From the sequence record DRR723986_5581: 64,000 nt of DNA; one strand, given 5' to 3'. A model generated the notes under the pieces. It searched no databases. It had not been told where the DNA came from and saw nothing but the letters and a program-made list of their open reading frames with translations. Positions 1 to 64,000 of this stretch are shown here, one piece after another (position 1 is the stretch's first letter; each line of letters opens with the position of its first letter). Both the position numbers and the translations under genes were made by a program.

Positions 1-1227
1 CCCGATCATGTCGGCCATTTCCTTGCGGCGTATGTTGGCCTCTGTCGCGGTGCGGCCGTTCCCTTCAAGCAACGTCTGCCAGAGGTCGCCATAGAGCCCA
101 ACCCGCAACTTTTCGCGGATGTTCTCAATTTGCGTGTCCGCTGCACCCGGGTTCACCGTGTCAATCATCGACCGGAACAGCGGGCGGCCCTGTTCATCGA
201 TCAGCCCGGGATTAATCCGGCCCGGGTTTAGGTCTAGCTGACGCTCTTGCGCATGTGTGGCAATCGGCGGCCGCACAGCCTGACCACTGGCAATCAGTGC
301 GTCACGGGCAAGGCTCTGAAGACTTTTGATGTCTCCCATAAGCTTTGCCTGCGGAGGCGAGCCGTAAGGCGAAAGCCCGTCCCTCTCCCATCGGCTTATG
401 ACCAAGGGATATTCGAAGAAGCCGGACCGGCGGCAGATATGTTTTGTCTCTTCCTCGAAATGGATGCTCTCATACCTTGAGCGCTGAACGTCGGCCGCGT
501 CCTTGTAACCGCCGTCACGCTCAAAGCAGGCATGCACAAAGACGTGCTCATTTGCCTTGCGCTTTGGGTCTTCCGCATCGGCCTGCACCTTATCGGAAAC
601 CTTGCCGCTGTAGAGCTTCATTGCCTGCCAGGCTTTGAGCTTGCGAACCCTGAAGAACCCGCAATCATTGCCCTGCGCGTCGACAATGAGAAACATTTCA
701 TAGAGCGGCACATACCGATAGTGGATCGGTGTCCGCAAGTCGGCCAAGCTGTCTTCATTCTCGACGGGATAGAGGACGCCAGTCCCGAGCTTTATGGTCG
801 ACAGAAGGCGCGAGCGATTGCCCAGAGCGAAACCGGACCGGCCGGAATAGCGGACCCGAAACAGGTGGTCGCGGATCTTTTCGAAAAACTCTTCTTCTGC
901 CTGCGACGGCTCCGGGGCGAACGGATCGCCATAGCCAACACCGTGCCAATGGAAGCCCTCGGGCATCGTCAGCGACCCGACACCCGAAGCCAGTCGGTCA
1001 AGCAGCCAAACGGCCGTCGGATCGTAAAGCTTGCGGGACCGTTCCCGGGCGGCAGACTGGCGAAGCGCCGACATGCCATCCCGCGCAGTCACGCCGCTGG
1101 CAGTGTTGAACGCCCGTTCCATGTCCGGTGCCGTGTACGTGACATACTCTTGCCAGTCGTTTTCGTAGAACAGCCGTTCAGACCGCGCCGCTTGCAGCTC
1201 GGTTTTCAGATCGTCAACAATGCCCAT
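1..1227 (-). CDS. Portal / head-tail connector protein (podovirus type), C-terminus outside the window
   Basis: Manual translation from ATG at 1227: MGIVDDLKTELQAARSERLFYENDWQEY...KLYDPTAVWLLDRLASGVGSLTMPEGFHW, resembling T7/BPP-1-like connectors. Lies downstream of terL; absent from the ORF track, presumably because it has no stop in the window. Confidence 0.8.
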   Translation of the reverse strand, partial: MGIVDDLKTELQAARSERLFYENDWQEYVTYTAPDMERAFNTASGVTARDGMSALRQSAARERSRKLYDPTAVWLLDRLASGVGSLTMPEGFHWHGVGYGDPFAPEPSQAEEEFFEKIRDHLFRVRYSGRSGFALGNRSRLLSTIKLGTGVLYPVENEDSLADLRTPIHYRYVPLYEMFLIVDAQGNDCGFFRVRKLKAWQAMKLYSGKVSDKVQADAEDPKRKANEHVFVHACFERDGGYKDAADVQRSRYESIHFEEETKHICRRSGFFEYPLVISRWERDGLSPYGSPPQAKLMGDIKSLQSLARDALIASGQAVRPPIATHAQERQLDLNPGRINPGLIDEQGRPLFRSMIDTVNPGAADTQIENIREKLRVGLYGDLWQTLLEGNGRTATEANIRRKEMADMIG

Positions 1228-1232
1228 GGGGT

Positions 1233-1460
1233 TTAAGCTCGCCCGAGTAGTGTGACGCCCTGTTTCGATGCACTGCCGTAGTCAGTGACGCCGAGAGGGC
1301 TGGTCAATGTGGTTGCCTTGGTGCTGTAGGCAGCGGCACGACGGCGCCGGCTATTTTCCTGCAGGTTCTTTGTCTGCCGCTGCGGATCAGGCTCACGCGG
1401 CGGCGGTGGCGTCGGTTCCGGTTCGGGCTGCTTCTTGCCGCCACCTCCAAACATACACAT
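1233..1460 (-). CDS. Small Pro-rich virion-associated protein preceding the portal
   Basis: 75 aa MCMFGGGGKKQPEPEPTPPPP..., GAGGTG RBS; typical position in podoviruses. Confidence 0.65.
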   Translation of the reverse strand: MCMFGGGGKKQPEPEPTPPPPREPDPQRQTKNLQENSRRRRAAAYSTKATTLTSPLGVTDYGSASKQGVTLLGRA

Positions 1461-1472
1461 GCTGTCACCTCG

Positions 1473-2054
1473 CTATCGGTAGTTTTCCGAGTGTCGAGCC
1501 TTAGTCGACACCCATGCATAGACGTTGAAATCTTCCCCGTTGCGGCCGTAGGACCGCAGCAGGCCTTCACGCTTTGCGCCGAGGGCTTCAATCCACCCGT
1601 GCGCAATGTCGTGTTCTGTGTGCGTAATCACCTGCAACCGGCGGCAATCGCGCTCAATGATCGGCCGTATGCTGGTCAGGTGCCGCGTGATCATCGGGAC
1701 GCAGCGGCGAAACCGATGTGTTCCGAAGGCCCAGGCTTGCCAGTGTTCCGGATCGAAGGCCGCCGCGTGGCTGAAACCGTAGGCCGCAGCCGGTTGCCCG
1801 TCGTACCAGACAGACCAGGCCATACCGTCGACGGCCGCCCGCATGGCTGCAATCCCTAAGACGCGGCTGTCAAACCGCTCCCAGAGACAGCCAATCTCTG
1901 CAAAATCCTGCGGCCGCATGTTTGCAGCAATGTAAGAGGCATCACGAACGCAAAGGCCCTTGATCAGAAGTCGCCCAACGGATCGGCCAAGGGGACGCTC
2001 TGCAGTGTGCTTTGCGCCGCCCTCACCTTCTTCAGTGCTGCTTTGTCTTTCCAT
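1473..2054 (-). CDS. Phage GNAT-fold protein (T7 gp13-like); true start probably near 1920-1967
   Basis: IAANMRPQDFAEI...AHGWIEALGAKREGLLRSYG; lies between terL and the portal. Confidence 0.6.
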   Translation of the reverse strand: MERQSSTEEGEGGAKHTAERPLGRSVGRLLIKGLCVRDASYIAANMRPQDFAEIGCLWERFDSRVLGIAAMRAAVDGMAWSVWYDGQPAAAYGFSHAAAFDPEHWQAWAFGTHRFRRCVPMITRHLTSIRPIIERDCRRLQVITHTEHDIAHGWIEALGAKREGLLRSYGRNGEDFNVYAWVSTKARHSENYR

Positions 2055-3544
2055 TCAAGCGCAATCACGACTGCGTCGGCCTCATCCGGAGACGAGCCCG
2101 TGCGGTCTTTGATTTCCTCTTTGCTTTCGATCAGGATGCGGCCGCCTCGCATTTTCCAACGGTGCGCGGTTAGCTGCGCCTTCACCGTGGCCGAGCGCCG
2201 GATTGCCAGGCCAAGCCCGCTTTTTGGGTGCAGGGCCTCGCGTAGACGCCAGTACATTTGCGCCCGCAGGTTATAAAACGGGATGCGGCTATCTTTGGCG
2301 CTCTCACCGGAGGCGGCCGAGAAGACGCACTTTTCTGCCGGGATTTTGTTTTCCCGGGAGAGAAAGCCCACCGTGTCGCCACCCCAGCCGCCCGTGCAAT
2401 CAACAACGATCAACGCCCCGTCGCGCCGTTCCTTAATGATCAGTGAACCAACGTCCGCGCCGTCCTTTGTGTCGACGCCTTTGCGGATAATCGCGGTTTC
2501 AAACCGGCGGCCGTGGAGCGGTTGCAAGACCGTCTTGTCTTTGCCCCCCTGCGCCACGTCCGCCGCCAACACGTCCATAGGGGCGCCAGCGTCAACGCCA
2601 TCATCGTAGCGCTGAAACGCAAGCTCTACCCACTCGGACGGGATCACCTGCCATTCATGATCCTGCCGGGCCGCCATGAAGTCGCCAGTCTTGAGCGCCG
2701 TGCGCATCGGTTCCGGCATCTGGTCAAGCTGCGCGTCATAGTCGGCACCTAGATACCGATTGTCTTTCCGCAGAGCCGGGATGAAAGTCCGGCTTTTCGG
2801 GGTTCGGACTTCGCCTTCAATCTCGACAGGCTCCGGACCATCTACCCACACCGTGCGGATGGCGTCCCCGTCGTCAATGAAAGCGGCCCAAAGCAGTTCC
2901 CCGGGCTTCACGGTACCGAACAGCGGGTGCAGCGGATCCAGCCAGGGGGCGAACCATTCCACGAGGAAGTCACCCTGACCACCAAGAGGCGGGTTTGTGG
3001 CGATCAATCCCCGGCAACGTTGTCCCGGCCGCGTCGACCGGAGCCAGCCAAGCACAAAGATGATTTTGCGCGGGTCCATCTGCGCGCCCTCATCAAAGGC
3101 TTTAAGGTCATGGTCGCGGCCCTGCCAGTCCTCTTCCGCACCTGGCAAACCCAAATGCCCGAACTCAATTGCCCGTTCATCCGGACCGACCCACCGGGGC
3201 GGGGTGCCCGCGATCTTTCCCATTCCAGCCTTACGCATAATCGCGTTCATGCGTTCGGTCAGGCCCTTCAGGGACTTCAACGACTGGCGGAAGATAGCAA
3301 CCTTGTGGTGTGCGAACAGCGACAGACCGGCAATCAGATCCGTTTTGCCACCACCGGCCGCGCCACCATAAAGCGTCAAATCCGCGGTGCTGAAATACCC
3401 CTCAGTTTGCGGCCCTTTCTGGGGGCGCCAGACCTCGAATTGATCCAGCACCCCCGCCTCATCTAATTGCCGCTGAAGCTCAGAGCGAGCCGCCGAAGGC
3501 ATCCCGTTGATTTTCTCAATCAGCGCTTCCAGTGCCGTCGCCAT
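1964..3544 (-). CDS. terL: Terminase large subunit
   Basis: Walker A YGGAAGGGKT, Walker B AFDEG, ATNPP coupling motif, nuclease motifs ADVAQGGKD and SPDEADA; start uncertain. Confidence 0.92.
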   Translation of the reverse strand: MATALEALIEKINGMPSAARSELQRQLDEAGVLDQFEVWRPQKGPQTEGYFSTADLTLYGGAAGGGKTDLIAGLSLFAHHKVAIFRQSLKSLKGLTERMNAIMRKAGMGKIAGTPPRWVGPDERAIEFGHLGLPGAEEDWQGRDHDLKAFDEGAQMDPRKIIFVLGWLRSTRPGQRCRGLIATNPPLGGQGDFLVEWFAPWLDPLHPLFGTVKPGELLWAAFIDDGDAIRTVWVDGPEPVEIEGEVRTPKSRTFIPALRKDNRYLGADYDAQLDQMPEPMRTALKTGDFMAARQDHEWQVIPSEWVELAFQRYDDGVDAGAPMDVLAADVAQGGKDKTVLQPLHGRRFETAIIRKGVDTKDGADVGSLIIKERRDGALIVVDCTGGWGGDTVGFLSRENKIPAEKCVFSAASGESAKDSRIPFYNLRAQMYWRLREALHPKSGLGLAIRRSATVKAQLTAHRWKMRGGRILIESKEEIKDRTGSSPDEADAVVIALEWKDKAALKKVRAAQSTLQSVPLADPLGDF

Positions 3545-3998
3545 TGTCGCTTGCATCCCCACTTGTAAGCAGCGCCATAACCCCGAGCGCAATTTCTTCC
3601 GCGCTACGCGGTTTCATTTGTTCCAGCTTCTTGGCATCATCCGGACCGCCGAGAATGCCCCAAGCCTCGACCTCAGTGCGGTCTTTCCACCCTGCCCGGT
3701 TCTTCATGTTGAAAATCCAGGCGGTGGCGTTGAAGCCCGACAATTCACCGTTTGCGCCACGCTTCCCCATGCGCTCCCAGACAAGCAATCCCTTCCTTGC
3801 GGCTTCATCCAGCTTTTCGGGCGGGAAATCTTCCGGAAATTCCTGCGCATATCGACGGATTGTCTTCCGGTCAGCGAGCGGGAAACTGTCAATCGAGAAG
3901 CCTTCCGCCAGGTGTTTGCAGAAGGAACGGAACAGCTTTTTGCGTTCGCTCGACGTTGGCCACTTCATAGCGTAGGTGTTGCCTTTCTTTGCGGCCAT
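3516..3998 (-). CDS. terS: Terminase small subunit
   Basis: AKKGNTYAMK N-terminus and AWIFNMKNRAGWKD motif; directly upstream of terL. Confidence 0.8.
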   Translation of the reverse strand: MAAKKGNTYAMKWPTSSERKKLFRSFCKHLAEGFSIDSFPLADRKTIRRYAQEFPEDFPPEKLDEAARKGLLVWERMGKRGANGELSGFNATAWIFNMKNRAGWKDRTEVEAWGILGGPDDAKKLEQMKPRSAEEIALGVMALLTSGDASDNGDGTGSAD

Positions 3999-4011
3999 GT
4001 CTCACCTCATG

Positions 4012-4043
4012 AAAAAGCCCGCCACTCCGGAGAATGGCGGGTT
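4012..4043 (-). terminator. Intrinsic terminator between the DUF4145 gene and terS
   Basis: Minus strand reads AACCCGCCA-loop-TGGCGGGC-TTTTT. Confidence 0.65.
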
Positions 4044-4077
4044 GAAGGGTTTTGCTAATCTGCTTAGGTGAGCGCTT

Positions 4078-4872
4078 CTAGGTTCTACCGTCGCGCCTTT
4101 CGATTGCTTTGCGCGCACTCTCTGGCAGCGCCTGATAAATCTCATCGACATGTTTTGGCTCAGAGATCATTTTGTCTACGATAAGGTTTAGAAGGCGAAA
4201 GAGAGTTTCTGCGGTTGCACGGTCATCTTTGAGGTCAATCTGACCAGGATGAACTGCTTGGTTTCCAACAACACGCACGACATCCAGTGCCTTTTGAATT
4301 CTCGGATCAAGCCCGCCTGCAACTAAGGCTTTAATATCATCATTGATATTTTTCCCCGGCTGACCGAGGTGTTTGCATAATTTCTGAATGCTGAGACGGA
4401 TCAACGCAGCCGCCCCTCTGGTTGAAATATTGAGGATGGCACTCGCCTCATTGTAGTCCTGCAGGATATCCTCGGGCATGTCATCGTTCGGTGGTGGAGC
4501 TTCGCCATTCCGGGGATAAAGCAACCGGTCCTGAAGCCAAATCGCAATATCTTTGCAATTGAAACAAGATGAAATGAATAAGTTGGCCACACTCTCAAAA
4601 CTGTAACTTCCATTCTCGCCACGCTCAAAAAACGGGCGTCCTTTCTTCATTTCTCTTGCCCAAGCAGCAAGCTCTTCTCTTAGCAATTCGTTCTCTACAT
4701 GCTTGTAGTCCCAATCCCTACCGTCTCCCTCAGTTATCACTGTAGGGAGTGGGTGCTCTTCGGACATCCAATCTGCCCGAACGGTATGCCAATATTGCTT
4801 TGCCAACACACCGCAATGCGGACAGTTGAACGCGGTTTCCCTGACTGAAGGAGGGACATACTTCATCTTCAA
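4078..4872 (-). CDS. DUF4145 (HEPN-like) protein with Zn-ribbon
   Basis: CPHC...CFNC, DYNEASAIL, RVVGNQAVH motif. Confidence 0.8.
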   Translation of the reverse strand: MKMKYVPPSVRETAFNCPHCGVLAKQYWHTVRADWMSEEHPLPTVITEGDGRDWDYKHVENELLREELAAWAREMKKGRPFFERGENGSYSFESVANLFISSCFNCKDIAIWLQDRLLYPRNGEAPPPNDDMPEDILQDYNEASAILNISTRGAAALIRLSIQKLCKHLGQPGKNINDDIKALVAGGLDPRIQKALDVVRVVGNQAVHPGQIDLKDDRATAETLFRLLNLIVDKMISEPKHVDEIYQALPESARKAIERRDGRT

Positions 4873-5130
4873 ATCCCAAAATTAAAAACTATTCGCTTGG
4901 ATAGCATGAACCTATCATAGCGCTTGTCAGTCGCCGACATTTGGTAACGGTTGTTTCTCATCTCCTGCAGTGTGGTGATCGAGATCTGTTTCATCGCATA
5001 AACGCAACATCTTACAGCCTAGCGACCTATTAAAGCGGCATTGTTTGGCCTATTACAGACCATGCCATGCAGCACGGCTGCAAGCCCCCACCAAGCACCA
5101 CCTTACCATTGAGATTTTGTTGGAGTAGCA

Positions 5131-5619
5131 ATGGCCGATTCAAAGGCGAAATCGCTGAACTTTCTTAAAGTCACAGGCGAAAATCTAGGTGACGTAATAG
5201 ACCTCGCAGTGGCTCCAGACGAAACACATCTCATCGCGACAAACGCCGAGTGGCTCGCGGAGGCAGCGCATATCGCTGATTCAGTTAGCTTCGGCATATT
5301 CGACGGAACAAAGCCCGTCGGCTTGATTTCTCTAATTGACCCTCGACTGATCGATGAAGATGATGACAAGTCCCACTACCAGCCGGATTGCCTTTTCGTT
5401 TGGCGGGTAATGATAGACAAGGACAATCGAGGATTTGGCCACGGTCGAACAGCGATAAAGTTTGCCTGCGATTATGGACGCCTAATCGGTTTGTCGGGCG
5501 TGTCCCTAACCACTATGGATCGTGAAAAAGGAAACGCCCTCCCGTTCTATACCGGAATTGGTTTCACCCCCACGGGCCGGAGACTTGATGACGAAATCGA
5601 ATTAGTCCTCAAGTGGTGA
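5131..5619 (+). CDS. GNAT acetyltransferase (moron)
   Basis: VMIDKDNRGFGHG acetyl-CoA motif; NALPFYTGIGF. Confidence 0.85.
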   Translation: MADSKAKSLNFLKVTGENLGDVIDLAVAPDETHLIATNAEWLAEAAHIADSVSFGIFDGTKPVGLISLIDPRLIDEDDDKSHYQPDCLFVWRVMIDKDNRGFGHGRTAIKFACDYGRLIGLSGVSLTTMDREKGNALPFYTGIGFTPTGRRLDDEIELVLKW

Positions 5620-5880
5620 TCATAGAGGGACACATTGCTGACCTTGACCACGTCTAAGCCTATACGTTTCCAGGCCTGCAACCCTGCGCCTTGCGCTATC
5701 GCGGGCGTAGTCCTGCGCCTCTTTCAGCTCGGTTTCGCTGTTGCCACCGCCGATCCAGTACCCCACGGCCTCATGACCACAGTGCAGGACAAGAATGCAC
5801 AATGTGGTTTTTGAGCCAGGCGGCCGGTGGAAGTGTTCGGACTTGATCAGCCCATCTATCTGCGGATCGTCAGCACGCAT
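5620..5880 (-). CDS. Phage Gp49 (N4 gp49/Sf6 gp66)-like protein
   Basis: IKSEHFHRPPGSKTTLCILVLHCGHEAVG pattern. Confidence 0.5.
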   Translation of the reverse strand: MRADDPQIDGLIKSEHFHRPPGSKTTLCILVLHCGHEAVGYWIGGGNSETELKEAQDYARDSARRRVAGLETYRLRRGQGQQCVPL

Positions 5881-6102
5881 TGTCTCAGCTCCTAGACACA
5901 AAAAAGGACCGCTTTGCGCGATCCTCTCAAATCAGCTATCTAGCCGGGCGTTGGTCCCCACCAACGTGACGCATGGTCCATGTCAAACGACCCGGCGCAT
6001 GTCTCAGAAAGATGCCTTGAAGTAGCAACCCAGCATCGGGCGCAGTTCTTCAAGGTATCTCTATGGGGCTGCTTTTAGGCGCATTCTGTGAAACCTGTCC
6101 AG

Positions 6103-6501
6103 CTAGGCCGCTTGCCTAGAATTGCTTCCTAGGATCAGCTTTTCAGATAGCTTTTTCAGAACAACGCGGTTGCGTTTGAGCACAGTTGAGCGCTCCCACC
6201 CATATTTTTTGCAAACCTGGGTGAATTTGCCCCCTCCAGCCTTGCACATGACCTCGTATTGCAGCGCCCGGCGTGCGTCTGGATCATCGATCAGCGCGAA
6301 CCACGTCAACGCCTCTTCTGCCCTAGCTATCTCGTAAGGGCTGCAGATCCGCGACCGACGGACTTTGCGGATCATATTCGGGTCAGGCCATGCTGCCCAA
6401 TTCGTGCGTGGTCCGTCGCCCTTTCCAATGATCGCGATGACTTCTACGGCCTCGACCAGCCGCGTTAGTATCGTTTCTGATGTCATGCGTGGTCTCTCCA
6501 T
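6103..6501 (-). CDS. DUF6362-like phage protein, possible late regulator
   Basis: RLVEAVEV..WAAWPD..EIARAEEALTWF with C-terminal HTH-like segment; Q-like position. Confidence 0.55.
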   Translation of the reverse strand: MERPRMTSETILTRLVEAVEVIAIIGKGDGPRTNWAAWPDPNMIRKVRRSRICSPYEIARAEEALTWFALIDDPDARRALQYEVMCKAGGGKFTQVCKKYGWERSTVLKRNRVVLKKLSEKLILGSNSRQAA

Positions 6502-6595
6502 TTTCACAATGACCTCATCGAAACAAAGCCAGATTATTGTTGGCTTGTACAAGCTCGGCTGTTGAAAACGAGGAGACAAACGGGCTCATGGCCCA

Positions 6596-6976
6596 CTAAT
6601 CGCGCGACCCGCCGAAACCAGATTTGCAGTAATGACCTAGTGACCACCCTGCATGCCCCTGGAAGATTATAATTACCGGAGAAGCTACGAGCGAGAACAA
6701 GAGAATGTAAGCAAGAATAAAACCTGCTCCAAAATTCCCATTTGAACTATCCGCCCAATTCAACGAAAGAACTATATACAAATAAAATAATGACGTAGGA
6801 ATTGTGACTATTGCTATAAAATTATTTGCAACATGAACCTCATCAACACCATCAAAAAAAGCAGCTATAAAAGAAACACAGAACACTCCCAAACAAATAT
6901 AAGGAAAATATAATAAAAAGGTCTCCATATATCTTTCTCTCTTCACTATTTTCAGTGGTGCCGACGCTATACACAA
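6596..6976 (-). CDS. AT-rich small membrane protein (moron)
   Basis: Three hydrophobic segments; visibly low GC; start uncertain. Confidence 0.55.
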   Translation of the reverse strand: MCIASAPLKIVKRERYMETFLLYFPYICLGVFCVSFIAAFFDGVDEVHVANNFIAIVTIPTSLFYLYIVLSLNWADSSNGNFGAGFILAYILLFSLVASPVIIIFQGHAGWSLGHYCKSGFGGSRD

Positions 6977-7039
6977 GCATGTCAGGACTTCAACAACTCC
7001 GTTCCGATATCCGTTTCATTGGTCATCGCTTCTATTCTT

Positions 7040-7858
7040 TCACGGATGCTTTTGACCAGTTTTGCGATCAGAAAAAAACCTCTCGAATTTTCGACGGAAC
7101 GGGCGTGTGAAGTACAACAAGCGCTTCTGCAGTTGCTTTAACGGAGGAACGTAAGGCGGCTCATTCAAAGATCTGGGGTAAGGCCAAGGCGGTATTCTAC
7201 TGGTGTAGGCCACGCCGGTTGCCAGGCCTAAGGCGGTCAAAATTGGATCAGAAATCCGGTGATCGATATGAACATTTCCGTCTGACATGTCCGACTTGAT
7301 AGACCCATCTGCGTTTGAGAACGCATCCCGATAATCAATGAATGGGCCCCCCATTTTCGACAACCTTTGATTAATGCGGTCGCGGATCGCCTTGGCGTCT
7401 TGCCTGCATTCCTCCGGGCTGTCGTAGGCCGAACAGTCGAGGAACTCCGGATTAAACGGACCAATAGACATCAAGCATATGTTGGCCCTGCAAGTTGCCT
7501 TGAACTCGGTCAACGCCGCTTCGAAACGAGCGCAAAGGTTGTCCACCTCTTCAATCGTGTTCGTTTTCTTTAAGACGGCCTGTTTCTTGACGTGTGCCCG
7601 GCAATCAATCTCACCAAACGATAGAACGAAAAAGTCACCTTTTTTCGGCCGGCAGTTTTTCGGAATTAGAACGCGGATACCGTCCCGCGCTGCTCGATGC
7701 ATGGTGACGGGGCCAAGCCAGAATATTTTGGCCTCAGCAACACCCGCGAAATTATAAAGAGCATGGCTATCACCCAAGGCGATCAGCCTCGGCCTGATAT
7801 TCTGTTTGTTCCAGCGCAAACTGGTGACCCTTCGACTAGAAAGCTGAATCAAGTTCAA
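7040..7858 (-). CDS. SGNH/GDSL-like hydrolase (moron)
   Basis: ALGDSH block I, SFGEIDCR block III, SDGNVH block V. Confidence 0.7.
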   Translation of the reverse strand: MNLIQLSSRRVTSLRWNKQNIRPRLIALGDSHALYNFAGVAEAKIFWLGPVTMHRAARDGIRVLIPKNCRPKKGDFFVLSFGEIDCRAHVKKQAVLKKTNTIEEVDNLCARFEAALTEFKATCRANICLMSIGPFNPEFLDCSAYDSPEECRQDAKAIRDRINQRLSKMGGPFIDYRDAFSNADGSIKSDMSDGNVHIDHRISDPILTALGLATGVAYTSRIPPWPYPRSLNEPPYVPPLKQLQKRLLYFTRPFRRKFERFFSDRKTGQKHP

Positions 7859-7955
7859 GACGTTGAACTGCGTATCTACTCGCAGTCATTGAAAATCACA
7901 ATTATGGGTACGTGCAAACGCAAACCCAGCCCGCTCAAGTCTGCGGTACCATTGT

Positions 7956-8393
7956 TTATTTTACGCACGCCGCGTTGCCAACATAGTGGCGCCCGGAGTA
8001 CTTACGCCAGGCGCAAGCATGTCCGGACTTCACCAATTCCATTCCAATGTCCCTTCCGCCGACAAAGCACTGTGCCACGAAGCGCGCACCAGATTTCTTG
8101 CGCGATCGCCCATCACAAGGCGTCCCCTCGCCCACAGTCCGACATTGCACGGCATTCCCCGCAACCAATCGCTTTGTGAATAGAGTTGCTTCCCGGTATC
8201 CAGGCTGGCCACGTTCCGGCGTATCCACTCCACACAGGCGGATTTTGATCAACGGCCGGCTAAGCTGAAACGTGTCGCCATCAATCACCCGGGCAACAGA
8301 ACTATTCCATTCCTCTGCTTTTGATTGGGGCATTGCTAAAGCAAAGGAGCAGAATGCCATTAGGAGTACTGTCCTCAAAGCTCTCAATCTCAT
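7956..8393 (-). CDS. Thermonuclease (SNase) family secreted nuclease
   Basis: Signal peptide, RVIDGDTF, IRLCGVDTPE, LVKSGHA. Confidence 0.88.
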   Translation of the reverse strand: MRLRALRTVLLMAFCSFALAMPQSKAEEWNSSVARVIDGDTFQLSRPLIKIRLCGVDTPERGQPGYREATLFTKRLVAGNAVQCRTVGEGTPCDGRSRKKSGARFVAQCFVGGRDIGMELVKSGHACAWRKYSGRHYVGNAACVK

Positions 8394-8505
8394 GGTTGCA
8401 GCTATACCAATTTGGTGTATTTTTTTGCTCTACAGCGAATAGAAAGCAAAGTGCCCTAAAACCCTATTCCTACCTTTAACCTAATTCATTATTTAGTATA
8501 ACCAA

Positions 8506-9483
8506 ATGGGGATAAAAGTGAGATATAAATTCCTTGAAGAAAATGGAGATATTTTAAGAAAAATTGCAATTACTTTTATTGCCTCCATTTGGGTATCGTA
8601 TTTTCTTGCAACTATATACTTCGTATTATCTGATAAATATTCGACCTTCTTTTCCGAAATATACTACAAAATACTATTTTTGTCTTTCTTTTTTATATTT
8701 TTCATTGCGACATTAACGTATACAAGACGCACAAATAGATTGTCTCAATCGGATCTCTCTCCTTCGGATATCATTAGTGAACAGGTGATTTCGCTAAATC
8801 GTCAGAAGCTAATGGTGTCCATAATAGGCGGGTTACTTGGCACATATGCAATTTATGTCGCCACCATAGGAATAGAAACGGCGAAAAATACAGCCATCAC
8901 TCTTGAGATAGAAAGAATTAGTAACGAAATTAAAGCGCTAAATAATGAAAGCGATGATCTAATTGAGAGAATTAACATTTCCGCCGCCAACTCAACTACA
9001 GACGCCCTAAAATCAAGACTTGATGGAGTAACAGGAAGAATATCTAGTCTTCAAAATACTAGCTCGAAACTCTCAGAGCAAAATGCCAGTGGAGATGTTC
9101 CTAGAACTTTTCTATTTGATTATTTCTCGAGTATTTTTGTTCGTATTGGAACGATTGCTATCGTGCTATCTCTATTTGGCTTCTGCTACGGACAATTTCG
9201 CCGATATGACACGAGACTAAACGAGCTCAAATCAATGCTTCTCGCCCTTAAGCTGCTGGACAAAAAAGTTGAACTTGAGAATATAAAAACCGCTCGAGAG
9301 TATTTGTCTATTGTTGATGAACCGAGTAAAATCACAGCAACATCAGTTGAAAATGTCATTTCAAACAGCGTCTCAAGGCAGCACGAGAAATTTCTCGAGT
9401 TCATTCCTGAAATTGTCAAAAGCGCATTACAGATCAATCAGAAAGAGATCGAGACTAAGCCGATCAATAAAAAAGTAGTTTGA
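8506..9483 (+). CDS. AT-rich membrane protein with coiled coil (moron)
   Basis: About four TM segments plus a heptad region; opposite strand to flanking phage genes. Confidence 0.7.
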   Translation: MGIKVRYKFLEENGDILRKIAITFIASIWVSYFLATIYFVLSDKYSTFFSEIYYKILFLSFFFIFFIATLTYTRRTNRLSQSDLSPSDIISEQVISLNRQKLMVSIIGGLLGTYAIYVATIGIETAKNTAITLEIERISNEIKALNNESDDLIERINISAANSTTDALKSRLDGVTGRISSLQNTSSKLSEQNASGDVPRTFLFDYFSSIFVRIGTIAIVLSLFGFCYGQFRRYDTRLNELKSMLLALKLLDKKVELENIKTAREYLSIVDEPSKITATSVENVISNSVSRQHEKFLEFIPEIVKSALQINQKEIETKPINKKVV

Positions 9484-9903
9484 TCATGCCACAGCTTTTT
9501 TTTCTTGTTTCTCAGTGCGACGGCCAATCTCATAAGAAAGGAGAACAGACATAGTCACGGTCAGCTGCTGCGGATTTACCCTCTTTGCACTCGCCAAGAG
9601 TTGGTCCAGGTCGAGGCTATCGAAGAGTTCGAGGAAATCCCGCCTCTGAACCGTCTCAGGCTTATTGAGCAATAGCCATGAAACGGCCGTGAAACACGGG
9701 GCAGACCAGTTGCCCCGGTTCTTTGTCGTGTTGATCAGCCCGAAGACAAGGCGCAGATGCTCCGCGCCGTGGTTCTTCAAAAGCTTTTGGCATGTCCGCC
9801 GGGCGCGCGATTGGTGCCGCCCCGTCGGCCGAGTGGTGTGGTCGACAAAGTGGACGCCAAATTCCGCGGCTATACGGTCAACGTGTCCGCCTGATGCCAT
9901 CAA
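9484..9903 (-). CDS. Phage hypothetical protein
   Basis: 139 aa, coupled within the early operon. Confidence 0.65.
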   Translation of the reverse strand: MMASGGHVDRIAAEFGVHFVDHTTRPTGRHQSRARRTCQKLLKNHGAEHLRLVFGLINTTKNRGNWSAPCFTAVSWLLLNKPETVQRRDFLELFDSLDLDQLLASAKRVNPQQLTVTMSVLLSYEIGRRTEKQEKKAVA

Positions 9904-10181
9904 GCCCCCGCTTTCCGCAAAGCTGCAAAGGCCGCTTCAGCACGTTCTTTCGCGTTCATTGGCTTGGGTTGATGCACGGGAGGCGCTTTCTGGCCGTTGA
10001 GCATCTTCCTTTGCTGCGTTGTCACCTGCTTGAGTGCCCGCACTTCAAGTGCAAGGAGCCGGTTACGAGCCTTTTCAAGCGCAAACTCATCTTCGATCCC
10101 GGCGCCTGGCTTCTCAGCACGACGACGACAGATTGAGACTTGGCGCCGTGCTTCTTCTATTTGTTCTTTCAAATGGTTCAC
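9900..10181 (-). CDS. Phage hypothetical protein
   Basis: GTGA overlap with the helicase stop. Confidence 0.55.
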   Translation of the reverse strand: MNHLKEQIEEARRQVSICRRRAEKPGAGIEDEFALEKARNRLLALEVRALKQVTTQQRKMLNGQKAPPVHQPKPMNAKERAEAAFAALRKAGA

Positions 10182-11566
10182 AGTCCAAGCCCCTCTTGCT
10201 CGCAATCGTCCGGATCTGAAAACCGGGTCCGTGGTCCGTCAAATCTCAGTTTGCAGTTGCCCAGGCGACCGCGCCGCCGCTTCACGCATTTGGCCTCTGC
10301 TAATCCATCCCATTCCTGTTTGAGCGCTTCCAACTTTGCCTCATCCCTGTCACCACGTGCGGGGATGTTCGCCAGCTTCTTGGAGGGCTGATGTACGAGC
10401 AGAATGATATCGGCCAGCTCGCGCAGATCGCCGCCCCCGTACAGATCATTCAGATAAAAATCGGGCGTTGGCCGCTCGAAATACTGTTCCTTGACCTGCG
10501 CAAGAGCCATGATCGGAACGCCGGTTTCTGCAGCGATTGGCGCCAGAGCCTTGGCGCTGGCAATCACCTTGTCTACTGGCGAGCGAGCGCTTTTGTCTTC
10601 CGGGTCAACGTGCTTGATCGTATCGATTACGACCAGGCCGCACTTGCCCCCCATCCGGTGCTTAAAGCTCTCTATGCGGGTCCGTATCCGAGAAATCCGC
10701 ATGTCGCCCGTGTAGCAAAGCTCATAAGGTAGACCGTCGAAATCCAGAGCCGCGCCGCAGATAGCTTCAATCTCGGATTGCTGCATTCCGCCGCTCTCTA
10801 TGACGGAGTGGTCAACGCTTGTTCGCGCCAGGATTTCACGCGCGGCGATTGCTTCCTGGCTCATTTCCGCTTGGATCTGCAAAACAGGCTCACGGCTGGC
10901 AATGTGCATACAGATTTGGTGCGCAAAAGCTGATTTGCCGTGTCCAGAGGGACCGCCCAATATGATCAGGTCGCCCGGTGTGATCATGCCGGCGATATTG
11001 TTGACCGGTCGCAGCCCCCAATCCGAGCCGAGGGGCTGACCCTTTTGAAAGGATCGGTTGACGCTTTCAGCAAACCGCCTTGCGGCATCGGCAAAGCTGA
11101 TGCTGTCGGCAGAGCGGTTGGCAATCATGATTGCGTCTAGATCGGTTCGCAGGGTCGCGGCGAGTGCGTCAGGTGTGTCTATCCCCTTTGTGATCCGGTC
11201 TTGAGCCCGCCGAACCATATCGGACAATGCGTCAAGCATGGCTTGCTGCGCCATCACTTCCGCCAGGTCGGAAAGGCTTACCTCGCCGCCTGCCCGGTCC
11301 AGGCAGATACCGAGGAACGACGGCAAGTCAGGAATGCCGTATTTCTCAGGGTCCAGCTTCACGCGCTCGCGCAACATCTGGATTGAAATCCGCGTTCCGC
11401 CACGAGCGAGGGCCACCATTTCGCGCCAGACAGACCGCGTAAGCTCATTTTGAAACGCACTTTCTGGAACACGGTCCGCAATCTCATTGATTGAATGCGG
11501 GCTATCGAGGATTAGGCCGATCAATTCGGCTTCCCGGTCGGGGATGTTAGGAAAATGGAAGCTCAC
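10178..11566 (-). CDS. dnaB: DnaB-like replicative helicase
   Basis: GGPSGHGKS Walker A, AEMS, LVVIDT, LAQ, ADIILLVH, KRRRG; GTGA overlap with the primase. Confidence 0.9.
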   Translation of the reverse strand: MSFHFPNIPDREAELIGLILDSPHSINEIADRVPESAFQNELTRSVWREMVALARGGTRISIQMLRERVKLDPEKYGIPDLPSFLGICLDRAGGEVSLSDLAEVMAQQAMLDALSDMVRRAQDRITKGIDTPDALAATLRTDLDAIMIANRSADSISFADAARRFAESVNRSFQKGQPLGSDWGLRPVNNIAGMITPGDLIILGGPSGHGKSAFAHQICMHIASREPVLQIQAEMSQEAIAAREILARTSVDHSVIESGGMQQSEIEAICGAALDFDGLPYELCYTGDMRISRIRTRIESFKHRMGGKCGLVVIDTIKHVDPEDKSARSPVDKVIASAKALAPIAAETGVPIMALAQVKEQYFERPTPDFYLNDLYGGGDLRELADIILLVHQPSKKLANIPARGDRDEAKLEALKQEWDGLAEAKCVKRRRGRLGNCKLRFDGPRTRFSDPDDCEQEGLGL

Positions 11567-12660
11567 GCGGCTACCCCCATGCGATCGAATAGATTGTTCC
11601 AAGTGTCGAGGAAGTCTTTGCCGGGCATCGGCTCATGCTGCAGGAGGACTTCAACGCCCTGACCGGCCGCCAGTTCTGCCAGCTTGCGCGCTTCACGGCG
11701 GCCCGTTGGATCTAGCCACCGGCCCTTGTCCGCTTGCCATTTCCACTTGTCGCCGTCCGGATAGATGGCGAGCCGTTCAATTTCCCAAGGGAGAGCGAGG
11801 CCGGAAAGCCCGTTAGCGGTTCTGCATGCCCAGACCGGCAGACCTGAAAGAAGGTGGACGCCGAAGCCGGTTTCTATCCCCTCGCAAACAGCAATATAAC
11901 TGCCGTCTTTAGGAGGATGCAGGCGAACAGCACCGCCACCACAGGGGCCAAGGCCCTTTTTAATCTTGCTGCCGTCTTCCGCGCGCAGATTGTCACCGTG
12001 CGCATCCAAGTATATGCGCCACGTTCCGACTTGCTGGCCTTCCGCCCCTTGGACGAGCGCGACAAGAGCGGGATGATATTGCCCTTTCGAGAGGAAGCAT
12101 TTCGGGTGGAACCGGAGAACATCGGGCAGCTTCCCTTCAAGGCCTTTGACACGCCTACGCAGATACTCTTCTGCCATCGTGCCTTCAATTATTCGGGCCT
12201 CGCCCCAAAGTTCCTTGGCGACATCAAGCCGGGCAAGTTCGTCACGCTCTTCTTCTTCCTGCCTACGCCGGTCCTGCTCTTCCGCTTCTGCCTGACGTTT
12301 CGCCCAGGCGGCGCGCTGTTCCGGCGTGTACTCGGTACCGCCAGACGGCGGGGCTTCACCGGTCAGCTCTTGGCAGGCCTGCGGAAAGGTCAGCCCGGCG
12401 CAGTGCATGACAAGATCAACGGCTTTCGAACCGCCCAAGGCCTTGCCAGCGTTCTGGCCTTCAGCACCCCGGCAAACCCACTTGTTTTTAGATGTGTTCA
12501 CCGCAAAGCGATCTTTTCCACCGCAGGCGGGGCACGGGCCGACGTATTCCTTACCCCCGGCAGGCTTCAGCGTTGCGCCGCACTTCTTTGCCGCGTCCAG
12601 AAGCGATACCTTGTTGGCTCGCAGCTTGTAGTCTGTCCATGCTTGATCTAGGGCGCTCAT
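11563..12660 (-). CDS. Primase with Zn-binding domain and TOPRIM
   Basis: GPCPACGGKDRF, VCEGIETG, IYPDGD, GKDFLD. Confidence 0.88.
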   Translation of the reverse strand: MSALDQAWTDYKLRANKVSLLDAAKKCGATLKPAGGKEYVGPCPACGGKDRFAVNTSKNKWVCRGAEGQNAGKALGGSKAVDLVMHCAGLTFPQACQELTGEAPPSGGTEYTPEQRAAWAKRQAEAEEQDRRRQEEEERDELARLDVAKELWGEARIIEGTMAEEYLRRRVKGLEGKLPDVLRFHPKCFLSKGQYHPALVALVQGAEGQQVGTWRIYLDAHGDNLRAEDGSKIKKGLGPCGGGAVRLHPPKDGSYIAVCEGIETGFGVHLLSGLPVWACRTANGLSGLALPWEIERLAIYPDGDKWKWQADKGRWLDPTGRREARKLAELAAGQGVEVLLQHEPMPGKDFLDTWNNLFDRMGVAA

Positions 12661-12773
12661 AGGTCCCCCCAATGGTTCGGCTTTTTCTTCTGATTGCGCC
12701 GCTCAATCCGAACCACTGCGACGAAGAGTAACGCGGCAATGCCTACGGGGATCAGGGCAAGCAAAGTGCTCAT
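12657..12773 (-). CDS. 38-aa single-TM peptide
   Basis: MSTLLALIPVGIAALLFVAVVRIERRNQKKKPNHWGDL; ATGA overlaps at both ends. Confidence 0.55.
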   Translation of the reverse strand: MSTLLALIPVGIAALLFVAVVRIERRNQKKKPNHWGDL

Positions 12774-13354
12774 GCGGCTTCCCCCATAGCGAAGAGGTCA
12801 CCGGCTGGCACTTGTGCACGTTGCAAATTCATTTGTTTTTGGAGCCAGTAGGTAATGCCAACGGCTTCTGCGGCATCCTTGGACCTGGCTTCGATCTGCA
12901 TCAGGGTACACATGTCTTTCGCGAGCTGCTTCCAGTGCTCGCGGTCTTCGCCTTTCTGCCCAGGCAAAAAGACAGAGCGCCAGCTATTCACCGCCACAAT
13001 GTGGAACGGGATATTCAGCGAAAAACAGACCTCTTGAGCGCAGTTATTCAGGTAAGCCAGCGCCGCCGCTGTGGCATCAGTTGTTGCCGGGACTTCGATT
13101 GTCTCGCCGGTTTTCTCGTCCTTTGTCGTTCGGGTCATATTGGAAACCGCCCGGCGCTCGATAGCGACGGCCTGTACTTCATTGGTTATGAGCGTGGTCC
13201 AGAGCCATTGCCGGAAATTGGCGTTTCGTTCGGCATCACAAGAAACCTTCCGCTTGCCGACCTTGGCGCTATCAAAGCGTCCAGTCTGGTAATTACGGCC
13301 GGTCGCGATGCACCAGCCGGTTTTAGTTGCTACGTCGAGCCCGCAAACGCGCAT
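12770..13354 (-). CDS. RuvC-like Holliday junction resolvase
   Basis: VCGLDVATKTGW, VAIE, DAAEAVGI. Confidence 0.75.
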   Translation of the reverse strand: MRVCGLDVATKTGWCIATGRNYQTGRFDSAKVGKRKVSCDAERNANFRQWLWTTLITNEVQAVAIERRAVSNMTRTTKDEKTGETIEVPATTDATAAALAYLNNCAQEVCFSLNIPFHIVAVNSWRSVFLPGQKGEDREHWKQLAKDMCTLMQIEARSKDAAEAVGITYWLQKQMNLQRAQVPAGDLFAMGEAA

Positions 13355-13444
13355 AATCAGGCCTCTTGCTTGGTTCTCTAGAAGGGAGCGCGGGCCTTCC
13401 ACCCGCTCGGCGGCGTTTAGCAGCCGCTTGCGTTCGTCCGGACG

Positions 13445-14125
13445 CTAGGCCGCGTCTTCGATATCGGCTTGGAAGTTGTCGCCGTCGTCGGCTTCTTCTG
13501 CCTGTTCCTCTGCGGCCTGTTCGCCCTCTTCCTTCTCAAGCCCATGGCGGAAGGCACAGCCCTTGTTCCAGGCGGCGAGCCATGCTTGGCCGAGCGGGGT
13601 TTCAAAGCTGTGCGGGCATTCGTCTTGCCCCAGACCGAGGACACCAGCACCAAAGCCCTGTTCGCTGGCCTTCTCTTCCGGGGTCTGTTCACCCGGCCCG
13701 GTAGTGAAGAGGTTGAGCTGATCGCTTTCCAGCGGCAAGCCGAGCAAACGGCAATACCGGGCGACCTTCGCCCAATGCTCCAAGGTTTCGGCCGCCTTGC
13801 CGCTTTCGATGATTGAAACCGCAGCCTTTGCCGCATCCCTGTCGACGCCCTTAGCTTCAAGGTGGGACAGGAAAGAAGTGTATTCGCCGTCTGCGCTGGC
13901 CTTCTTTTTCTTCGCAGCTCGGAATTTGGAAAGCTGGAACTGAATGACCGCGTCTTCACGGTTCACGTTGTGGCCTACTGTGCCGGCCTTCGGCGCTTTT
14001 TTGCTGGATCCGGTTTTCTTCGACCCAGACTTTGCCGGGGCTTTGGCCGTGGCCTTTTCGTCAGTCTTGCCGGTAACTCGCTTCGTTTCGCTGTGCCAAC
14101 CGCTCATATCTTCCATGGGGTTCAT
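13445..14125 (-). CDS. Phage protein: GapR/DUF2312-like region plus Rmf/CrpP-like C-terminal motif
   Basis: VGHN..helical region..LGLPL..QLNLF, then ASEQGFGAGVLG..CPH...QAWLAAWNKG. Confidence 0.55.
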   Translation of the reverse strand: MNPMEDMSGWHSETKRVTGKTDEKATAKAPAKSGSKKTGSSKKAPKAGTVGHNVNREDAVIQFQLSKFRAAKKKKASADGEYTSFLSHLEAKGVDRDAAKAAVSIIESGKAAETLEHWAKVARYCRLLGLPLESDQLNLFTTGPGEQTPEEKASEQGFGAGVLGLGQDECPHSFETPLGQAWLAAWNKGCAFRHGLEKEEGEQAAEEQAEEADDGDNFQADIEDAA

Positions 14126-14616
14126 TCCTCTTCGGTTTGCGTGGTGTTTTGGTTGCGGACGTTGGCGATCTGGCGCGACACCTGATCGCGAAGAGCTTCC
14201 AAACTGTCCAAGCAACCGGCTTGCTCTTCTGAGGTGAAAACATTGTCTGCATAGGCTCGGGACAAAGCGGCGCTTGCGGCCGCATATGCATTGGTGAGTT
14301 CAGCCAATCCGTTGAGCGCTGAAGTGTCGCCTTTGCAGGATTCCCGGCGGATCAAATCAAAGCCCGCCATGTCAGCGAGGCACTTGGTAACGGGAGGAAG
14401 GCAACCGCTCTCCACCACGTCGGCCTCAAGCTCGGCAATTGCTTTGATGGGAAAAAATCGGCGGTCCTGGCCGTCGATTGTGGTGCAGCGCTGTATTTGC
14501 GCGAGCTGCTTATATCCGGTGATTTCCCGGGCTCTCTCAGCACCGCCAGCGGCGCGCACGAGGTCTTTACTTGCGATTGACAACCGGTCGTATTCGTCGC
14601 GGCTCAGATAATCCAT
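14122..14616 (-). CDS. CII-like phage regulator
   Basis: KDLVRAAGGAERA..FFPIKAIAELEAD..PPVTKCLADMAG; downstream of cro. Confidence 0.6.
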   Translation of the reverse strand: MDYLSRDEYDRLSIASKDLVRAAGGAERAREITGYKQLAQIQRCTTIDGQDRRFFPIKAIAELEADVVESGCLPPVTKCLADMAGFDLIRRESCKGDTSALNGLAELTNAYAAASAALSRAYADNVFTSEEQAGCLDSLEALRDQVSRQIANVRNQNTTQTEEE

Positions 14617-14867
14617 GGTTACTCTCTTCCAATTTTTGCAACCGTGAAGACTTCAGAGGGCGTTCCCACCTCTTTGGACATGGAAACGAAACAGACCCCA
14701 CACCCACACTTTTTGAGGCTTGTGGCCTCAGGCACCCGCAGAGCTGACAGCCTGGCCGAGAGACTGCGGAAACGCCGGATAAGATTGGTTTGGACCCGGG
14801 ACGAGATACTTTCCGGGTCCGATCGCTCACTCCAGAAGAAGGCGAGCGGTGATGACCTTGTGCCGTT

Positions 14868-15116
14868 CTAGGCGGCCGCCATGTTCGCCGGGTGCTCTTC
14901 GCCGAGCGTCATGCGGGCAAGTGCCCCATAGTCGACCGCGGACACGTCCGTCATTTCACAGGCGGCCACGACTGCCGGCCAATACTGAACAGGGATTGAA
15001 CCGCGGCGTCTCATTTGGCGGGCCGCCTCATATCCGCAGCCCACCAACTCAGCGAAATGCTTGATTGAGCCGAAGGCTTCAAACAAAGCGTCAATGGTTT
15101 TAGGTGTGTCAGCCAT
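14868..15116 (-). CDS. cro: Cro-like HTH protein (carph-isopro type)
   Basis: FGSIKHFAELVGCGYEAARQMRRRGSIPVQYW; divergent from cI. Confidence 0.8.
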   Translation of the reverse strand: MADTPKTIDALFEAFGSIKHFAELVGCGYEAARQMRRRGSIPVQYWPAVVAACEMTDVSAVDYGALARMTLGEEHPANMAAA

Positions 15117-15124
15117 GATTGAAA

Positions 15125-15174
15125 CGTACATTTCGTACGACAAAAGCGCAAGTAAAAATCGTACACTTCGGACG
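15125..15174. promoter_or_regulatory. Operator pair between cro and cI (OR-like)
   Basis: CGTAC-N5-GTACG at 15125-15139 and CGTAC-N5-GGACG at 15160-15174. Confidence 0.75.
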
Positions 15175-15198
15175 ATAATTTCGTGCGAAACAGTTCAA

Positions 15199-15879
15199 AT
15201 GGAACCGAAAGACCGTTTGAAAGCAGCAAGAGAGCGCGCGGGATATGACTCCCCAACGGAGGCATCGCGCGTGCTTCGCACTATCAACGTCAACACCATC
15301 ATCAGCAACGAGAACGGCAACAGGCCGATTTCCAAGAAGATGGCGCAGGTCTATGCGGAAGCTTTCGGGGTTTCGGCTGGATGGCTTCTTTACGGCGACA
15401 GCGGCGAGCCGGAGCAAGAACCAAAGCCGACCAGGCGCCCAGCCCTACAAATCATCGGCGAGGTGGCTGCAGGCCATTGGCTTGAGAGCGATCTTTTCGA
15501 ACACGAGAAGACCGAGAAATCCAACCTTGCCGGCGGTGACGCCCGATATTTGCCAAGCATGCAATACCTTATGAGAGTCAACGGCGAGAGCCTTAACAAA
15601 ATCGCCCGGCATGGCGACCTCATCTTGTGTCTGGACTATGCACAGGCGGGAATTGAGTTGAAGTCGGGTGACTTGGTGGTTGCGGAACGCTCTAGAGACG
15701 GCGGCCTGACCTTCGAGCGGACCGCCAAGAGAATTGTTCGCCACAACGGTGAAATTGAACTCAGGCCGGAGAGTGACGACCCGCGCTTTCAAGAGCCGGT
15801 TATCTACAATGAGCACAGCGAAGAGGCTACCGAAGTGCGTGTAGTCGCTAAGGTTTTGGGCGTGTTTCGAGAGGTGTAG
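15199..15879 (+). CDS. cI: CI-like repressor (XRE HTH plus S24 peptidase)
   Basis: RLKAARERAG..ENGNR..VSAGWLLYG, GEVAAG cleavage region, RVNGESL, TAKR. Confidence 0.9.
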   Translation: MEPKDRLKAARERAGYDSPTEASRVLRTINVNTIISNENGNRPISKKMAQVYAEAFGVSAGWLLYGDSGEPEQEPKPTRRPALQIIGEVAAGHWLESDLFEHEKTEKSNLAGGDARYLPSMQYLMRVNGESLNKIARHGDLILCLDYAQAGIELKSGDLVVAERSRDGGLTFERTAKRIVRHNGEIELRPESDDPRFQEPVIYNEHSEEATEVRVVAKVLGVFREV

Positions 15880-15888
15880 AGGGATGAA

Positions 15889-16140
15889 ATGTTAGCGCCC
15901 GCAATCGTTTTTATAGTCGCAGTTGCAGTTGTTTTAATCGTCGGGCGACTTAGCGAAACGGGCCACATCCCTTACAAATACGGGGCACCGTTTGAATTTG
16001 CGCTGGAAAGGCTTCCAGCGTTTTTGCTTTTTGGCGGGATCGTTTTTGCGATTGCCAGCTTTCTGCTTTGGGACGGAAACCCCGTCGGAACAGATTGTTT
16101 TATCGATTGGGACGGAAGATCTAACCCGCTCTCCTGTTGA
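15889..16140 (+). CDS. Small membrane protein co-oriented with cI
   Basis: Two TM segments; position of immunity/exclusion genes. Confidence 0.55.
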   Translation: MLAPAIVFIVAVAVVLIVGRLSETGHIPYKYGAPFEFALERLPAFLLFGGIVFAIASFLLWDGNPVGTDCFIDWDGRSNPLSC

Positions 16141-16452
16141 TCTATCCTCACTCTCTAACATCAGTAAGAAAATTTCTTGTCGATAGGAGGGGGAAGGGTT
16201 CCAAGCCATAGACCCCCCTACCCCCTGGGGAAACCCAGAAGGCGGGAAATCCATGACTTGTGTCTTGTCGACCGGAGCCGGGAATGGGACACAAACGCCA
16301 GAGCGCCTTACAGCTAACTCGTCCTCTGTTTCTGGCGACACCGTAGGACTTTCGACCCCCGCGCCTGCAGTTTTCATCCAGCAGGGATTTGCACCCCGTC
16401 ACTGCAAGCGGCGACGTTAGCCACCCTCTTGTACGACCGTCAATATAAAAAT

Positions 16453-16495
16453 CGTACATTTTGTACTTGACCTCCAAACGTACGTTTCGTACGGT
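16453..16495 (+). promoter_or_regulatory. PL-like promoter with two operators
   Basis: CGTACATTTTGTACT 16453-16467 and CGTACGTTTCGTACG 16479-16493 overlap TTGACC-17nt-TACGGT. Confidence 0.75.
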
Positions 16496-16568
16496 TTGCC
16501 CATCGAAGGCGGAACGAAGACGGCAACCGGCCAGATCTTCCGCCACGGGTTTCAAGAGGAAAAAGTCA

Positions 16569-16880
16569 ATGTCCCTCAATACCGACACCTCCTTCTTTTC
16601 CGTCCTCTGCGAGTTGAGCGGAACCACCTACACCCCGGAAATGAACGTTGAAGATTTGCGCTTTTCGCAGATCGTCGCGGACATTCAGAGCGGCCAGCTT
16701 GAGAACGTGAAAGCGGTTTTCGAGTTCAACCCGGCAGAGGGTTGGTGCAACGACGTAACCGCCGACGTGATGGCGGCCGCCTTCCCCGAGCTTGAAGACG
16801 ACGGCGAAGACTATACCGATTACTCCGCCGAGCGTGTTTCCGGCGCAGTTGCTGGCGTTGAACACCGGGTGGCGGCATGA
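16569..16880 (+). CDS. Phage early hypothetical protein
   Basis: GAGGA RBS, acidic 103 aa, ATGA overlap with the next gene. Confidence 0.65.
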   Translation: MSLNTDTSFFSVLCELSGTTYTPEMNVEDLRFSQIVADIQSGQLENVKAVFEFNPAEGWCNDVTADVMAAAFPELEDDGEDYTDYSAERVSGAVAGVEHRVAA

Positions 16881-17584
16881 TCTACCAACCCGACCTTTTC
16901 CGCCAATCCGGCTTTGCAGCAAACATCAGCGCCCCCCTTCGGGTGCTGATAGCCTGCGAATGTTCTGGAACCGTACGAGACGCCTTTCTGTCTCTGGGGC
17001 ATGACGCGTGGTCTTGTGACATCAAGCCAGACGAACGCCGCAGTAACCGACACATTCAAGGCGACGTGCGAGACTATCTGGCCGACGGCTGGGACTTGCT
17101 TATGGTGGCCCATCCGCCATGCACACGCCTATGCAACTCCGGCGCTCGGTGGCTCACGTCTCCCCCGCCTGGACGGTCCTTGGACGATATGTGGCGGGAG
17201 CTCGAAGAGGGCGCCGATTTCTTCTCCGAAATGTGGAACGCGGACATTCCCCGCGTGGCGGTTGAGAACCCTGTCATGCATCGCCATGCCAAGGAGCGCA
17301 TACGGAACTTTGAGCCCCACACGCAGAGCATTCAGCCTTGGCAGTTTGGAACCGACCCCGAGGGCGCGGACAACGAGAAAAAGCGTACGTGCCTTTGGCT
17401 GCGCGGCCTACCGCCTCTTGTTCCAACCGGAACGCTGGATGGAACGACCGCGCGTGACAGCGTGCACAAAACCCCGGGCGGACGACTTCAGGCAACAAGG
17501 CGTTCGCGGTTCTTCCCGGGCATTGCAAGAGCGATGGCGGAACAGTGGGGCGGCTTTGCCCTTGAAATGGCGGTGGCAGCATGA
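16877..17584 (+). CDS. Phage C5-cytosine methyltransferase-like protein
   Basis: VLIACECSG, WSCDI, AHPPCT, VENP motifs. Confidence 0.75.
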   Translation: MIYQPDLFRQSGFAANISAPLRVLIACECSGTVRDAFLSLGHDAWSCDIKPDERRSNRHIQGDVRDYLADGWDLLMVAHPPCTRLCNSGARWLTSPPPGRSLDDMWRELEEGADFFSEMWNADIPRVAVENPVMHRHAKERIRNFEPHTQSIQPWQFGTDPEGADNEKKRTCLWLRGLPPLVPTGTLDGTTARDSVHKTPGGRLQATRRSRFFPGIARAMAEQWGGFALEMAVAA

Positions 17585-17912
17585 AGCGGCTCCCACTCCC
17601 CCCGCAACATCGCGGCGTTTCTCATTCCATTGAACGGGTTCTTTTCACGGCAATGGGCCGGGCTGGACTGGCTGCAATGATCCTTCTTGCCCTGACCATC
17701 GGAAGCCACTTCCGCCACATGTGACCCCCTGTTTGCAGCGGCACTTCCTCCCACGCTGCAACACTCCCCCGGCTGGTTTTGAGGGACGCCAGCCGGGGGC
17801 AACAATCCGAAAACGGGCCAGACCTTCTCCCCACCAACTGGCCGGTTCGCCGGCCGTCTTTTCCGCCTCTCCCGTGTGGTGAAGCGCAACAGGCAATTCA
17901 AGAAGTGAACTC

Positions 17913-18881
17913 ATGACCGAAGCAATCCAATGGAACGGTGAAACAATCACCAAACCAGGCGTGTACGTCGGCATTCCACTCGAGGAATACCACAACAATC
18001 TCGAACTGCTGGATGCACCGAGCGTTTCGAAGTCCTCGCTAAAACACTTGGTTCCAGCCCTAGGCGGGAGCCCCAAGAAGTTTTGGCACCTGTGGCGGCA
18101 GAACCCGAACCACATCATGCCAAAAGCAACCAAGGCCTTGAGCCTTGGGAAAGCAGTGCATGCCTTGCTTCTTGGCGACGAAGTCTTTTCCGAAAAGTTC
18201 GCGGTGCATCCGGCCACGTATGAAGGCCCCGACCGCAAAAAGAACATCGTTGAAAAACCGTGGAACCGCTCAGCCACCTACTGCAGCGAGTGGGAAGAAA
18301 CACAAGAGAAGGCGGGTAAGGTTATCGTCTCCCCCGACGATATCGAGAAGATCCGTCGCATTGCGGAAGACGCTGCCCGCGACCCCATGGTGCAACAAGG
18401 GATCTTGAACGGCGCTGTTGAGCGGTCCTTTTTCATCAAGGACGAGCGGACAGGTCTTTGGTTCAAGTCCCGACCGGACAACGATGCGGTGGACGGCTTC
18501 TTTGCCGATCTGAAAACCACGTCCAGCATGAGCGAAAGCTTTATTCGGCGGCAGATCAAAGACAACGGCTATTTCATCCAAGCCAGCGGAGTTCGTCGCG
18601 CAGCCCGGGAACTCGATCTGCCCTTTGACAGCTTTTGGAACGTCTACGTTTCAACCGGCGACACTCCCGACACTCAGGCCATTGAACTGGATCCGGAAGA
18701 CCTCGACCTAGGCGAGCGCGTAATCCGTCACGGCCTGGACACCATCGCCGAATGTATGGCGTCCGGCATCTGGCCCGGCGCCCGCCCCTATGAGGCCCGC
18801 CCCGTTCGCATTTGCGATTGGGACCGCGAAGCCATTGAGCAAGACCTTAAGACACCGACATTGGAGCAAGCCGCAGCATGA
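17913..18881 (+). CDS. RecE/ExoVIII-like PD-(D/E)XK exonuclease
   Basis: SKSSLK, LGKAVHALLL, KSRPD, ADLKTT, YFIQ. Confidence 0.88.
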   Translation: MTEAIQWNGETITKPGVYVGIPLEEYHNNLELLDAPSVSKSSLKHLVPALGGSPKKFWHLWRQNPNHIMPKATKALSLGKAVHALLLGDEVFSEKFAVHPATYEGPDRKKNIVEKPWNRSATYCSEWEETQEKAGKVIVSPDDIEKIRRIAEDAARDPMVQQGILNGAVERSFFIKDERTGLWFKSRPDNDAVDGFFADLKTTSSMSESFIRRQIKDNGYFIQASGVRRAARELDLPFDSFWNVYVSTGDTPDTQAIELDPEDLDLGERVIRHGLDTIAECMASGIWPGARPYEARPVRICDWDREAIEQDLKTPTLEQAAA

Positions 18882-20029
18882 ACCAGATTGCCAACAGACA
18901 ACAAGACGCCACGCCGCAAGCTGCCTTGCGCGCCGAGTTCAATTCCATGGCGGACCAATTCGCCCTTGCGCTGGACGGGCAGGTCAACGCCGACAGGTTT
19001 GTGCGTGTGGTTCTGACCGCTGTTTTCTCTGACCCCGACCTTTTGAAGGCGGATCGCAAAAGCCTTTTTGAAGCAGCAATGCGGGCTGCACAGGATCAGC
19101 TTTTACCAGACAAGCGCGAAGGCGCGTTCGTTGTCTACAAAACAAAGGTGAAGATCAACGGGGAAGACAGGTGGATCAACGCCGTCCAGTGGATGCCCAT
19201 GATCGGCGGCATCGTCAAGAAAATCCACCAATCCGGGGACGTGGCCTTTCTAACCGCCCGCGTTGTCTATGGTGGCGACATATACCGCACATGGATCGAT
19301 GACGAAGGCGAGCACGTTCAATATGAACCTGCCGAAAATCCGGACTTCGATACGGTGCGCCAGGTCTTCGCAATGGCGAAGACGAAAGACGGGACTGTCT
19401 ACGTTGAGCCCCTGACAACCCGCGACATCGAGAAAATCAGAAGCGTTTCAAAGTCGAAAGACGGCGGGCCTTGGTCCAAATGGTGGGAAGAAATGGCGAA
19501 GAAGTCGGCAGTTCGTCGGCTTTCCAAGCGCCTCAATCTATCGCCTGAGGTCCATGACATCCTCCAGCGCGACAACGCCTTTTACGATCTGTCGCAGGTA
19601 CCGAACGCGCGTCCGTCCGGAGTGGACAGGCTTTCGGCTGCACGCCAAGCACAGATCGGCCGCCCCGAAAATGCGGAAGGCTTCAGCCTCGATCACGTCA
19701 ATGCGACCACCGCACAGGCGACGGCTCAGCACATGCAAGCGGATCAAGGCGACAACGCCCGCATGCTCGACCTTTCCCCGACGGACAACGGCCCATTGCC
19801 GCAGGAGAGCGAGAGCCCGGCACCGGCCGAGGAAGCCCCGGCAGAACAGAGCGCAACCGACCCGCTGGCGTCCTTCAAGGCTGAGTTATCCAAAGCCCGG
19901 ACGCTGGGAGCTGTCGACGCGGTCAAGGCTGACTTTGCCGCAGGTCTTAATCAGCTTCGCCCCGAGGACAAGAAACAAGCCCGTTTGGCGATCAGTGAGC
20001 GGAAAGAGCAGATTGAGGCGGGCAAATGA
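18878..20029 (+). CDS. recT: RecT family recombinase
   Basis: RFVRVVLTA, AAQDQLLPD, GPWSKWWEEMAKKSAVRRLSKRL. Confidence 0.92.
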   Translation: MNQIANRQQDATPQAALRAEFNSMADQFALALDGQVNADRFVRVVLTAVFSDPDLLKADRKSLFEAAMRAAQDQLLPDKREGAFVVYKTKVKINGEDRWINAVQWMPMIGGIVKKIHQSGDVAFLTARVVYGGDIYRTWIDDEGEHVQYEPAENPDFDTVRQVFAMAKTKDGTVYVEPLTTRDIEKIRSVSKSKDGGPWSKWWEEMAKKSAVRRLSKRLNLSPEVHDILQRDNAFYDLSQVPNARPSGVDRLSAARQAQIGRPENAEGFSLDHVNATTAQATAQHMQADQGDNARMLDLSPTDNGPLPQESESPAPAEEAPAEQSATDPLASFKAELSKARTLGAVDAVKADFAAGLNQLRPEDKKQARLAISERKEQIEAGK

Positions 20030-20616
20030 TCACTCTTGCCCTTTGCCTTGCCAACACCGGCATTCAGCGCCCGTCCGCACTCGATGATCAGCAGTACCCG
20101 CGCCCCGTTGCAATGGGTGCTGTGCAATGGGACGCGGCAGGCGTGTTCGCCGAGTATCGCAGTTTCATCCGCCAGGAAAAGAGTGTGTCGGCGAGCGCGG
20201 AGAAGTCCCACGGGATCGGCGACCGTGTTGCGCGGAGTCGTGGGCTACCGGAACGGACCGCCATTTCATGGCTTACCAACTCGCTCAAGACCTCAACCCA
20301 CCTTATCGGCTGGGATCTGGATTTTGACCTTGACGTAATCCGAGCCGCCTTGATCCGGCACGACGCCAACCCGTCAACCCTGATCCGGCCGCAACTCCGG
20401 ACAACAAGCCTTGCCGGCATCTGCGCAACGATTGTTGGCAGCCAGGATGAAAACGGCGAGGCAGTCGCGCCAACGATAATCGAAGCACTCAATGCAATAG
20501 CCCCAGACGCCGGGATCTATCCGGACAACCTGCACTCCAAGGCGGAAGCCTGCCGGGCCATCTTCAACGCCCTTTGCGCCGAGAACATCATTTCTGACAT
20601 GGAGCAAGCGGCGTGA
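20026..20616 (+). CDS. DnaQ-like 3'-5' exonuclease fold, catalytically degenerate
   Basis: AEKSHGI and LIGWDLDFDL retained; ExoI reads CLANTG instead of DxETTG. Confidence 0.55.
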   Translation: MITLALCLANTGIQRPSALDDQQYPRPVAMGAVQWDAAGVFAEYRSFIRQEKSVSASAEKSHGIGDRVARSRGLPERTAISWLTNSLKTSTHLIGWDLDFDLDVIRAALIRHDANPSTLIRPQLRTTSLAGICATIVGSQDENGEAVAPTIIEALNAIAPDAGIYPDNLHSKAEACRAIFNALCAENIISDMEQAA

Positions 20617-20972
20617 CCCTGATCATCACCATTCGGAACGAAAGTCGACCGGGCAAAGACGGCACCCGATCTTTCAGCATCGCGGCATGCGAGGGCCTAT
20701 CGGCCGCCAAGTCCAAAGGCGGGGTTATCCACGAGCTTGCACGACTTCTGCAGGAAGCCGGGCACAACCGGGAAACGCCCGTAATTGTTCAGCGCGACGG
20801 GGTGACCGTCTTCGGAGAACGGCCGTTGTGGGAGTGGGCTGACTACATGCTTTACGAGCCAGACGGCGGGCCTATGCGCCTTATCAAATGGAATTACGAA
20901 GCCCAGGCGAAACTAAAGGCCGAGAGAACGGCGAAGGCGGGAAAGTCCGCGGTTAAGGAGGCAGCAGCATGA
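20613..20972 (+). CDS. Phage hypothetical protein
   Basis: Coupled ORF in the early operon. Confidence 0.6.
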   Translation: MTLIITIRNESRPGKDGTRSFSIAACEGLSAAKSKGGVIHELARLLQEAGHNRETPVIVQRDGVTVFGERPLWEWADYMLYEPDGGPMRLIKWNYEAQAKLKAERTAKAGKSAVKEAAA

Positions 20973-21151
20973 AATCGGAAATCGTCGTTTGCCCGGGCCG
21001 CAAGGGCCTTCGCCCGATCATCATCAAGACGAAAAGCGTTTCGCTTGTCGATCATCGTTATTCGGGAAAGAAGCTGACCGGGCCGCAAGGAACGCGCATG
21101 GTGAAAGTCACCCTGCCCTCTTTCCCGTCGCTGGAAAAGGAGGCCGTTTAA
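20969..21151 (+). CDS. Phage hypothetical protein
   Basis: AAGGAGG RBS; overlaps both neighbours. Confidence 0.55.
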   Translation: MKSEIVVCPGRKGLRPIIIKTKSVSLVDHRYSGKKLTGPQGTRMVKVTLPSFPSLEKEAV

Positions 21152-21549
21152 TGTCTCACCTTTGGCACAACCCACACGCCACAACCGCTTTTTCTCTCGA
21201 TCCGAGCGGCAAAGGTCAGCAGCGGATGACGGATGAAACGCACCTCGCATTCATCCGGAAACTGCCGAGCCTGGTTTCAGGTGGTCAAGGCTGCGAGGCC
21301 TGCCACGTCCGTTACGGCGACCCGCGCCACAAGAAGGCGAAGACCGCCAAGGGGCGGAAGCCGGATGACGCTTGGACGGTTCCCATGTTGCCGGAGGAAC
21401 ACCGCCTGCAGCACAGCGGCAACGAGAAGGCCTTTTGGGATCACATCGGCATCGATCCGCTGGAAGTAGCGCGGCAACTCTATGCGGTTTCCGGAGACGT
21501 GAAGGCAGGCCGCAAAATCATCATGAACGCCAGGAGGGCAACGAAATGA
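21151..21549 (+). CDS. DUF968/HNH-like phage protein
   Basis: HLAFIRKLP..EACHVR..KPDDAWTVPM..EHRLQH..EKAFW. Confidence 0.7.
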   Translation: MSHLWHNPHATTAFSLDPSGKGQQRMTDETHLAFIRKLPSLVSGGQGCEACHVRYGDPRHKKAKTAKGRKPDDAWTVPMLPEEHRLQHSGNEKAFWDHIGIDPLEVARQLYAVSGDVKAGRKIIMNARRATK

Positions 21550-21806
21550 GCGCAATAGTTGAGAAACACCGGGACCGCATCGAGCGGCTTGCCAAGAACA
21601 CGCTTGCCGACATGCTCTTAGTGACTGGCCCCCTTCCCGAGGTAGAGCGCCGCGCCGTCGTGATTGGCGCCCTTGCAACGGCCGTCAACATCACAATCGC
21701 CGATGCGAAACAGCGAGACCCCCGCTTTGGGGAACTGATCGAGGCGACCTTTGCTCGGAATATCAACCTCGCCATTGCCGGCGAATTTGACCAGCTCACG
21801 AACTGA
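21546..21806 (+). CDS. Phage hypothetical protein
   Basis: GGAGG RBS, ATGA overlap. Confidence 0.55.
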   Translation: MSAIVEKHRDRIERLAKNTLADMLLVTGPLPEVERRAVVIGALATAVNITIADAKQRDPRFGELIEATFARNINLAIAGEFDQLTN

Positions 21807-21815
21807 GGGACGACA

Positions 21816-22175
21816 TTGCTTGCAGCCGCAAAAATTGCTGTGCTTCAAAAGGCCGTCGAAGGCGACTTGCTGACGGCGGCCGAGGAAGACACCTTGCGCG
21901 AATGCGTCGAGGACTACCGCCGACGCCTGCCACTTGGAAACGGGTTCAAGCTGACAACGGCCGACGTTGCCGAGGCTTTCGAAATCCTGTTTGACGACGT
22001 GCAGTTTATGACAGGAAGCCGGAGGCAGAGAGTAATCCGGCTACTGATCAAGACCGGCGCCAAGGGCTACCAGATTGGCAATCTTCCGGTGCGACGAGAG
22101 CATCCGACAGACGAGCACATTGCCGAAGATTTTCGAGTGCCTGTCACTGCCGACGAAATTAGAGAGGCGAGCTAG
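21816..22175 (+). CDS. Phage hypothetical protein (possible excisionase-like DNA binder)
   Basis: Near the end of the early operon, towards int. Confidence 0.45.
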   Translation: MLAAAKIAVLQKAVEGDLLTAAEEDTLRECVEDYRRRLPLGNGFKLTTADVAEAFEILFDDVQFMTGSRRQRVIRLLIKTGAKGYQIGNLPVRREHPTDEHIAEDFRVPVTADEIREAS

Positions 22176-22394
22176 TTGCGCCTCTTCTCCAACTCACCCG
22201 TAACAGCGGCAGACATTGAAGAGTGTCTGGACATTGTTGCCAGTCTTGCCGAGGGCGAGAACGGGGAACAGTACATTCCGCTGTTCGAACGGTTGGAGAA
22301 GGAATTGCAAAAACTGTTAGAGGCACAAACAACCTATGACAGAATAAGGAAGCGCCTCTCCAAGGGGACACACGCACAATGCCTAAGAAGCTAA
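22176..22394 (+). CDS. Phage hypothetical protein
   Basis: 72 aa, YIPLFERLEKEL helix. Confidence 0.5.
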   Translation: MRLFSNSPVTAADIEECLDIVASLAEGENGEQYIPLFERLEKELQKLLEAQTTYDRIRKRLSKGTHAQCLRS

Positions 22395-22434
22395 AGCCAA
22401 TTTAAGTCCAAACCTCAAAGGCCTAACGAGCAAA

Positions 22435-22881
22435 TCAATCAGCCTTAGAACTGGCCTCGATAAGTGCCACGGTCTGGGGTGACGGTGGGAACAAGATGAA
22501 TTGAGCATTCATTTGCTGCGTTACAACCGCCATTAACGACGTGAATTGCCCCCAGACTGCTGTTTTTGCATACTCTTTGGCCACCGAAACAACGTCCGCG
22601 TTTTTTGCACTCTCGAACCGAACAGCGCAAAGATACTTCGCCTCAACATCTGTTTTGAGCTCTTCAGTGTCTGTCGCAGACTTTTCGATGGATAAATCAC
22701 ACCGAAAAATAAATAAGTTCTCGGACGCCTCACTAGGCGGAGTGATTTTTACGCCATAGTGAAGTTCAATACTTTCAACGTCTTCCAACTCTGGCGAAAA
22801 ATTTAGATTTACGTCCACGAGAGATAAGCCAACTAGCTGAGACTGCACCGCTGGGTTGATCTTCGCCACACCCTTAGCCAT
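22435..22881 (-). CDS. SecB-like chaperone
   Basis: Beta-rich N-terminal part, then AVWGQFTSLMAVVTQQM..ILFPP, resembling the SecB C-terminal helix; coupled to hicB. Confidence 0.65.
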   Translation of the reverse strand: MAKGVAKINPAVQSQLVGLSLVDVNLNFSPELEDVESIELHYGVKITPPSEASENLFIFRCDLSIEKSATDTEELKTDVEAKYLCAVRFESAKNADVVSVAKEYAKTAVWGQFTSLMAVVTQQMNAQFILFPPSPQTVALIEASSKAD

Positions 22882-23428
22882 GGAGTTTCACCCCAACATG
22901 TTTTGACAGCTCATAAGGCAGTTTTCGTTCCTCAAGATGCCACTCCGAGGAGCCTTTCCATTGGGCAGATCGTGCTTCTCGAAGCAATGAAGTCGCAGCT
23001 CTCACGTGGTCCTCTGTACGACGACCAATGTGACGCACGATGGTCGTGCTAAACGCTTCTTTCTTCTTCGAAAAAACGCCATCAATGCGCTCTGAGAGCT
23101 TGCCGCATTCAAGCTTTTCTTGAATGGCCTCACAGACCCACTTATTGAGACTAAGTTCGTCCTCGGCAGCACGCATTGCGACTAATCTGTGCTGCTCAGG
23201 AGAAAGGCGAACGTTGAAGCTGCCTTTAAATGGCTTCGTAGGCTCTCGTCCTTCAGCTGCACAGTCTTCCAGGTAGGAGTCAATTAGGCATTCGAACTCC
23301 CTTTGCACTTCTGAAGCCTTGTCTACTTCCGCGATTAGCAGATCATCGATGTGCAGCACTTTGATGAAAAGGGTGTCATTGTCGAATTCGACAGAAGCTT
23401 GGTAGCCCTTGTAATTCACCGTTTTCAT
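22874..23428 (-). CDS. hicB: HicB antitoxin with long C-terminal extension
   Basis: YKGYQASVEFD, YLEDC..GREPTKPFKGSFNVRLSPEQHR, SLNKWV, plus ~75 extra aa. Confidence 0.9.
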   Translation of the reverse strand: MKTVNYKGYQASVEFDNDTLFIKVLHIDDLLIAEVDKASEVQREFECLIDSYLEDCAAEGREPTKPFKGSFNVRLSPEQHRLVAMRAAEDELSLNKWVCEAIQEKLECGKLSERIDGVFSKKKEAFSTTIVRHIGRRTEDHVRAATSLLREARSAQWKGSSEWHLEERKLPYELSKHVGVKLHG

Positions 23429-23676
23429 ATCAATCCTCGCTCTTCGAGCTTGTCTCTTACTTGTTCCACAACATAGTACTTGGCTTCATTGCCCGGATGA
23501 GGTTCATGCAGCCTGATTATATGTTTCGTTTTGCTATGAACGAATTTCCTGCGCGACCCACCTCCGGTTGTTTGATCAACATAGCCCAGCTTCCTAAGAA
23601 GCCGCACCAATTCTCGGTATGGAAACGGTCCCCGGCACTTTTTGAATTTTTCAACCAGTTGTTCAAAGCTTGGCAT
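23425..23676 (-). CDS. hicA: HicA mRNA interferase toxin
   Basis: LLRKLGY..GGSRRKF..LHEPHP. Confidence 0.9.
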   Translation of the reverse strand: MPSFEQLVEKFKKCRGPFPYRELVRLLRKLGYVDQTTGGGSRRKFVHSKTKHIIRLHEPHPGNEAKYYVVEQVRDKLEERGLI

Positions 23677-23933
23677 AGACGGTTTACCTGTCTATTTCAC
23701 GAAGCCGGAAAGCGTGCAACTGGTTTTTAGTCGCAATCCGCATGCCAGGGTATGTAGGATCGGTTTCGGGCAAGTTAATGACCATAACAAAAAATTCATA
23801 TTTAGGCGCCTGCACGCCCTAGTGGAACTTTCAGATCATATGGCTTCAGCATACAATTTCAACGTGTCTTGCAACATTTTAAACAAGTTAAACAGAAAGC
23901 CGGCAAATGCACATACCGCCCTCCCCCTTATCG

Positions 23934-25313
23934 TTACCCCATCAGGTCTAAAAGGCGCGCGTCATATGGCAGCTCGATGCGCTTTAGCAACTCCAAGCGC
24001 AACTCCAAGTCCCCGCCTTCGCCGTATTCCTCGCGGTCAATCGAGTGCCCCATAAGAAGCCGGCGCATTTCACTATCAATGTGGGCCTTCTTCATTCTGT
24101 CTTCGAACGAATGCCGGGCTGAATAGGCGATATGGCCAGCTGACGGGAGAAGGTTCCGCGACCTCAAGTGCTTCATGATGACAGCCGAAAACGTGTCCTC
24201 TTTGTCCTTGTATCGAGGGAAGCCATCAGGGGACCGCTTCACCGCCTCAAAGGCTATGCCCACAAGCGGAATTTTCCGGGTGCTGGACTCCGTCTTGATT
24301 TCTCTATCTGGATCGAAATTCACTTCTATGTGCGGGATATCGTGTTCCAGATGAATGCGGTTCGGAACAAGGTTGCAGACTTCAGAAGGACGGCAACCCG
24401 TTTCAATGACTGTAAGCCAGATCTTGAGCGCCTGGTTGTTCAATCCGGTTGACCGCCTTTGATCCGGCAGGCGGGAATAGCTCTCCGCAACTAGCAGCTT
24501 GTCCCTGATCCAAACCGTTGGGAACGGCGGCACGTCTTCTTTGAGACGTTTCGGGTCTTGGAATGAAAGCCCGTCGAACGGGTTCGGCCGCTTCTTATCA
24601 CCCTGGCGCTTAAACACCTCCCGGTAGATCAGCCGGAGATTGCCTATGTCTCGGTTGCCGGAGTTGCCTGACATGCGCTTGCCGGAGCTCTTTCCCGTGA
24701 TCCTGTCGGACCACCAATCGAAAACGCGCTGTGCATGTTCGTCCGTTATCTCATCAATGTGAAGGTCACCATTGATCTTGATGAAATTGTTGACGGCCCG
24801 AAGCTTCACTTTCTTGTAGGACTTGATTTGTTTTTCGCTCTTTCCGGAAAGGGCTTCAGCCGCGCACTTTTGAATGAAAACGTCATAGGCCTTAGACAGC
24901 TTTAGCCGCTCGGGCTTTACCGCGCCCAACACCGCCTCACTGTCGGCCTGTAGCTGTGCCCCCTTCTTACCCCTTAGAAGCAAGATCCGTTCGGCGAGTT
25001 CTTCCAGAGGCGCGCTTTTGACCAGTTCGTCCAGGCTCTTGAACGTTACGCCCAGAGCCTTTGCCCTAGACTTCGCCGCCTCGTATCGATTGCCGGCCGC
25101 TTCAGGATCGCCGCCGGACATCAGCGCCGACCAATAAAGATCGTCAGCCTCTTCAAAACCGTCCCGCCTAATCCGGGCAATTTCGATGTTCGCGGTTCCT
25201 AGAGCTATCTGAATTATTTTCCGGCTGTCGATGTGAGAGACAGCTTTGGGCACCCGTCGATAGTATCGCCAACGCCCACGGAATAATTGCAGATAGCGGT
25301 CTTCCTTCTTCAT
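23934..25313 (-). CDS. int: Prophage tyrosine integrase
   Basis: YYRRVP N-terminal domain, ETGCRPSE, IKTESSTRKIP, YSARHSF, LMGH, Y. Confidence 0.92.
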   Translation of the reverse strand: MKKEDRYLQLFRGRWRYYRRVPKAVSHIDSRKIIQIALGTANIEIARIRRDGFEEADDLYWSALMSGGDPEAAGNRYEAAKSRAKALGVTFKSLDELVKSAPLEELAERILLLRGKKGAQLQADSEAVLGAVKPERLKLSKAYDVFIQKCAAEALSGKSEKQIKSYKKVKLRAVNNFIKINGDLHIDEITDEHAQRVFDWWSDRITGKSSGKRMSGNSGNRDIGNLRLIYREVFKRQGDKKRPNPFDGLSFQDPKRLKEDVPPFPTVWIRDKLLVAESYSRLPDQRRSTGLNNQALKIWLTVIETGCRPSEVCNLVPNRIHLEHDIPHIEVNFDPDREIKTESSTRKIPLVGIAFEAVKRSPDGFPRYKDKEDTFSAVIMKHLRSRNLLPSAGHIAYSARHSFEDRMKKAHIDSEMRRLLMGHSIDREEYGEGGDLELRLELLKRIELPYDARLLDLMG

Positions 25314-25340
25314 ATCAAAAGACCCATCAGACAAAATGTA

Positions 25341-25373
25341 ATGTCTTTTGCTATGTCTTTTGTTATGTCTTTT
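25341..25373. repeat. Three ATGTCTTTT direct repeats (12-bp period), putative prophage integrase arm sites
   Basis: Copies at 25341, 25353 and 25365, between the int start and the tRNA 3' end. Confidence 0.7.
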
Positions 25374-25448
25374 CAAGGAAAAGTGCGGAAACCCGGCGCG
25401 ATCGATCAGGGTTCGCAAGTGTTTTCAACACGTTATCAAGTGCTTTAC

Positions 25449-25505
25449 TGGTGCGGGCGACGGGACTCGAACCCGTACAGCCTAGGGCCGAGGGATTTTA
25501 AGTCC
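25449..25505 (-). pseudogene. Displaced 3' half of tRNA-Leu(UAA); left island att junction
   Basis: Minus strand reads GGACTTAAAATCCCTCGGCCCTAGGCTGTACGGGTTCGAGTCCCGTCGCCCGCACCA, with no D-arm or 5' acceptor strand upstream. Confidence 0.92.
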
Positions 25506-25562
25506 TAGATATAGACTAATAACTCTCTGTTTTATATATCTATTTTTTGTGTTTTTGTGTGT

Positions 25563-25595
25563 ATGTGTAAGATACTGTGTAAGAGTTTTGACACA
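25563..25595. repeat. TGTGTAA arm-type repeats, left island end
   Basis: TGTGTAA at 25564 and 25576, inverted variant TGACACA at 25589; same motif at the right end. Confidence 0.7.
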
Positions 25596-25914
25596 TAAAT
25601 CAAAAAGCTGCCGCAAAAAGAAGCACCCAAAGGCACCGCAAAAAGCGCCTGCGGCGCGCGCGCCGACACCAATCCATTTGCCCTTCCCAAGCAAGTCACA
25701 GGTCCCGGCAGGCAGGGTCAAGGCCTTGCCGCGCAAGCGGGGGCCGAACGGCCGCCTTGACGCTGACAACGGGCCTGTCACTTAAAAATCAGGCAAATGA
25801 ACCGATGCTGATGAAAACGGACGAACCGCAGACGGCGGTTCGGATTGCTTGCCCAGCCCACGCAGCACACCGGAAGCGGTGCGCAATAGTGAACTTCTGT
25901 TGGAGGCGAAAACG

Positions 25915-27978
25915 CTAATCGACAGAGATACCTTCAGATTGGGCTTTGTCCAAAATTTCAAGCAAGATGAAACTCTGCTTTTCGGTTGGCGTCTTGGCAG
26001 GAACTTGAGTGGCAATTCTCAGAATTCCAACTTCCTTTTCGTTAAAAAGCTTTCGACGATTGCCTTCCTCAAGGATTTCCCCCCACTTCCGGGCAGAAAC
26101 CTTCAGCACAGCAATCTGTGCCTCAATACCGTTGTCTATTTTTTGAGTTTTCTTAGCTTCACGAACTTCGCGTTTTTGCTCATCCTGCGTTTTCAGGCTG
26201 TCAAAAAACGCTTCAGGCAGCAAATCCTCAAGCCGGGAAATGTCACCCTGGATCCGTGTCCAGCAGGCATCCTTTTTACACCACTCCGAGATGTTCGATA
26301 TGCCGCCAGGCGGATTGGAAATGAACTCGTTTACAAACTCACCTGCAATGGCAAGCGCACTGTCCAGGTAAGAAGGAACTGCCTGCAAACGCCAGATGAA
26401 GTCGATGTCGAGAGACTTCTCCTTACGTTTACAGCACTCCGCAAGAGCCGCTATTGCATAAGCAACAATATTTGCCCGATATCCACCATTGTACCATGGT
26501 TGATCAGAAATAATTCTTTCGGCTCTTCGAAAAATAATTGCTCTTACAACAGCCCGTTTGAAATAAAGTTCATTGAAAAAGTCCGGTGATTTCTCCCAAG
26601 CTTTGCCGATCCGCATCGCATATTTGGCGAAGTTCTTCTGAGCGCCAAGATTGACCCATTTGGGATGGTCATCCCAGACGTTCTCAAACTTTGCGAGATC
26701 CGTTTTGGTGAACATCTGCGATTTCGGAGTCTCAGCGAGGAATTTCTTTTTCTGCGCAGCAGTGAGTTTGGATTGCGCGTCAGCAAACTGGCCTCGGGCG
26801 CGCTCGTAAAACCACTTGGTTTCGCGTTGAGACCCTTGCTGGGCCGGTGCCCATATCCTGCGTGAAAAATCCTCCATACGCACATGAAACGGATGGTTTG
26901 AGAAGAAATCCGCAGCATTCACCTTATTCTGCGTATTCGCATACTCGGAAATGCGGGGAACGACCTCTTCACTTTTTTCATCGTCAATAACGGTAAGCTT
27001 CATCTGCACAAAGACCTTGTCCAGATCGGCTTTGTCTCCGCGCCTCGTGTGAAACAGAGAGGCCGTAGTCTGACCGCCGTTCACAATCTGGAGGTCTTTG
27101 ATACCGTCGATGACAAGTCCGTCATCGGTATTCCTTGACGTCACGCTCTCGGCGGTTGCGGTTAAACCGTTGTTGTAGGCAAAGAACATCTGAGGTTCGG
27201 TCAGTATGGTCGTTCGGATACCCTTGTTTACCTTTGCTCGCGCCTGAAGAAAGCTGCGAACGTTCCTCTCAAGCAGTCGGGCGCCATACTTTTCGTAGAG
27301 ATCCGCCAGGATATTTCCCGGAATGACCAGGAGATAGGATTTGTAGATTTCAGATCCCAGATGAGCGGGCAAACAGGCGATCGACTGTCCGAATGTACCC
27401 GGGAAATCAATCTCAAGGGCTTCCTTGTGTCCCCGCGAACTCTGTTGCCGCTGCAGGCGGGAAATATCCCAGATCTGGCGTGTAACGGGAATGCCTTCCA
27501 CAATGACATCATCCAGATCCTGAAATCTGTCGCTGAGTGTCCGCTCGGAAAGCAGATAGCATTCCACGCGCCGGATTGAGCTCCTGCGATCGAAGAGCTG
27601 CCTTGCCAGATCATATTCAGGGGTGGTGACATCCAGCTCCTGATAGAGCTTTCCACGGAGGCTGGCATCTAGAAATCCTGACAACCGTCTGAACGCGGTC
27701 TCCACATCCGTCTTGGTGAGAGTGGCCAGTTCTGTTCGGAACTCAAAATCCGCGATGAAAAGACTCAACAGCCCTTCGTCATCAAACCAGAAGCCGTCCA
27801 CGCGCATGCCGCGGCTTCGATAGTGGCACCCGGAAAAATCCTCAATGGTTCCGCCTTCGCGGAGCTCATCCGTCATGAGCGTCATAAACGACGAAAGCTG
27901 AAAGTCCTGATTCACCTCGGCATCGACCATCAGCCGCTGGCGAAAATCGTGAAAAAATTCTTCGGTTGTCTGATCCAT
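25915..27978 (-). CDS. AIPR family protein (MzaE-like)
   Basis: LLERNVRSFL, FFAYNNGLT, LQIVNGGQTTASL, ISEYANTQNKV. Confidence 0.92.
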   Translation of the reverse strand: MDQTTEEFFHDFRQRLMVDAEVNQDFQLSSFMTLMTDELREGGTIEDFSGCHYRSRGMRVDGFWFDDEGLLSLFIADFEFRTELATLTKTDVETAFRRLSGFLDASLRGKLYQELDVTTPEYDLARQLFDRRSSIRRVECYLLSERTLSDRFQDLDDVIVEGIPVTRQIWDISRLQRQQSSRGHKEALEIDFPGTFGQSIACLPAHLGSEIYKSYLLVIPGNILADLYEKYGARLLERNVRSFLQARAKVNKGIRTTILTEPQMFFAYNNGLTATAESVTSRNTDDGLVIDGIKDLQIVNGGQTTASLFHTRRGDKADLDKVFVQMKLTVIDDEKSEEVVPRISEYANTQNKVNAADFFSNHPFHVRMEDFSRRIWAPAQQGSQRETKWFYERARGQFADAQSKLTAAQKKKFLAETPKSQMFTKTDLAKFENVWDDHPKWVNLGAQKNFAKYAMRIGKAWEKSPDFFNELYFKRAVVRAIIFRRAERIISDQPWYNGGYRANIVAYAIAALAECCKRKEKSLDIDFIWRLQAVPSYLDSALAIAGEFVNEFISNPPGGISNISEWCKKDACWTRIQGDISRLEDLLPEAFFDSLKTQDEQKREVREAKKTQKIDNGIEAQIAVLKVSARKWGEILEEGNRRKLFNEKEVGILRIATQVPAKTPTEKQSFILLEILDKAQSEGISVD

Positions 27979-27979
27979 C

Positions 27980-28942
27980 TCAGGCCCAAACCTCCGTCTC
28001 ATCACACTTGTGGCCTTCAATGACCTCCAGCTGGATATCGTAGTTCAGGCGGGCAAGCCCCGCCGGAATGGCTGATCTGACCAGTCGTGGAAAATCTTCC
28101 TCCACCCTGTAGAACTGCATATCAGCGACAATGAATGCCGGCTCGTCGTAGTCCGGCAACTCGAAATAGCCGATGGACGATATCTTTCTGCCGAATTCAT
28201 TCAAAGCCGCAGGATCTGTGATTTCTCCTTCGACGATCCGAACAAGCTCATTCAGAGAATGAGCATGCGGTCCATGTTCCGGAGCGGTCACCAGACGGAC
28301 TACTGCGAGATACAAGCGATCACTTAATGCCTCGAGCTGATCTTCGGAAGTTATCCGTACTGAGTTGCGTTCTCTCCCGCTTATGGCTTTCGTCTCAATC
28401 GCCATATCGCGCAACTGAAAATCCTGGTGAACCTTATCCGGTCCGCACCAAGCCAACACCGCCTCCGACGGATTGCCGGTAAAAGCCAGAACCTTTCGCA
28501 AAATCCAGAGTTCAGCAAACAGGCCACGCACTTCGCTATCGCTTAGCTTGCGGCTCCTTTTCCCGGACAGGAACGTCCGCCAGCGAATGATCTGACTGCT
28601 GGTAATTCCAAAGGCATTGGAAGAGTCTTCCGCAAGTTCAAGAGCGGCGATCACAGAACGGCAGAAGCTGTAGAAAAGGTCGGCGTTGACATGTTCTTCC
28701 AGCGTAATGACGATGACCTGCACGTTGTCGATCAGCCGAAGATCAACAGCCATCCCCCGCACGGAAAGGTCCAGTCTTTTGAATTCTCTGGCATAGTCGC
28801 CATCAAGCTCAATGATCAGCACATTCTGTGACTGAGTGTCCTTGCCCCATGAGACAGGCACGACCGTATCTGCGGACGCGAGGCGTTTGTTAAACCCGGT
28901 GGGAGGCCGCTTGATATCAGCCCAAGGCAATTGACTAGTCAT
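27980..28942 (-). CDS. PD-(D/E)XK DUF4420 protein (MzaD-like)
   Basis: GLFAELW, WCGP..HQDF..AIETKA, ITSEDQL. Confidence 0.88.
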   Translation of the reverse strand: MTSQLPWADIKRPPTGFNKRLASADTVVPVSWGKDTQSQNVLIIELDGDYAREFKRLDLSVRGMAVDLRLIDNVQVIVITLEEHVNADLFYSFCRSVIAALELAEDSSNAFGITSSQIIRWRTFLSGKRSRKLSDSEVRGLFAELWILRKVLAFTGNPSEAVLAWCGPDKVHQDFQLRDMAIETKAISGRERNSVRITSEDQLEALSDRLYLAVVRLVTAPEHGPHAHSLNELVRIVEGEITDPAALNEFGRKISSIGYFELPDYDEPAFIVADMQFYRVEEDFPRLVRSAIPAGLARLNYDIQLEVIEGHKCDETEVWA

Positions 28943-31616
28943 CAAAATCCTCTTCATCCTCGGGAAGATCGTTCGGCTCTCCAACCATTTTTTCGAGCCA
29001 GACTCGGTTGACCACCACGGAAATCTCTTTTTCAAACAAACCGTCAGGATAACTGAGACCGAATGCCGGGATCTGCCGCCCTGGTTCCAGTCCGGTACCT
29101 GTGATTTTCAGCATGTGCAGCATAAGCAGCGGTTTGTTGCGGACGCGCCGGTAATACCGGTCGGAGACGTTGCTGTTTTTGTTCTTCTCGTCCTGCCGAG
29201 CGTCCTGTTCCGCCTCGTCAATCTGAGGCTTGGTGAGGCCCAGCATTTCATCGCCACGGCTGGCAACACGGTCCTTGTTCATCCTGACAAGGCCGGGAAC
29301 AGCAGGGTCGTAAAGAACCTTTCGCTCCTGATATCCAAGCTTGAAATTATCAAGATCCGCGTCATTTCCAGGCGGAGAAATCAGAAGCACATCGCCGGTC
29401 TTGAACTGGTCCGCAATGGCGTGGAGATATTCCAGAGCATAACGTTTCTTTTCAAGAAAATCGGAATGGACCTGGAAGCGGCCCAGAAATTCCTCGATCT
29501 CTGAGACCTCCACATCACACAGAAACAGCCCCTTTTTCGTCGGCGTGATCGCACCCGAACCTTTTCCGAAACCGGATTGCCAGTATTCGGTGATCAGATC
29601 GGTGTTGCTTTGCGTGATTTTTTCATCCAGTGACAGCGCCGTCGATTCAATAAGGCGGCCGCTGTAGTTCTGCTGAATAATATATTCCTTGCCGGCTCTC
29701 ATCTTGTTGGCGGCAGTAATCAGAAGACTGTCGGGATGAGCCTGAACATAGAGGCCGAAATCGATAGGGCTCAGGTTCTGGAGGCGCATCCGACGAATCT
29801 GCTGTCTCAGTTCATCGGCAGCTTCCGCAATATGGGCGTACCAGCGAATGGAATCCTGCGAGAGATAAACACGGCACAGGTCTTCAAACCCGGGTCGGTA
29901 CCCGAACCATCTCCCCATCTGCATGAGCGTGTCATACATCCTGGTGTTCCGGTACATATAGCTGACAGTGAGCCCTTCAATTGTAAGTCCGCGCGAGAGA
30001 CTTAATCCGCCTATGGCCACTGCTGTAAGACCGACTCCTTCTTTGGCGTACTTTCGGTAATCCAGAGCCTCATCCGACTTACTGTTGACCACAAACAGCT
30101 TCAACCCGCTCATCACGTTGTTGAGCTCGGTCTTGACCTGAGGCCAGGTCACTTCAGAACCGGAAAATTCCTCATCAAACACCTCCTTCAGAGCAGCCAT
30201 GTGAGCATTGGCTGAGGAGACTTTTTCCGGCATGGCGTAGTTTGTGCTTACCGCATCCTTCAACTTCTTCTCGTAAATGCTCAGAAAATTTCGAATGGTT
30301 TTCTGAACATCAACAAATCGCGATGTGTTGATAAGCATCGAACAGTGTTTGTTTCTCTGCCCTCTGAGGTTTCGAATTGCACGGGCAACGATGAAAACGC
30401 GCAGAGCCCTGTACAGGGATGGCGGGAGATCTGTTATCGGATCGTCTTTTTTGTGTGTCAGACGAAGATAATCTTCTCCATCCTGAATCGGGCGAAGAAT
30501 CCGGTCACTGGTCTGTTCGTCGAGGAATACCGTCCGGGGACCGAAGTATGACGTCGGCGCGTCGAGAGAATAAATGAAATCTCTCGGGAAAAGCTCTTCC
30601 CGAACGTCGTCGTCGTATGCGTCCGGATCAATGAATATGTTGGCAAATGGCGTCGCTGTGTATCCGACGTAACATTTTTTCGCAAACAACGAGAGAATGT
30701 TGCGGATTTCGCGGTTGGTTCTGGTTGGTTTGAGATCCGGCTTGTTCGTATTGATGGAAGCATTGTCAGCTTCGTCATCAATCATAAGCATAGGCACGTC
30801 CGTTATCTGTCCGCCACCTTTCGCGTTCATATCGCGGAGCCACCCGTACAACTGGGTTAGCGTGGAAACATTCTTTTTGATGACAAAGACGATCGGTTTG
30901 CTGAAATCGTTCAGCTGCCACCCGCTCTGATTTGCGGTCTTTTTGCTGAAGTCATCGTGAATGGTTGTTACAGTCACCGGGTGCGGGTAATCAGGATTGT
31001 TCAATCCCACACCGACCGGAATACGATCCAGCGGATCGCTGGATTTTCCGACAAACCCCTCGTCGATCCGTTCCTGGGTCTGGCTGCGCAGGTTGTTGTG
31101 AATACCTGCGATTACAATAATAAACTTGTATCCCGCATCTGCTGCTCTGGCGATGAGAGCCAGATAGTTGGCGGTTTTTCCTGATTGAACATGCCCGATG
31201 ACCAGGCCGCGCCGGTCCCAGGCACCTTCACTTCTGGGGTCCTGCAGATGTCCAAGGATTCTGAGTGAAACGTCGCTTAGTGACTGGACAACATCGGGAG
31301 CCCATCCCTCTGAGCGCAAATGCTTTTCATACGCGTCCACGTAACCCCATGAAACGTCGTCGCGTTTTTCGATCCACTTTTCATCATGTTCTGCAGTGGT
31401 ATCAACAAGTGAAATGCCCGAACCCATCCGCGTGTCGACAGCAATCATTGCCTCAACAACCACGCTTCCTATGTCTCCGGTAAAATTGAATACAGACGCC
31501 AGCGCAACAGCTTTCTGCTCCACGACTTCCTTCGTTGGCGGTTCGTCAAGGAGAGACAGGGCACTGATCAGTGCTGAAGTAAAATTTTTCTGATCAAATG
31601 CGTTGCTGACTTTCAT
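28935..31616 (-). CDS. Z1-domain SF2 helicase-like protein (MzaC-like)
   Basis: GHVQSGKT, IDDEADNAS, YTATPFAN, LSRGLTIEGL, DTLMQMGRWFGYR. Confidence 0.92.
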   Translation of the reverse strand: MKVSNAFDQKNFTSALISALSLLDEPPTKEVVEQKAVALASVFNFTGDIGSVVVEAMIAVDTRMGSGISLVDTTAEHDEKWIEKRDDVSWGYVDAYEKHLRSEGWAPDVVQSLSDVSLRILGHLQDPRSEGAWDRRGLVIGHVQSGKTANYLALIARAADAGYKFIIVIAGIHNNLRSQTQERIDEGFVGKSSDPLDRIPVGVGLNNPDYPHPVTVTTIHDDFSKKTANQSGWQLNDFSKPIVFVIKKNVSTLTQLYGWLRDMNAKGGGQITDVPMLMIDDEADNASINTNKPDLKPTRTNREIRNILSLFAKKCYVGYTATPFANIFIDPDAYDDDVREELFPRDFIYSLDAPTSYFGPRTVFLDEQTSDRILRPIQDGEDYLRLTHKKDDPITDLPPSLYRALRVFIVARAIRNLRGQRNKHCSMLINTSRFVDVQKTIRNFLSIYEKKLKDAVSTNYAMPEKVSSANAHMAALKEVFDEEFSGSEVTWPQVKTELNNVMSGLKLFVVNSKSDEALDYRKYAKEGVGLTAVAIGGLSLSRGLTIEGLTVSYMYRNTRMYDTLMQMGRWFGYRPGFEDLCRVYLSQDSIRWYAHIAEAADELRQQIRRMRLQNLSPIDFGLYVQAHPDSLLITAANKMRAGKEYIIQQNYSGRLIESTALSLDEKITQSNTDLITEYWQSGFGKGSGAITPTKKGLFLCDVEVSEIEEFLGRFQVHSDFLEKKRYALEYLHAIADQFKTGDVLLISPPGNDADLDNFKLGYQERKVLYDPAVPGLVRMNKDRVASRGDEMLGLTKPQIDEAEQDARQDEKNKNSNVSDRYYRRVRNKPLLMLHMLKITGTGLEPGRQIPAFGLSYPDGLFEKEISVVVNRVWLEKMVGEPNDLPEDEEDFDD

Positions 31617-33091
31617 GAAAACTCTTTCTTCATAAATATTTCGACCAATTTCTCATTTCTGTCAAACATTCCGGAGGTTCGGACGATTTCAAGAAACTTT
31701 TCCGCATCAATTTTTGCGTTCTGTTCAAGAACATGCTTCAGAGCGTACAGCTTTTCGGAAACCTCATCTTCAGCAAGCATGTATGCGTCCATCATGCGCG
31801 GATGCGTTGAATAATCAGAGTAAATCATTTCCAGATTCAGCGAGGAGGCGATCATCTCCGTTATGAGAAGAAACGATCGCTGCTGTTCAGCGGTGAGATT
31901 CTCTCTGAATTCAGACAGTACCGGGTGTCCCTGGTTCACCGTATACCGAACCGAATGCTCATCGGCGTACCGCTCCCAAAGTGGCGCCTGAGCTTCCTGA
32001 TAGAGTTTCACACCCCGTTTCCGGTGAACGTTCGTGCTTCTGCCTGAGATCCGCGAAATGATCTGTCTCAGCCGTTCTCGAACCTGACGGGGCGGGCTGG
32101 CCCGTGATTTCTTGATATCAATCGTCCAGAGCTCGTCCAGACTGTTGGGAAAATCAATCTGAACACGGGCAAGTTTGGTTGCTTCCCCTTTGGGGATGAG
32201 TCGAAACCAATCCCCCCACGCCATCAGGCGGCCGTTGCGATAGACATACGCACCCTGGTTCGAGATGAAATCACTTCGGTTCTGATAATAGTCGTATTCC
32301 GAAGCGGACAGGTTGCTGTGGTGAGGCAGGATATACGGTTGAATCTTTACGGGTGTCTCGCCCACATACACAACTTCCTCTGCCAGAGTCTGCGTTTTTC
32401 GGTTGAAACGACAAAACGGATCGAAAGACGCAACAGGATGACCGTTCAATGTGATGCTGAGTTTTTTGAAGCCGGCTATTTCACCGGCAAGAAAGCGATG
32501 AAAGACCAGCGCGAGATGCCGTTCAACCAGAGTAAGCTTCGCTGACACGATCTCATCACGCGTATGCCCCGTTTCACTTTCGAACAATCGGTCAAGCTGC
32601 TGCCAGACGACAAGTGTTCCTGAAGGTCCCAGAAGTTCCCTGTAGGGCGTTTCTTCTATCTCCTCATCATCCAGAACACCGAGCAGCCAGTCATTTTCCC
32701 TGTCAACGACCCCGAGATCCCATTCGGCTCCTGCACGAACTCCGTTTTTCGAAGCAATCACCGAAAGTTTTCGACACTGAGAAAACGAAGCAGTCTTCAG
32801 ACCGAGCCCGAACCGCCCGAGGTCCTTTGCAGATCTCGACTGCCTCGGATCGAGCGCACCGTGACGCATGGCTTCGATCAGTTCCTCTGACGTCATCCCG
32901 CAGCCATTATCCGCAATTGCAAGAACCGGCGTATCCGTGCTCAGGTCACAGATGATTTCAATCCGATCCGCTCCTGCGGTAATGCTGTTGTCGATAATGT
33001 CGGCAGTCGCCGTTTCCAGCGAGTAACCCAGATCACGCATCGAAGATGTAAGTGATGATGCTCGCGGCGGGAGCGCCTGGAGTTTGGGCAT
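31613..33091 (-). CDS. MORC/MutL-type GHKL ATPase (MzaB-like)
   Basis: ADIIDNSITA, DNGCGM, LGRFGLGLKTASFS. Confidence 0.9.
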   Translation of the reverse strand: MPKLQALPPRASSLTSSMRDLGYSLETATADIIDNSITAGADRIEIICDLSTDTPVLAIADNGCGMTSEELIEAMRHGALDPRQSRSAKDLGRFGLGLKTASFSQCRKLSVIASKNGVRAGAEWDLGVVDRENDWLLGVLDDEEIEETPYRELLGPSGTLVVWQQLDRLFESETGHTRDEIVSAKLTLVERHLALVFHRFLAGEIAGFKKLSITLNGHPVASFDPFCRFNRKTQTLAEEVVYVGETPVKIQPYILPHHSNLSASEYDYYQNRSDFISNQGAYVYRNGRLMAWGDWFRLIPKGEATKLARVQIDFPNSLDELWTIDIKKSRASPPRQVRERLRQIISRISGRSTNVHRKRGVKLYQEAQAPLWERYADEHSVRYTVNQGHPVLSEFRENLTAEQQRSFLLITEMIASSLNLEMIYSDYSTHPRMMDAYMLAEDEVSEKLYALKHVLEQNAKIDAEKFLEIVRTSGMFDRNEKLVEIFMKKEFS

Positions 33092-33510
33092 TACCGTCCT
33101 CCTTCCAGCTTTTCGGAAATCTCGGAAAGGACCCCGTCCGGATCTTTCTCCAGTTCACATTCCCAGACAGTGAGCGGCTCCCAGCCTGCTTTCTTTATCT
33201 CGGAGATGTTTTTTCGATCACGGGCAACCGTGGCTTCGAATTTCTCCGTCCAGAAGTCCGTGTTTGACGATGGCATGGTCGCCTTCGGACAACCTGGATG
33301 GCGGTGCCAGTAGCAGCCGTGCACAAAGATGGCTGTCTTGTATTTCGGGAGAACGATATCGGGGCGACCGCTGAGATCTTTGCGATGAAGTCTGAAGCGA
33401 TATCCCGCGCAATGCAGCATTGAACGAAGCTTAAGCTCGGGTTTGGTATTTTTCCCCCCAATTCTGGACATATTCCAGCTTCGGCGTTCTTTGCTGAGCC
33501 TGTCAGCCAT
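33091..33510 (-). CDS. vsr: Very short patch repair endonuclease
   Basis: RSWNMSRI..TKPE, GRPDIV, FVHGCYWHRH, VWECE. Confidence 0.93.
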   Translation of the reverse strand: MADRLSKERRSWNMSRIGGKNTKPELKLRSMLHCAGYRFRLHRKDLSGRPDIVLPKYKTAIFVHGCYWHRHPGCPKATMPSSNTDFWTEKFEATVARDRKNISEIKKAGWEPLTVWECELEKDPDGVLSEISEKLEGGR

Positions 33511-35059
33511 GATCGGCGTCAATCTGATCGAGGACTTCCGCGACAATTTCAGCGATCTGCCCCGCGAGGAAGGGCGGGACTGCGTTCCCGATCTGATGGA
33601 ACTGGGCCGTGCGCGGTCCTTCGAATTTGTAGTTGTCGGGAAAGGTCTGCAACCTTGCGGCTTCCCGAGGTGTCAGGCTGCGACATTGAGCCGGATCGTA
33701 ATGAATGAAGTAGTGACCGTCCTTGGAAATGTGAGAGGTGATTGTCGTTGAGACGCTGTCAGCCATTTGAACCCTGAACCGATCAGAGAACATTTCTCCG
33801 GACTGGCCCTTGGCGACATTCCTGTGTTTCGGAAGCAGAAAGTCCGGAAAGTCTGAAAGCTTTGAACTCCGCTTCGCCTGAGCTGCGAAAGCGGCACAGA
33901 ACAGATAACGGTGAATGTCCGATGGCATGTGCCCTCTTGCCTCGTGCCCCGTCAGCACCGAGAGCCTGTCATCATGAAGAGATTTGATCACTTTATGAGG
34001 CAGGTTGGATCGCCCGGGACAAACCGTGTTTTTTCTTTCGGTCGGACCCGAACCCAGATTGTGAAGCACATTGCTGATTTCAGACTTCACGGCGGTGGCC
34101 AGTTTATGGCCGTTGAGATGGCGGGAAAGCGCCTTCTCATCAAACTCAGAGAGAACTGATCGCCAGGATTCCAGACTGTCTTTTTTCGAGAGACCGCTGC
34201 GAAGCTGCGGCAGAGATCCGATGGTTTCAGAAACACTCGGCGGCTGAGACTTTTCAAGCTGGCGCGGAACGACTTTGAAATCGCGATGGACACCTACAAT
34301 AAACATGCGGTGGCGGGCCTGCGGTACACCGTATTCTTCAGCTTTCACAAGGAACTGCCGCGGATCAGCGTCCCGAGTCATTTCTCCTTCGTGGGAGAGT
34401 GAATACAGGCGATAGCCTGTACCGTTGCCCGTTCCTCCCAAAGCCTCTTCAGGATCCATCAGATCGGTCAGGATGCGATTGATGACCGGTTCACCCTGCA
34501 CTTTGGCGGACAGGAGACCTTTGACGTTCTCCATCACAAAGACCGGAGGACGGTGATCCGCGATGATCTTCAGATATTCTCTATAAAGGAAATGTCGCTC
34601 ATCCTTTTCGAACTCCGGGTTGTTCATCATCCGGGAACGACCGACCAGTGAGTAAGCCTGACAGGGCGGACCGCCGATCAGTGCCCACTTGTCTTTTCCT
34701 GCCAGTTCGCGGTCGATAATGCCACGAACACGCTCGTGCTCCTGAACTCCCAGCGAGATTCGCAGAGCGCTTTTTTCCGCGTGCCGTGCCTGTTCAGGAT
34801 AGCGGGCGAACAGCTCACCACGCGAAATGTCACCGGAGAGATAGGAATAGTAGTCATCCGGGAATCCATTTGAACCGAATGCACGCAAAAAGTGACGCAG
34901 CTGGAGGGTCTGGTGGGAAAATTCATCCCTTTCGATGGACACAGCGTCCTGGAAACGGGCCTGCCCTTCCGCGTCCGAGGTTGAAAGAAACCCTTCACCA
35001 AGACCGCCAGGCCCGGCAAACAGATCGACTACGGGATAGGTTTTTCGTGATTTCTTCAT
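33503..35059 (-). CDS. dcm: DNA (cytosine-5)-methyltransferase
   Basis: DLFAGPGG, GGPPCQ, ENVKG, PQARHR, REAARLQTFP, QIGNAVP. Confidence 0.95.
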   Translation of the reverse strand: MKKSRKTYPVVDLFAGPGGLGEGFLSTSDAEGQARFQDAVSIERDEFSHQTLQLRHFLRAFGSNGFPDDYYSYLSGDISRGELFARYPEQARHAEKSALRISLGVQEHERVRGIIDRELAGKDKWALIGGPPCQAYSLVGRSRMMNNPEFEKDERHFLYREYLKIIADHRPPVFVMENVKGLLSAKVQGEPVINRILTDLMDPEEALGGTGNGTGYRLYSLSHEGEMTRDADPRQFLVKAEEYGVPQARHRMFIVGVHRDFKVVPRQLEKSQPPSVSETIGSLPQLRSGLSKKDSLESWRSVLSEFDEKALSRHLNGHKLATAVKSEISNVLHNLGSGPTERKNTVCPGRSNLPHKVIKSLHDDRLSVLTGHEARGHMPSDIHRYLFCAAFAAQAKRSSKLSDFPDFLLPKHRNVAKGQSGEMFSDRFRVQMADSVSTTITSHISKDGHYFIHYDPAQCRSLTPREAARLQTFPDNYKFEGPRTAQFHQIGNAVPPFLAGQIAEIVAEVLDQIDADHG

Positions 35060-35329
35060 GCGTCGATCGAGATTATATTACTTGGTATTCCTGAGATAAT
35101 TGGCGAATAATCCACCAAATGCCAGATTTTTTCCAGGCAATAATATTATTACTGATGAATATTGCATCGCCATCGCCAACAGAGCAGCACATTCGTCGTT
35201 GAAATTAATCTATTACTTGAATTCGGACGGCTCTTTCCAGATTCAAATCAAGATAGGAAAGTACGGCGTCCTCCTCCGGAATCAATTCTTACTTCCGACA
35301 TATTTCAACCACAAGTGCGATCGCACGAA

Positions 35330-35770
35330 TTATCGCTCCCTCTCCGGCTCCCGCCAGAACCTGTCCGTCTCCCGATCACGTTCGTTAGAACCGCGCTCAC
35401 GGGATTTCTCCAAAGCACGCTCCAGATCCCATTCCTGTGTCACCAATCCGTAGTGCTCGCGCATGGCGTTTGGCAGCTGCTGCAGGTGTTCCAGCGCTTT
35501 CTTGCGGTTCCCCTCAGCCAGCAGCCCTCCCCGCATCCAGCCATAGTGCCAGTGCCGTCCGAAAAACGCGTCTTCCTGTTGAAGGGTTTGTATTGCGGCT
35601 TCGATGCCACGCTTGCTGACAAGATTGCCGTAAGACCTGAGCGCCCGGTCTCCATCCTCAAACGTTTCCCGGAACAGCCGCACAAGCCGTTCCGTGGCGA
35701 CTTCCCGCTTCGACCGGATGGCTTCAAGCTTCTGCTCAAGGTGAGAAAGTGAAGTATTGTTTGCCGACAT
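35330..35770 (-). CDS. Stand-alone BID-like domain protein
   Basis: FEDGDRA..GIEAAIQTL..FG..MRG..RKKALEHL pattern and R/E-rich tail; GGGAG RBS. Confidence 0.5.
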   Translation of the reverse strand: MSANNTSLSHLEQKLEAIRSKREVATERLVRLFRETFEDGDRALRSYGNLVSKRGIEAAIQTLQQEDAFFGRHWHYGWMRGGLLAEGNRKKALEHLQQLPNAMREHYGLVTQEWDLERALEKSRERGSNERDRETDRFWREPERER

Positions 35771-36032
35771 GCCAAATCTCCCGCAAAATATTGGCATGAT
35801 CCGCTGGATTGCCAAACTGAAAAACCTTCCGGTTGTCCGGAAGGTCTTCCAGCGTGACATGGAACCGGAACTTCCGATCTCGGAATTCCTGCGCCAGAGC
35901 GTCCTCACCGCAGCAAAACGCTTTCCGAACGACAAGGTCCATCAGGAGATCATGGCGGAGAACGAGCTGTTCATGCGCGACGTTCTCGGAAAGCGCAAAC
36001 ATGACGCGTAATCGAATCCGCCAAATGTCTTT

Positions 36033-38297
36033 CTAGCGTCTTCGAACTAGCAGCACCGCTTCATAGGGAACGCGCCAGTGGTCCGTACATCGGGAAAAGA
36101 CGACCACGTGGTCTACACGTTCGTCCTCCATCGCCTGGGCGGCTAAGCCCTCCATCGTCTCGCGCACTTCCCCACCTAGCGCCTCAGGAAACGCGTAGAA
36201 GATGATACGTGCTTTGCGCTGCTGTGGCGGCTGAATCTGAAAAGAACAGATATGGCCGGGTTTGCGGAAATTCTTACGCACCGTCGCACGCAGCTTGGTG
36301 AGGTTCCGTTCGATGATCTTCTGTTCACTGGGGTCCGCAGACGATAACAGATTCAGACCAACAGTCGTCCAGCCGGGAGGTTTGCGCTGTTCGAGCCGTG
36401 TGATGATTGAACTGAACAATGGTCCTAGCGCTGGCTTCGGTTTTGCTAACGCAATACCCGCATCGCGGCTCGTGTAGTATCGATCGAGAGGCTCCGACAG
36501 TCCGCTTGGCGAGAAGATAGAACTTTGTTCCCTCAGGTCTGGGATGTTGAAGCCAGTGATGAGGTATAGGCCCAGAAAGTCGAGTTCATCGCCAAGCAGG
36601 CTGAATGACTTTTGCAGGTAGATACGTTCTCCAAGATAGTGAAGGAACGTTAGCGGGTGATCAAGGATGTCCGCGATGCAGATAAGATCAGCGATCGTGA
36701 TCGTCGGTGCGAGTTGATGATCGGCTGGTACCCAGCCGATTTCCTTGAAGTCAGCCTCTGCGGAGCTAAGAACCGAAAAATCATCGAGGGTCACAGATAT
36801 CCTAATGATCTGATCAACAGATGCGGGATCAATGCCTATCCTGCGAACTATAACATCGGCTTCGGCATCCCCTTCTTTCGCAGAAGTTATAAGTGAGGCC
36901 AGCCGGGCGGACTGCAGGGATGGATAAAACACCATATCGGATACATGGCGTTTTACGCGATCCGGAGCTCCTCGTAGCCCCTGTGGCGTGAGGTGATTGG
37001 ATTTTGCCTCAGCAATAAGCACCGTACGGTCGAGCGTGACGAGCAGGTCAGTTTCGAACTGTTCTGAGCCAACCTGCCACTTTGCTGCCGAAACGATGGT
37101 CGCTCCCGGCAAGGCTTTTCGCATGGTGTCTTCAAGTTTGCCTTCGAGATAGTCCGCCCGGCGTTTCTCAAGCCTAGCCTTGATGCCCGCCTCTTCTGCC
37201 AGCCGCGCCATAACGCGATGGATATGGCTAAACACCATTTGCGGGATTGGGAAGACGACATGATCCCCAAGATCGATACCCGGAGCGTCCCACATCGGAT
37301 TGGCAAGGAACAGTTGCTCAGGCTTGGTTCCGACCAAACTGCCTGGTTCACGGGACAGGGACTTGAGGATTGCCTCGACGACATTTTTTGTCTTGCCCGA
37401 AAGCTCTGCGATTTCAGCGATAGTAAAACTGGCGCGTTCGGAGTGCTTGAGATCGCAATGTCCCATGATCATACCCATCATGGCGTCGCGTGAAATGCCC
37501 GGCGGCATGGTGGCGAGAAGGTCCTCTGGCCCACCTCGGAGTTCCGGAAAATGCTTGTAGTAGTTCTGGACTAGTTGCCGGGCATTGGATGACCGGAAGA
37601 CCTTAGCCAATCGCGTGAAGTGTTCGGAATGCCGGCGCTCAAATTCTGTGACTACAATCGCCATCACCTCGATCAGATCGGTAGCACCGAAATCGAAGTG
37701 AGGTTTCAGTTGATCGTCCAGCGGTCCATACAAGTCGGAGCTGATGCCAATGACATCGGAGTAATACCCCCAGTTTCTGACCGCCTGTGTGTGAAATCGA
37801 ATGCGCTCCTGCAACGACAGGATGGTAAATTCCTGCTTGTCTGTAACTTCCTCAGCCGCCACTATCCGCTGGTGCAGGAATGTCTCAGCAATCTTTGGTA
37901 CAGTTTCGAACACAGTTTCCATGATGGCCGGTGAAAAAGGGGCCGTGCCCCACTCATTCGTCGGAATGGTCATCATGAGCGCCAACAGTAGTTCGGCGTG
38001 GTGTTGCTGAATGTCTTTGAGAACGGATTTGCTGCTCACCCCGTCACGTCCAGCAAAGGTTTGGAGCCCGTAAGCGGCAAAGGTTGAGACAATCCCTACG
38101 GGGTCCGACTTTCGCAGCTCATCCGTGACGGTCTTTAGTGTCGCCGGGAATTCATCAACGCTGTGTCGTGCCGCAGCCAGGACGGCTTTCTTAAACTCGT
38201 CGTGATGCTCTTTTTCGATGCCAAAGCTCGAGAGCTCGAGCTTTGGCTCTTTTCGTTGTGTCGGCTTCTTACGCCGCCTGTTTTTGCTTCGTGGCAT
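36033..38297 (-). CDS. Large hypothetical protein with NERD/PD-(D/E)XK-like nuclease domain
   Basis: ADYLE..ETDLLV..LIAEAKS. Confidence 0.7.
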   Translation of the reverse strand: MPRSKNRRRKKPTQRKEPKLELSSFGIEKEHHDEFKKAVLAAARHSVDEFPATLKTVTDELRKSDPVGIVSTFAAYGLQTFAGRDGVSSKSVLKDIQQHHAELLLALMMTIPTNEWGTAPFSPAIMETVFETVPKIAETFLHQRIVAAEEVTDKQEFTILSLQERIRFHTQAVRNWGYYSDVIGISSDLYGPLDDQLKPHFDFGATDLIEVMAIVVTEFERRHSEHFTRLAKVFRSSNARQLVQNYYKHFPELRGGPEDLLATMPPGISRDAMMGMIMGHCDLKHSERASFTIAEIAELSGKTKNVVEAILKSLSREPGSLVGTKPEQLFLANPMWDAPGIDLGDHVVFPIPQMVFSHIHRVMARLAEEAGIKARLEKRRADYLEGKLEDTMRKALPGATIVSAAKWQVGSEQFETDLLVTLDRTVLIAEAKSNHLTPQGLRGAPDRVKRHVSDMVFYPSLQSARLASLITSAKEGDAEADVIVRRIGIDPASVDQIIRISVTLDDFSVLSSAEADFKEIGWVPADHQLAPTITIADLICIADILDHPLTFLHYLGERIYLQKSFSLLGDELDFLGLYLITGFNIPDLREQSSIFSPSGLSEPLDRYYTSRDAGIALAKPKPALGPLFSSIITRLEQRKPPGWTTVGLNLLSSADPSEQKIIERNLTKLRATVRKNFRKPGHICSFQIQPPQQRKARIIFYAFPEALGGEVRETMEGLAAQAMEDERVDHVVVFSRCTDHWRVPYEAVLLVRRR

Positions 38298-39081
38298 GCA
38301 ACTATAGATACCATAAATTCTGGCAGGTATATCAAATAGCAGCTATAAGCCAACTTTCTCGTAATTGCAGACTTGAACAGGCCTCTTCGGCGATACAATC
38401 CACCATATTCTTCCGCTCTTAGGGGCGTTGCGGGCTCTCCCGCAGATGGGGTGGCGTAAAACCGCGCCAGCGGGTTGAAGACAGGGGAAGGCCTTCCCCT
38501 CCCAAAATCCCCTAACGCTCAATCACGTTCTCAAGACCTCTCACGGCACCACGCCGCCGCTGACCCGCCACGCGGAGCGCAGCATCATTCCTGCCCGCCT
38601 GCATTGGGTGAGCCTCCCCGAGGCGGACGGCACCCAAAGACCTGCCGCAAACGGCGTTCTGCAAGCCTGTGCTCGGGAGACCGCGCAGCGGCGGCACGCG
38701 GCTTGCAGGTTGTCGGAGGCAGGTCAACGTGCCGATATCCCGCCGTGGGGCTCACTTATCCGCAGACGGACACCCCATGAGGCGCGAAGCACCGGCGGGA
38801 CAATGTCGGACATCTCATGTCCGACCGTGCGGCGGCACGCGGGCCGTCACTCCCCGGCCCGTCGGGGAGTGACGGCCCCGCCCAACCCAAGGCAATCCGC
38901 CACATTCCCGCAAACGTTGCCACACGACACACAAATGACAACCCTTCCAACAGCTTACAGACGTTGTCATTTTCTGCACGACCTGCTGGCACTTCCTGCC
39001 CAGCCGCGTTCACAATCCCCTCAGATCACGCAACCGCCTGATCCATCTGACCCACCGTTTCACCACAGAAAGGAGAGCACC

Positions 39082-39225
39082 ATGCTCATTCTCGACATTC
39101 GCGCCCCGCCGCGGCGAGGCACATTTCCCGTCACCGGTCCCCCGGTGCCGGATGCCCAACAGGGCACACCATATCGACCGGTCACCCGACCGGTTCGGGA
39201 GGCTCTCACCGCCAAAGGAGACTGA
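39082..39225 (+). CDS. Possible 47-aa leader ORF upstream of the second recombinase
   Basis: AAGGAG RBS before ATG 39082. Confidence 0.3.
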   Translation: MLILDIRAPPRRGTFPVTGPPVPDAQQGTPYRPVTRPVREALTAKGD

Positions 39226-39329
39226 CTTGCATTCCGGCCCCGCCGCGAATGACCTTCGCGGGATGCCCTGATCTACGGACAGGACGTCGCCATCAACACT
39301 CAGCAACCTCGTAACAAGGATTGAGCAAG

Positions 39330-40202
39330 ATGGACGACCTGACCATGGATCTGGTGCGGCTGTGCCACCGCAACCGGGACGGCTCATTCGGCACACAGAC
39401 CAACAGACGTCGCGGCCTGACCGCGATGGCCAATGAACTCCGGGACCTCGGCTACCGCCTGCCGACCGCCGCATCCCTTAAACCCAAACACATCGACGCC
39501 CTGGTCGAACGCTGGCTGGACGCCGACAAGTCGGACGCCAGCATCCGCAACCGCCTCACCTGGCTGCGCTGGTGGGCCGAGAAGATCGGCAAACCCAACG
39601 TCGTCCACCGCGACAACACCCATTATGGGGTCGCCGAACGCGGTGAAGCTCAGCGCAACCGCGCCCAGATATTCAACCCGTCAAAATTCCGGAGCGTGGA
39701 ATGCCCCTATGTCCGCGCCGCGATCCTGCTGCAGGTCGCTTTCGGCCTGCGCCGCGAGGAAGCGATGAAGTTTCAGCCGCACAGGGCCATACACGGCGAT
39801 TACATTTTTCTGCAGGCCAGCTGGTGTAAAGGCGGCCGCTCCAGGACCATCCCGCTGGCCACCCGCCAGCAGCGCGAGACCCTCTACAAAATCGCGACTT
39901 TTATTCAGGGGCGTGGTTCCCTGATCCCGCCGAACCTCAGCTGCGTCGAGCACATGAAGCGCTACGAGTACCAGACCCACAAGGCGGGGTTCCGCAACAT
40001 GCACGGATTCCGGCACGCCTATGCCCAGCAGCGGTATCTCACGCTCACCGGCCTCCCCTGCCCGCTTGCCGGCGGCAAACGCTGGCAGGACATGACCGCC
40101 ACTGAACGCGAAGCCGACCGATCCGCCCGCCGTCAGATATCCGCGGAACTGGGCCACGCACGCCTCAAGATCACAGACACCTATCTCGGGAGGGCCTTCT
40201 GA
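39330..40202 (+). CDS. Tyrosine recombinase, Integrase_l_N/Integrase_1-like
   Basis: RNRDGSFGT, LKPKHI, FGLRREE, KGGRSR, HGFRHAYAQ, ELGHAR..TYL. Confidence 0.85.
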   Translation: MDDLTMDLVRLCHRNRDGSFGTQTNRRRGLTAMANELRDLGYRLPTAASLKPKHIDALVERWLDADKSDASIRNRLTWLRWWAEKIGKPNVVHRDNTHYGVAERGEAQRNRAQIFNPSKFRSVECPYVRAAILLQVAFGLRREEAMKFQPHRAIHGDYIFLQASWCKGGRSRTIPLATRQQRETLYKIATFIQGRGSLIPPNLSCVEHMKRYEYQTHKAGFRNMHGFRHAYAQQRYLTLTGLPCPLAGGKRWQDMTATEREADRSARRQISAELGHARLKITDTYLGRAF

Positions 40203-40504
40203 TGAAACGCGCTGAAAGCTCATACCTGATGGCCGCCGATCACCGTGACGACCTTGCCAAAATCCTGTTTGACCCTGCCAACGTCGCCCGTGCCATTCAC
40301 GAAGCCGCCTCTCTCGGGTTCCGCCACCATCGCATTACCCAGGACGAACCGTTCGACCTCTCCGACACCGAGGCCGCCAAAGCCCTCGAAGAATGGCTGG
40401 ATACGGAACAGTTCCACTACATGTGGCGCCCGGCCTTTGTCGATCAGGACCCGTTTCGCCCCTCCATCGTTACGGAATACCCCGAACTGGTCATCACCTG
40501 GTGA
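40202..40504 (+). CDS. Hypothetical protein coupled to the recombinase
   Basis: TGATG overlap, 100 aa. Confidence 0.6.
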   Translation: MKRAESSYLMAADHRDDLAKILFDPANVARAIHEAASLGFRHHRITQDEPFDLSDTEAAKALEEWLDTEQFHYMWRPAFVDQDPFRPSIVTEYPELVITW

Positions 40505-40733
40505 TGCCCCTCCTGTTCCTGATCTGGATCTGCATCCTCCAGGCCCTGACGGCCAAAACCCGCTTCATGAGGTGGGTTTGGTTGGGTGCTTCGTTCGCAT
40601 TGGCACTAGCAGGTTGACAATTTATCGGCTCAGAAAGCTGACATTTGGCTTGGACAAAAACCCTTCCACAACCTATCGTTTTAGAAACAGACGCTGGTCT
40701 GGCTAATTGATATTGGGAAATAACTGAATTTAC

Positions 40734-41912
40734 ATGCGCGTCCTCGTTTCAGCCGACATTCATCTCGGATCACCGATCCGCTCGGTCGCGATGCGCAATC
40801 CGGAACTCGGCGATCAACTGAAACAGGCAAGCCGCGATACGTTCATCCGCATTGTCGATCTAGCTATCGCGGAAAACGTCGACGTGCTGGTCCTAGCTGG
40901 CGACATCTTTGATAACGACCAACCGGACCTGAAGTCTCGGGCATTTCTGATCTCGCAGTTGGCACGCGTCGCTGACGCGGGTGTTCCGACAGTACTGATC
41001 CGTGGCAACCACGATGCGCTTCTCGATCACCATGACCACGGAGACTTGGGCCCGAATATCCATCTCCTGCACAAAGACACGCCCAGCGTTGAAATCGCTG
41101 GCGTTTGGTTCCATGGGCTGTCGTACGACAAAGCCCACGTGTCCAAGAGCTTCCTGCCCGACTACCCCGCACCTGTAGTAGGGAAGAAAAACGTCGGGCT
41201 GATGCACACATCTCTCGATGGTTCACCCGGACACGACCCTTATGCCCCCTGCTCCGAGCAGGATCTGATGGCCCACGGCTATGACCTTTGGTGCCTCGGA
41301 CATATCCATGCGCCGTTCGAGCGCTCATCCGGTTCGGTACTCGCTGTCATGCCGGGTATCCCGCAGCCACGCCATTTCGGGGAACGCACGGGGGGCACCG
41401 TCGCGATTGTCCAGCTTGGTGACGGCACATCCAAATTCGAGAGGCATCAGGTCGGGCATCTGAGGTTCGTAGAATGCCCGTTGGATCTGACCGATTGTTC
41501 CGATGCCCCGGAAATTCTGAGATTACTTAGGAGCGAACTCGAAGGCCTTCGGAATCCCGAACACCATACGGCGGTCCGCCTGCGGGTGACCACAGCTCAT
41601 CACACGGCTGATATGCTGATGGCCCTTGCCGACGAAGTGCTCGACAATATCGATCGCGTGTTTGTCGATAAAATCAAAGTGACAGCCCCGAAGCAGCTGG
41701 TCGATGCAAAGGCGGATGACCTGGTGCGTCTGATGCAGCAAGAGCTTACCGAACCGGGCTTCCAGCTTGCCAGCAAGGAGATCCTCGAAGAACTCAGAAA
41801 TGCCCTGCCTCGCGAAATCGCCGACGAATTGGCTGAGGACGGTTTGGATGAACTGCTGCAGGAAGCCATAGGCGAAGTCACGCTGTCTCTGCACGCGGGA
41901 GCCGCGAAATGA
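40734..41912 (+). CDS. Mre11/SbcD-like metallophosphoesterase (YhaO-like)
   Basis: ADIHLG, LAGDIFD, GNHD, MHT, LGHIH. Confidence 0.92.
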   Translation: MRVLVSADIHLGSPIRSVAMRNPELGDQLKQASRDTFIRIVDLAIAENVDVLVLAGDIFDNDQPDLKSRAFLISQLARVADAGVPTVLIRGNHDALLDHHDHGDLGPNIHLLHKDTPSVEIAGVWFHGLSYDKAHVSKSFLPDYPAPVVGKKNVGLMHTSLDGSPGHDPYAPCSEQDLMAHGYDLWCLGHIHAPFERSSGSVLAVMPGIPQPRHFGERTGGTVAIVQLGDGTSKFERHQVGHLRFVECPLDLTDCSDAPEILRLLRSELEGLRNPEHHTAVRLRVTTAHHTADMLMALADEVLDNIDRVFVDKIKVTAPKQLVDAKADDLVRLMQQELTEPGFQLASKEILEELRNALPREIADELAEDGLDELLQEAIGEVTLSLHAGAAK

Positions 41913-44900
41913 GACTGAACCGACTTGATCTCATCCGCTATGGCCGCTTTGACGGTGCGGAGATTGTGCTCCCTCGTCCTGCTGACGGCACCCCGGACGT
42001 GACGGTCATCTACGGGCCGAATGAATCCGGAAAATCCACGGCCTTCAACGGATTTCTGGAACTTCTCTTTGGTATGAAATCCGGAACCCACCCCTACGCT
42101 TTCAAATTTGACCGCAGTGATCTTCTCGTCGGTGCAGAGCTGGACATACCCGGGCGTGGAGCAACAGTCCTGCGCCGCAACGGCAAGCGCACCCAATCCC
42201 TGCTTGATCATCAGGACCGCCCTGTCGAAGAAACCATTTTATCGAGTGCGCTCCACGGGCTGGGAGAGGATGACTATGTCGAACGTTTCTCACTGAACGA
42301 CAAAGGTCTTCGTGAAGGTGGTGAGCGGATCGCTGGTGCTAAGGGCGACCTGGGACAGCTGTTGCACGCAGGTGTGTCGGGACTGACCAATATGGCAGAG
42401 ACGCTGGAAGCCATGACGGCACGTGCCGAGCAATTTCACAAGAAAGGCGGGCGGAGTACCGCGCTCAAAACCGGCAAAGACCGGTTGAAAGAAATCAGTG
42501 ATGCGCTGAAAGAGGCTCGTTTAACTCCGGACAAAGAAAAAAGTCTTCGCAAAGACCGAGATGACGCCCGAAAAGCATTCGAAGAGGCGGATGCCGAACT
42601 TGTCCGTGCCCGAAATCGCCAGGCAGCGGGTAAAGCTGCTCAGACATGGTACGAGCAGACTGAAAAAATTCGCAACATCGACGAAACCCTTGCTGATTAT
42701 CCCGCGGGCCCGGATCTGAAAAAAGGTATGGTTGGAGACGTTGCCAAACTCGTGACAACCCTGTCGGAGAAAGCAGAGGGTATCGCAAGCGCTGATGACA
42801 GAATTGCGCGCCACGAAGCGGTTATTTCAGAAAACGAGGCGGACCCGGCTGCCGGACATCTCATTGCGGAACTCGCAGAGTTGGATCAAATCAAGATCGA
42901 CGGGGCTTCGCTCACTTCGCGGGCGGACACGGCCAGATCGGATTTGGAAAAGCGCACGGGTGAGCGCGATGACGCGGCACGCCAGATAAAACAGATTCTG
43001 ACGGCGTTGGCGGTATTTGACGAGCCTGTAGAGGCCCTGGTCCTGACGACCGAAGAACTGGAAACGCTCGCAGATGCGGTGCAGGCGTGTCAGATCACTG
43101 AAGGCGAGCTGCGAACAGCATCAAACGTGTTGAAGACCGCACGTGATCAGTTGGGCGATGCTCCAACCGAACCGAAGGACCTGTCTCACCTGCAGATCGC
43201 GTTTGACGCATGGCAGAAAGTTTCCGACGTGTCAGGCCTTGAACATAACCTCGCATCGGAACGCGCCCGGCTTGCCAAAGCAGTGTCTGGACTGCCAGCC
43301 TCCTGGCAGACACTTACCAAGAACGGTCTGCCTGCCCGTGAAAGTATCGAGGAGGTCCTCAGGGAATGGAACACCCTGACTGCCAACATCGCTTCGGCCA
43401 CAGAAGATTTGGAAGGTCGCGAAGCGGAATACAAAACAGCGCGCGCGAAACGCGAAGCCGACGAAAGCGCACCGAATTCGATTGACGCGGCAGCAACGGA
43501 AGAAACCCGCCGTCAACGTGACATAGCCTGGCAATCCCATCGTGGCAGTCTTTCCGACGAAACCGCGGAGCGTTTTGAGGAGGCCATGTATGCCGATGAT
43601 GGAGCCCGAACGAATTATCTGATGGGCACGGAGGCGCGAAAACAACTTGCCAACTCGCGCGAGCTGGAAAGCACCGCAAAAGCCGCACGTGACACGGCAA
43701 AAGACAAGCTCGAAGCACTCAACGGGAAACACGACACCTTAACGAAACGGGTCGGTTCACTTGCAACGGCCTTGGGCTTTTCCGCCGATACGGGGCCAGC
43801 TGCGTTTGCAGCGCGACTAACCAACCTGACGGCAGCGGCTGAGATCGCAACCGAGGTAACGATTGCAGAGAATGCCTTGGAGGACCGCGCCAAGCGACGC
43901 AAGGCTGCCCTGGACGAACTCTTCGCCGCAGCCCGCCTCGTCGATATTGAAGGTGAAGAAAGTGATCTTCCTGAGCGGGTTAGCAAGGCTCTCACACTTC
44001 AGGAGAATGTCCGTCAGACATGGGAAAACTGGCGTCGCGGTGAACGCAGCATTGCCGACTACGAAAAAGCCGAAACTCAAGCTGATACCGATTACAAGGC
44101 AGCCTTGAACCGGCTGGAAACACTGACCTCGGCGTTGCCTCTTCCGGATCGCTCGGCTACCGGCATAAAGACAGCGCTGCCGCAGCTGCGAACGCTGCAA
44201 CAGATTCACGGCAATCACAAAAGCCTGGCGGGGCGTGTTGATGCCCTCGAACGCGCCGTTGCCACCCTGGCAAAGAGCGCGGCACGATTGGCGGAGATCC
44301 TCGGAGAGACTTTCAATCCAAAAGACGATCCCCTCCCCGTGATCAATCGCGCTCGTGCGCGTGTAACCAAAGCCGCTGAAGCGGATCGTTTGAGAAAACG
44401 AGAACAGGAGCTTCTCGACAAGGAAGTGACAGGCCGGACGCGTGCACTTGCCGCGCGTGACGAAGCGCAAACCCAGCTGGAGAACCTGTTTGAAGGGCAA
44501 GGCGGTGACAAACTCCCCCCAACGGAGCGAGCTGAACATTTGGCAGAACGCGACGAATTGCGACAACAGCGCGCGAATGCGGATCAGCTTCGCAATGAAG
44601 CACGCAACGGCGTGGACCAAACGCTCTTCAACGAAGAGTTGGCGCGTTTGCCGAACGCAACGCGAGAGGCAGAACTGCAACAGGAACTCGACGATGCGCA
44701 AACAGTACGTGATGCCGCTCGCGATCAGTCCAATGAAAAGAAACGCCTCTACGACGAGGCCTACGCTGCGGCGGACAACAGCGCACTGGTCACAGAACAG
44801 GCCACGATCCTCGAAGAGTTGCGAAGCAGTGCACGCCAAGCCGCGGTTGCGAAGCTCGGGGTACTGGCGGCACGGGGCGCGTTGAGAAGCCTGGCTGCCG

Positions 44901-45313
44901 AACGTCGCAGCACAATGCTTAAGGATGTGGAAGAAGCCTTCGTCACCATAACAGCCAAGGAATGGGAAAAAGTCGTGGTCTGGAGTGAAACCGAGGGCGA
45001 GAAGCTAGTCGGCATTAAGCCCGGCAGCGATCCTGTCCCGGTTGCAAGTATGTCCACCGGGACTATGGGCCAGCTGTATTTTGCCCTGCGCCTGGCCGGG
45101 TATCGCAGTTTCGCCCGCGATCCAGGCCCCCTTCCCATGATCCTTGATGATATTATGGAGACCTTTGATAACGCGCGTGCGTCTGCCACATTGAACCTCT
45201 GCGCGGAAATCGGTCGCAGCGGGCAGGCCATCATTTTCACGCACCATGAGCATTTGGTGGAGCTGGCGCGTAAGAGCATTCCCGGGGTTTCCGTCGTAGA
45301 GATGCCATACTAG
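41909..45313 (+). CDS. Rad50/SMC-like ATPase (YhaN-like)
   Basis: YGRF, GPNESGKST, long coiled coil, MSTGT, ILDD..FD, FTHH. Confidence 0.9.
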   Translation: MRLNRLDLIRYGRFDGAEIVLPRPADGTPDVTVIYGPNESGKSTAFNGFLELLFGMKSGTHPYAFKFDRSDLLVGAELDIPGRGATVLRRNGKRTQSLLDHQDRPVEETILSSALHGLGEDDYVERFSLNDKGLREGGERIAGAKGDLGQLLHAGVSGLTNMAETLEAMTARAEQFHKKGGRSTALKTGKDRLKEISDALKEARLTPDKEKSLRKDRDDARKAFEEADAELVRARNRQAAGKAAQTWYEQTEKIRNIDETLADYPAGPDLKKGMVGDVAKLVTTLSEKAEGIASADDRIARHEAVISENEADPAAGHLIAELAELDQIKIDGASLTSRADTARSDLEKRTGERDDAARQIKQILTALAVFDEPVEALVLTTEELETLADAVQACQITEGELRTASNVLKTARDQLGDAPTEPKDLSHLQIAFDAWQKVSDVSGLEHNLASERARLAKAVSGLPASWQTLTKNGLPARESIEEVLREWNTLTANIASATEDLEGREAEYKTARAKREADESAPNSIDAAATEETRRQRDIAWQSHRGSLSDETAERFEEAMYADDGARTNYLMGTEARKQLANSRELESTAKAARDTAKDKLEALNGKHDTLTKRVGSLATALGFSADTGPAAFAARLTNLTAAAEIATEVTIAENALEDRAKRRKAALDELFAAARLVDIEGEESDLPERVSKALTLQENVRQTWENWRRGERSIADYEKAETQADTDYKAALNRLETLTSALPLPDRSATGIKTALPQLRTLQQIHGNHKSLAGRVDALERAVATLAKSAARLAEILGETFNPKDDPLPVINRARARVTKAAEADRLRKREQELLDKEVTGRTRALAARDEAQTQLENLFEGQGGDKLPPTERAEHLAERDELRQQRANADQLRNEARNGVDQTLFNEELARLPNATREAELQQELDDAQTVRDAARDQSNEKKRLYDEAYAAADNSALVTEQATILEELRSSARQAAVAKLGVLAARGALRSLAAERRSTMLKDVEEAFVTITAKEWEKVVVWSETEGEKLVGIKPGSDPVPVASMSTGTMGQLYFALRLAGYRSFARDPGPLPMILDDIMETFDNARASATLNLCAEIGRSGQAIIFTHHEHLVELARKSIPGVSVVEMPY

Positions 45314-45549
45314 CATCCCGCTGTTCACTCTTTCACCTGAAGTCTGATGACCATGAAACAGCTCTTCAAAAAAAAGCTGTTTTCAGAACGACGGCTTCGG
45401 CCACGTTCGGAATGTTAGCTTTCGGTCATGAAACCAGACAAGTGGATATTCACGTCGAAGGGGGCTCTAGAAGGTTGTTCTGGCCCACAGCCGACCTTGG
45501 GGCAACAGCGCAGCGAATGGTGGCTTTTTCGACGGATTCGCGCGGACAT

Positions 45550-47874
45550 TCAGCTCTGTGCCGCGATGCCTTTGATCACTTCGAGTTGCCCGGCTGCGTA
45601 CTTCTCTACAACCTGTACCGTTTCCGCGCAGGCCAACTTCAGATCATCCGGTGAGGGCATCTCGTCATAGTACGAACCGTGACAAAAGGAGTTAATCAGA
45701 ACGCTTTTGACGATGATCCCATCTTCCGTAGCTAAGTGCTGCACGAACACTGTGAGGCTGGAAGACTTGTCGGGCCTGCAAAATCGCCCAACCGCCTCAA
45801 GCACAGAGCGGATCGCATTTGCTGTTGAATGGTCCGGATCGCGGCCGTTGGCGATTTCGAAAATATCTTTCAGTTGCTCCTGAAATGGAGCCACATATTT
45901 GTTGAGCCGCGAAATTTTGTGAATACCCTCATCAGGATGAAGGGCAAAAGCAGCATTCTCGTCAACGACTTTGTTCGTCACCGAGATATTGAAGAAATAG
46001 CTGCTGTGGGTGAGGATCAAAAGCTCGGGCCGTTTGTTCTTATTCCCGTCAATAAGCCCCGGATTGATGGACACTTGACCCTGATCGGAAATGTTCAAGT
46101 TCTTCAGTGTCTGGGCGATCCCAAACACGAAGTCGTAGGACATCGACGTGACAGGATCGTCAAAAACCAGGAACAGGCGGAAATAATCGCTGTTCGCTCT
46201 GACCTTCCGATGGATGCAGGCCACAAAATAGCAAAAAGCGATTGCTGTCTTCTCCCCGTCACTGAGGGTGCGGTGCGGCCCGCGCGTCATCTCATAAGCG
46301 CCGCGCTTCAGGACGAAGGTATCTTTATCGAAGACGTACTTCTCGCCGAAGAAATCCTTCAGTAGCAGTTCGAAGGTCTCCGCTACTCGCGCACGCGCAT
46401 TTGTGGACGGGCTCGACTTCTCCAGGGCTGCAAGTGCTGCTGCCTTGTGCTTCTCATCCTTTTGGAGCGCCCTGAGTTCTTCAATGTCCGGCCACCGTAA
46501 GATGGCGAACTCTCGCTCAAAGACACCGCAGGCCTGCCGCTGTGACTTCTTGCGCTCCTCATCGGACTTGGACACGGCCCGGTTTAGTGCATCGACGCTC
46601 TTGTTGTTGTCCTCTATGACCTGATGTATTGCACCGATGCGTGCTGCGAGATCATCATCCGGAAGGGACGCCGAAACGCCAAGGTTCTTCGCCTTGTCCT
46701 CGATTGCGCTCTTGAGCGAAGAGATCGCCTCGGCCGTTGCTTTGATCGCGTTCTCGCTCTCAGCAAGCGAAGTCAGCTTCATGGAAGGAAGATAGACTTT
46801 GAGCGTGTCGTAGCGGGACTTCTGGCTTGCCAGCTTGTTTTCAGCCTCTGTAAGGTGCTTCTCTTTGTTGTTTAATGCTCCATAGAAGCGGCGAAGCTCC
46901 GATTTGTGCTTCGCCTCTTCGTCAGAGAAATATTCAACATAAGCATCGATGACGGCTTTTGGGTCTGGCCCTGTGATGTCCTGTTCACAGAACGGGCAAG
47001 AGGCAAGGTGCTCCTGATCGATGATATCAACGCCGGTCTTGTAGAAATCTCGATGCGCATCGATCTTCTGCTTTACTGCCTCAGAAACGCTTGAAGGTGA
47101 TGTGACTCTGTTGAGGCTATCCGCTATAGCGCTCAAATCAACATCATCAAACCCAATGATATCAACAGCCTCTGGATAGAGCGGTTCAGCAGGTATGGCC
47201 TTGAGATTATCAAGATCCTTCAGGATGTCAGAAAAACTCTTTTCCGGAGGCTCAGGCTTTTCTGTATATTTCAGTAGTCCTTCAAAGTTCAGCGCGCCAT
47301 ACTCTCTCAGCTGCTTTCGGAGGCCCGCCTTATCAATCAGTTGAGCGGATTTTTCCTTATCAAAGTCTTTCTTTAGAGTATCTAATCCGCTTTGCGCCGC
47401 TCTCTCTGCTTTAGTGAGCGCTTTTTGCGCGTCTTTGAGATGAATATTGTCACTGCCAACAGTAATTTGGTTTTCGATTTCGCCGTCGAGGTTGTATTTC
47501 TGCTCCCGCAGCTCTTCTTGAACAAAATCCTCTGAGAACACATGAAATATAGTATCATTTAGCTGCGCTGTTGTCTGATCCGCGGCTTTGTCAAGTTGGA
47601 GTAAACCCATAATATTAGCGCCACGCCCAAAGGAAAATGCGCCTTTACCATCGGGTGACTCATCGGAGACGAGATTGAGCGGTGCGTCCTCCAGGGATGT
47701 ACCCTGGCCGTGAAGATCAAGACAACGGAAAGCTCGGCTCAAGAACGACTTTCCCGTTCCGTTGCGTGCAAAAACAAGGTTTTGGGCGTTCTTCGTCAGC
47801 TCGACATTCAACGAGAAAACCGGCCCCAGATACGTCGCTGAAATCAAAAACTTCGGATTGGCGAGCGTATTCAT
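45550..47874 (-). CDS. AAA_13 / RloC-like ABC ATPase with zinc hook
   Basis: ARNGTGKS, CPFC hook, LSDGEK, FDDPVTSM, LTHS, C-terminal NAIRSVLE..INSFCH. Confidence 0.8.
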   Translation of the reverse strand: MNTLANPKFLISATYLGPVFSLNVELTKNAQNLVFARNGTGKSFLSRAFRCLDLHGQGTSLEDAPLNLVSDESPDGKGAFSFGRGANIMGLLQLDKAADQTTAQLNDTIFHVFSEDFVQEELREQKYNLDGEIENQITVGSDNIHLKDAQKALTKAERAAQSGLDTLKKDFDKEKSAQLIDKAGLRKQLREYGALNFEGLLKYTEKPEPPEKSFSDILKDLDNLKAIPAEPLYPEAVDIIGFDDVDLSAIADSLNRVTSPSSVSEAVKQKIDAHRDFYKTGVDIIDQEHLASCPFCEQDITGPDPKAVIDAYVEYFSDEEAKHKSELRRFYGALNNKEKHLTEAENKLASQKSRYDTLKVYLPSMKLTSLAESENAIKATAEAISSLKSAIEDKAKNLGVSASLPDDDLAARIGAIHQVIEDNNKSVDALNRAVSKSDEERKKSQRQACGVFEREFAILRWPDIEELRALQKDEKHKAAALAALEKSSPSTNARARVAETFELLLKDFFGEKYVFDKDTFVLKRGAYEMTRGPHRTLSDGEKTAIAFCYFVACIHRKVRANSDYFRLFLVFDDPVTSMSYDFVFGIAQTLKNLNISDQGQVSINPGLIDGNKNKRPELLILTHSSYFFNISVTNKVVDENAAFALHPDEGIHKISRLNKYVAPFQEQLKDIFEIANGRDPDHSTANAIRSVLEAVGRFCRPDKSSSLTVFVQHLATEDGIIVKSVLINSFCHGSYYDEMPSPDDLKLACAETVQVVEKYAAGQLEVIKGIAAQS

Positions 47875-48227
47875 GACGACCGATCCTGTCTGTTATCGTT
47901 TAATCATACGGTTAGAATAGTTCATAAAGCAGTCATCCTGGGCAAGTGCAGCGAACGACCGTTTCCTTCCGCCGTATTTATGAATTCAATGCGTCTGCGC
48001 CGAATGCTGGCTTTCAGGGCCCGTCCGAAAATGGTCGAACGGCCTATACGGGGACGCAAAGCAATCATACGCCTTTCCGTGTCTTTATTCGATTTGGTTG
48101 TCTCAATGCGGCGGGCGAAATATGTCATGCAAGTAATGATGCACGCATTGCGAGAATACGGCAATGCTCAACAGCTTCATTCCAAGACCGTTTGCTTGAT
48201 TTGTCGTGGAAAGTGACACCCATGGCG

Positions 48228-48743
48228 TCACCCTCCGATCAGCAACAGATCGTGCTCAAGCTCGGTGATATCGCCACCAAGCACCATGTCGCGACCAAGC
48301 CGTTCGTAGTCGATGTAGGACGCGAGATTGCCGGGGACCTCGTAACACTCGGAGACGATCTCTTCGGCATAATCTGCCGCCGTCCCGCGATAGAGGCGAT
48401 AATCATCCCAGCGCCGGGACAGTTCACCGATGTCGAAACCCATCTCCGCCAGATGGCAGGCGATGACATACCGGTCTTCGTCGTCATCAAGCTCGTCCAG
48501 CAGATCGAACCAGGCGGAGAGACTTGCCTGGGAAATGCTGAGAGCGTTGAACAGACGGGCATTGTCGCCGTCGATGTACTGGATTTCAAACTCCTCGACC
48601 GGCAGGCCGTAGTCGTCCTTTAGGTCATTGGCCTTTTCGCGATAATCGTCCAGATCCTCGAAATAGAAGCCGACGGCACCGAGGTTGTAAGGCTGGGCGA
48701 AGTACGATGCCTTCGCCCCGGCGTTGGTCAGGATCGCGCTCAT
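48228..48743 (-). CDS. ardA: ArdA-like antirestriction protein
   Basis: Very acidic; AQPY..GFYF, EEFEIQYIDG, YIDYERLGRD. Confidence 0.85.
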   Translation of the reverse strand: MSAILTNAGAKASYFAQPYNLGAVGFYFEDLDDYREKANDLKDDYGLPVEEFEIQYIDGDNARLFNALSISQASLSAWFDLLDELDDDEDRYVIACHLAEMGFDIGELSRRWDDYRLYRGTAADYAEEIVSECYEVPGNLASYIDYERLGRDMVLGGDITELEHDLLLIGG

Positions 48744-48946
48744 GCTGCGCTCTCCTGTTCGGCCTTGATCTTCCGGACCACGGTGCGGCCCTGGACCAGC
48801 GGCGTGTAGTTGATGATGAGGTTGAACCCGTCGCCGTCTGCGTGGCTCCAGCCGATTCCGATCTTGGTCCAGCGGGCTTTCTCTTTCTCGCCGACGACGT
48901 GGAAGACTTCGTGGGTCGGAGCTTTGGGTGCATTGGATTTTGCCAT
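48740..48946 (-). CDS. Small DUF736-like (putative ssDNA-binding) protein
   Basis: WTKIGIGW..DGDGFNL; ATGA overlap with ardA. Confidence 0.6.
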   Translation of the reverse strand: MAKSNAPKAPTHEVFHVVGEKEKARWTKIGIGWSHADGDGFNLIINYTPLVQGRTVVRKIKAEQESAA

Positions 48947-49022
48947 TGGTGTATTCCCTTGTTCGTTTGTCCGGCCACCCCGTGCGGCCGGTCGCCGACG
49001 CTTCGGGTCGAGCCTCAAGGGA

Positions 49023-49078
49023 CGCAGTCAAGAGGTCTTCTCGGGAGACCGCCTGCGGCGGAAGACCTCTTGACTGCG
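49023..49078. repeat. Perfect 18-bp inverted repeat upstream of the ardA operon
   Basis: CGCAGTCAAGAGGTCTTC-20nt-GAAGACCTCTTGACTGCG. Confidence 0.85.
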
Positions 49079-49304
49079 GCACGGCTCGGCCCAGTCTGGC
49101 GACTGATCCGGCCAGCGGGGGGACGGGTTTCAAAGGAATGGGAAACCCGGTGAAATCACTACACGCGCTGCGATGCCCACTGACAGCGCCAATCACGCGA
49201 GAAAGACGCTTCATGATCTCTTTGGGAATCTGGTAAACAGGAACACTGGTGCGAGAAGCCATAAATCTGTAGGCAACCAAGCGGCAGAAATGGTAGGATC
49301 GGGT

Positions 49305-49517
49305 ATGGCGAAAGTAGTAAAGACAGGCATGCGGTCGGCAAAAACCGGCCAGTGGGTTACAAAACCAATTGGCAGCAAAAAGGCAGCCAAGTTTTCAGAG
49401 GTCGAGGGTCTCAGGATGAACCTCGCCTCGCAGATGCTTACCCAAAAAGCGACTGCTAAGGGCCTCAAGGGTGATGCCTATCGCAGCGAGATCACCAAGG
49501 CCTTCAAAAAGGGCTGA
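49305..49517 (+). CDS. FicA/VbhA-like antitoxin
   Basis: FSEVEGL inhibitory-type motif; ends 2 nt before the fic gene. Confidence 0.7.
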   Translation: MAKVVKTGMRSAKTGQWVTKPIGSKKAAKFSEVEGLRMNLASQMLTQKATAKGLKGDAYRSEITKAFKKG

Positions 49518-49519
49518 CC

Positions 49520-50098
49520 GTGGTACGCTACAATGCGGTCGAGGATCCACTCTGCTATCCCGGCACACATGTTCTCAGGAATATCCCGGACATTCAGGAT
49601 CAGGACAAACTCGATGAATTCGAGCAACTGATGTTCGATTCACGAGCTCAAGAAGACCTGCCGGAAGGCGACTTCGATTTCGAGCATTACAAATCCTTGC
49701 ACAAGCATTTTTTCCAGGACGTATACGAATGGGCTGGAGAATGCCGAAAGATCCGCACCAGCAAGGGACAGACTATGTTCTGTTATCCTGAAAACATCGA
49801 AAAGCAATCCAACCAGCTGTTTCAGAAACTGGCAGATCGCAATTTTTTAGCGAACGAGGCGAACGAAGATGCGTTTGCCGAAAGTGCAGCCTGGATGCTT
49901 GCTGAAATTAATGCCATTCATCCATTTCGCGAAGGAAATGGACGAATCCAGCTTGCCTTTCTCACCATGATCGCCAGAAACGCAGGCTTTGAGTTGGAAG
50001 AAGATAACTTGCGGCCTGCCGAGTTTCTGGACGCGATGATCCGGAGCTTTTACGATGACCTTGCACCGTTATCTGAGGAAATCCGGCGCCTCCTTTAG
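49520..50098 (+). CDS. fic: Fic family AMPylase toxin
   Basis: Canonical HPFREGNGR; DPLCYPGT, FQDVYEWAG. Confidence 0.92.
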   Translation: MVRYNAVEDPLCYPGTHVLRNIPDIQDQDKLDEFEQLMFDSRAQEDLPEGDFDFEHYKSLHKHFFQDVYEWAGECRKIRTSKGQTMFCYPENIEKQSNQLFQKLADRNFLANEANEDAFAESAAWMLAEINAIHPFREGNGRIQLAFLTMIARNAGFELEEDNLRPAEFLDAMIRSFYDDLAPLSEEIRRLL

Positions 50099-51468
50099 CG
50101 CTCGTGCTCCTGCTCGGCTTCTTCGCGCAGATACTCGTCGAGCATCCTTTCATAGGCGATGTCGCGTTCCCGCTGCGAAATCATCTCGCCGTTGGGTCCG
50201 GGGACGGGTCTATCAGGATCATAATCCTGTCGGTCAGGACGAAGCGCTTCGATCTTCTCGCGGACTTCGGTCGGCAAGACGCGCATCTTTTCTCGCTGAT
50301 CCTGCTCGCGGATTTCCTGCATTCGCTGGTTAAGAATGAGATCCCCGGCGATGCGTTGCACCTCCGGTGAGATCTTCCCAGCTGCCTGAAGCGCTTCGAT
50401 CTCTCGATCTGAGTACTCCTGCATGACGGCACGCTCAACGACGCTCTGCTCGTAAGCGGCAATCCGGGTGCTGTTCACCCCGTCGCCGATTTCTCCATAA
50501 GCATTGTCCAGCGCCTGCTCGTACCAGGGTTTTTCGGAACGTTCGGGCGTGGCAGGTTTCCTGTTGGTTTCAGAACCGCTGCGCGGAGCTTCATAAGCAG
50601 GTTCAGACAGAGACGCGGCTTCCAGCCGGTCAAGTTTCCTGTCCTGCCAGTAGCGGTGATGTTCATCCCGCTCCTCGGGCGTCATGTCGGGAGACACCGC
50701 CGGTACCGGCGGCCAGGTCTCCCGACGGGAAAGCAAAGGATATTGCTGACGCTCAAAACTATCGGGACTTTTCATTGCCTTTTCCCCTCTTACGCGCCGC
50801 GCGTGTTCACGCTTGTTCCGGCGCTCCATCGGATCAGGGCCGCGATGCCGGGTCGGTACCGCCCCTATGCCTCGGGCCTTGTAGCTGCGGTGATCGACCC
50901 TGTGGGCCGATCCAATCTTTTCCAGAATAGTGTTGGTCAGGTCCGCCCAGTTCTTGCGCACCTGTTTGACGAACGCCCGCTGTTCCAGCGCGACGATCTT
51001 CCCGCCAAACCCGTCTTCCTCAAGAACTCGGGTTGTCAGCAGGATATGGACATGGGGATTGTGGTCGGTGCCGTCTTCGTGGATGGCTATGTCCGCCACA
51101 CAGCCAAGGTCTACGAAAGGTTTGACGAAGGCCTCCAACAGGGCAGGACGCAGCCGCTCGGGGACATCTCGCGTGATGGCCGCTTCAATGGATTTGGCCA
51201 AACGCGCATCGCGCCGTTTGGCGGTCATGTCCACCCTGTTCCAGAGATCGTTTCGTCGCGCAGCCCACGGCGGCGCTCCTTCCGGCAGGAGGATCTTCGT
51301 GTACACCACGTCTTCGCGGTTCTTGAAATCGACGTGCCGCTGTTCCCGCTCGGACCACAAACGCTCCCCCGCGTTGTAGGCTGCTGTGGCCACCGCGATC
51401 CGTTCGTTCCCGTCCGTGTTGCGCCGGGCAAGATTGTCAATGTGGCAATGGATGTTGCCATCCTGCAT
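50095..51468 (-). CDS. mobA: MobA/MobL (MOBQ) relaxase
   Basis: AVATAAY catalytic Tyr, LWNRV, AIHEDGTDHNPHVHIL, VDHRSY. Confidence 0.9.
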   Translation of the reverse strand: MQDGNIHCHIDNLARRNTDGNERIAVATAAYNAGERLWSEREQRHVDFKNREDVVYTKILLPEGAPPWAARRNDLWNRVDMTAKRRDARLAKSIEAAITRDVPERLRPALLEAFVKPFVDLGCVADIAIHEDGTDHNPHVHILLTTRVLEEDGFGGKIVALEQRAFVKQVRKNWADLTNTILEKIGSAHRVDHRSYKARGIGAVPTRHRGPDPMERRNKREHARRVRGEKAMKSPDSFERQQYPLLSRRETWPPVPAVSPDMTPEERDEHHRYWQDRKLDRLEAASLSEPAYEAPRSGSETNRKPATPERSEKPWYEQALDNAYGEIGDGVNSTRIAAYEQSVVERAVMQEYSDREIEALQAAGKISPEVQRIAGDLILNQRMQEIREQDQREKMRVLPTEVREKIEALRPDRQDYDPDRPVPGPNGEMISQRERDIAYERMLDEYLREEAEQEHER

Positions 51469-51599
51469 GCACACCACCCTCTGCTATCCCAAATCCGTTC
51501 CGGCTTGCACGGCGCGGGGGTTGCAAGGGGGTTTCCCCCTTGCCGCACTTCGGCGTTTGGAGCGCGGCCTTAAGCCCTCGCCGCGCTCTGAACGCCGCA

Positions 51600-51650
51600 A
51601 TGTTGACCAACCTGTAAATACAGGTCGGGCAACATGTAAGTGCGCTGTAC
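51600..51650 (+). other. MOBQ-type oriT
   Basis: 17-bp imperfect inverted repeat (15/17) at 51600-51635 followed by TAAGTGCGC at 51637, matching the RSF1010-family nic core. Confidence 0.85.
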
Positions 51651-51732
51651 AACTAGCTACACGTATTTGTTGACTCTTTTCAAGGTTGTCGAATAATCGC
51701 CATGCAATCCATGAGCTAACTGGGGGATGTTC

Positions 51733-53367
51733 ATGGCGAAGAACCCGTTTGACCTTGGGGACATGCTTGGCAACGAAATGCGAGGCGTGACCACCGGGGC
51801 GAAATTCGGAATGAAAATCGGTCGCGGGCTGGCCAGCTGGAACCTCAAACGCCAGCTGGAACAGGAGGGCTACGATCCTGTTACAATTGAAGCGGCGACG
51901 CAGGCCGTTGCCGCTGGACGTGATCCCAAACCCATTCTGGAGCAAGCCCGTCAAGCCTACGCTCTTAGAGACAAACAGGAGGAGATGCGGCGCAACCCGC
52001 CTCCCATCCACGGGTCTGCTCGCTGGTCCACCCGGGACGACGTGGAGCAAGCCGGGCTGTTCAGACAATCGAGCCGCCGCACTCTCAATCTTGGCAACTT
52101 CGAGGGCCAGCGCGTCAACTGGGACGGCGAAAGCCACCTGCTGACCGTGGCCCCTACCCGTACCGGCAAAAGCGCCATGCAGGTTATTCCGAACCTGCGG
52201 ACTTACGGCGGCTCGGCTGTGGTGCTCGATCCCAAAGGAGAGATTTACGAGCACACCGCTGCCTGGCGATCCCAGATGGGTCCTGTCTACGTGTTGAACC
52301 CATTCGCGGTCGAAGGTGTTCCCGAGACCGACGCCTTCAACCCCCTCGACAGCGTAACCGACAGTCAATCCGCGCTTGAAATTGCCGAGATCCTCTACCC
52401 GCGCACCCATGACGACAAGCAGCAGTTCTTCGAGAATGAGACGGTGGGTTTTTTAGCGGCAGCAGTTGAGTTCTCGGCACGATTTGCACCGCCCAGTCAT
52501 CGCAATCTCGGCACCTTGCGTGATGCGCTATCCACACTGGATGGGCAGTTTCATGGCCTTTTGAAAGCGATGAGCAACGAGATTTTGCCGCCTTCAATCC
52601 GGAATGCCGCCCGAAATTTTCAGACAAAGTCGCGCGATACGGGACAACCCCGTGTGCTGGACAGCCTTAACACGCATCTCAGGATCTGGGACACGCCAGG
52701 ACTTCGTAAAGCCACCAGCCGTTCGGAATTCGACTTTGCGAAGCTGAAAGACCAGACAGCCACAGTCTACCTTGTTTTGCCGTTCTCGAAGATCACTCCC
52801 TTCTCCACCTTTGTCCGGATGGTGTTTGCCGCAGCGCTGGACGCGATGGTTCTCACACCGAAGAAACCGCACACACCCGTCCTGTTCGTGCTTGATGAGT
52901 TTCTGTCACTCGCACCGGATGAACGATTTGTTTCGGCTCTCAGGACCCATGCCAGCGCCGGTGTACGGCTTTGGTTCTTCCTGCAAGACCTGCCGACGCT
53001 GGAACAGAAATACCCGACGACGTGGAAATCCTTCTTGCAGGTCGAGGCCAAGACGTTTTTCGGGACTGATGATCCCTACACTGCGGATCTGATTTCCAGC
53101 TATTTGAGCGACCGGACCATCGCCTACGACGTTCCGAATGTTTCGGGCACGACGACAGGAGGCGCGTCTCCTTCCACCGGCTATTCCATTTCCGAAAATC
53201 TTCACCTGACCGCCCGGAGGCTCCTGACGCCGGATGAAGTCATCGGCCTGCTGCGAGGCACGGCAACGGGGCGAAAGGCCATCCATTTCCTGCGGGACTT
53301 AAGGCACCCGCTTCAGACCGATCTTACTCCCTGGTTTCTGAACACTTCGCCGAAGGAGCAATCATGA
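51733..53367 (+). CDS. VirD4/TraG-like coupling protein
   Basis: HGSARW, VAPTRTGKS, VVLDPKGE, FNPLD, LFVLDEF. Confidence 0.88.
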   Translation: MAKNPFDLGDMLGNEMRGVTTGAKFGMKIGRGLASWNLKRQLEQEGYDPVTIEAATQAVAAGRDPKPILEQARQAYALRDKQEEMRRNPPPIHGSARWSTRDDVEQAGLFRQSSRRTLNLGNFEGQRVNWDGESHLLTVAPTRTGKSAMQVIPNLRTYGGSAVVLDPKGEIYEHTAAWRSQMGPVYVLNPFAVEGVPETDAFNPLDSVTDSQSALEIAEILYPRTHDDKQQFFENETVGFLAAAVEFSARFAPPSHRNLGTLRDALSTLDGQFHGLLKAMSNEILPPSIRNAARNFQTKSRDTGQPRVLDSLNTHLRIWDTPGLRKATSRSEFDFAKLKDQTATVYLVLPFSKITPFSTFVRMVFAAALDAMVLTPKKPHTPVLFVLDEFLSLAPDERFVSALRTHASAGVRLWFFLQDLPTLEQKYPTTWKSFLQVEAKTFFGTDDPYTADLISSYLSDRTIAYDVPNVSGTTTGGASPSTGYSISENLHLTARRLLTPDEVIGLLRGTATGRKAIHFLRDLRHPLQTDLTPWFLNTSPKEQS

Positions 53368-54314
53368 CCGATAACGCCTACCGCATTCCTCGCCACTCAG
53401 TCGGCTTAACGATATTCCTTCTTATGGCAGGCGCTACACTCGGTGCTGTCTGGGGACTTTTTCTATCGTCGTTCGTCGCCACGGCTTCACTCGCTGCGGG
53501 GGGACCTCTGGCCTTGCTGATAGCCGGTCCACTCCTGTTCGCGATCTATGGGGTCGGCACGACTTACATCGTGTTTGGCGCTCCCCTATGGGCGCTATTC
53601 GGGGGAATGTGGTTCGCTGCGTCATCTTCCAGAGACACCGGATCTGCTGCGACACAAATGGGCGTTACGTTCTTTTCGAAGAGTCATCCCATCAACCAAG
53701 CAACACAACGGATGGCGCAACAGCTTGATCTGCCGCCTGTCCGATACGTCGGCTGGTTTGGCTCAGACGACATAAACGCGTTTGCGATGGGGACAAGCAA
53801 TCGCTATGCGCTTGTGGCCGTCAGCAAAGGCGCAATCGAAAACCTCTCTCAGGAGCAATTGGATGCCGTTATTGCCCACGAACTGGGTCACATAGCCAGC
53901 AACGATATGGAGAGGATGACCTACGCGCTTGGCGTTCGTGAATCTCTTACGTTTTTCCTGATTTTCCGAGGGCTCAAGAAATTCGCACGTTGGGTTTTCA
54001 CGCCGTTGTCAGAGCTGGAGCTTCTGAGGTTTTCGCGAGCACGAGAATTCACAGCTGACGCCATCTCGGCTCATCTAACATCGTCAGAGGCTATGATCTC
54101 GGTGCTTGAAACACTGAAAGGCGCAAAACTCGAACCGCAGCCCCACAACCAGGCCTTTGTGATGATGGCGGCGCTCAGCGACAACACCTTGTTTTCAACA
54201 CACCCGTCCCTGGACGACCGCATCAATGCACTGCGCGCACTTCCGGTTTCGACTTCCGTTCAACAACCGGATCAGGAAACATCCGTCCCCAGTCCGCAGC
54301 CAATTTCGAGTTGA
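53364..54314 (+). CDS. M48/HtpX-like membrane zinc peptidase
   Basis: NAFA, AVIAHELGH, SRAREFTAD, STHPSLDDRI. Confidence 0.88.
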   Translation: MTDNAYRIPRHSVGLTIFLLMAGATLGAVWGLFLSSFVATASLAAGGPLALLIAGPLLFAIYGVGTTYIVFGAPLWALFGGMWFAASSSRDTGSAATQMGVTFFSKSHPINQATQRMAQQLDLPPVRYVGWFGSDDINAFAMGTSNRYALVAVSKGAIENLSQEQLDAVIAHELGHIASNDMERMTYALGVRESLTFFLIFRGLKKFARWVFTPLSELELLRFSRAREFTADAISAHLTSSEAMISVLETLKGAKLEPQPHNQAFVMMAALSDNTLFSTHPSLDDRINALRALPVSTSVQQPDQETSVPSPQPISS

Positions 54315-54349
54315 GATTGAACAAACGCTCTGCTAGCAGGAAGCACCAC

Positions 54350-54640
54350 GCGGACGTGGTGGAATCGGTAGACACAAGGGACTTAAGTCAAAATTGAGTG
54401 CACCGGCGGAAACGCCGGATGTAGAACTGCTCAAATTCGGGGAACCCTGTCAGATGGCAATCCCGAGCCAAGCCTCGCAAGAGGAAGGTGTAGAGACTAG
54501 ACGGGCAGCACCTACGGCAATTGCTAGGGTGAAGGTATAGTCCAGACCACAAACGCCGGAAGGCGGCGGTGAAAGCCGTAGCTGGTAAGAAAATCCCTCG
54601 GCCCTAGGCTGTGCGGGTTCGAGTCCCGCCGTCCGCACCA
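54350..54640 (+). tRNA. trnL: tRNA-Leu(UAA), exons 54350-54384 and 54590-54640, interrupted by a group I intron
   Basis: Spliced product has acceptor GCGGACG/CGTCCGC, anticodon arm AGGGA-CTTAAAA-TCCCT, long variable arm, T-arm GCGGG-TTCGAGT-CCCGC and ACCA. Confidence 0.93.
54385..54589 (+). ncRNA. 205-nt self-splicing group I intron (IC3-like), no ORF
   Basis: P1 ACUU/GAGU with U.G at the splice site, P2 GAAA tetraloop, P AAATTCGGGGAA, Q AATCCCGAGC, R GTAGAGACTA, S GAAGGTATAGTCC, terminal G. Confidence 0.93.
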
Positions 54641-54836
54641 ATCTTCACTTGCTTTGAACACCTCTCGCGCCTTTACGTTCTTCACGCGAGCACGCGTGAG
54701 GACCAGCCTTGGCTTACAAACAAAAGCCCATTTGACCTTTAATCGAAGTTCTTTTCCATCTCGCCGATTTGGCACTCTCAGTAAGCGCAAAGACGCTAGT
54801 GTGGTACAATATTGGTATCAATGAAAGATCGAAGAT

Positions 54837-55508
54837 ATGGATAATTCAATACCGACAATCTGGGAAGACGACGAATACGTTCACATCCCTGAAGAGCTTT
54901 TCAAACATCTACCGCCAGAATTTCGTGAGGCTGTTGAAGCCCGAAAACAACGTGGGCTTGATACGCTACAGATTGCAGACAAAGATATCCAAAACCTCAT
55001 TCGGTTGACTAATGCTATTCCGACATCATCTAGCCTTAGCTATATTTATCATCGCATGCGAACCGCAAAATTTGATATGTCTGCAGCAGCGTTGATGGAA
55101 CAGGAAATGCTGACGACGGCATTCGTCGTGACTTATGCTCGTTTGTTCGTAACAAGCAATGGCGTAGGCGGCATTTCTAGGGACAGCATACCAACTCAAC
55201 TTCGAGATATTCACGACAGTATTATAGAGCTCCGCCACAAGCGTTACGCCCATAACGGTGGGCACGAAACGATTGGCAATGGTATCCAACTTGAATTTGA
55301 CGACAAAGGATTTCACATAAATTTGCAGATGAGCTTAGGCCTCTACATCGGCGGTCGAGATGAATGGGAGGAACTCATTGCTTTTATAGACGCGCACATA
55401 CATGAGCGTCTCTTCAAAATACTCGACCGCCTCAAAGAAAGAACCGGTTATGATTGGACCTTTCCAGTCGGACCAGCACCGGAATGGGTTGGAGACTATG
55501 GCAAGTAG
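54837..55508 (+). CDS. Hypothetical protein with HEPN-like motif
   Basis: AFVVTYARLF..HDSIIELRHKRYAH (R-x5-H); AT-richer than the flanks. Confidence 0.6.
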   Translation: MDNSIPTIWEDDEYVHIPEELFKHLPPEFREAVEARKQRGLDTLQIADKDIQNLIRLTNAIPTSSSLSYIYHRMRTAKFDMSAAALMEQEMLTTAFVVTYARLFVTSNGVGGISRDSIPTQLRDIHDSIIELRHKRYAHNGGHETIGNGIQLEFDDKGFHINLQMSLGLYIGGRDEWEELIAFIDAHIHERLFKILDRLKERTGYDWTFPVGPAPEWVGDYGK

Positions 55509-55535
55509 ATTAAGGTTTGCTATCCGCTGACTTGG

Positions 55536-56726
55536 TTAAACTGTCCTGTGCGCATTCCGCTTTGCATGCTCGATGATCTGCTTCTTCGATTTTGCCTTCC
55601 GCTTCACGTTGACAGCCGCCGCGCTGATGCTCGTGGCAATGTGTGAGGCGTAGTATTTCTCAATCATCTCGACGCTGGTGCGGCAGTTTTTGGCGATCTG
55701 GTAGATGTCCGCCCCCTCCATCAGACGCAGGCAGATATAGGTGTGGCGAAGGCTGTAAGCCGTCCGCCGGTTCCCTTCCCGGTCGAACTTGAGATTTTCT
55801 TCGTCCAAAATAGCGTTGAACATGATCACGTGGTTGCCGGGAAACACGGGATCATCCGGCTTCGGCAGATTGCGTTTGAGCAACCGCTCGAACGGAAAAA
55901 CGGCGTTGGGCGTGCTTTTGCAATACCCGACGCCACGCTTACCCCGCACCTGAATGAGGAGGATTGTTTCGTCGGTTTCCTCGTCGTGGACGATTTCGAC
56001 ATCCCGGACCTGAAGCCGTTTGGCTTCATCCGGTCTGAGGCCAGTATTGGCCAGAAAGAGGACATAGTCGCGCAGCTGTTCAGCATGCCACTGATACCGC
56101 CCACCCTGATGCCGTTCGGCACGTTTCCGGGTGGCGGTGTATAACTGTTTGTACTCTTCCGGTGAGAACCAAGCGCGGTGAGATATTTTCTCGGCGGACC
56201 GATAGGGCATCGACAGATCCGGCAGATGGGTGAGCCAGCCGTGCCTAATGGCCGTCTTGAGCACCTGTCGAAGAGTTACGATCTCCTGATGCATTGTGTT
56301 CTTGGCAGGCGGTTTGCCCTCAGGTGACGTGTTGTGCCGCATGACGCGGTATTCCTGCACCTTGCCCGCAGTCACTTCCGACAACCCCAGTTCGCCAAAG
56401 AACGGCAGCAGGTAAAGCCGCAAACGGCGTTCGTTCCCCGCCACATAAACCCGGTTCCGGGCACCGCCGGTCACAACGTCATATTCTTCAAGGTAGCGCT
56501 TTGCCGCTTCCTTGAAGGTCCGCTCATCCTTCAGCGTGCCGCCTTTTTCCTTGGCCTTTAGCCGAAAGAACCAATCCTCGGCAATCTCCTTCGCCAGGGA
56601 GAGACTTTCTTCTCCTGTGCTGATGCGCCGGTTCTTGCCCATGAGGTAGGTGGAGCACTGCCACTTCCGGCTGTTTTCCCGCCGATAGATGCTGACTTTG
56701 CCGCCCAAAATGGTGTGCTTTTCCAT
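55536..56726 (-). CDS. int: Island tyrosine integrase
   Basis: NTGLRPDE, RGKRG, YSLRHTY, RTSVEMIEKYY. Confidence 0.92.
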   Translation of the reverse strand: MEKHTILGGKVSIYRRENSRKWQCSTYLMGKNRRISTGEESLSLAKEIAEDWFFRLKAKEKGGTLKDERTFKEAAKRYLEEYDVVTGGARNRVYVAGNERRLRLYLLPFFGELGLSEVTAGKVQEYRVMRHNTSPEGKPPAKNTMHQEIVTLRQVLKTAIRHGWLTHLPDLSMPYRSAEKISHRAWFSPEEYKQLYTATRKRAERHQGGRYQWHAEQLRDYVLFLANTGLRPDEAKRLQVRDVEIVHDEETDETILLIQVRGKRGVGYCKSTPNAVFPFERLLKRNLPKPDDPVFPGNHVIMFNAILDEENLKFDREGNRRTAYSLRHTYICLRLMEGADIYQIAKNCRTSVEMIEKYYASHIATSISAAAVNVKRKAKSKKQIIEHAKRNAHRTV

Positions 56727-56766
56727 CTTTGACTCTCACCTCACTTTCCGGCTTTTATTCTACCAG

Positions 56767-56787
56767 ACTGTGTAACAGATGTGTAAG
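56767..56787. repeat. TGTGTAA arm-type repeats, right island end
   Basis: ACTGTGTAA at 56767 and ATGTGTAAG at 56779; both also present at the left end. Confidence 0.7.
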
Positions 56788-56838
56788 TCAGAAACGGATG
56801 AAAATGATCACGAAAAAGAGACTAAGTGATTGAATTTA

Positions 56839-56915
56839 TGGTGCCCATGATCGGAGTCGAACCGATACTGGAAGGATTTTAAGTCCCTTGTGCCTACCAA
56901 TTCCACCACGCCCGC
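56839..56915 (-). pseudogene. Chimeric pseudo-tRNA: host tRNA-Leu(UAA) 5' half fused to a non-cognate island 3' half
   Basis: GCGGGCGTGGTGGAATTGGTAGGCACAAGGGACTTAAAATCC+TTCCAGTATCGGTTCGACTCCGATCATGGGCACCA; acceptor GCGGGCG vs CATGGGC mispairs; no long variable arm. Confidence 0.88.
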
Positions 56916-57136
56916 TTTTCCCTTCCCCTAGCTCTCCTGCCCGAAAAGCGCAAGAACGCACTGCCGCTTTTTCAGCGCACAGGCGGGAAGTTTCCACGTC
57001 AGCCTGATTTTGCGGGAACAGAAGCTGGAAAATAGGCGCTTTGGGCGGTATGAGAACAGGTAACGGATAATTGGTGCCGAACAGGGCCTTGTGGGCTTAG
57101 AATGGCACCGGATAATTGTGAGACACGGTAAACCCC

Positions 57137-57967
57137 ATGGTCAGCTATATCGACGCTTCGGAAGCCCCTTTGAAAAACACGGGTCAGGTACGTTTGTACG
57201 GCCCTGAAGATTTTGAAGGCATGATGCGCGCCGGACAGCTGACAGCTGCCTGTCTGGACGAGCTGGCCGACATCGTCAAACCGGGCACGACCACCCTGGA
57301 AATCGACGACTTCGTCTACCAGTACGGCATGGATCACAACGCCATTCCGGCGACACTGAACTATCGCGGCTACACCAAGTCCTCCTGTACGTCGATCAAC
57401 CATGTCGTCTGTCACGGCATTCCCAACGACAAGGCTCTGCGCGAGGGCGACATCGTCAACATCGACGTGACCTTCATTCTGGACGGATGGCACGGTGATT
57501 CAAGCCGCATGTATCCGGTCGGCCAGTTGAAGCGCGCTGCCGAGCGCCTGATCGATGTGACCTATGAATCGCTGATGCGCGGTATCGAGGCTGCCAAGCC
57601 GGGCAACACCACCGGGGACATCGGTGCTGCCATCCAGACCTTTGTCGAGGCTGAACGCTGTTCGGTCGTACGCGATTTCTGCGGGCACGGTCTTGGCCTT
57701 CTGTTCCACGACACGCCCAACATCCTGCATTACGGGCGCCCTGGCGAAGGCGTTGAACTGAAGCCGGGCATGATCTTCACCATCGAACCGATGGTCAATC
57801 TGGGCCGCCCGCACGTGAAGGTTCTCAGCGACGGCTGGACGGCTGTCACGCGGGACAGATCCCTGTCCGCCCAGTTCGAACATTCCATCGGCATCACGCC
57901 TGAAGGCTGCCAGATCTTCACCACGTCCCCCAAAGGCATCCACAAGCCGGGCCTGCAGACGGACTGA
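57137..57967 (+). CDS. map: Methionine aminopeptidase type I
   Basis: VVCHGIP, NIDVT, HGDSSR, FCGHGLG, FTIEPM, SAQFEHS. Confidence 0.97.
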   Translation: MVSYIDASEAPLKNTGQVRLYGPEDFEGMMRAGQLTAACLDELADIVKPGTTTLEIDDFVYQYGMDHNAIPATLNYRGYTKSSCTSINHVVCHGIPNDKALREGDIVNIDVTFILDGWHGDSSRMYPVGQLKRAAERLIDVTYESLMRGIEAAKPGNTTGDIGAAIQTFVEAERCSVVRDFCGHGLGLLFHDTPNILHYGRPGEGVELKPGMIFTIEPMVNLGRPHVKVLSDGWTAVTRDRSLSAQFEHSIGITPEGCQIFTTSPKGIHKPGLQTD

Positions 57968-58033
57968 TTGTTCGGCCTGAAGTCCGTTTACCGGCGATGC
58001 ACCGTCATCTGACAGCGGCTGACGCAGGAGCTC

Positions 58034-58747
58034 ATGAAAGAGACGACGACCGCCAGTGAAGCACCGGCCGCAACCGGCAGCGACCACAAGGGACACCGCC
58101 AGCGGCTGCGGGAACGATTTCGTAAAACCGGCGAGCAAGGTCTCGCCGATTATGAACTCCTGGAATTCCTGTTATTTTCCGCCCTGCCCCGCCAGGATAC
58201 AAAGCCGATCGCCAAAGCACTGCTTCAGCGCTTTGGTTCCTTTCCGGCAGCCCTTGCCGCCCCCCGGGAACGGCTCAAGGAAATTCCGGGGTTGTCCGAC
58301 ATCAGCATAGATGCGCTTCAGGCGGTACATGCATCGGTCATCCGCTTTCACAAGGCCGGTCTGGAAAAACGGCAGGTGCTCGACAGCTGGCAGAAGGTCA
58401 TGGACTACCTGCAGGTTTCCATGGGGCTGGCCCCGGTAGAGCAGTTCAGGATCCTGTTTCTCGACAAGAAAAATGCGCTTATCGCAGATGAGGTTCAGCA
58501 GACGGGCACGGTCGATCACACCCCGGTCTATCCGCGCGAAGTGATCCGGCGCGCCCTGGAGCTTTCGGCAACGGCCCTGATCCTTGTCCACAACCACCCG
58601 TCGGGCGATCCGACCCCATCACGCGCCGACATACAGATGACCAAGAAAATCGTCGATATTGCCGGCCCACTCGGGATCGAGGTGCATGACCATATCATCG
58701 TTGGTCTGCGTACAAACGTCAGCTTCCGCAGCTTACAGCTGATTTGA
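58034..58747 (+). CDS. radC: RadC/JAB domain protein
   Basis: GHRQRLRERF, DYELLE, VYPREV, HNHPSGDPTPSRAD, HDHII. Confidence 0.95.
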   Translation: MKETTTASEAPAATGSDHKGHRQRLRERFRKTGEQGLADYELLEFLLFSALPRQDTKPIAKALLQRFGSFPAALAAPRERLKEIPGLSDISIDALQAVHASVIRFHKAGLEKRQVLDSWQKVMDYLQVSMGLAPVEQFRILFLDKKNALIADEVQQTGTVDHTPVYPREVIRRALELSATALILVHNHPSGDPTPSRADIQMTKKIVDIAGPLGIEVHDHIIVGLRTNVSFRSLQLI

Positions 58748-58919
58748 GCTGTTCGAGCAACGGACAGGCCAAGTCTTGGGGCCTGTACAGCTAAGCTCTT
58801 TAAGACTGTTTGCAAAACCGGATCGGGAGTTTTGCGACTTTACCCTTAATTTACTTAGAATTTGCGGCATTCCTTAACCCAGATCGACAATACTCGGGCC
58901 AAATAAATCGGGCTCGTAT

Positions 58920-61199
58920 ATGTACAATTCGTCTAAAAACTCCGGCGGACAGATAGCAAACGCGATCATTATTCCGATGGTCGTGATCGTCATGATATCC
59001 GTTGTCGGTATTTTCGGCCTGTTGCACTGGTCTGCCCGCCTGTCGGACGAAACCGCTGTCGAATCCCAGAACAAGCTCATTTCCGGCGCTTTGCAGCTGA
59101 CCCAGAATTACATGGTTAAGCAGCAGAACGGCGTCGTGATCTGGGACGAAGCCTATCACCGGGTCAACCAGATCAACCCGGACGAAGGCTGGATCTACAA
59201 CAACCTGATGCACTGGCTGTTCCAGAACCACGGTTTTTCCAAGTCGATCCTGATCAACCGCGATTACGGCGTGCAATATGTCTACGCGCAGAACCACACC
59301 AACCAGTGGATGACGCAAGAGCTGCTTCAGGAACTGAAGCCGGCCATTGCCAAGGTGCGCGCCCGCTACATCATTTCCTTCCGCCGCACACCATCCGGGC
59401 TCTACAGTTTCATTCCGCAAAGCAGCGACGCGCGCCGGTCGATTGCCGAAACCGGCCTCGTCTCCCTGGCAGGCGAACCGTATCTCTTCAGTGCCGCCGC
59501 CATCATGCCGCAGATCCAGTCGATCTCCCGGGTCCGTTTCCCGCCGTCAGTGCTGGTAAGTCTGGTACCCTTGCGGGGTGAAAAGCTGACGGAAATCTCG
59601 GAAATGTCTCGCCTTGACGGGTTTGTTCTCGCCAACAACCAGACCCAGCGCGATGGCGTCGGCAGGTTTCAGCTGAAGTCCCCGCTTGGACAGGATGTCG
59701 GCCTGATCGCCTGGCAGACAACCGAGCCCGGAAGCCAGATGATACGCCGGATCAATCCGTTCCTGGCCTTGGCGGCTTTCATGATTGCCGCGGTGGTCAT
59801 CGCCGTGACCATCTTCACCCGCCAGATGACCAAACGTCTTGCACGCAGCGAAGCCAAGGCAGTCCACTCCTCGCGTCATGACGCCCTGTCCGGCCTGCCG
59901 AACCGCGCGCGGTTCCATGCACTTTTGACGGACACGCTGGACGAAAGCGTTGCCAAGGGAACGAATACCGCTGTCGTCTACATCGACCTCGACCATTTCA
60001 AGGACATCAACGATACGCTTGGCCATTCCGCCGGTGACAAGGTGATCACTGCGGTCGCCCAAAGACTGCAGCGCGTCATTCCCGAAACCGGGATCGTTGC
60101 GCGCATCAGCGGCGACGAATTCGCGATGGTCATCAAGAACTGCGAAGACGATGTCTGGCTGGAATACATCCTCGACCAGGTGCAGGACGAAATCGGCCGT
60201 CCGATCATGATCGGGCGCCGTGAACTTCACGCCAGCCTCTCGATGGGCGCTGCCATTGCCCCGCGCGACGGCAACGACCCGGACGAGCTGCTGCGCAAGG
60301 CCGATATCGCGCTTTATGATGCCAAGGCAAACGGCCGGAACCGCCGTTCCTTCTTCGAACCGAACATGGAACATCACGTCCAGTCCAAGGACAGGCTGTC
60401 CCGCGAACTTCGTCTGGCGCTCAAGAACGACGAACTGACACTTGCCTACCAACCTCAGTCCGACACCTCGGCCAAGCGGATCGTCAGCGTCGAAGCGCTG
60501 GCCCGCTGGACCAAGGAAGACGGCACCGTCATTTCCCCGGCGCAGTTCATTCCGGTGGCCGAGGAAACCGGCCTGATCAACGAACTGGGCATCTGGGTGC
60601 TCAACAAGGCCTGCGCCAAGGCGCACGAATGGCCCGGCATCACCGTTTCGGTCAACGTTTCGCCAAACCAGTTCAAGCATCCGCGGTTCGTCGAAAAGGT
60701 GATGGCGATCCTTGCCGCCAACAACCTGCCGCCACAGCGCCTGGAAATTGAAGTCACCGAAAGTGTTTTCGCGGGCCGCAACGATTCGGTGCTGAAGGCC
60801 CTGCGCAGGCTGAAGAACCTGGGCGTGAAGGTTGCGCTCGATGACTTCGGTTCAGGTTATTCCAGCCTCAGCTACCTGCGCCGCTTTCCTTTCGACACGC
60901 TCAAGATCGACCGGGATTTCGTTTCCGACATGAACGGCAACGCTGAAGCCGAGGCCATCCTGGTGTCGATCATCCAGCTCGGCAAAGCGCTTGGCATGAC
61001 CATCGTTGCCGAAGGCATCGAGACGCTGGAACAGATCCGTTTCCTGCAGGCACACGACTGCAACCGAATGCAGGGCTATTACATTTCCCGGCCGCTGACG
61101 GACACCGCCCTGACCGCGTTCCTGGACGAATTTCACCGCGTCGGTACGCCCGGTTACGGTACGGACCTGAGCTATCAGGTACGCGCGGCGGAAGCTTGA
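58920..61199 (+). CDS. Membrane sensor (CHASE4-like) GGDEF-EAL protein
   Basis: Two TM segments, HDALSGLPNR, SGDEF, EALARW, DDFGSGYSSL. Confidence 0.93.
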   Translation: MYNSSKNSGGQIANAIIIPMVVIVMISVVGIFGLLHWSARLSDETAVESQNKLISGALQLTQNYMVKQQNGVVIWDEAYHRVNQINPDEGWIYNNLMHWLFQNHGFSKSILINRDYGVQYVYAQNHTNQWMTQELLQELKPAIAKVRARYIISFRRTPSGLYSFIPQSSDARRSIAETGLVSLAGEPYLFSAAAIMPQIQSISRVRFPPSVLVSLVPLRGEKLTEISEMSRLDGFVLANNQTQRDGVGRFQLKSPLGQDVGLIAWQTTEPGSQMIRRINPFLALAAFMIAAVVIAVTIFTRQMTKRLARSEAKAVHSSRHDALSGLPNRARFHALLTDTLDESVAKGTNTAVVYIDLDHFKDINDTLGHSAGDKVITAVAQRLQRVIPETGIVARISGDEFAMVIKNCEDDVWLEYILDQVQDEIGRPIMIGRRELHASLSMGAAIAPRDGNDPDELLRKADIALYDAKANGRNRRSFFEPNMEHHVQSKDRLSRELRLALKNDELTLAYQPQSDTSAKRIVSVEALARWTKEDGTVISPAQFIPVAEETGLINELGIWVLNKACAKAHEWPGITVSVNVSPNQFKHPRFVEKVMAILAANNLPPQRLEIEVTESVFAGRNDSVLKALRRLKNLGVKVALDDFGSGYSSLSYLRRFPFDTLKIDRDFVSDMNGNAEAEAILVSIIQLGKALGMTIVAEGIETLEQIRFLQAHDCNRMQGYYISRPLTDTALTAFLDEFHRVGTPGYGTDLSYQVRAAEA

Positions 61200-61275
61200 C
61201 GACACTTCGTACGGGCAAATGCCTGCCCGTCAGCCCTTCGATTTGTTCAGGAACGACCTGGAAACGCCACCGGGC

Positions 61276-62232
61276 TCAAAGACCCAGCGCCGGACGGAGC
61301 CGGGCGGCAAACGAGTGAAAGCTCGCAAAGGGCGCTGTCTCGGCCAATGTCAGCCAGTTCTGCCCTGCCCCGTCAGCCAGCTTCAGGCCAGCGTGACCGA
61401 ATTCCGCACGCACCATATCCTTGAACCAGGCAACATGCTGCGCTTTGCGCTGGCGTTGCAAGGCTTCACCGGACGCGATGTGCGCATGGTGGCGCGTCCA
61501 GTGGTCAACCAGATCATCAACACCGCTGAGGGTTTGCGCGGAGACTTCGCACACAGGCACCTTCCACCCTGTAGTGCTGTCGGTATCGCTCAACGACAGG
61601 GCGCCCGCGACATCCGAGGCAGCCCGACGGGCAAGCACACCCATATCTGCCTTGGTGACAGCCACGATATCCGGCAGTTCCATGATGCCGGCCTTCATGA
61701 ACTGCAGACTGTCACCCGATCCGGGCTGGATACACAGAACGACCGTGTCGACAGCCTGCTTCAGGTCCCCTTCCGATTGTCCGATACCAACGGTTTCAAC
61801 GATCACGCAGTCGCACACGCACCGGAGAACGGCAATTGCCGCAACTGCATGATCGGAGAGGCCCCCAAGGCGATCTCGCGCCGCCATGGAGCGGACGAAG
61901 ACGCCATCGTCGGATGGATCGGTTTTCAGGCGGGTTCGGTCACCCAGAAGGGCACCACCGGTCACCGCGGAAGACGGATCGATGGCCAGCACAGCCACAG
62001 TCTGCCCTGCCGACCGGCACGCCTTGATGAGCGCGTCGGTCAGACTTGATTTGCCGACGCCGGGCGGACCGGTGAGGCCCAACACTTTCGCGGTGGCTTC
62101 ACCAGCGGCCGAGTCCAGAAAAGCCGCGGTTTCGGCGTCCTCCGCATGGCTTTCCAGCCGGCTGAGAACCCGCGCGAGCTGCCTCTTGCCACCCGCGCGC
62201 AAGGTGTCCAACTTGGGGTAGGCATCGCTCAC
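61276..62232 (-). CDS. meaB: ArgK/MeaB family GTPase
   Basis: GLTGPPGVGKSS, IDPSS..GGALLGDRTR, ETVGIGQSE, TKAD. Confidence 0.92.
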   Translation of the reverse strand: MSDAYPKLDTLRAGGKRQLARVLSRLESHAEDAETAAFLDSAAGEATAKVLGLTGPPGVGKSSLTDALIKACRSAGQTVAVLAIDPSSAVTGGALLGDRTRLKTDPSDDGVFVRSMAARDRLGGLSDHAVAAIAVLRCVCDCVIVETVGIGQSEGDLKQAVDTVVLCIQPGSGDSLQFMKAGIMELPDIVAVTKADMGVLARRAASDVAGALSLSDTDSTTGWKVPVCEVSAQTLSGVDDLVDHWTRHHAHIASGEALQRQRKAQHVAWFKDMVRAEFGHAGLKLADGAGQNWLTLAETAPFASFHSFAARLRPALGL

Positions 62233-62273
62233 ACCGCACTCCCCTTGGCCTCGACCGGAGTTTTCCGCCCCAT

Positions 62274-64000
<1,727 letters not shown>

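What the first reader, a model, noticed from the sequence alone, without database searches (positions are those of the whole stretch)
25449..56915. Island splits tRNA-Leu(UAA) and supplies an intron-interrupted replacement that lacks an intact att core
Seen: the halves of one tRNA-Leu(UAA) lie 31.4 kb apart. The 5' acceptor GCGGGCG (56915) pairs perfectly with CGCCCGC in the 3' half at 25449-25505. They share only the 13-bp core GGA-CTTAAAA-TCC, which is the anticodon loop plus 3 bp of stem. The junction next to int does not rebuild a tRNA. About 1 kb beyond the end of int is a complete second tRNA-Leu(UAA) whose group I intron interrupts that same core (GGACTT^AAAATCC). Established: tRNA-targeting elements usually restore the gene with a duplicated 3' end, and some tyrosine integrases cross over in the anticodon loop. 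Inference: this element complements in trans, and the intron hides the replacement from its own and competing integrases as DNA while splicing restores it as RNA. The host could also depend on the island for UUA decoding. I am not aware of a description of this arrangement, but cannot search the literature.
Basis: partly seen in the sequence, partly recalled or inferred. Interest (0 to 1): 0.95.

Follow-up and report, generated by a model that had tools for sequence, protein, structure and literature searches.

The report
Island-split tRNA-Leu with intron-bearing spare
A 31-kb mobile island has cut this bacterium's leucine-tRNA gene in two without mending it and carries its own copy, whose self-splicing intron interrupts the short sequence where the island's integrase recombines; related islands in several bacterial phyla carry the same package.

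Summary
An intron-less tRNA-Leu(UAA) is split into a 5' half (56915-56874) and a 3' half (25505-25449) that share a 13-bp core. The junction beside int is a dead chimera. A group-I-intron tRNA-Leu(UAA) sits inside the island at 54350-54640.

A contig from a close relative has the uninterrupted tRNA at this site. Contigs of three other runs hold the island at the same site.

The arrangement is typical of its integrase family. Of 80 homologous loci from several phyla, 43 lie beside a tRNA-Leu(UAA) 5' half or core. Forty of the 41 that can be judged carry their own tRNA-Leu(UAA), and 36 of those 40 have the intron at U34/A35, in the middle of the shared 7-nt anticodon loop.

Complementation in trans is well supported and already known in kind (tRNA-dependent lysogeny, 2024). 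The idea that the intron shields the spare copy from the integrase fits the anatomy but is not shown. All the introns are homologous, so the counts are not independent, and some relatives manage without an intron. Decayed islands that keep only the intron-bearing tRNA suggest how this intron spreads.

Earlier notes of this scan describe the same package on other DNA. I found no published description.

The parts
56874..56915 (-). Host tRNA-Leu(UAA) 5' half (positions 1 to about 41). It includes the right copy of the 13-bp core at 56874-56886 (attL in tRNA orientation).
   Evidence: Sequence. nhmmer match to exon 1 of the intron-tRNA profile. In the X18 contig it is contiguous with a 3' half, which is the empty site.
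25449..25505 (-). Host tRNA-Leu(UAA) 3' half. It includes the left copy of the 13-bp core at 25493-25505 (attR).
   Evidence: Sequence. nhmmer match to exon 2. Its acceptor strand CGCCCGC pairs 7 of 7 with GCGGGCG at 56915.
25506..56873 (.). Integrated island of about 31.4 kb. It looks like an integrative mobilizable element: relaxase and coupling protein are present, and no mating-pair-formation genes were found among the 27 island ORFs scanned.
   Evidence: It is bounded by the two core copies. Pfam scans of 27 island ORFs and 4 flanking ORFs, 31 in all. Contigs of runs X1-X3 show the same right-hand junction, and X18 lacks the island.
56839..56873 (-). Element-derived tRNA-like 3' piece with a 5-nt variable loop, a T arm, CATGGGC and ACCA. 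It does not fit the host 5' half. Its 3' end resembles tRNA-Phe.
   Evidence: Sequence. The same kind of piece occurs at L013 and L051. L017 and L061, from the same integrase family, sit beside intact tRNA-Phe(GAA) genes ending in GGGCACCA.
55536..56726 (-). int, a divergent tyrosine recombinase of 396 aa.
   Evidence: Pfam gives only sub-threshold hits (PF00589, 18.5 bits against a cut-off of 27.1). A profile search of PDB sequences found nothing. The AlphaFold2 model (pLDDT 77) matches XerA, Tn1549 Int, XerH, lambda Int and Cre at Foldseek probability 1.00. 7284 database relatives, several named integrase by their sources.
56769..56787 (-). Direct repeat of an 8-bp motif (CTTACACA, 3-nt spacer, GTTACACA) between the core and the int start codon. 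A candidate arm-type integrase site that overlaps a promoter-like match.
   Evidence: Sequence. A strict pattern finds a like double motif within 130 nt upstream of int in 50 of 79 loci, and looser variants are visible in most of the rest. The promoter-like site at 56785->56757 is not above chance.
25564..25583 (-). The same double motif (CTTACACA, 4-nt spacer, CTTACACA) about 60 bp inside the far end of the island. A candidate arm-type site of the other att arm.
   Evidence: Single match in the window against 0 in 100 shuffles. Like motifs lie at the far ends of L001 and L011.
54350..54640 (+). Island-borne tRNA-Leu(UAA) gene: exon 1 at 54350-54384, group I intron at 54385-54589, exon 2 at 54590-54640.
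   Evidence: ARAGORN with introns allowed. Rfam Intron_gpI at 54.1 bits. Alignment and consensus fold with 41 homologues.
54837..55508 (+). ORF of 223 aa with no family match. This is a variable spacer between the cargo tRNA and int.
   Evidence: No Pfam, NCBIfam or PADLOC hit. The stretch is missing in the X2 and X3 contigs and replaced by 4536 other letters in X1.
50095..54314 (.). Transfer module: MobA/MobL relaxase (50095-51477, -), TraG/VirD4-type coupling protein (51727-53367, +) and M48 peptidase (53364-54314, +).
   Evidence: Pfam E-values of 1e-56, 3.5e-47 and 1.3e-29.
45550..50098 (.). Accessory genes: AAA_13 / PDC-S06 protein with a PrrC-like C-terminal part (45550-47874, -), an ArdA-domain protein (48228-49280, -) and a Fic protein (49520-50098, +).
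   Evidence: Pfam. PADLOC PDC-S06 at 5.9e-136 and PrrC at 8e-13.
39321..45313 (+). A second integrase-like gene (39321-40202) and a metallophosphoesterase plus AAA_27/SMC-like ATPase pair (40734-45313).
   Evidence: Pfam. Weak PADLOC LmuB-like hit.
25915..35059 (-). Defence cargo of the Mza type: cytosine methylase (33503-35059), Vsr (33091-33546), MzaB (31613-33091), MzaC (28935-31616), MzaD (27980-29035) and MzaE/AIPR (25915-28020).
   Evidence: Pfam. PADLOC MzaB-E at E-values from 1e-17 to 1.7e-126.
23934..25418 (-). Another integrase-like gene (DUF6538 and weak PF00589 hits). [quoted passage not shown]
   Evidence: Pfam.

Best explanation
An integrative mobilizable element of about 31.4 kb has inserted into the anticodon loop of the host's intron-less tRNA-Leu(UAA) gene. 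It used a tyrosine integrase with arm-type sites.

The element's attachment site shares only 13 bp with the target: the 7-nt loop plus 3 bp of stem on each side. The element brings no matching 3' half, so the host gene is left in two dead pieces. This much is shown.

The element carries a complete tRNA-Leu(UAA) gene of its own, which supplies UUA decoding while the island is in place. That is inferred from anatomy and from comparison with relatives. Bringing a whole gene rather than a 3' half lets one element enter hosts whose tRNA-Leu acceptor stems differ.

The carried gene holds a structurally conserved group I intron between U34 and A35, in the middle of the loop that forms the crossover region. 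At the DNA level the gene therefore has no contiguous core and its two stem arms lie 205 bp apart. After splicing, the RNA is an ordinary tRNA-Leu(UAA).

The likely consequence is that the copy is not a substrate for its own or related integrases. I put that at about 0.7. Whether this is why the intron is kept I put at about 0.4.

When such islands decay, the intron-bearing gene remains as the cell's tRNA-Leu(UAA), and this spreads the intron.
For: Split and junctions.

Empty site: in run X18, a 165-kb contig joins 56881-57600 directly to a 51-nt 3' half, with 7 shared letters. The flank shows 9 other letters and 1 gap over its 720 nt. The contigs of X1, X2 and X3 hold int and the same junction, and each has a 51-nt exon-2-like piece in host orientation 30-32 kb further on.

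Family pattern over 80 loci, the best 80 of 580 confirmed relatives:
- 43 have a tRNA-Leu(UAA) 5' half or core 126-171 nt upstream of int, and 21 have a tRNA-Leu(CAA) one.
- Breakpoints fall right after the loop or after the loop plus TC.
- Both ends were found for L001 (9.5 kb) and L011 (11 kb), with acceptor strands that pair.

Cargo:
- 40 of 41 judgeable tRNA-Leu(UAA)-target loci carry a tRNA-Leu(UAA) gene, against 12 of 20 tRNA-Leu(CAA)-target loci that carry a tRNA-Leu gene (Fisher p = 3e-4, not corrected for relatedness).
- The cargo-less loci fall in at least 3 separate lineages of the integrase tree, all of which target the redundant tRNA-Leu(CAA).
- The cargo acceptor strand is GCGGGCG in 24 and GCGGACG in 5 of 32 cargo genes, whatever the host phylum. 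It equals the host strand in only 3 of the 24 loci that could be parsed.

Sole copy:
- A pattern search in G001-G005 found only the island junctions. Of the 21 other pattern hits, 19 were fetched (two were repeats of the same 17 letters) and none is a tRNA-Leu(UAA).
- RF00028 gave exactly one hit each in G002-G005, which is the cargo gene.
- In G002 (record titled a complete genome), 57 tRNA-model hits include 10 of class-II length: Ser x5, Tyr x2, Leu CAA, Leu TAG and Leu GAG, and no Leu UAA.

Intron:
- Across 42 genes the consensus fold has 82 pairs, 42 of them with compensatory changes.
- The splice-site U-G pair is present in 41 of 41, and the terminal G and the catalytic core are invariant.

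Relics:
- L122 sits at the site syntenic with L001. It keeps the cargo tRNA and part of the island but has no int, no 5' half and only a decayed 3' half.
- L123 keeps an attR-type remnant, L125 an int fragment, and L130 a 5' half 165 nt upstream of the cargo.
Against: - No whole genome is held for the window, so another tRNA-Leu(UAA) gene there cannot be excluded.
- There is no evidence that the cargo gene is transcribed or spliced. The one run labelled RNA that I laid gave a 165-kb contig, which is DNA-like.
- L041 sits in a tRNA-Leu(UAA) gene with no cargo within 4.2 kb. Its MAG shows no other copy and no group I intron.
- Against the shield reading: all cargo introns are homologous, so the 36 cases may be one event inherited. 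On established knowledge, cyanobacteria and plastids keep the same kind of intron without any such role, so retention alone proves little.
- Four tRNA-Leu(UAA) cargos have no intron: L023, L030, L047 and L071. All four read GCA/TGC in the anticodon stem where every target reads GA/TC next to the loop.
- 10 of 12 cargos at tRNA-Leu(CAA) targets have no intron. Three of these 10 (L022, L040, L044) keep an 11-bp core identical to their target.
- No second, independent case turned up. Nine intron-bearing tRNA-Arg(CCU) loci and three Lys-like ones in the same genome sample have no integrase of this family within 10 kb.
- The RF00005 list for G002 also lacks a tRNA-Leu(CAG), so that search may be incomplete.
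Confidence: 0.72

Rival explanations
1. The intron is a passenger. One ancestral element captured a tRNA-Leu(UAA) gene that already held the intron. The intron persists because only a precise deletion can remove it, not because it protects the gene from integrases. Complementation in trans still holds.
For: - All cargo introns align to one profile at E-values of 1e-54 to 1e-88 and share one core, which fits a single origin.
- Intron-less cargos exist: 4 tRNA-Leu(UAA) and 10 tRNA-Leu(CAA), and 3 of the latter have a core identical to their target.
- On established knowledge, the same intron class is stably inherited in cyanobacteria and plastids without an integrase link.
- Nine intron-bearing tRNA-Arg(CCU) genes lie in 151 genomes with no integrase of this family nearby.
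Against: - The intron sits in the middle of the 7-nt crossover loop.
- The four intron-less tRNA-Leu(UAA) cargos are the only tRNA-Leu(UAA) sequences in the set whose stem lacks the G30-C40 pair next to the core, as if the same problem had been solved a second way. These four may amount to one or two events.
- Introns are found in 36 of 40 tRNA-Leu(UAA) cargos but in only 2 of 12 cargos at tRNA-Leu(CAA) targets (not corrected for relatedness).
Confidence: 0.45
2. The benefit goes to the resident, not to the incoming integrase. An intron-bearing tRNA-Leu(UAA) leaves the cell without an attB, so it blocks further islands of this family. Decayed islands then leave hosts with an immune allele. This is a bacterial version of the Randau-Soll idea for archaeal tRNA introns.
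For: - In 9 further intron-tRNA-Leu loci from the 151 genomes sampled, none has an intact int. Four show island scars and five show none.
- None of the 43 tRNA-Leu(UAA) targets is an intron-bearing gene. Every one reads the loop uninterrupted.
- The idea is in print for archaea (passages of PMC3293823).
Against: - The expected number of intron-bearing targets is small anyway, since about 7% of the sampled genomes carry such a gene.
- No experiment bears on this.
- It overlaps with the main reading rather than excluding it.
Confidence: 0.3
3. There is no real dependence. The host has another tRNA-Leu(UAA) gene or tolerates the loss, and the island's tRNA is ordinary cargo.
For: - The whole genome could not be examined.
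- L041 lacks a cargo gene.
- Eight tRNA-Leu(CAA)-target islands do without one.
Against: - 40 of 41 tRNA-Leu(UAA)-target islands keep the cargo, against 12 of 20 tRNA-Leu(CAA)-target islands.
- No second copy was found in five genomes with related islands.
- Decayed islands keep the tRNA while losing int.
- On established knowledge, UUA is read only by tRNA-Leu(UAA).
Confidence: 0.12
4. This was an accidental insertion of a tRNA-Phe-specific island at a look-alike secondary site. The two loops differ by one base, CTGAAAA against CTTAAAA.
For: - The element-side 3' piece ends like tRNA-Phe.
- L017 and L061, from the same integrase family, sit beside intact tRNA-Phe genes.
Against: - The same junction is present in contigs of three other runs.
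- All eight other members of the window's 9-row clade that can be read also sit in tRNA-Leu. L001, L002, L003, L013, L020 and L051 sit in UAA and L076 in CAA, while L024 is cut off.
- The cargo tRNA matches the target's anticodon.
- The Phe-like piece is better read as a vestige of an older target.
Confidence: 0.04

Closest known systems
tRNA-dependent lysogeny of actinobacteriophages (Guerrero-Bustamante and Hatfull 2024, PMC10865867; abstract, discussion and found passages read)
   Same: A tyrosine integrase recombines in a host tRNA gene. The common core is short (8-10 bp there, 13 bp here), so no tRNA is rebuilt. [quoted passage not shown] Arm-type sites flank the core. In phage Gaia the tRNA-Leu(CAA) gene lies just downstream of int, as in most loci here.
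   Different: Those elements are temperate phages of Actinobacteria. This one is a mobilizable island with relaxase and coupling protein, and its integrase has no match in 50,697 phage records. No intron is reported in the phage tRNAs: the word occurs once in that paper, in a reference title. The requirement for the tRNA is shown by experiment there and only inferred here.
Sinorhizobium meliloti prophages that inactivate tRNA-Leu(UAG) and carry a replacement (PMC11476347; found passages read)
   Same: An alphaproteobacterial host, a tRNA-Leu gene disrupted in its central part, and a foreign-looking replacement gene on the element.
   Different: Those are prophages and the isoacceptor differs. 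The word intron does not occur in the paper.
Bacterial tRNA-Leu(UAA) group I introns, class 'Leu.3Ug' (Williams 2020, bioRxiv 10.1101/2020.01.27.920355; whole text read; its Table 1 is an image and its supplements were not seen)
   Same: Same insertion point (CUU/AAAA), the U-1 to G wobble pair, a terminal G, and an IC3-type core.
   Different: That survey counts such introns by phylum and does not mention, in the text I read, that they sit on islands which have split the host's own copy.
Randau and Soll's proposal that archaeal tRNA introns and split tRNA genes block integration (as cited in Sugahara et al. 2012, PMC3293823; found passages read)
   Same: The idea that an intron at the attachment site prevents recombination, and that an element could gain by adding one.
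   Different: That concerns archaea and protein-spliced introns. The paper itself says there was no direct evidence for a link. Here the intron is a ribozyme in Bacteria and sits in the element's own spare gene.
Classical tRNA-gene islands and phages that restore the gene with a duplicated 3' part (Williams 2002 sublocation classes; recalled, seen only as a reference entry)
   Same: A tyrosine integrase, the anticodon-loop sublocation, and int next to the tRNA. Relatives in the same family do restore tRNA-fMet, Phe and Arg, and occasionally Leu (L035, L063).
   Different: Here the 3' part is not duplicated and a whole gene is carried instead.

Membership tests
Tyrosine recombinase / phage-type integrase | Catalytic-domain fold of tyrosine recombinases | tested here: met
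   The AlphaFold2 model (mean pLDDT 77.1) has XerA, Tn1549 Int, XerH, lambda Int and Cre as its top Foldseek hits, at probability 1.00 and E-values down to 2.9e-9.
Tyrosine recombinase / phage-type integrase | Pfam PF00589 above its gathering score | tested here: not met
   18.5 bits against a cut-off of 27.1. No PDB sequence match for the family profile. The protein is a divergent member. Some relatives carry PF00589 in precomputed annotation.
Tyrosine recombinase / phage-type integrase | Conserved Arg, Arg and Tyr catalytic residues | tested here: inconclusive
   R231, R327, H328 and Y359 are invariant among 22 relatives and sit where such motifs are expected. I did not superpose them on a solved active site.
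Group I intron (IC3-type, 'Leu.3Ug') | Match to the Rfam Intron_gpI model at its gathering score | tested here: met
   54.1 bits against 50, over the full model length.
Group I intron (IC3-type, 'Leu.3Ug') | U-1 in a U-G wobble in P1, a terminal G, and insertion between anticodon positions 34 and 35 | tested here: met
   ARAGORN places the intron at CTT/AAAA. U-G pair in 41 of 41, and terminal G invariant in the alignment.
Group I intron (IC3-type, 'Leu.3Ug') | Helices supported by compensatory change | tested here: met
   82 consensus pairs, 42 of them with changes on both sides, across 42 genes.
Group I intron (IC3-type, 'Leu.3Ug') | Self-splicing activity | not testable with these tools
   No usable RNA data. 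Needs in vitro transcription with GTP, or RT-PCR.
tRNA-dependent lysogeny / integration | [quoted passage not shown] | tested here: met
   13-bp core. The chimera pairs 3 Watson-Crick plus 1 G-U out of 7 in the acceptor. ARAGORN finds no tRNA.
tRNA-dependent lysogeny / integration | [quoted passage not shown] | tested here: met
   tRNA-Leu(UAA) at 54350-54640. The same holds in 40 of 41 judgeable relatives.
tRNA-dependent lysogeny / integration | The disrupted host tRNA is single-copy and needed | tested here: inconclusive
   The window's genome is not held. No other copy was found in G001-G005.
tRNA-dependent lysogeny / integration | The element is a temperate phage | tested here: not met
   No phage structural or lysis families among the 27 island ORFs scanned. 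The integrase has no match in the phage collection. So it works like the phage system but is not a phage.
Integrative mobilizable element | Integrase plus relaxase, with or without a coupling protein, but no mating-pair-formation genes | tested here: met
   int, MobA/MobL and TraG/VirD4 are present. No type IV secretion structural families were found among the 27 island ORFs scanned. oriT was not sought.

The most novel reading that the evidence does not exclude
The group I intron is kept in the island's spare tRNA-Leu(UAA) because it breaks up the integrase's crossover site. A whole cross-phylum family of islands can therefore carry a gene that would otherwise be its own target. These islands are also a main vehicle by which the tRNA-Leu intron has spread outside cyanobacteria. 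They destroy the resident gene, and when they decay they leave the intron-bearing copy as the cell's only tRNA-Leu(UAA), now immune to the family. That would be the first comparative support in Bacteria for the idea that tRNA introns act as shields of attachment sites.
Probability: 0.35. Interest if true: 0.9.

Novelty: new variant of a known kind. Interest (0 to 1): 0.78.

Why it matters
- It extends tRNA-dependent integration from a few actinophages to a very large family of non-phage islands. The 80 loci examined come from Alphaproteobacteria, Acidobacteriota, Planctomycetota, Binatota, Gemmatimonadota, Nitrospinota and others.
- It offers a concrete, testable role for a bacterial tRNA intron, something long unexplained. 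It also offers a route for the intron's patchy spread: replacement of the host gene followed by decay of the island.
- It explains how one element can use a tRNA target across phyla. The anticodon loop is conserved, while acceptor stems are not, so a 3'-half repair would fail and a whole gene is brought along.
- Default tRNA finders miss the cargo gene: 0 tRNA genes were called in this window. Such genomes will therefore look as if they lack tRNA-Leu(UAA).
- An integrase, attP and spare-tRNA cassette could serve as a broad-host-range integration tool.

Tried and rejected
- Whole-genome tRNA scan of the window's own genome: not possible, because no genome is held.
- Default ARAGORN missed the intron gene both in the window and in the 80 loci. 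Intron mode was needed.
- Independent replicates in other intron-bearing tRNAs. Within 10 kb of 9 tRNA-Arg(CCU) loci and 3 Lys-like loci, neither tblastn nor the family HMM found an integrase of this family. This says nothing about more distant integrases.
- The pattern used to look for further tRNA-Leu(UAA) genes misses unusual D stems. In one search it did not find L051's own 5' half.
- RNA evidence. The runs labelled RNA held only small shares of the query. The one I laid, X18, gave a 165-kb contig, so nothing can be said about transcription or splicing. Parts of the laid stretch without cover in some runs are not evidence of absence.
- The maximum-likelihood tree did not finish in the time allowed. 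FastTree was used instead, so deep branches are weakly supported.
- The promoter and terminator scan around int and the cargo tRNA gave nothing above chance.
- Six Planctomycetota loci (L016, L023, L030, L039, L065, L071) show a core with no tRNA 5' half in front of it. I could not tell whether these are tandem elements or something else.
- Literature searches found no description of an intron-bearing replacement tRNA on an island. Supplements, and the image table of Williams 2020, could not be seen and may bear on this.

Full report
**1. Observation**

On the - strand, 56915->56874 reads as the first 42 nt of a tRNA-Leu(UAA): acceptor strand GCGGGCG, D arm and anticodon stem-loop. 25505->25449 reads as the rest: long variable arm, T arm, CGCCCGC and ACCA. 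The acceptor strands pair 7 of 7.

The two junctions share exactly 13 bp, GGACTTAAAATCC, at 56874-56886 and 25493-25505.

Next to int, the host 5' half continues into a foreign tRNA-like 3' piece (56873->56839). This piece has a 5-nt variable loop and the acceptor strand CATGGGC. It gives only 3 Watson-Crick pairs and 1 G-U pair out of 7 with the host strand. Default ARAGORN calls no tRNA in the whole window. Rfam's general tRNA model still scores the chimera at 38.5 bits.

With introns allowed, ARAGORN calls a tRNA-Leu(taa) at 54350-54640 on the + strand, with a 205-nt intron between U34 and A35. Rfam Intron_gpI scores 54.1 bits against a gathering score of 50.

**2. The island**

The 31.4 kb between the core copies holds the following (Pfam; PADLOC).
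- A divergent tyrosine integrase (55536-56726).
- A MobA/MobL relaxase, a TraG/VirD4 coupling protein and an M48 peptidase.
- Fic and ArdA-domain proteins.
- A PDC-S06 / AAA_13 protein.
- An SbcCD-like pair and a second integrase-like gene.
- A complete Mza-type defence cluster.

I found no mating-pair-formation genes and no phage genes among the 27 island ORFs scanned, so it reads as an integrative mobilizable element.

The integrase falls below Pfam's threshold and has no PDB match by sequence. Its AlphaFold2 model nevertheless matches XerA, Tn1549 Int, XerH, lambda Int and Cre at Foldseek probability 1.00. The model begins with a small beta-sheet domain of the kind that binds arm sites.

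A double 8-bp motif (consensus CTTACACA) lies between the core and int (56769-56787) and again about 60 bp inside the far end (25564-25583). A strict pattern finds a like pair upstream of int in 50 of 79 loci.

**3. Empty site and other strains**

Contigs of four public runs were laid on 54000-57600.
- In X18, a 165-kb contig joins 56881-57600 directly to a 51-nt tRNA 3' half with 7 shared letters. That makes an uninterrupted 86-nt tRNA-Leu(UAA) at this locus in a close relative, whose flank shows 9 other letters and 1 gap over its 720 nt.
- In X1, X2 and X3 the contigs hold int, the same junction and the cargo tRNA. An exon-2-like piece in host orientation lies 30-32 kb further on.
- The 223-aa ORF between the cargo tRNA and int is missing in X2 and X3 and replaced by other sequence in X1.
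- The X2 and X3 contigs have equal length and may be one strain.

**4. The family**

The integrase has 7284 relatives at E <= 0.001 among the 8000 candidates scored. A scan of one genome per species found 580 confirmed relatives, and the best 80 were kept. They are 58-82% identical to the window's protein. They come from Alphaproteobacteria, Acidobacteriota, Planctomycetota, Binatota, Gemmatimonadota, Nitrospinota and others.

All counts below are for these 80 loci and do not include the window.
- 43 have a tRNA-Leu(UAA) 5' half or core, and 21 a tRNA-Leu(CAA) one, ending at or just after the anticodon loop 126-171 nt upstream of int.
- Seven sit at tRNA-fMet, 2 at Phe, 2 at Arg and 2 at a Lys-like 3' half. 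Three cannot be read.
- The fMet, Phe and Arg junctions that ARAGORN calls are whole tRNAs, so those relatives restore their target. L035 and L063 restore tRNA-Leu.
- The sequence shared by all Leu junctions is the 7-nt loop, often followed by TC. That places strand exchange in the loop.
- Both ends were found for L001 (9.5 kb) and L011 (11 kb), again with acceptor strands that pair and no repair.

**5. The spare gene**

- 39 of the 80 loci hold an intron-containing tRNA-Leu(UAA). Five of these are cut by a contig end or by N's.
- In 31 of the 34 genes that ARAGORN called in full, the gene lies 58-240 nt after the integrase match, on the same strand.
- L001 and L002, like the window, have it 1.4-5 kb away on the other strand. 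In L070 it is 1.3 kb away.
- Of the 43 tRNA-Leu(UAA)-target loci, 36 have the intron gene and 4 have an intron-less tRNA-Leu(UAA). One ends at the contig edge just as a gene begins, one restores the target, and one (L041) has none.
- Of the 21 tRNA-Leu(CAA)-target loci, 10 carry an intron-less tRNA-Leu(CAA), 1 an intron-bearing one (L021) and 1 the intron-bearing tRNA-Leu(UAA) (L033). Nine carry none, one of which restores its target.
- So a spare is present in 40 of 41 judgeable UAA-target loci against 12 of 20 CAA-target loci (Fisher p = 3e-4, not corrected for relatedness).
- On a FastTree of the integrases, the spare-less loci form at least three separate lineages, all of them targeting CAA. 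Switches between UAA and CAA targets occur many times.

This is what complementation predicts. On established knowledge, UUA is read only by tRNA-Leu(UAA), while UUG can be read by both tRNAs.

The spare moves with the element. Its acceptor strand is GCGGGCG or GCGGACG in 29 of 32 genes, whatever the host phylum. It equals the host's strand in only 3 of 24 parsed loci, and the hosts show a dozen different strands. A 3'-half repair would therefore fail in most hosts. That is a plausible reason for carrying a whole gene.

**6. Sole copy**

No genome is held for the window. I therefore examined five genomes with related islands.
- A pattern for the tRNA-Leu(UAA) D stem and loop hit only the island junctions. 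Of the 21 other hits, 19 were fetched (two were repeats of the same 17 letters) and none was a tRNA-Leu(UAA).
- Rfam's intron model hit exactly once in each of G002-G005, at the spare gene.
- In G002, whose record is titled a complete genome, 57 tRNA-model hits included 10 of class-II length. These were Ser x5, Tyr x2, Leu CAA, Leu TAG and Leu GAG, and no Leu UAA.
- That list also lacks a tRNA-Leu(CAG), so it may be incomplete.
- The MAG that holds L041 shows neither another copy nor an intron gene, and this stays unexplained.

**7. The intron**

Forty-two intron-bearing genes align over their whole length with an invariant catalytic core. The consensus fold has 82 pairs, and 42 of them show changes on both sides that keep the pair. 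The splice-site U-G pair is present in 41 of 41, and the terminal G is invariant. This is the signature of a working ribozyme. Splicing itself was not tested.

**8. Does the intron shield the spare?**

In favour:
- The intron lies at CTT/AAAA, in the centre of the crossover loop. The spliced sequence of the intron-bearing spares would recreate the core GGACTTAAAATCC.
- As DNA, the left exon border keeps only 8 of the 13 core bases and the right border only 7. The two stem arms, which are the likely core-binding sites, lie 205 bp apart.
- The four intron-less tRNA-Leu(UAA) spares all read GCA/TGC where every target and every intron-bearing spare reads GA/TC next to the loop.

Against:
- All the introns are homologous, so the counts are not independent. 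The four intron-less cases may amount to one or two events.
- Three of the 10 intron-less tRNA-Leu(CAA) spares (L022, L040, L044) have the same 11-bp core as their target and differ only further out in the stem.
- The same kind of intron is kept in cyanobacteria and plastids without any such role.
- Nine intron-bearing tRNA-Arg(CCU) genes and three Lys-like ones, from 151 genomes, have no integrase of this family within 10 kb.

I put the chance that the intron makes the spare a non-substrate at about 0.7. I put the chance that this is why the intron is kept at about 0.4.

**9. Relics and spread**

In 151 genomes of the family of G001, Rfam's intron model hit 22 times in 21 genomes. Every hit lies in a tRNA gene. 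Ten are Leu(UAA) (one is L001's own spare), 9 are Arg(CCU) and 3 are others.

The 9 further Leu loci break down as follows.
- L122 sits at the site syntenic with L001. It keeps the spare and an inverted part of the island, but it has no int and no 5' half, and only a decayed 3' half.
- L123 keeps an attR-type 3' half carrying a mutation in the loop.
- L125 keeps a 59-aa int fragment just upstream of the spare.
- L130 has a 5' half 165 nt upstream of the spare.
- The other five show no scars within 10 kb.

In these cells the host gene can no longer be rebuilt, and the intron-bearing gene has become the resident one. This is a route for spread of the intron. It also turns conditional dependence into permanent dependence, since precise excision would otherwise restore the host gene.

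**10. What is known**

- Complementation in trans after a non-restoring integration is established for actinophages as tRNA-dependent lysogeny (PMC10865867; abstract, discussion and passages read). It has also been noted for S. meliloti prophages in tRNA-Leu(UAG) (PMC11476347; passages read).
- Williams's survey maps 5292 intron-split bacterial tRNA genes, including this class. The text I read does not link them to islands. Its table is an image and its supplements were not seen.
- The idea that tRNA introns mask attachment sites was proposed for archaea (Randau and Soll, as cited in PMC3293823; passages read).
- Six full-text searches turned up no description of an intron-bearing replacement tRNA on a bacterial island.
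- Eight earlier notes of this scan describe the same package on other DNA. They agree with this report, but they are not independent evidence.

**11. Limits**

- There is no whole genome for the window, no RNA data and no experiment.
- The tree is a quick one.
- The 80 loci are the closest of many hundreds of relatives, so more distant relatives were not examined.

Noticed in passing
window 23934-25418 (-): A second integrase-like gene (DUF6538, weak PF00589) starts 31 nt after the 3' end of the split tRNA, with HicB-type genes beyond it. The tRNA probably already had a classical island at its 3' end. No repeat of the tRNA 3' end was found in the 25 kb to the left.
   Followed up: partly
window 45550-47874 (-): A 774-aa AAA_13 / PDC-S06 protein whose C-terminal part matches PrrC, an anticodon nuclease family, at E = 8e-13. 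It sits on an island that also carries a tRNA gene. Any link between the two is untested.
   Followed up: no
plasmid collection; L157 5001-5299 (pCTX-M3, NC_004464.2 61823-62121): A full-length, unannotated relative of the intron-bearing tRNA gene (about 73% identity; nhmmer E = 5e-69 over the whole profile) lies in 1284 plasmid records, mostly from Escherichia, Klebsiella, Salmonella and Acinetobacter. In pCTX-M3 it sits beside aac(3)-IId and ISCfr1, with no integrase of this family within 5 kb. ARAGORN reads it oddly, as tRNA-Stop(tta).
   Followed up: partly
L131 9741-9783 and 9937-10220: A truncated tRNA-Lys(CUU) 5' half, whose first 34 nt are 100% identical to the start of exon 1, lies about 150 nt upstream of a complete tRNA-Lys(CUU) gene that holds a group I intron in its anticodon loop. 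No integrase lies between them. It may be a relic of the same strategy at another tRNA.
   Followed up: partly
L016, L023, L030, L039, L065, L071 (Planctomycetota), about 140-180 nt upstream of int: The core is preceded by non-tRNA sequence that carries the double arm motif, so the arrangement looks like an intact attP in a chromosome. L071 also has a partial intron plus exon 2 about 360 nt further upstream.
   Followed up: no
L041 (and its MAG, G156): An island of a spare-less, mostly CAA-targeting lineage sits in a tRNA-Leu(UAA) gene. No replacement was seen within 4.2 kb or elsewhere in the MAG.
   Followed up: partly
L008, L012, L018, about 60-300 nt downstream of int: These spare-less islands share a conserved GC-rich stretch with several hairpin-like repeats at the place where relatives have the tRNA gene.
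   Followed up: no
L134-L142: Intron-bearing tRNA-Arg(CCU) genes occur in 9 of the 151 genomes sampled, several of them small (1.1-2.0 Mb). No integrase of this family and no tRNA halves lie nearby, so they look like resident genes.
   Followed up: partly
L025 11641-11895, L033 14010-14229, L076 11467-11609, L026 14955-15003: Partial extra copies of the intron and exon 2 lie a few hundred bases to a few kb beyond the spare gene. This hints at tandem or recombined elements.
   Followed up: no
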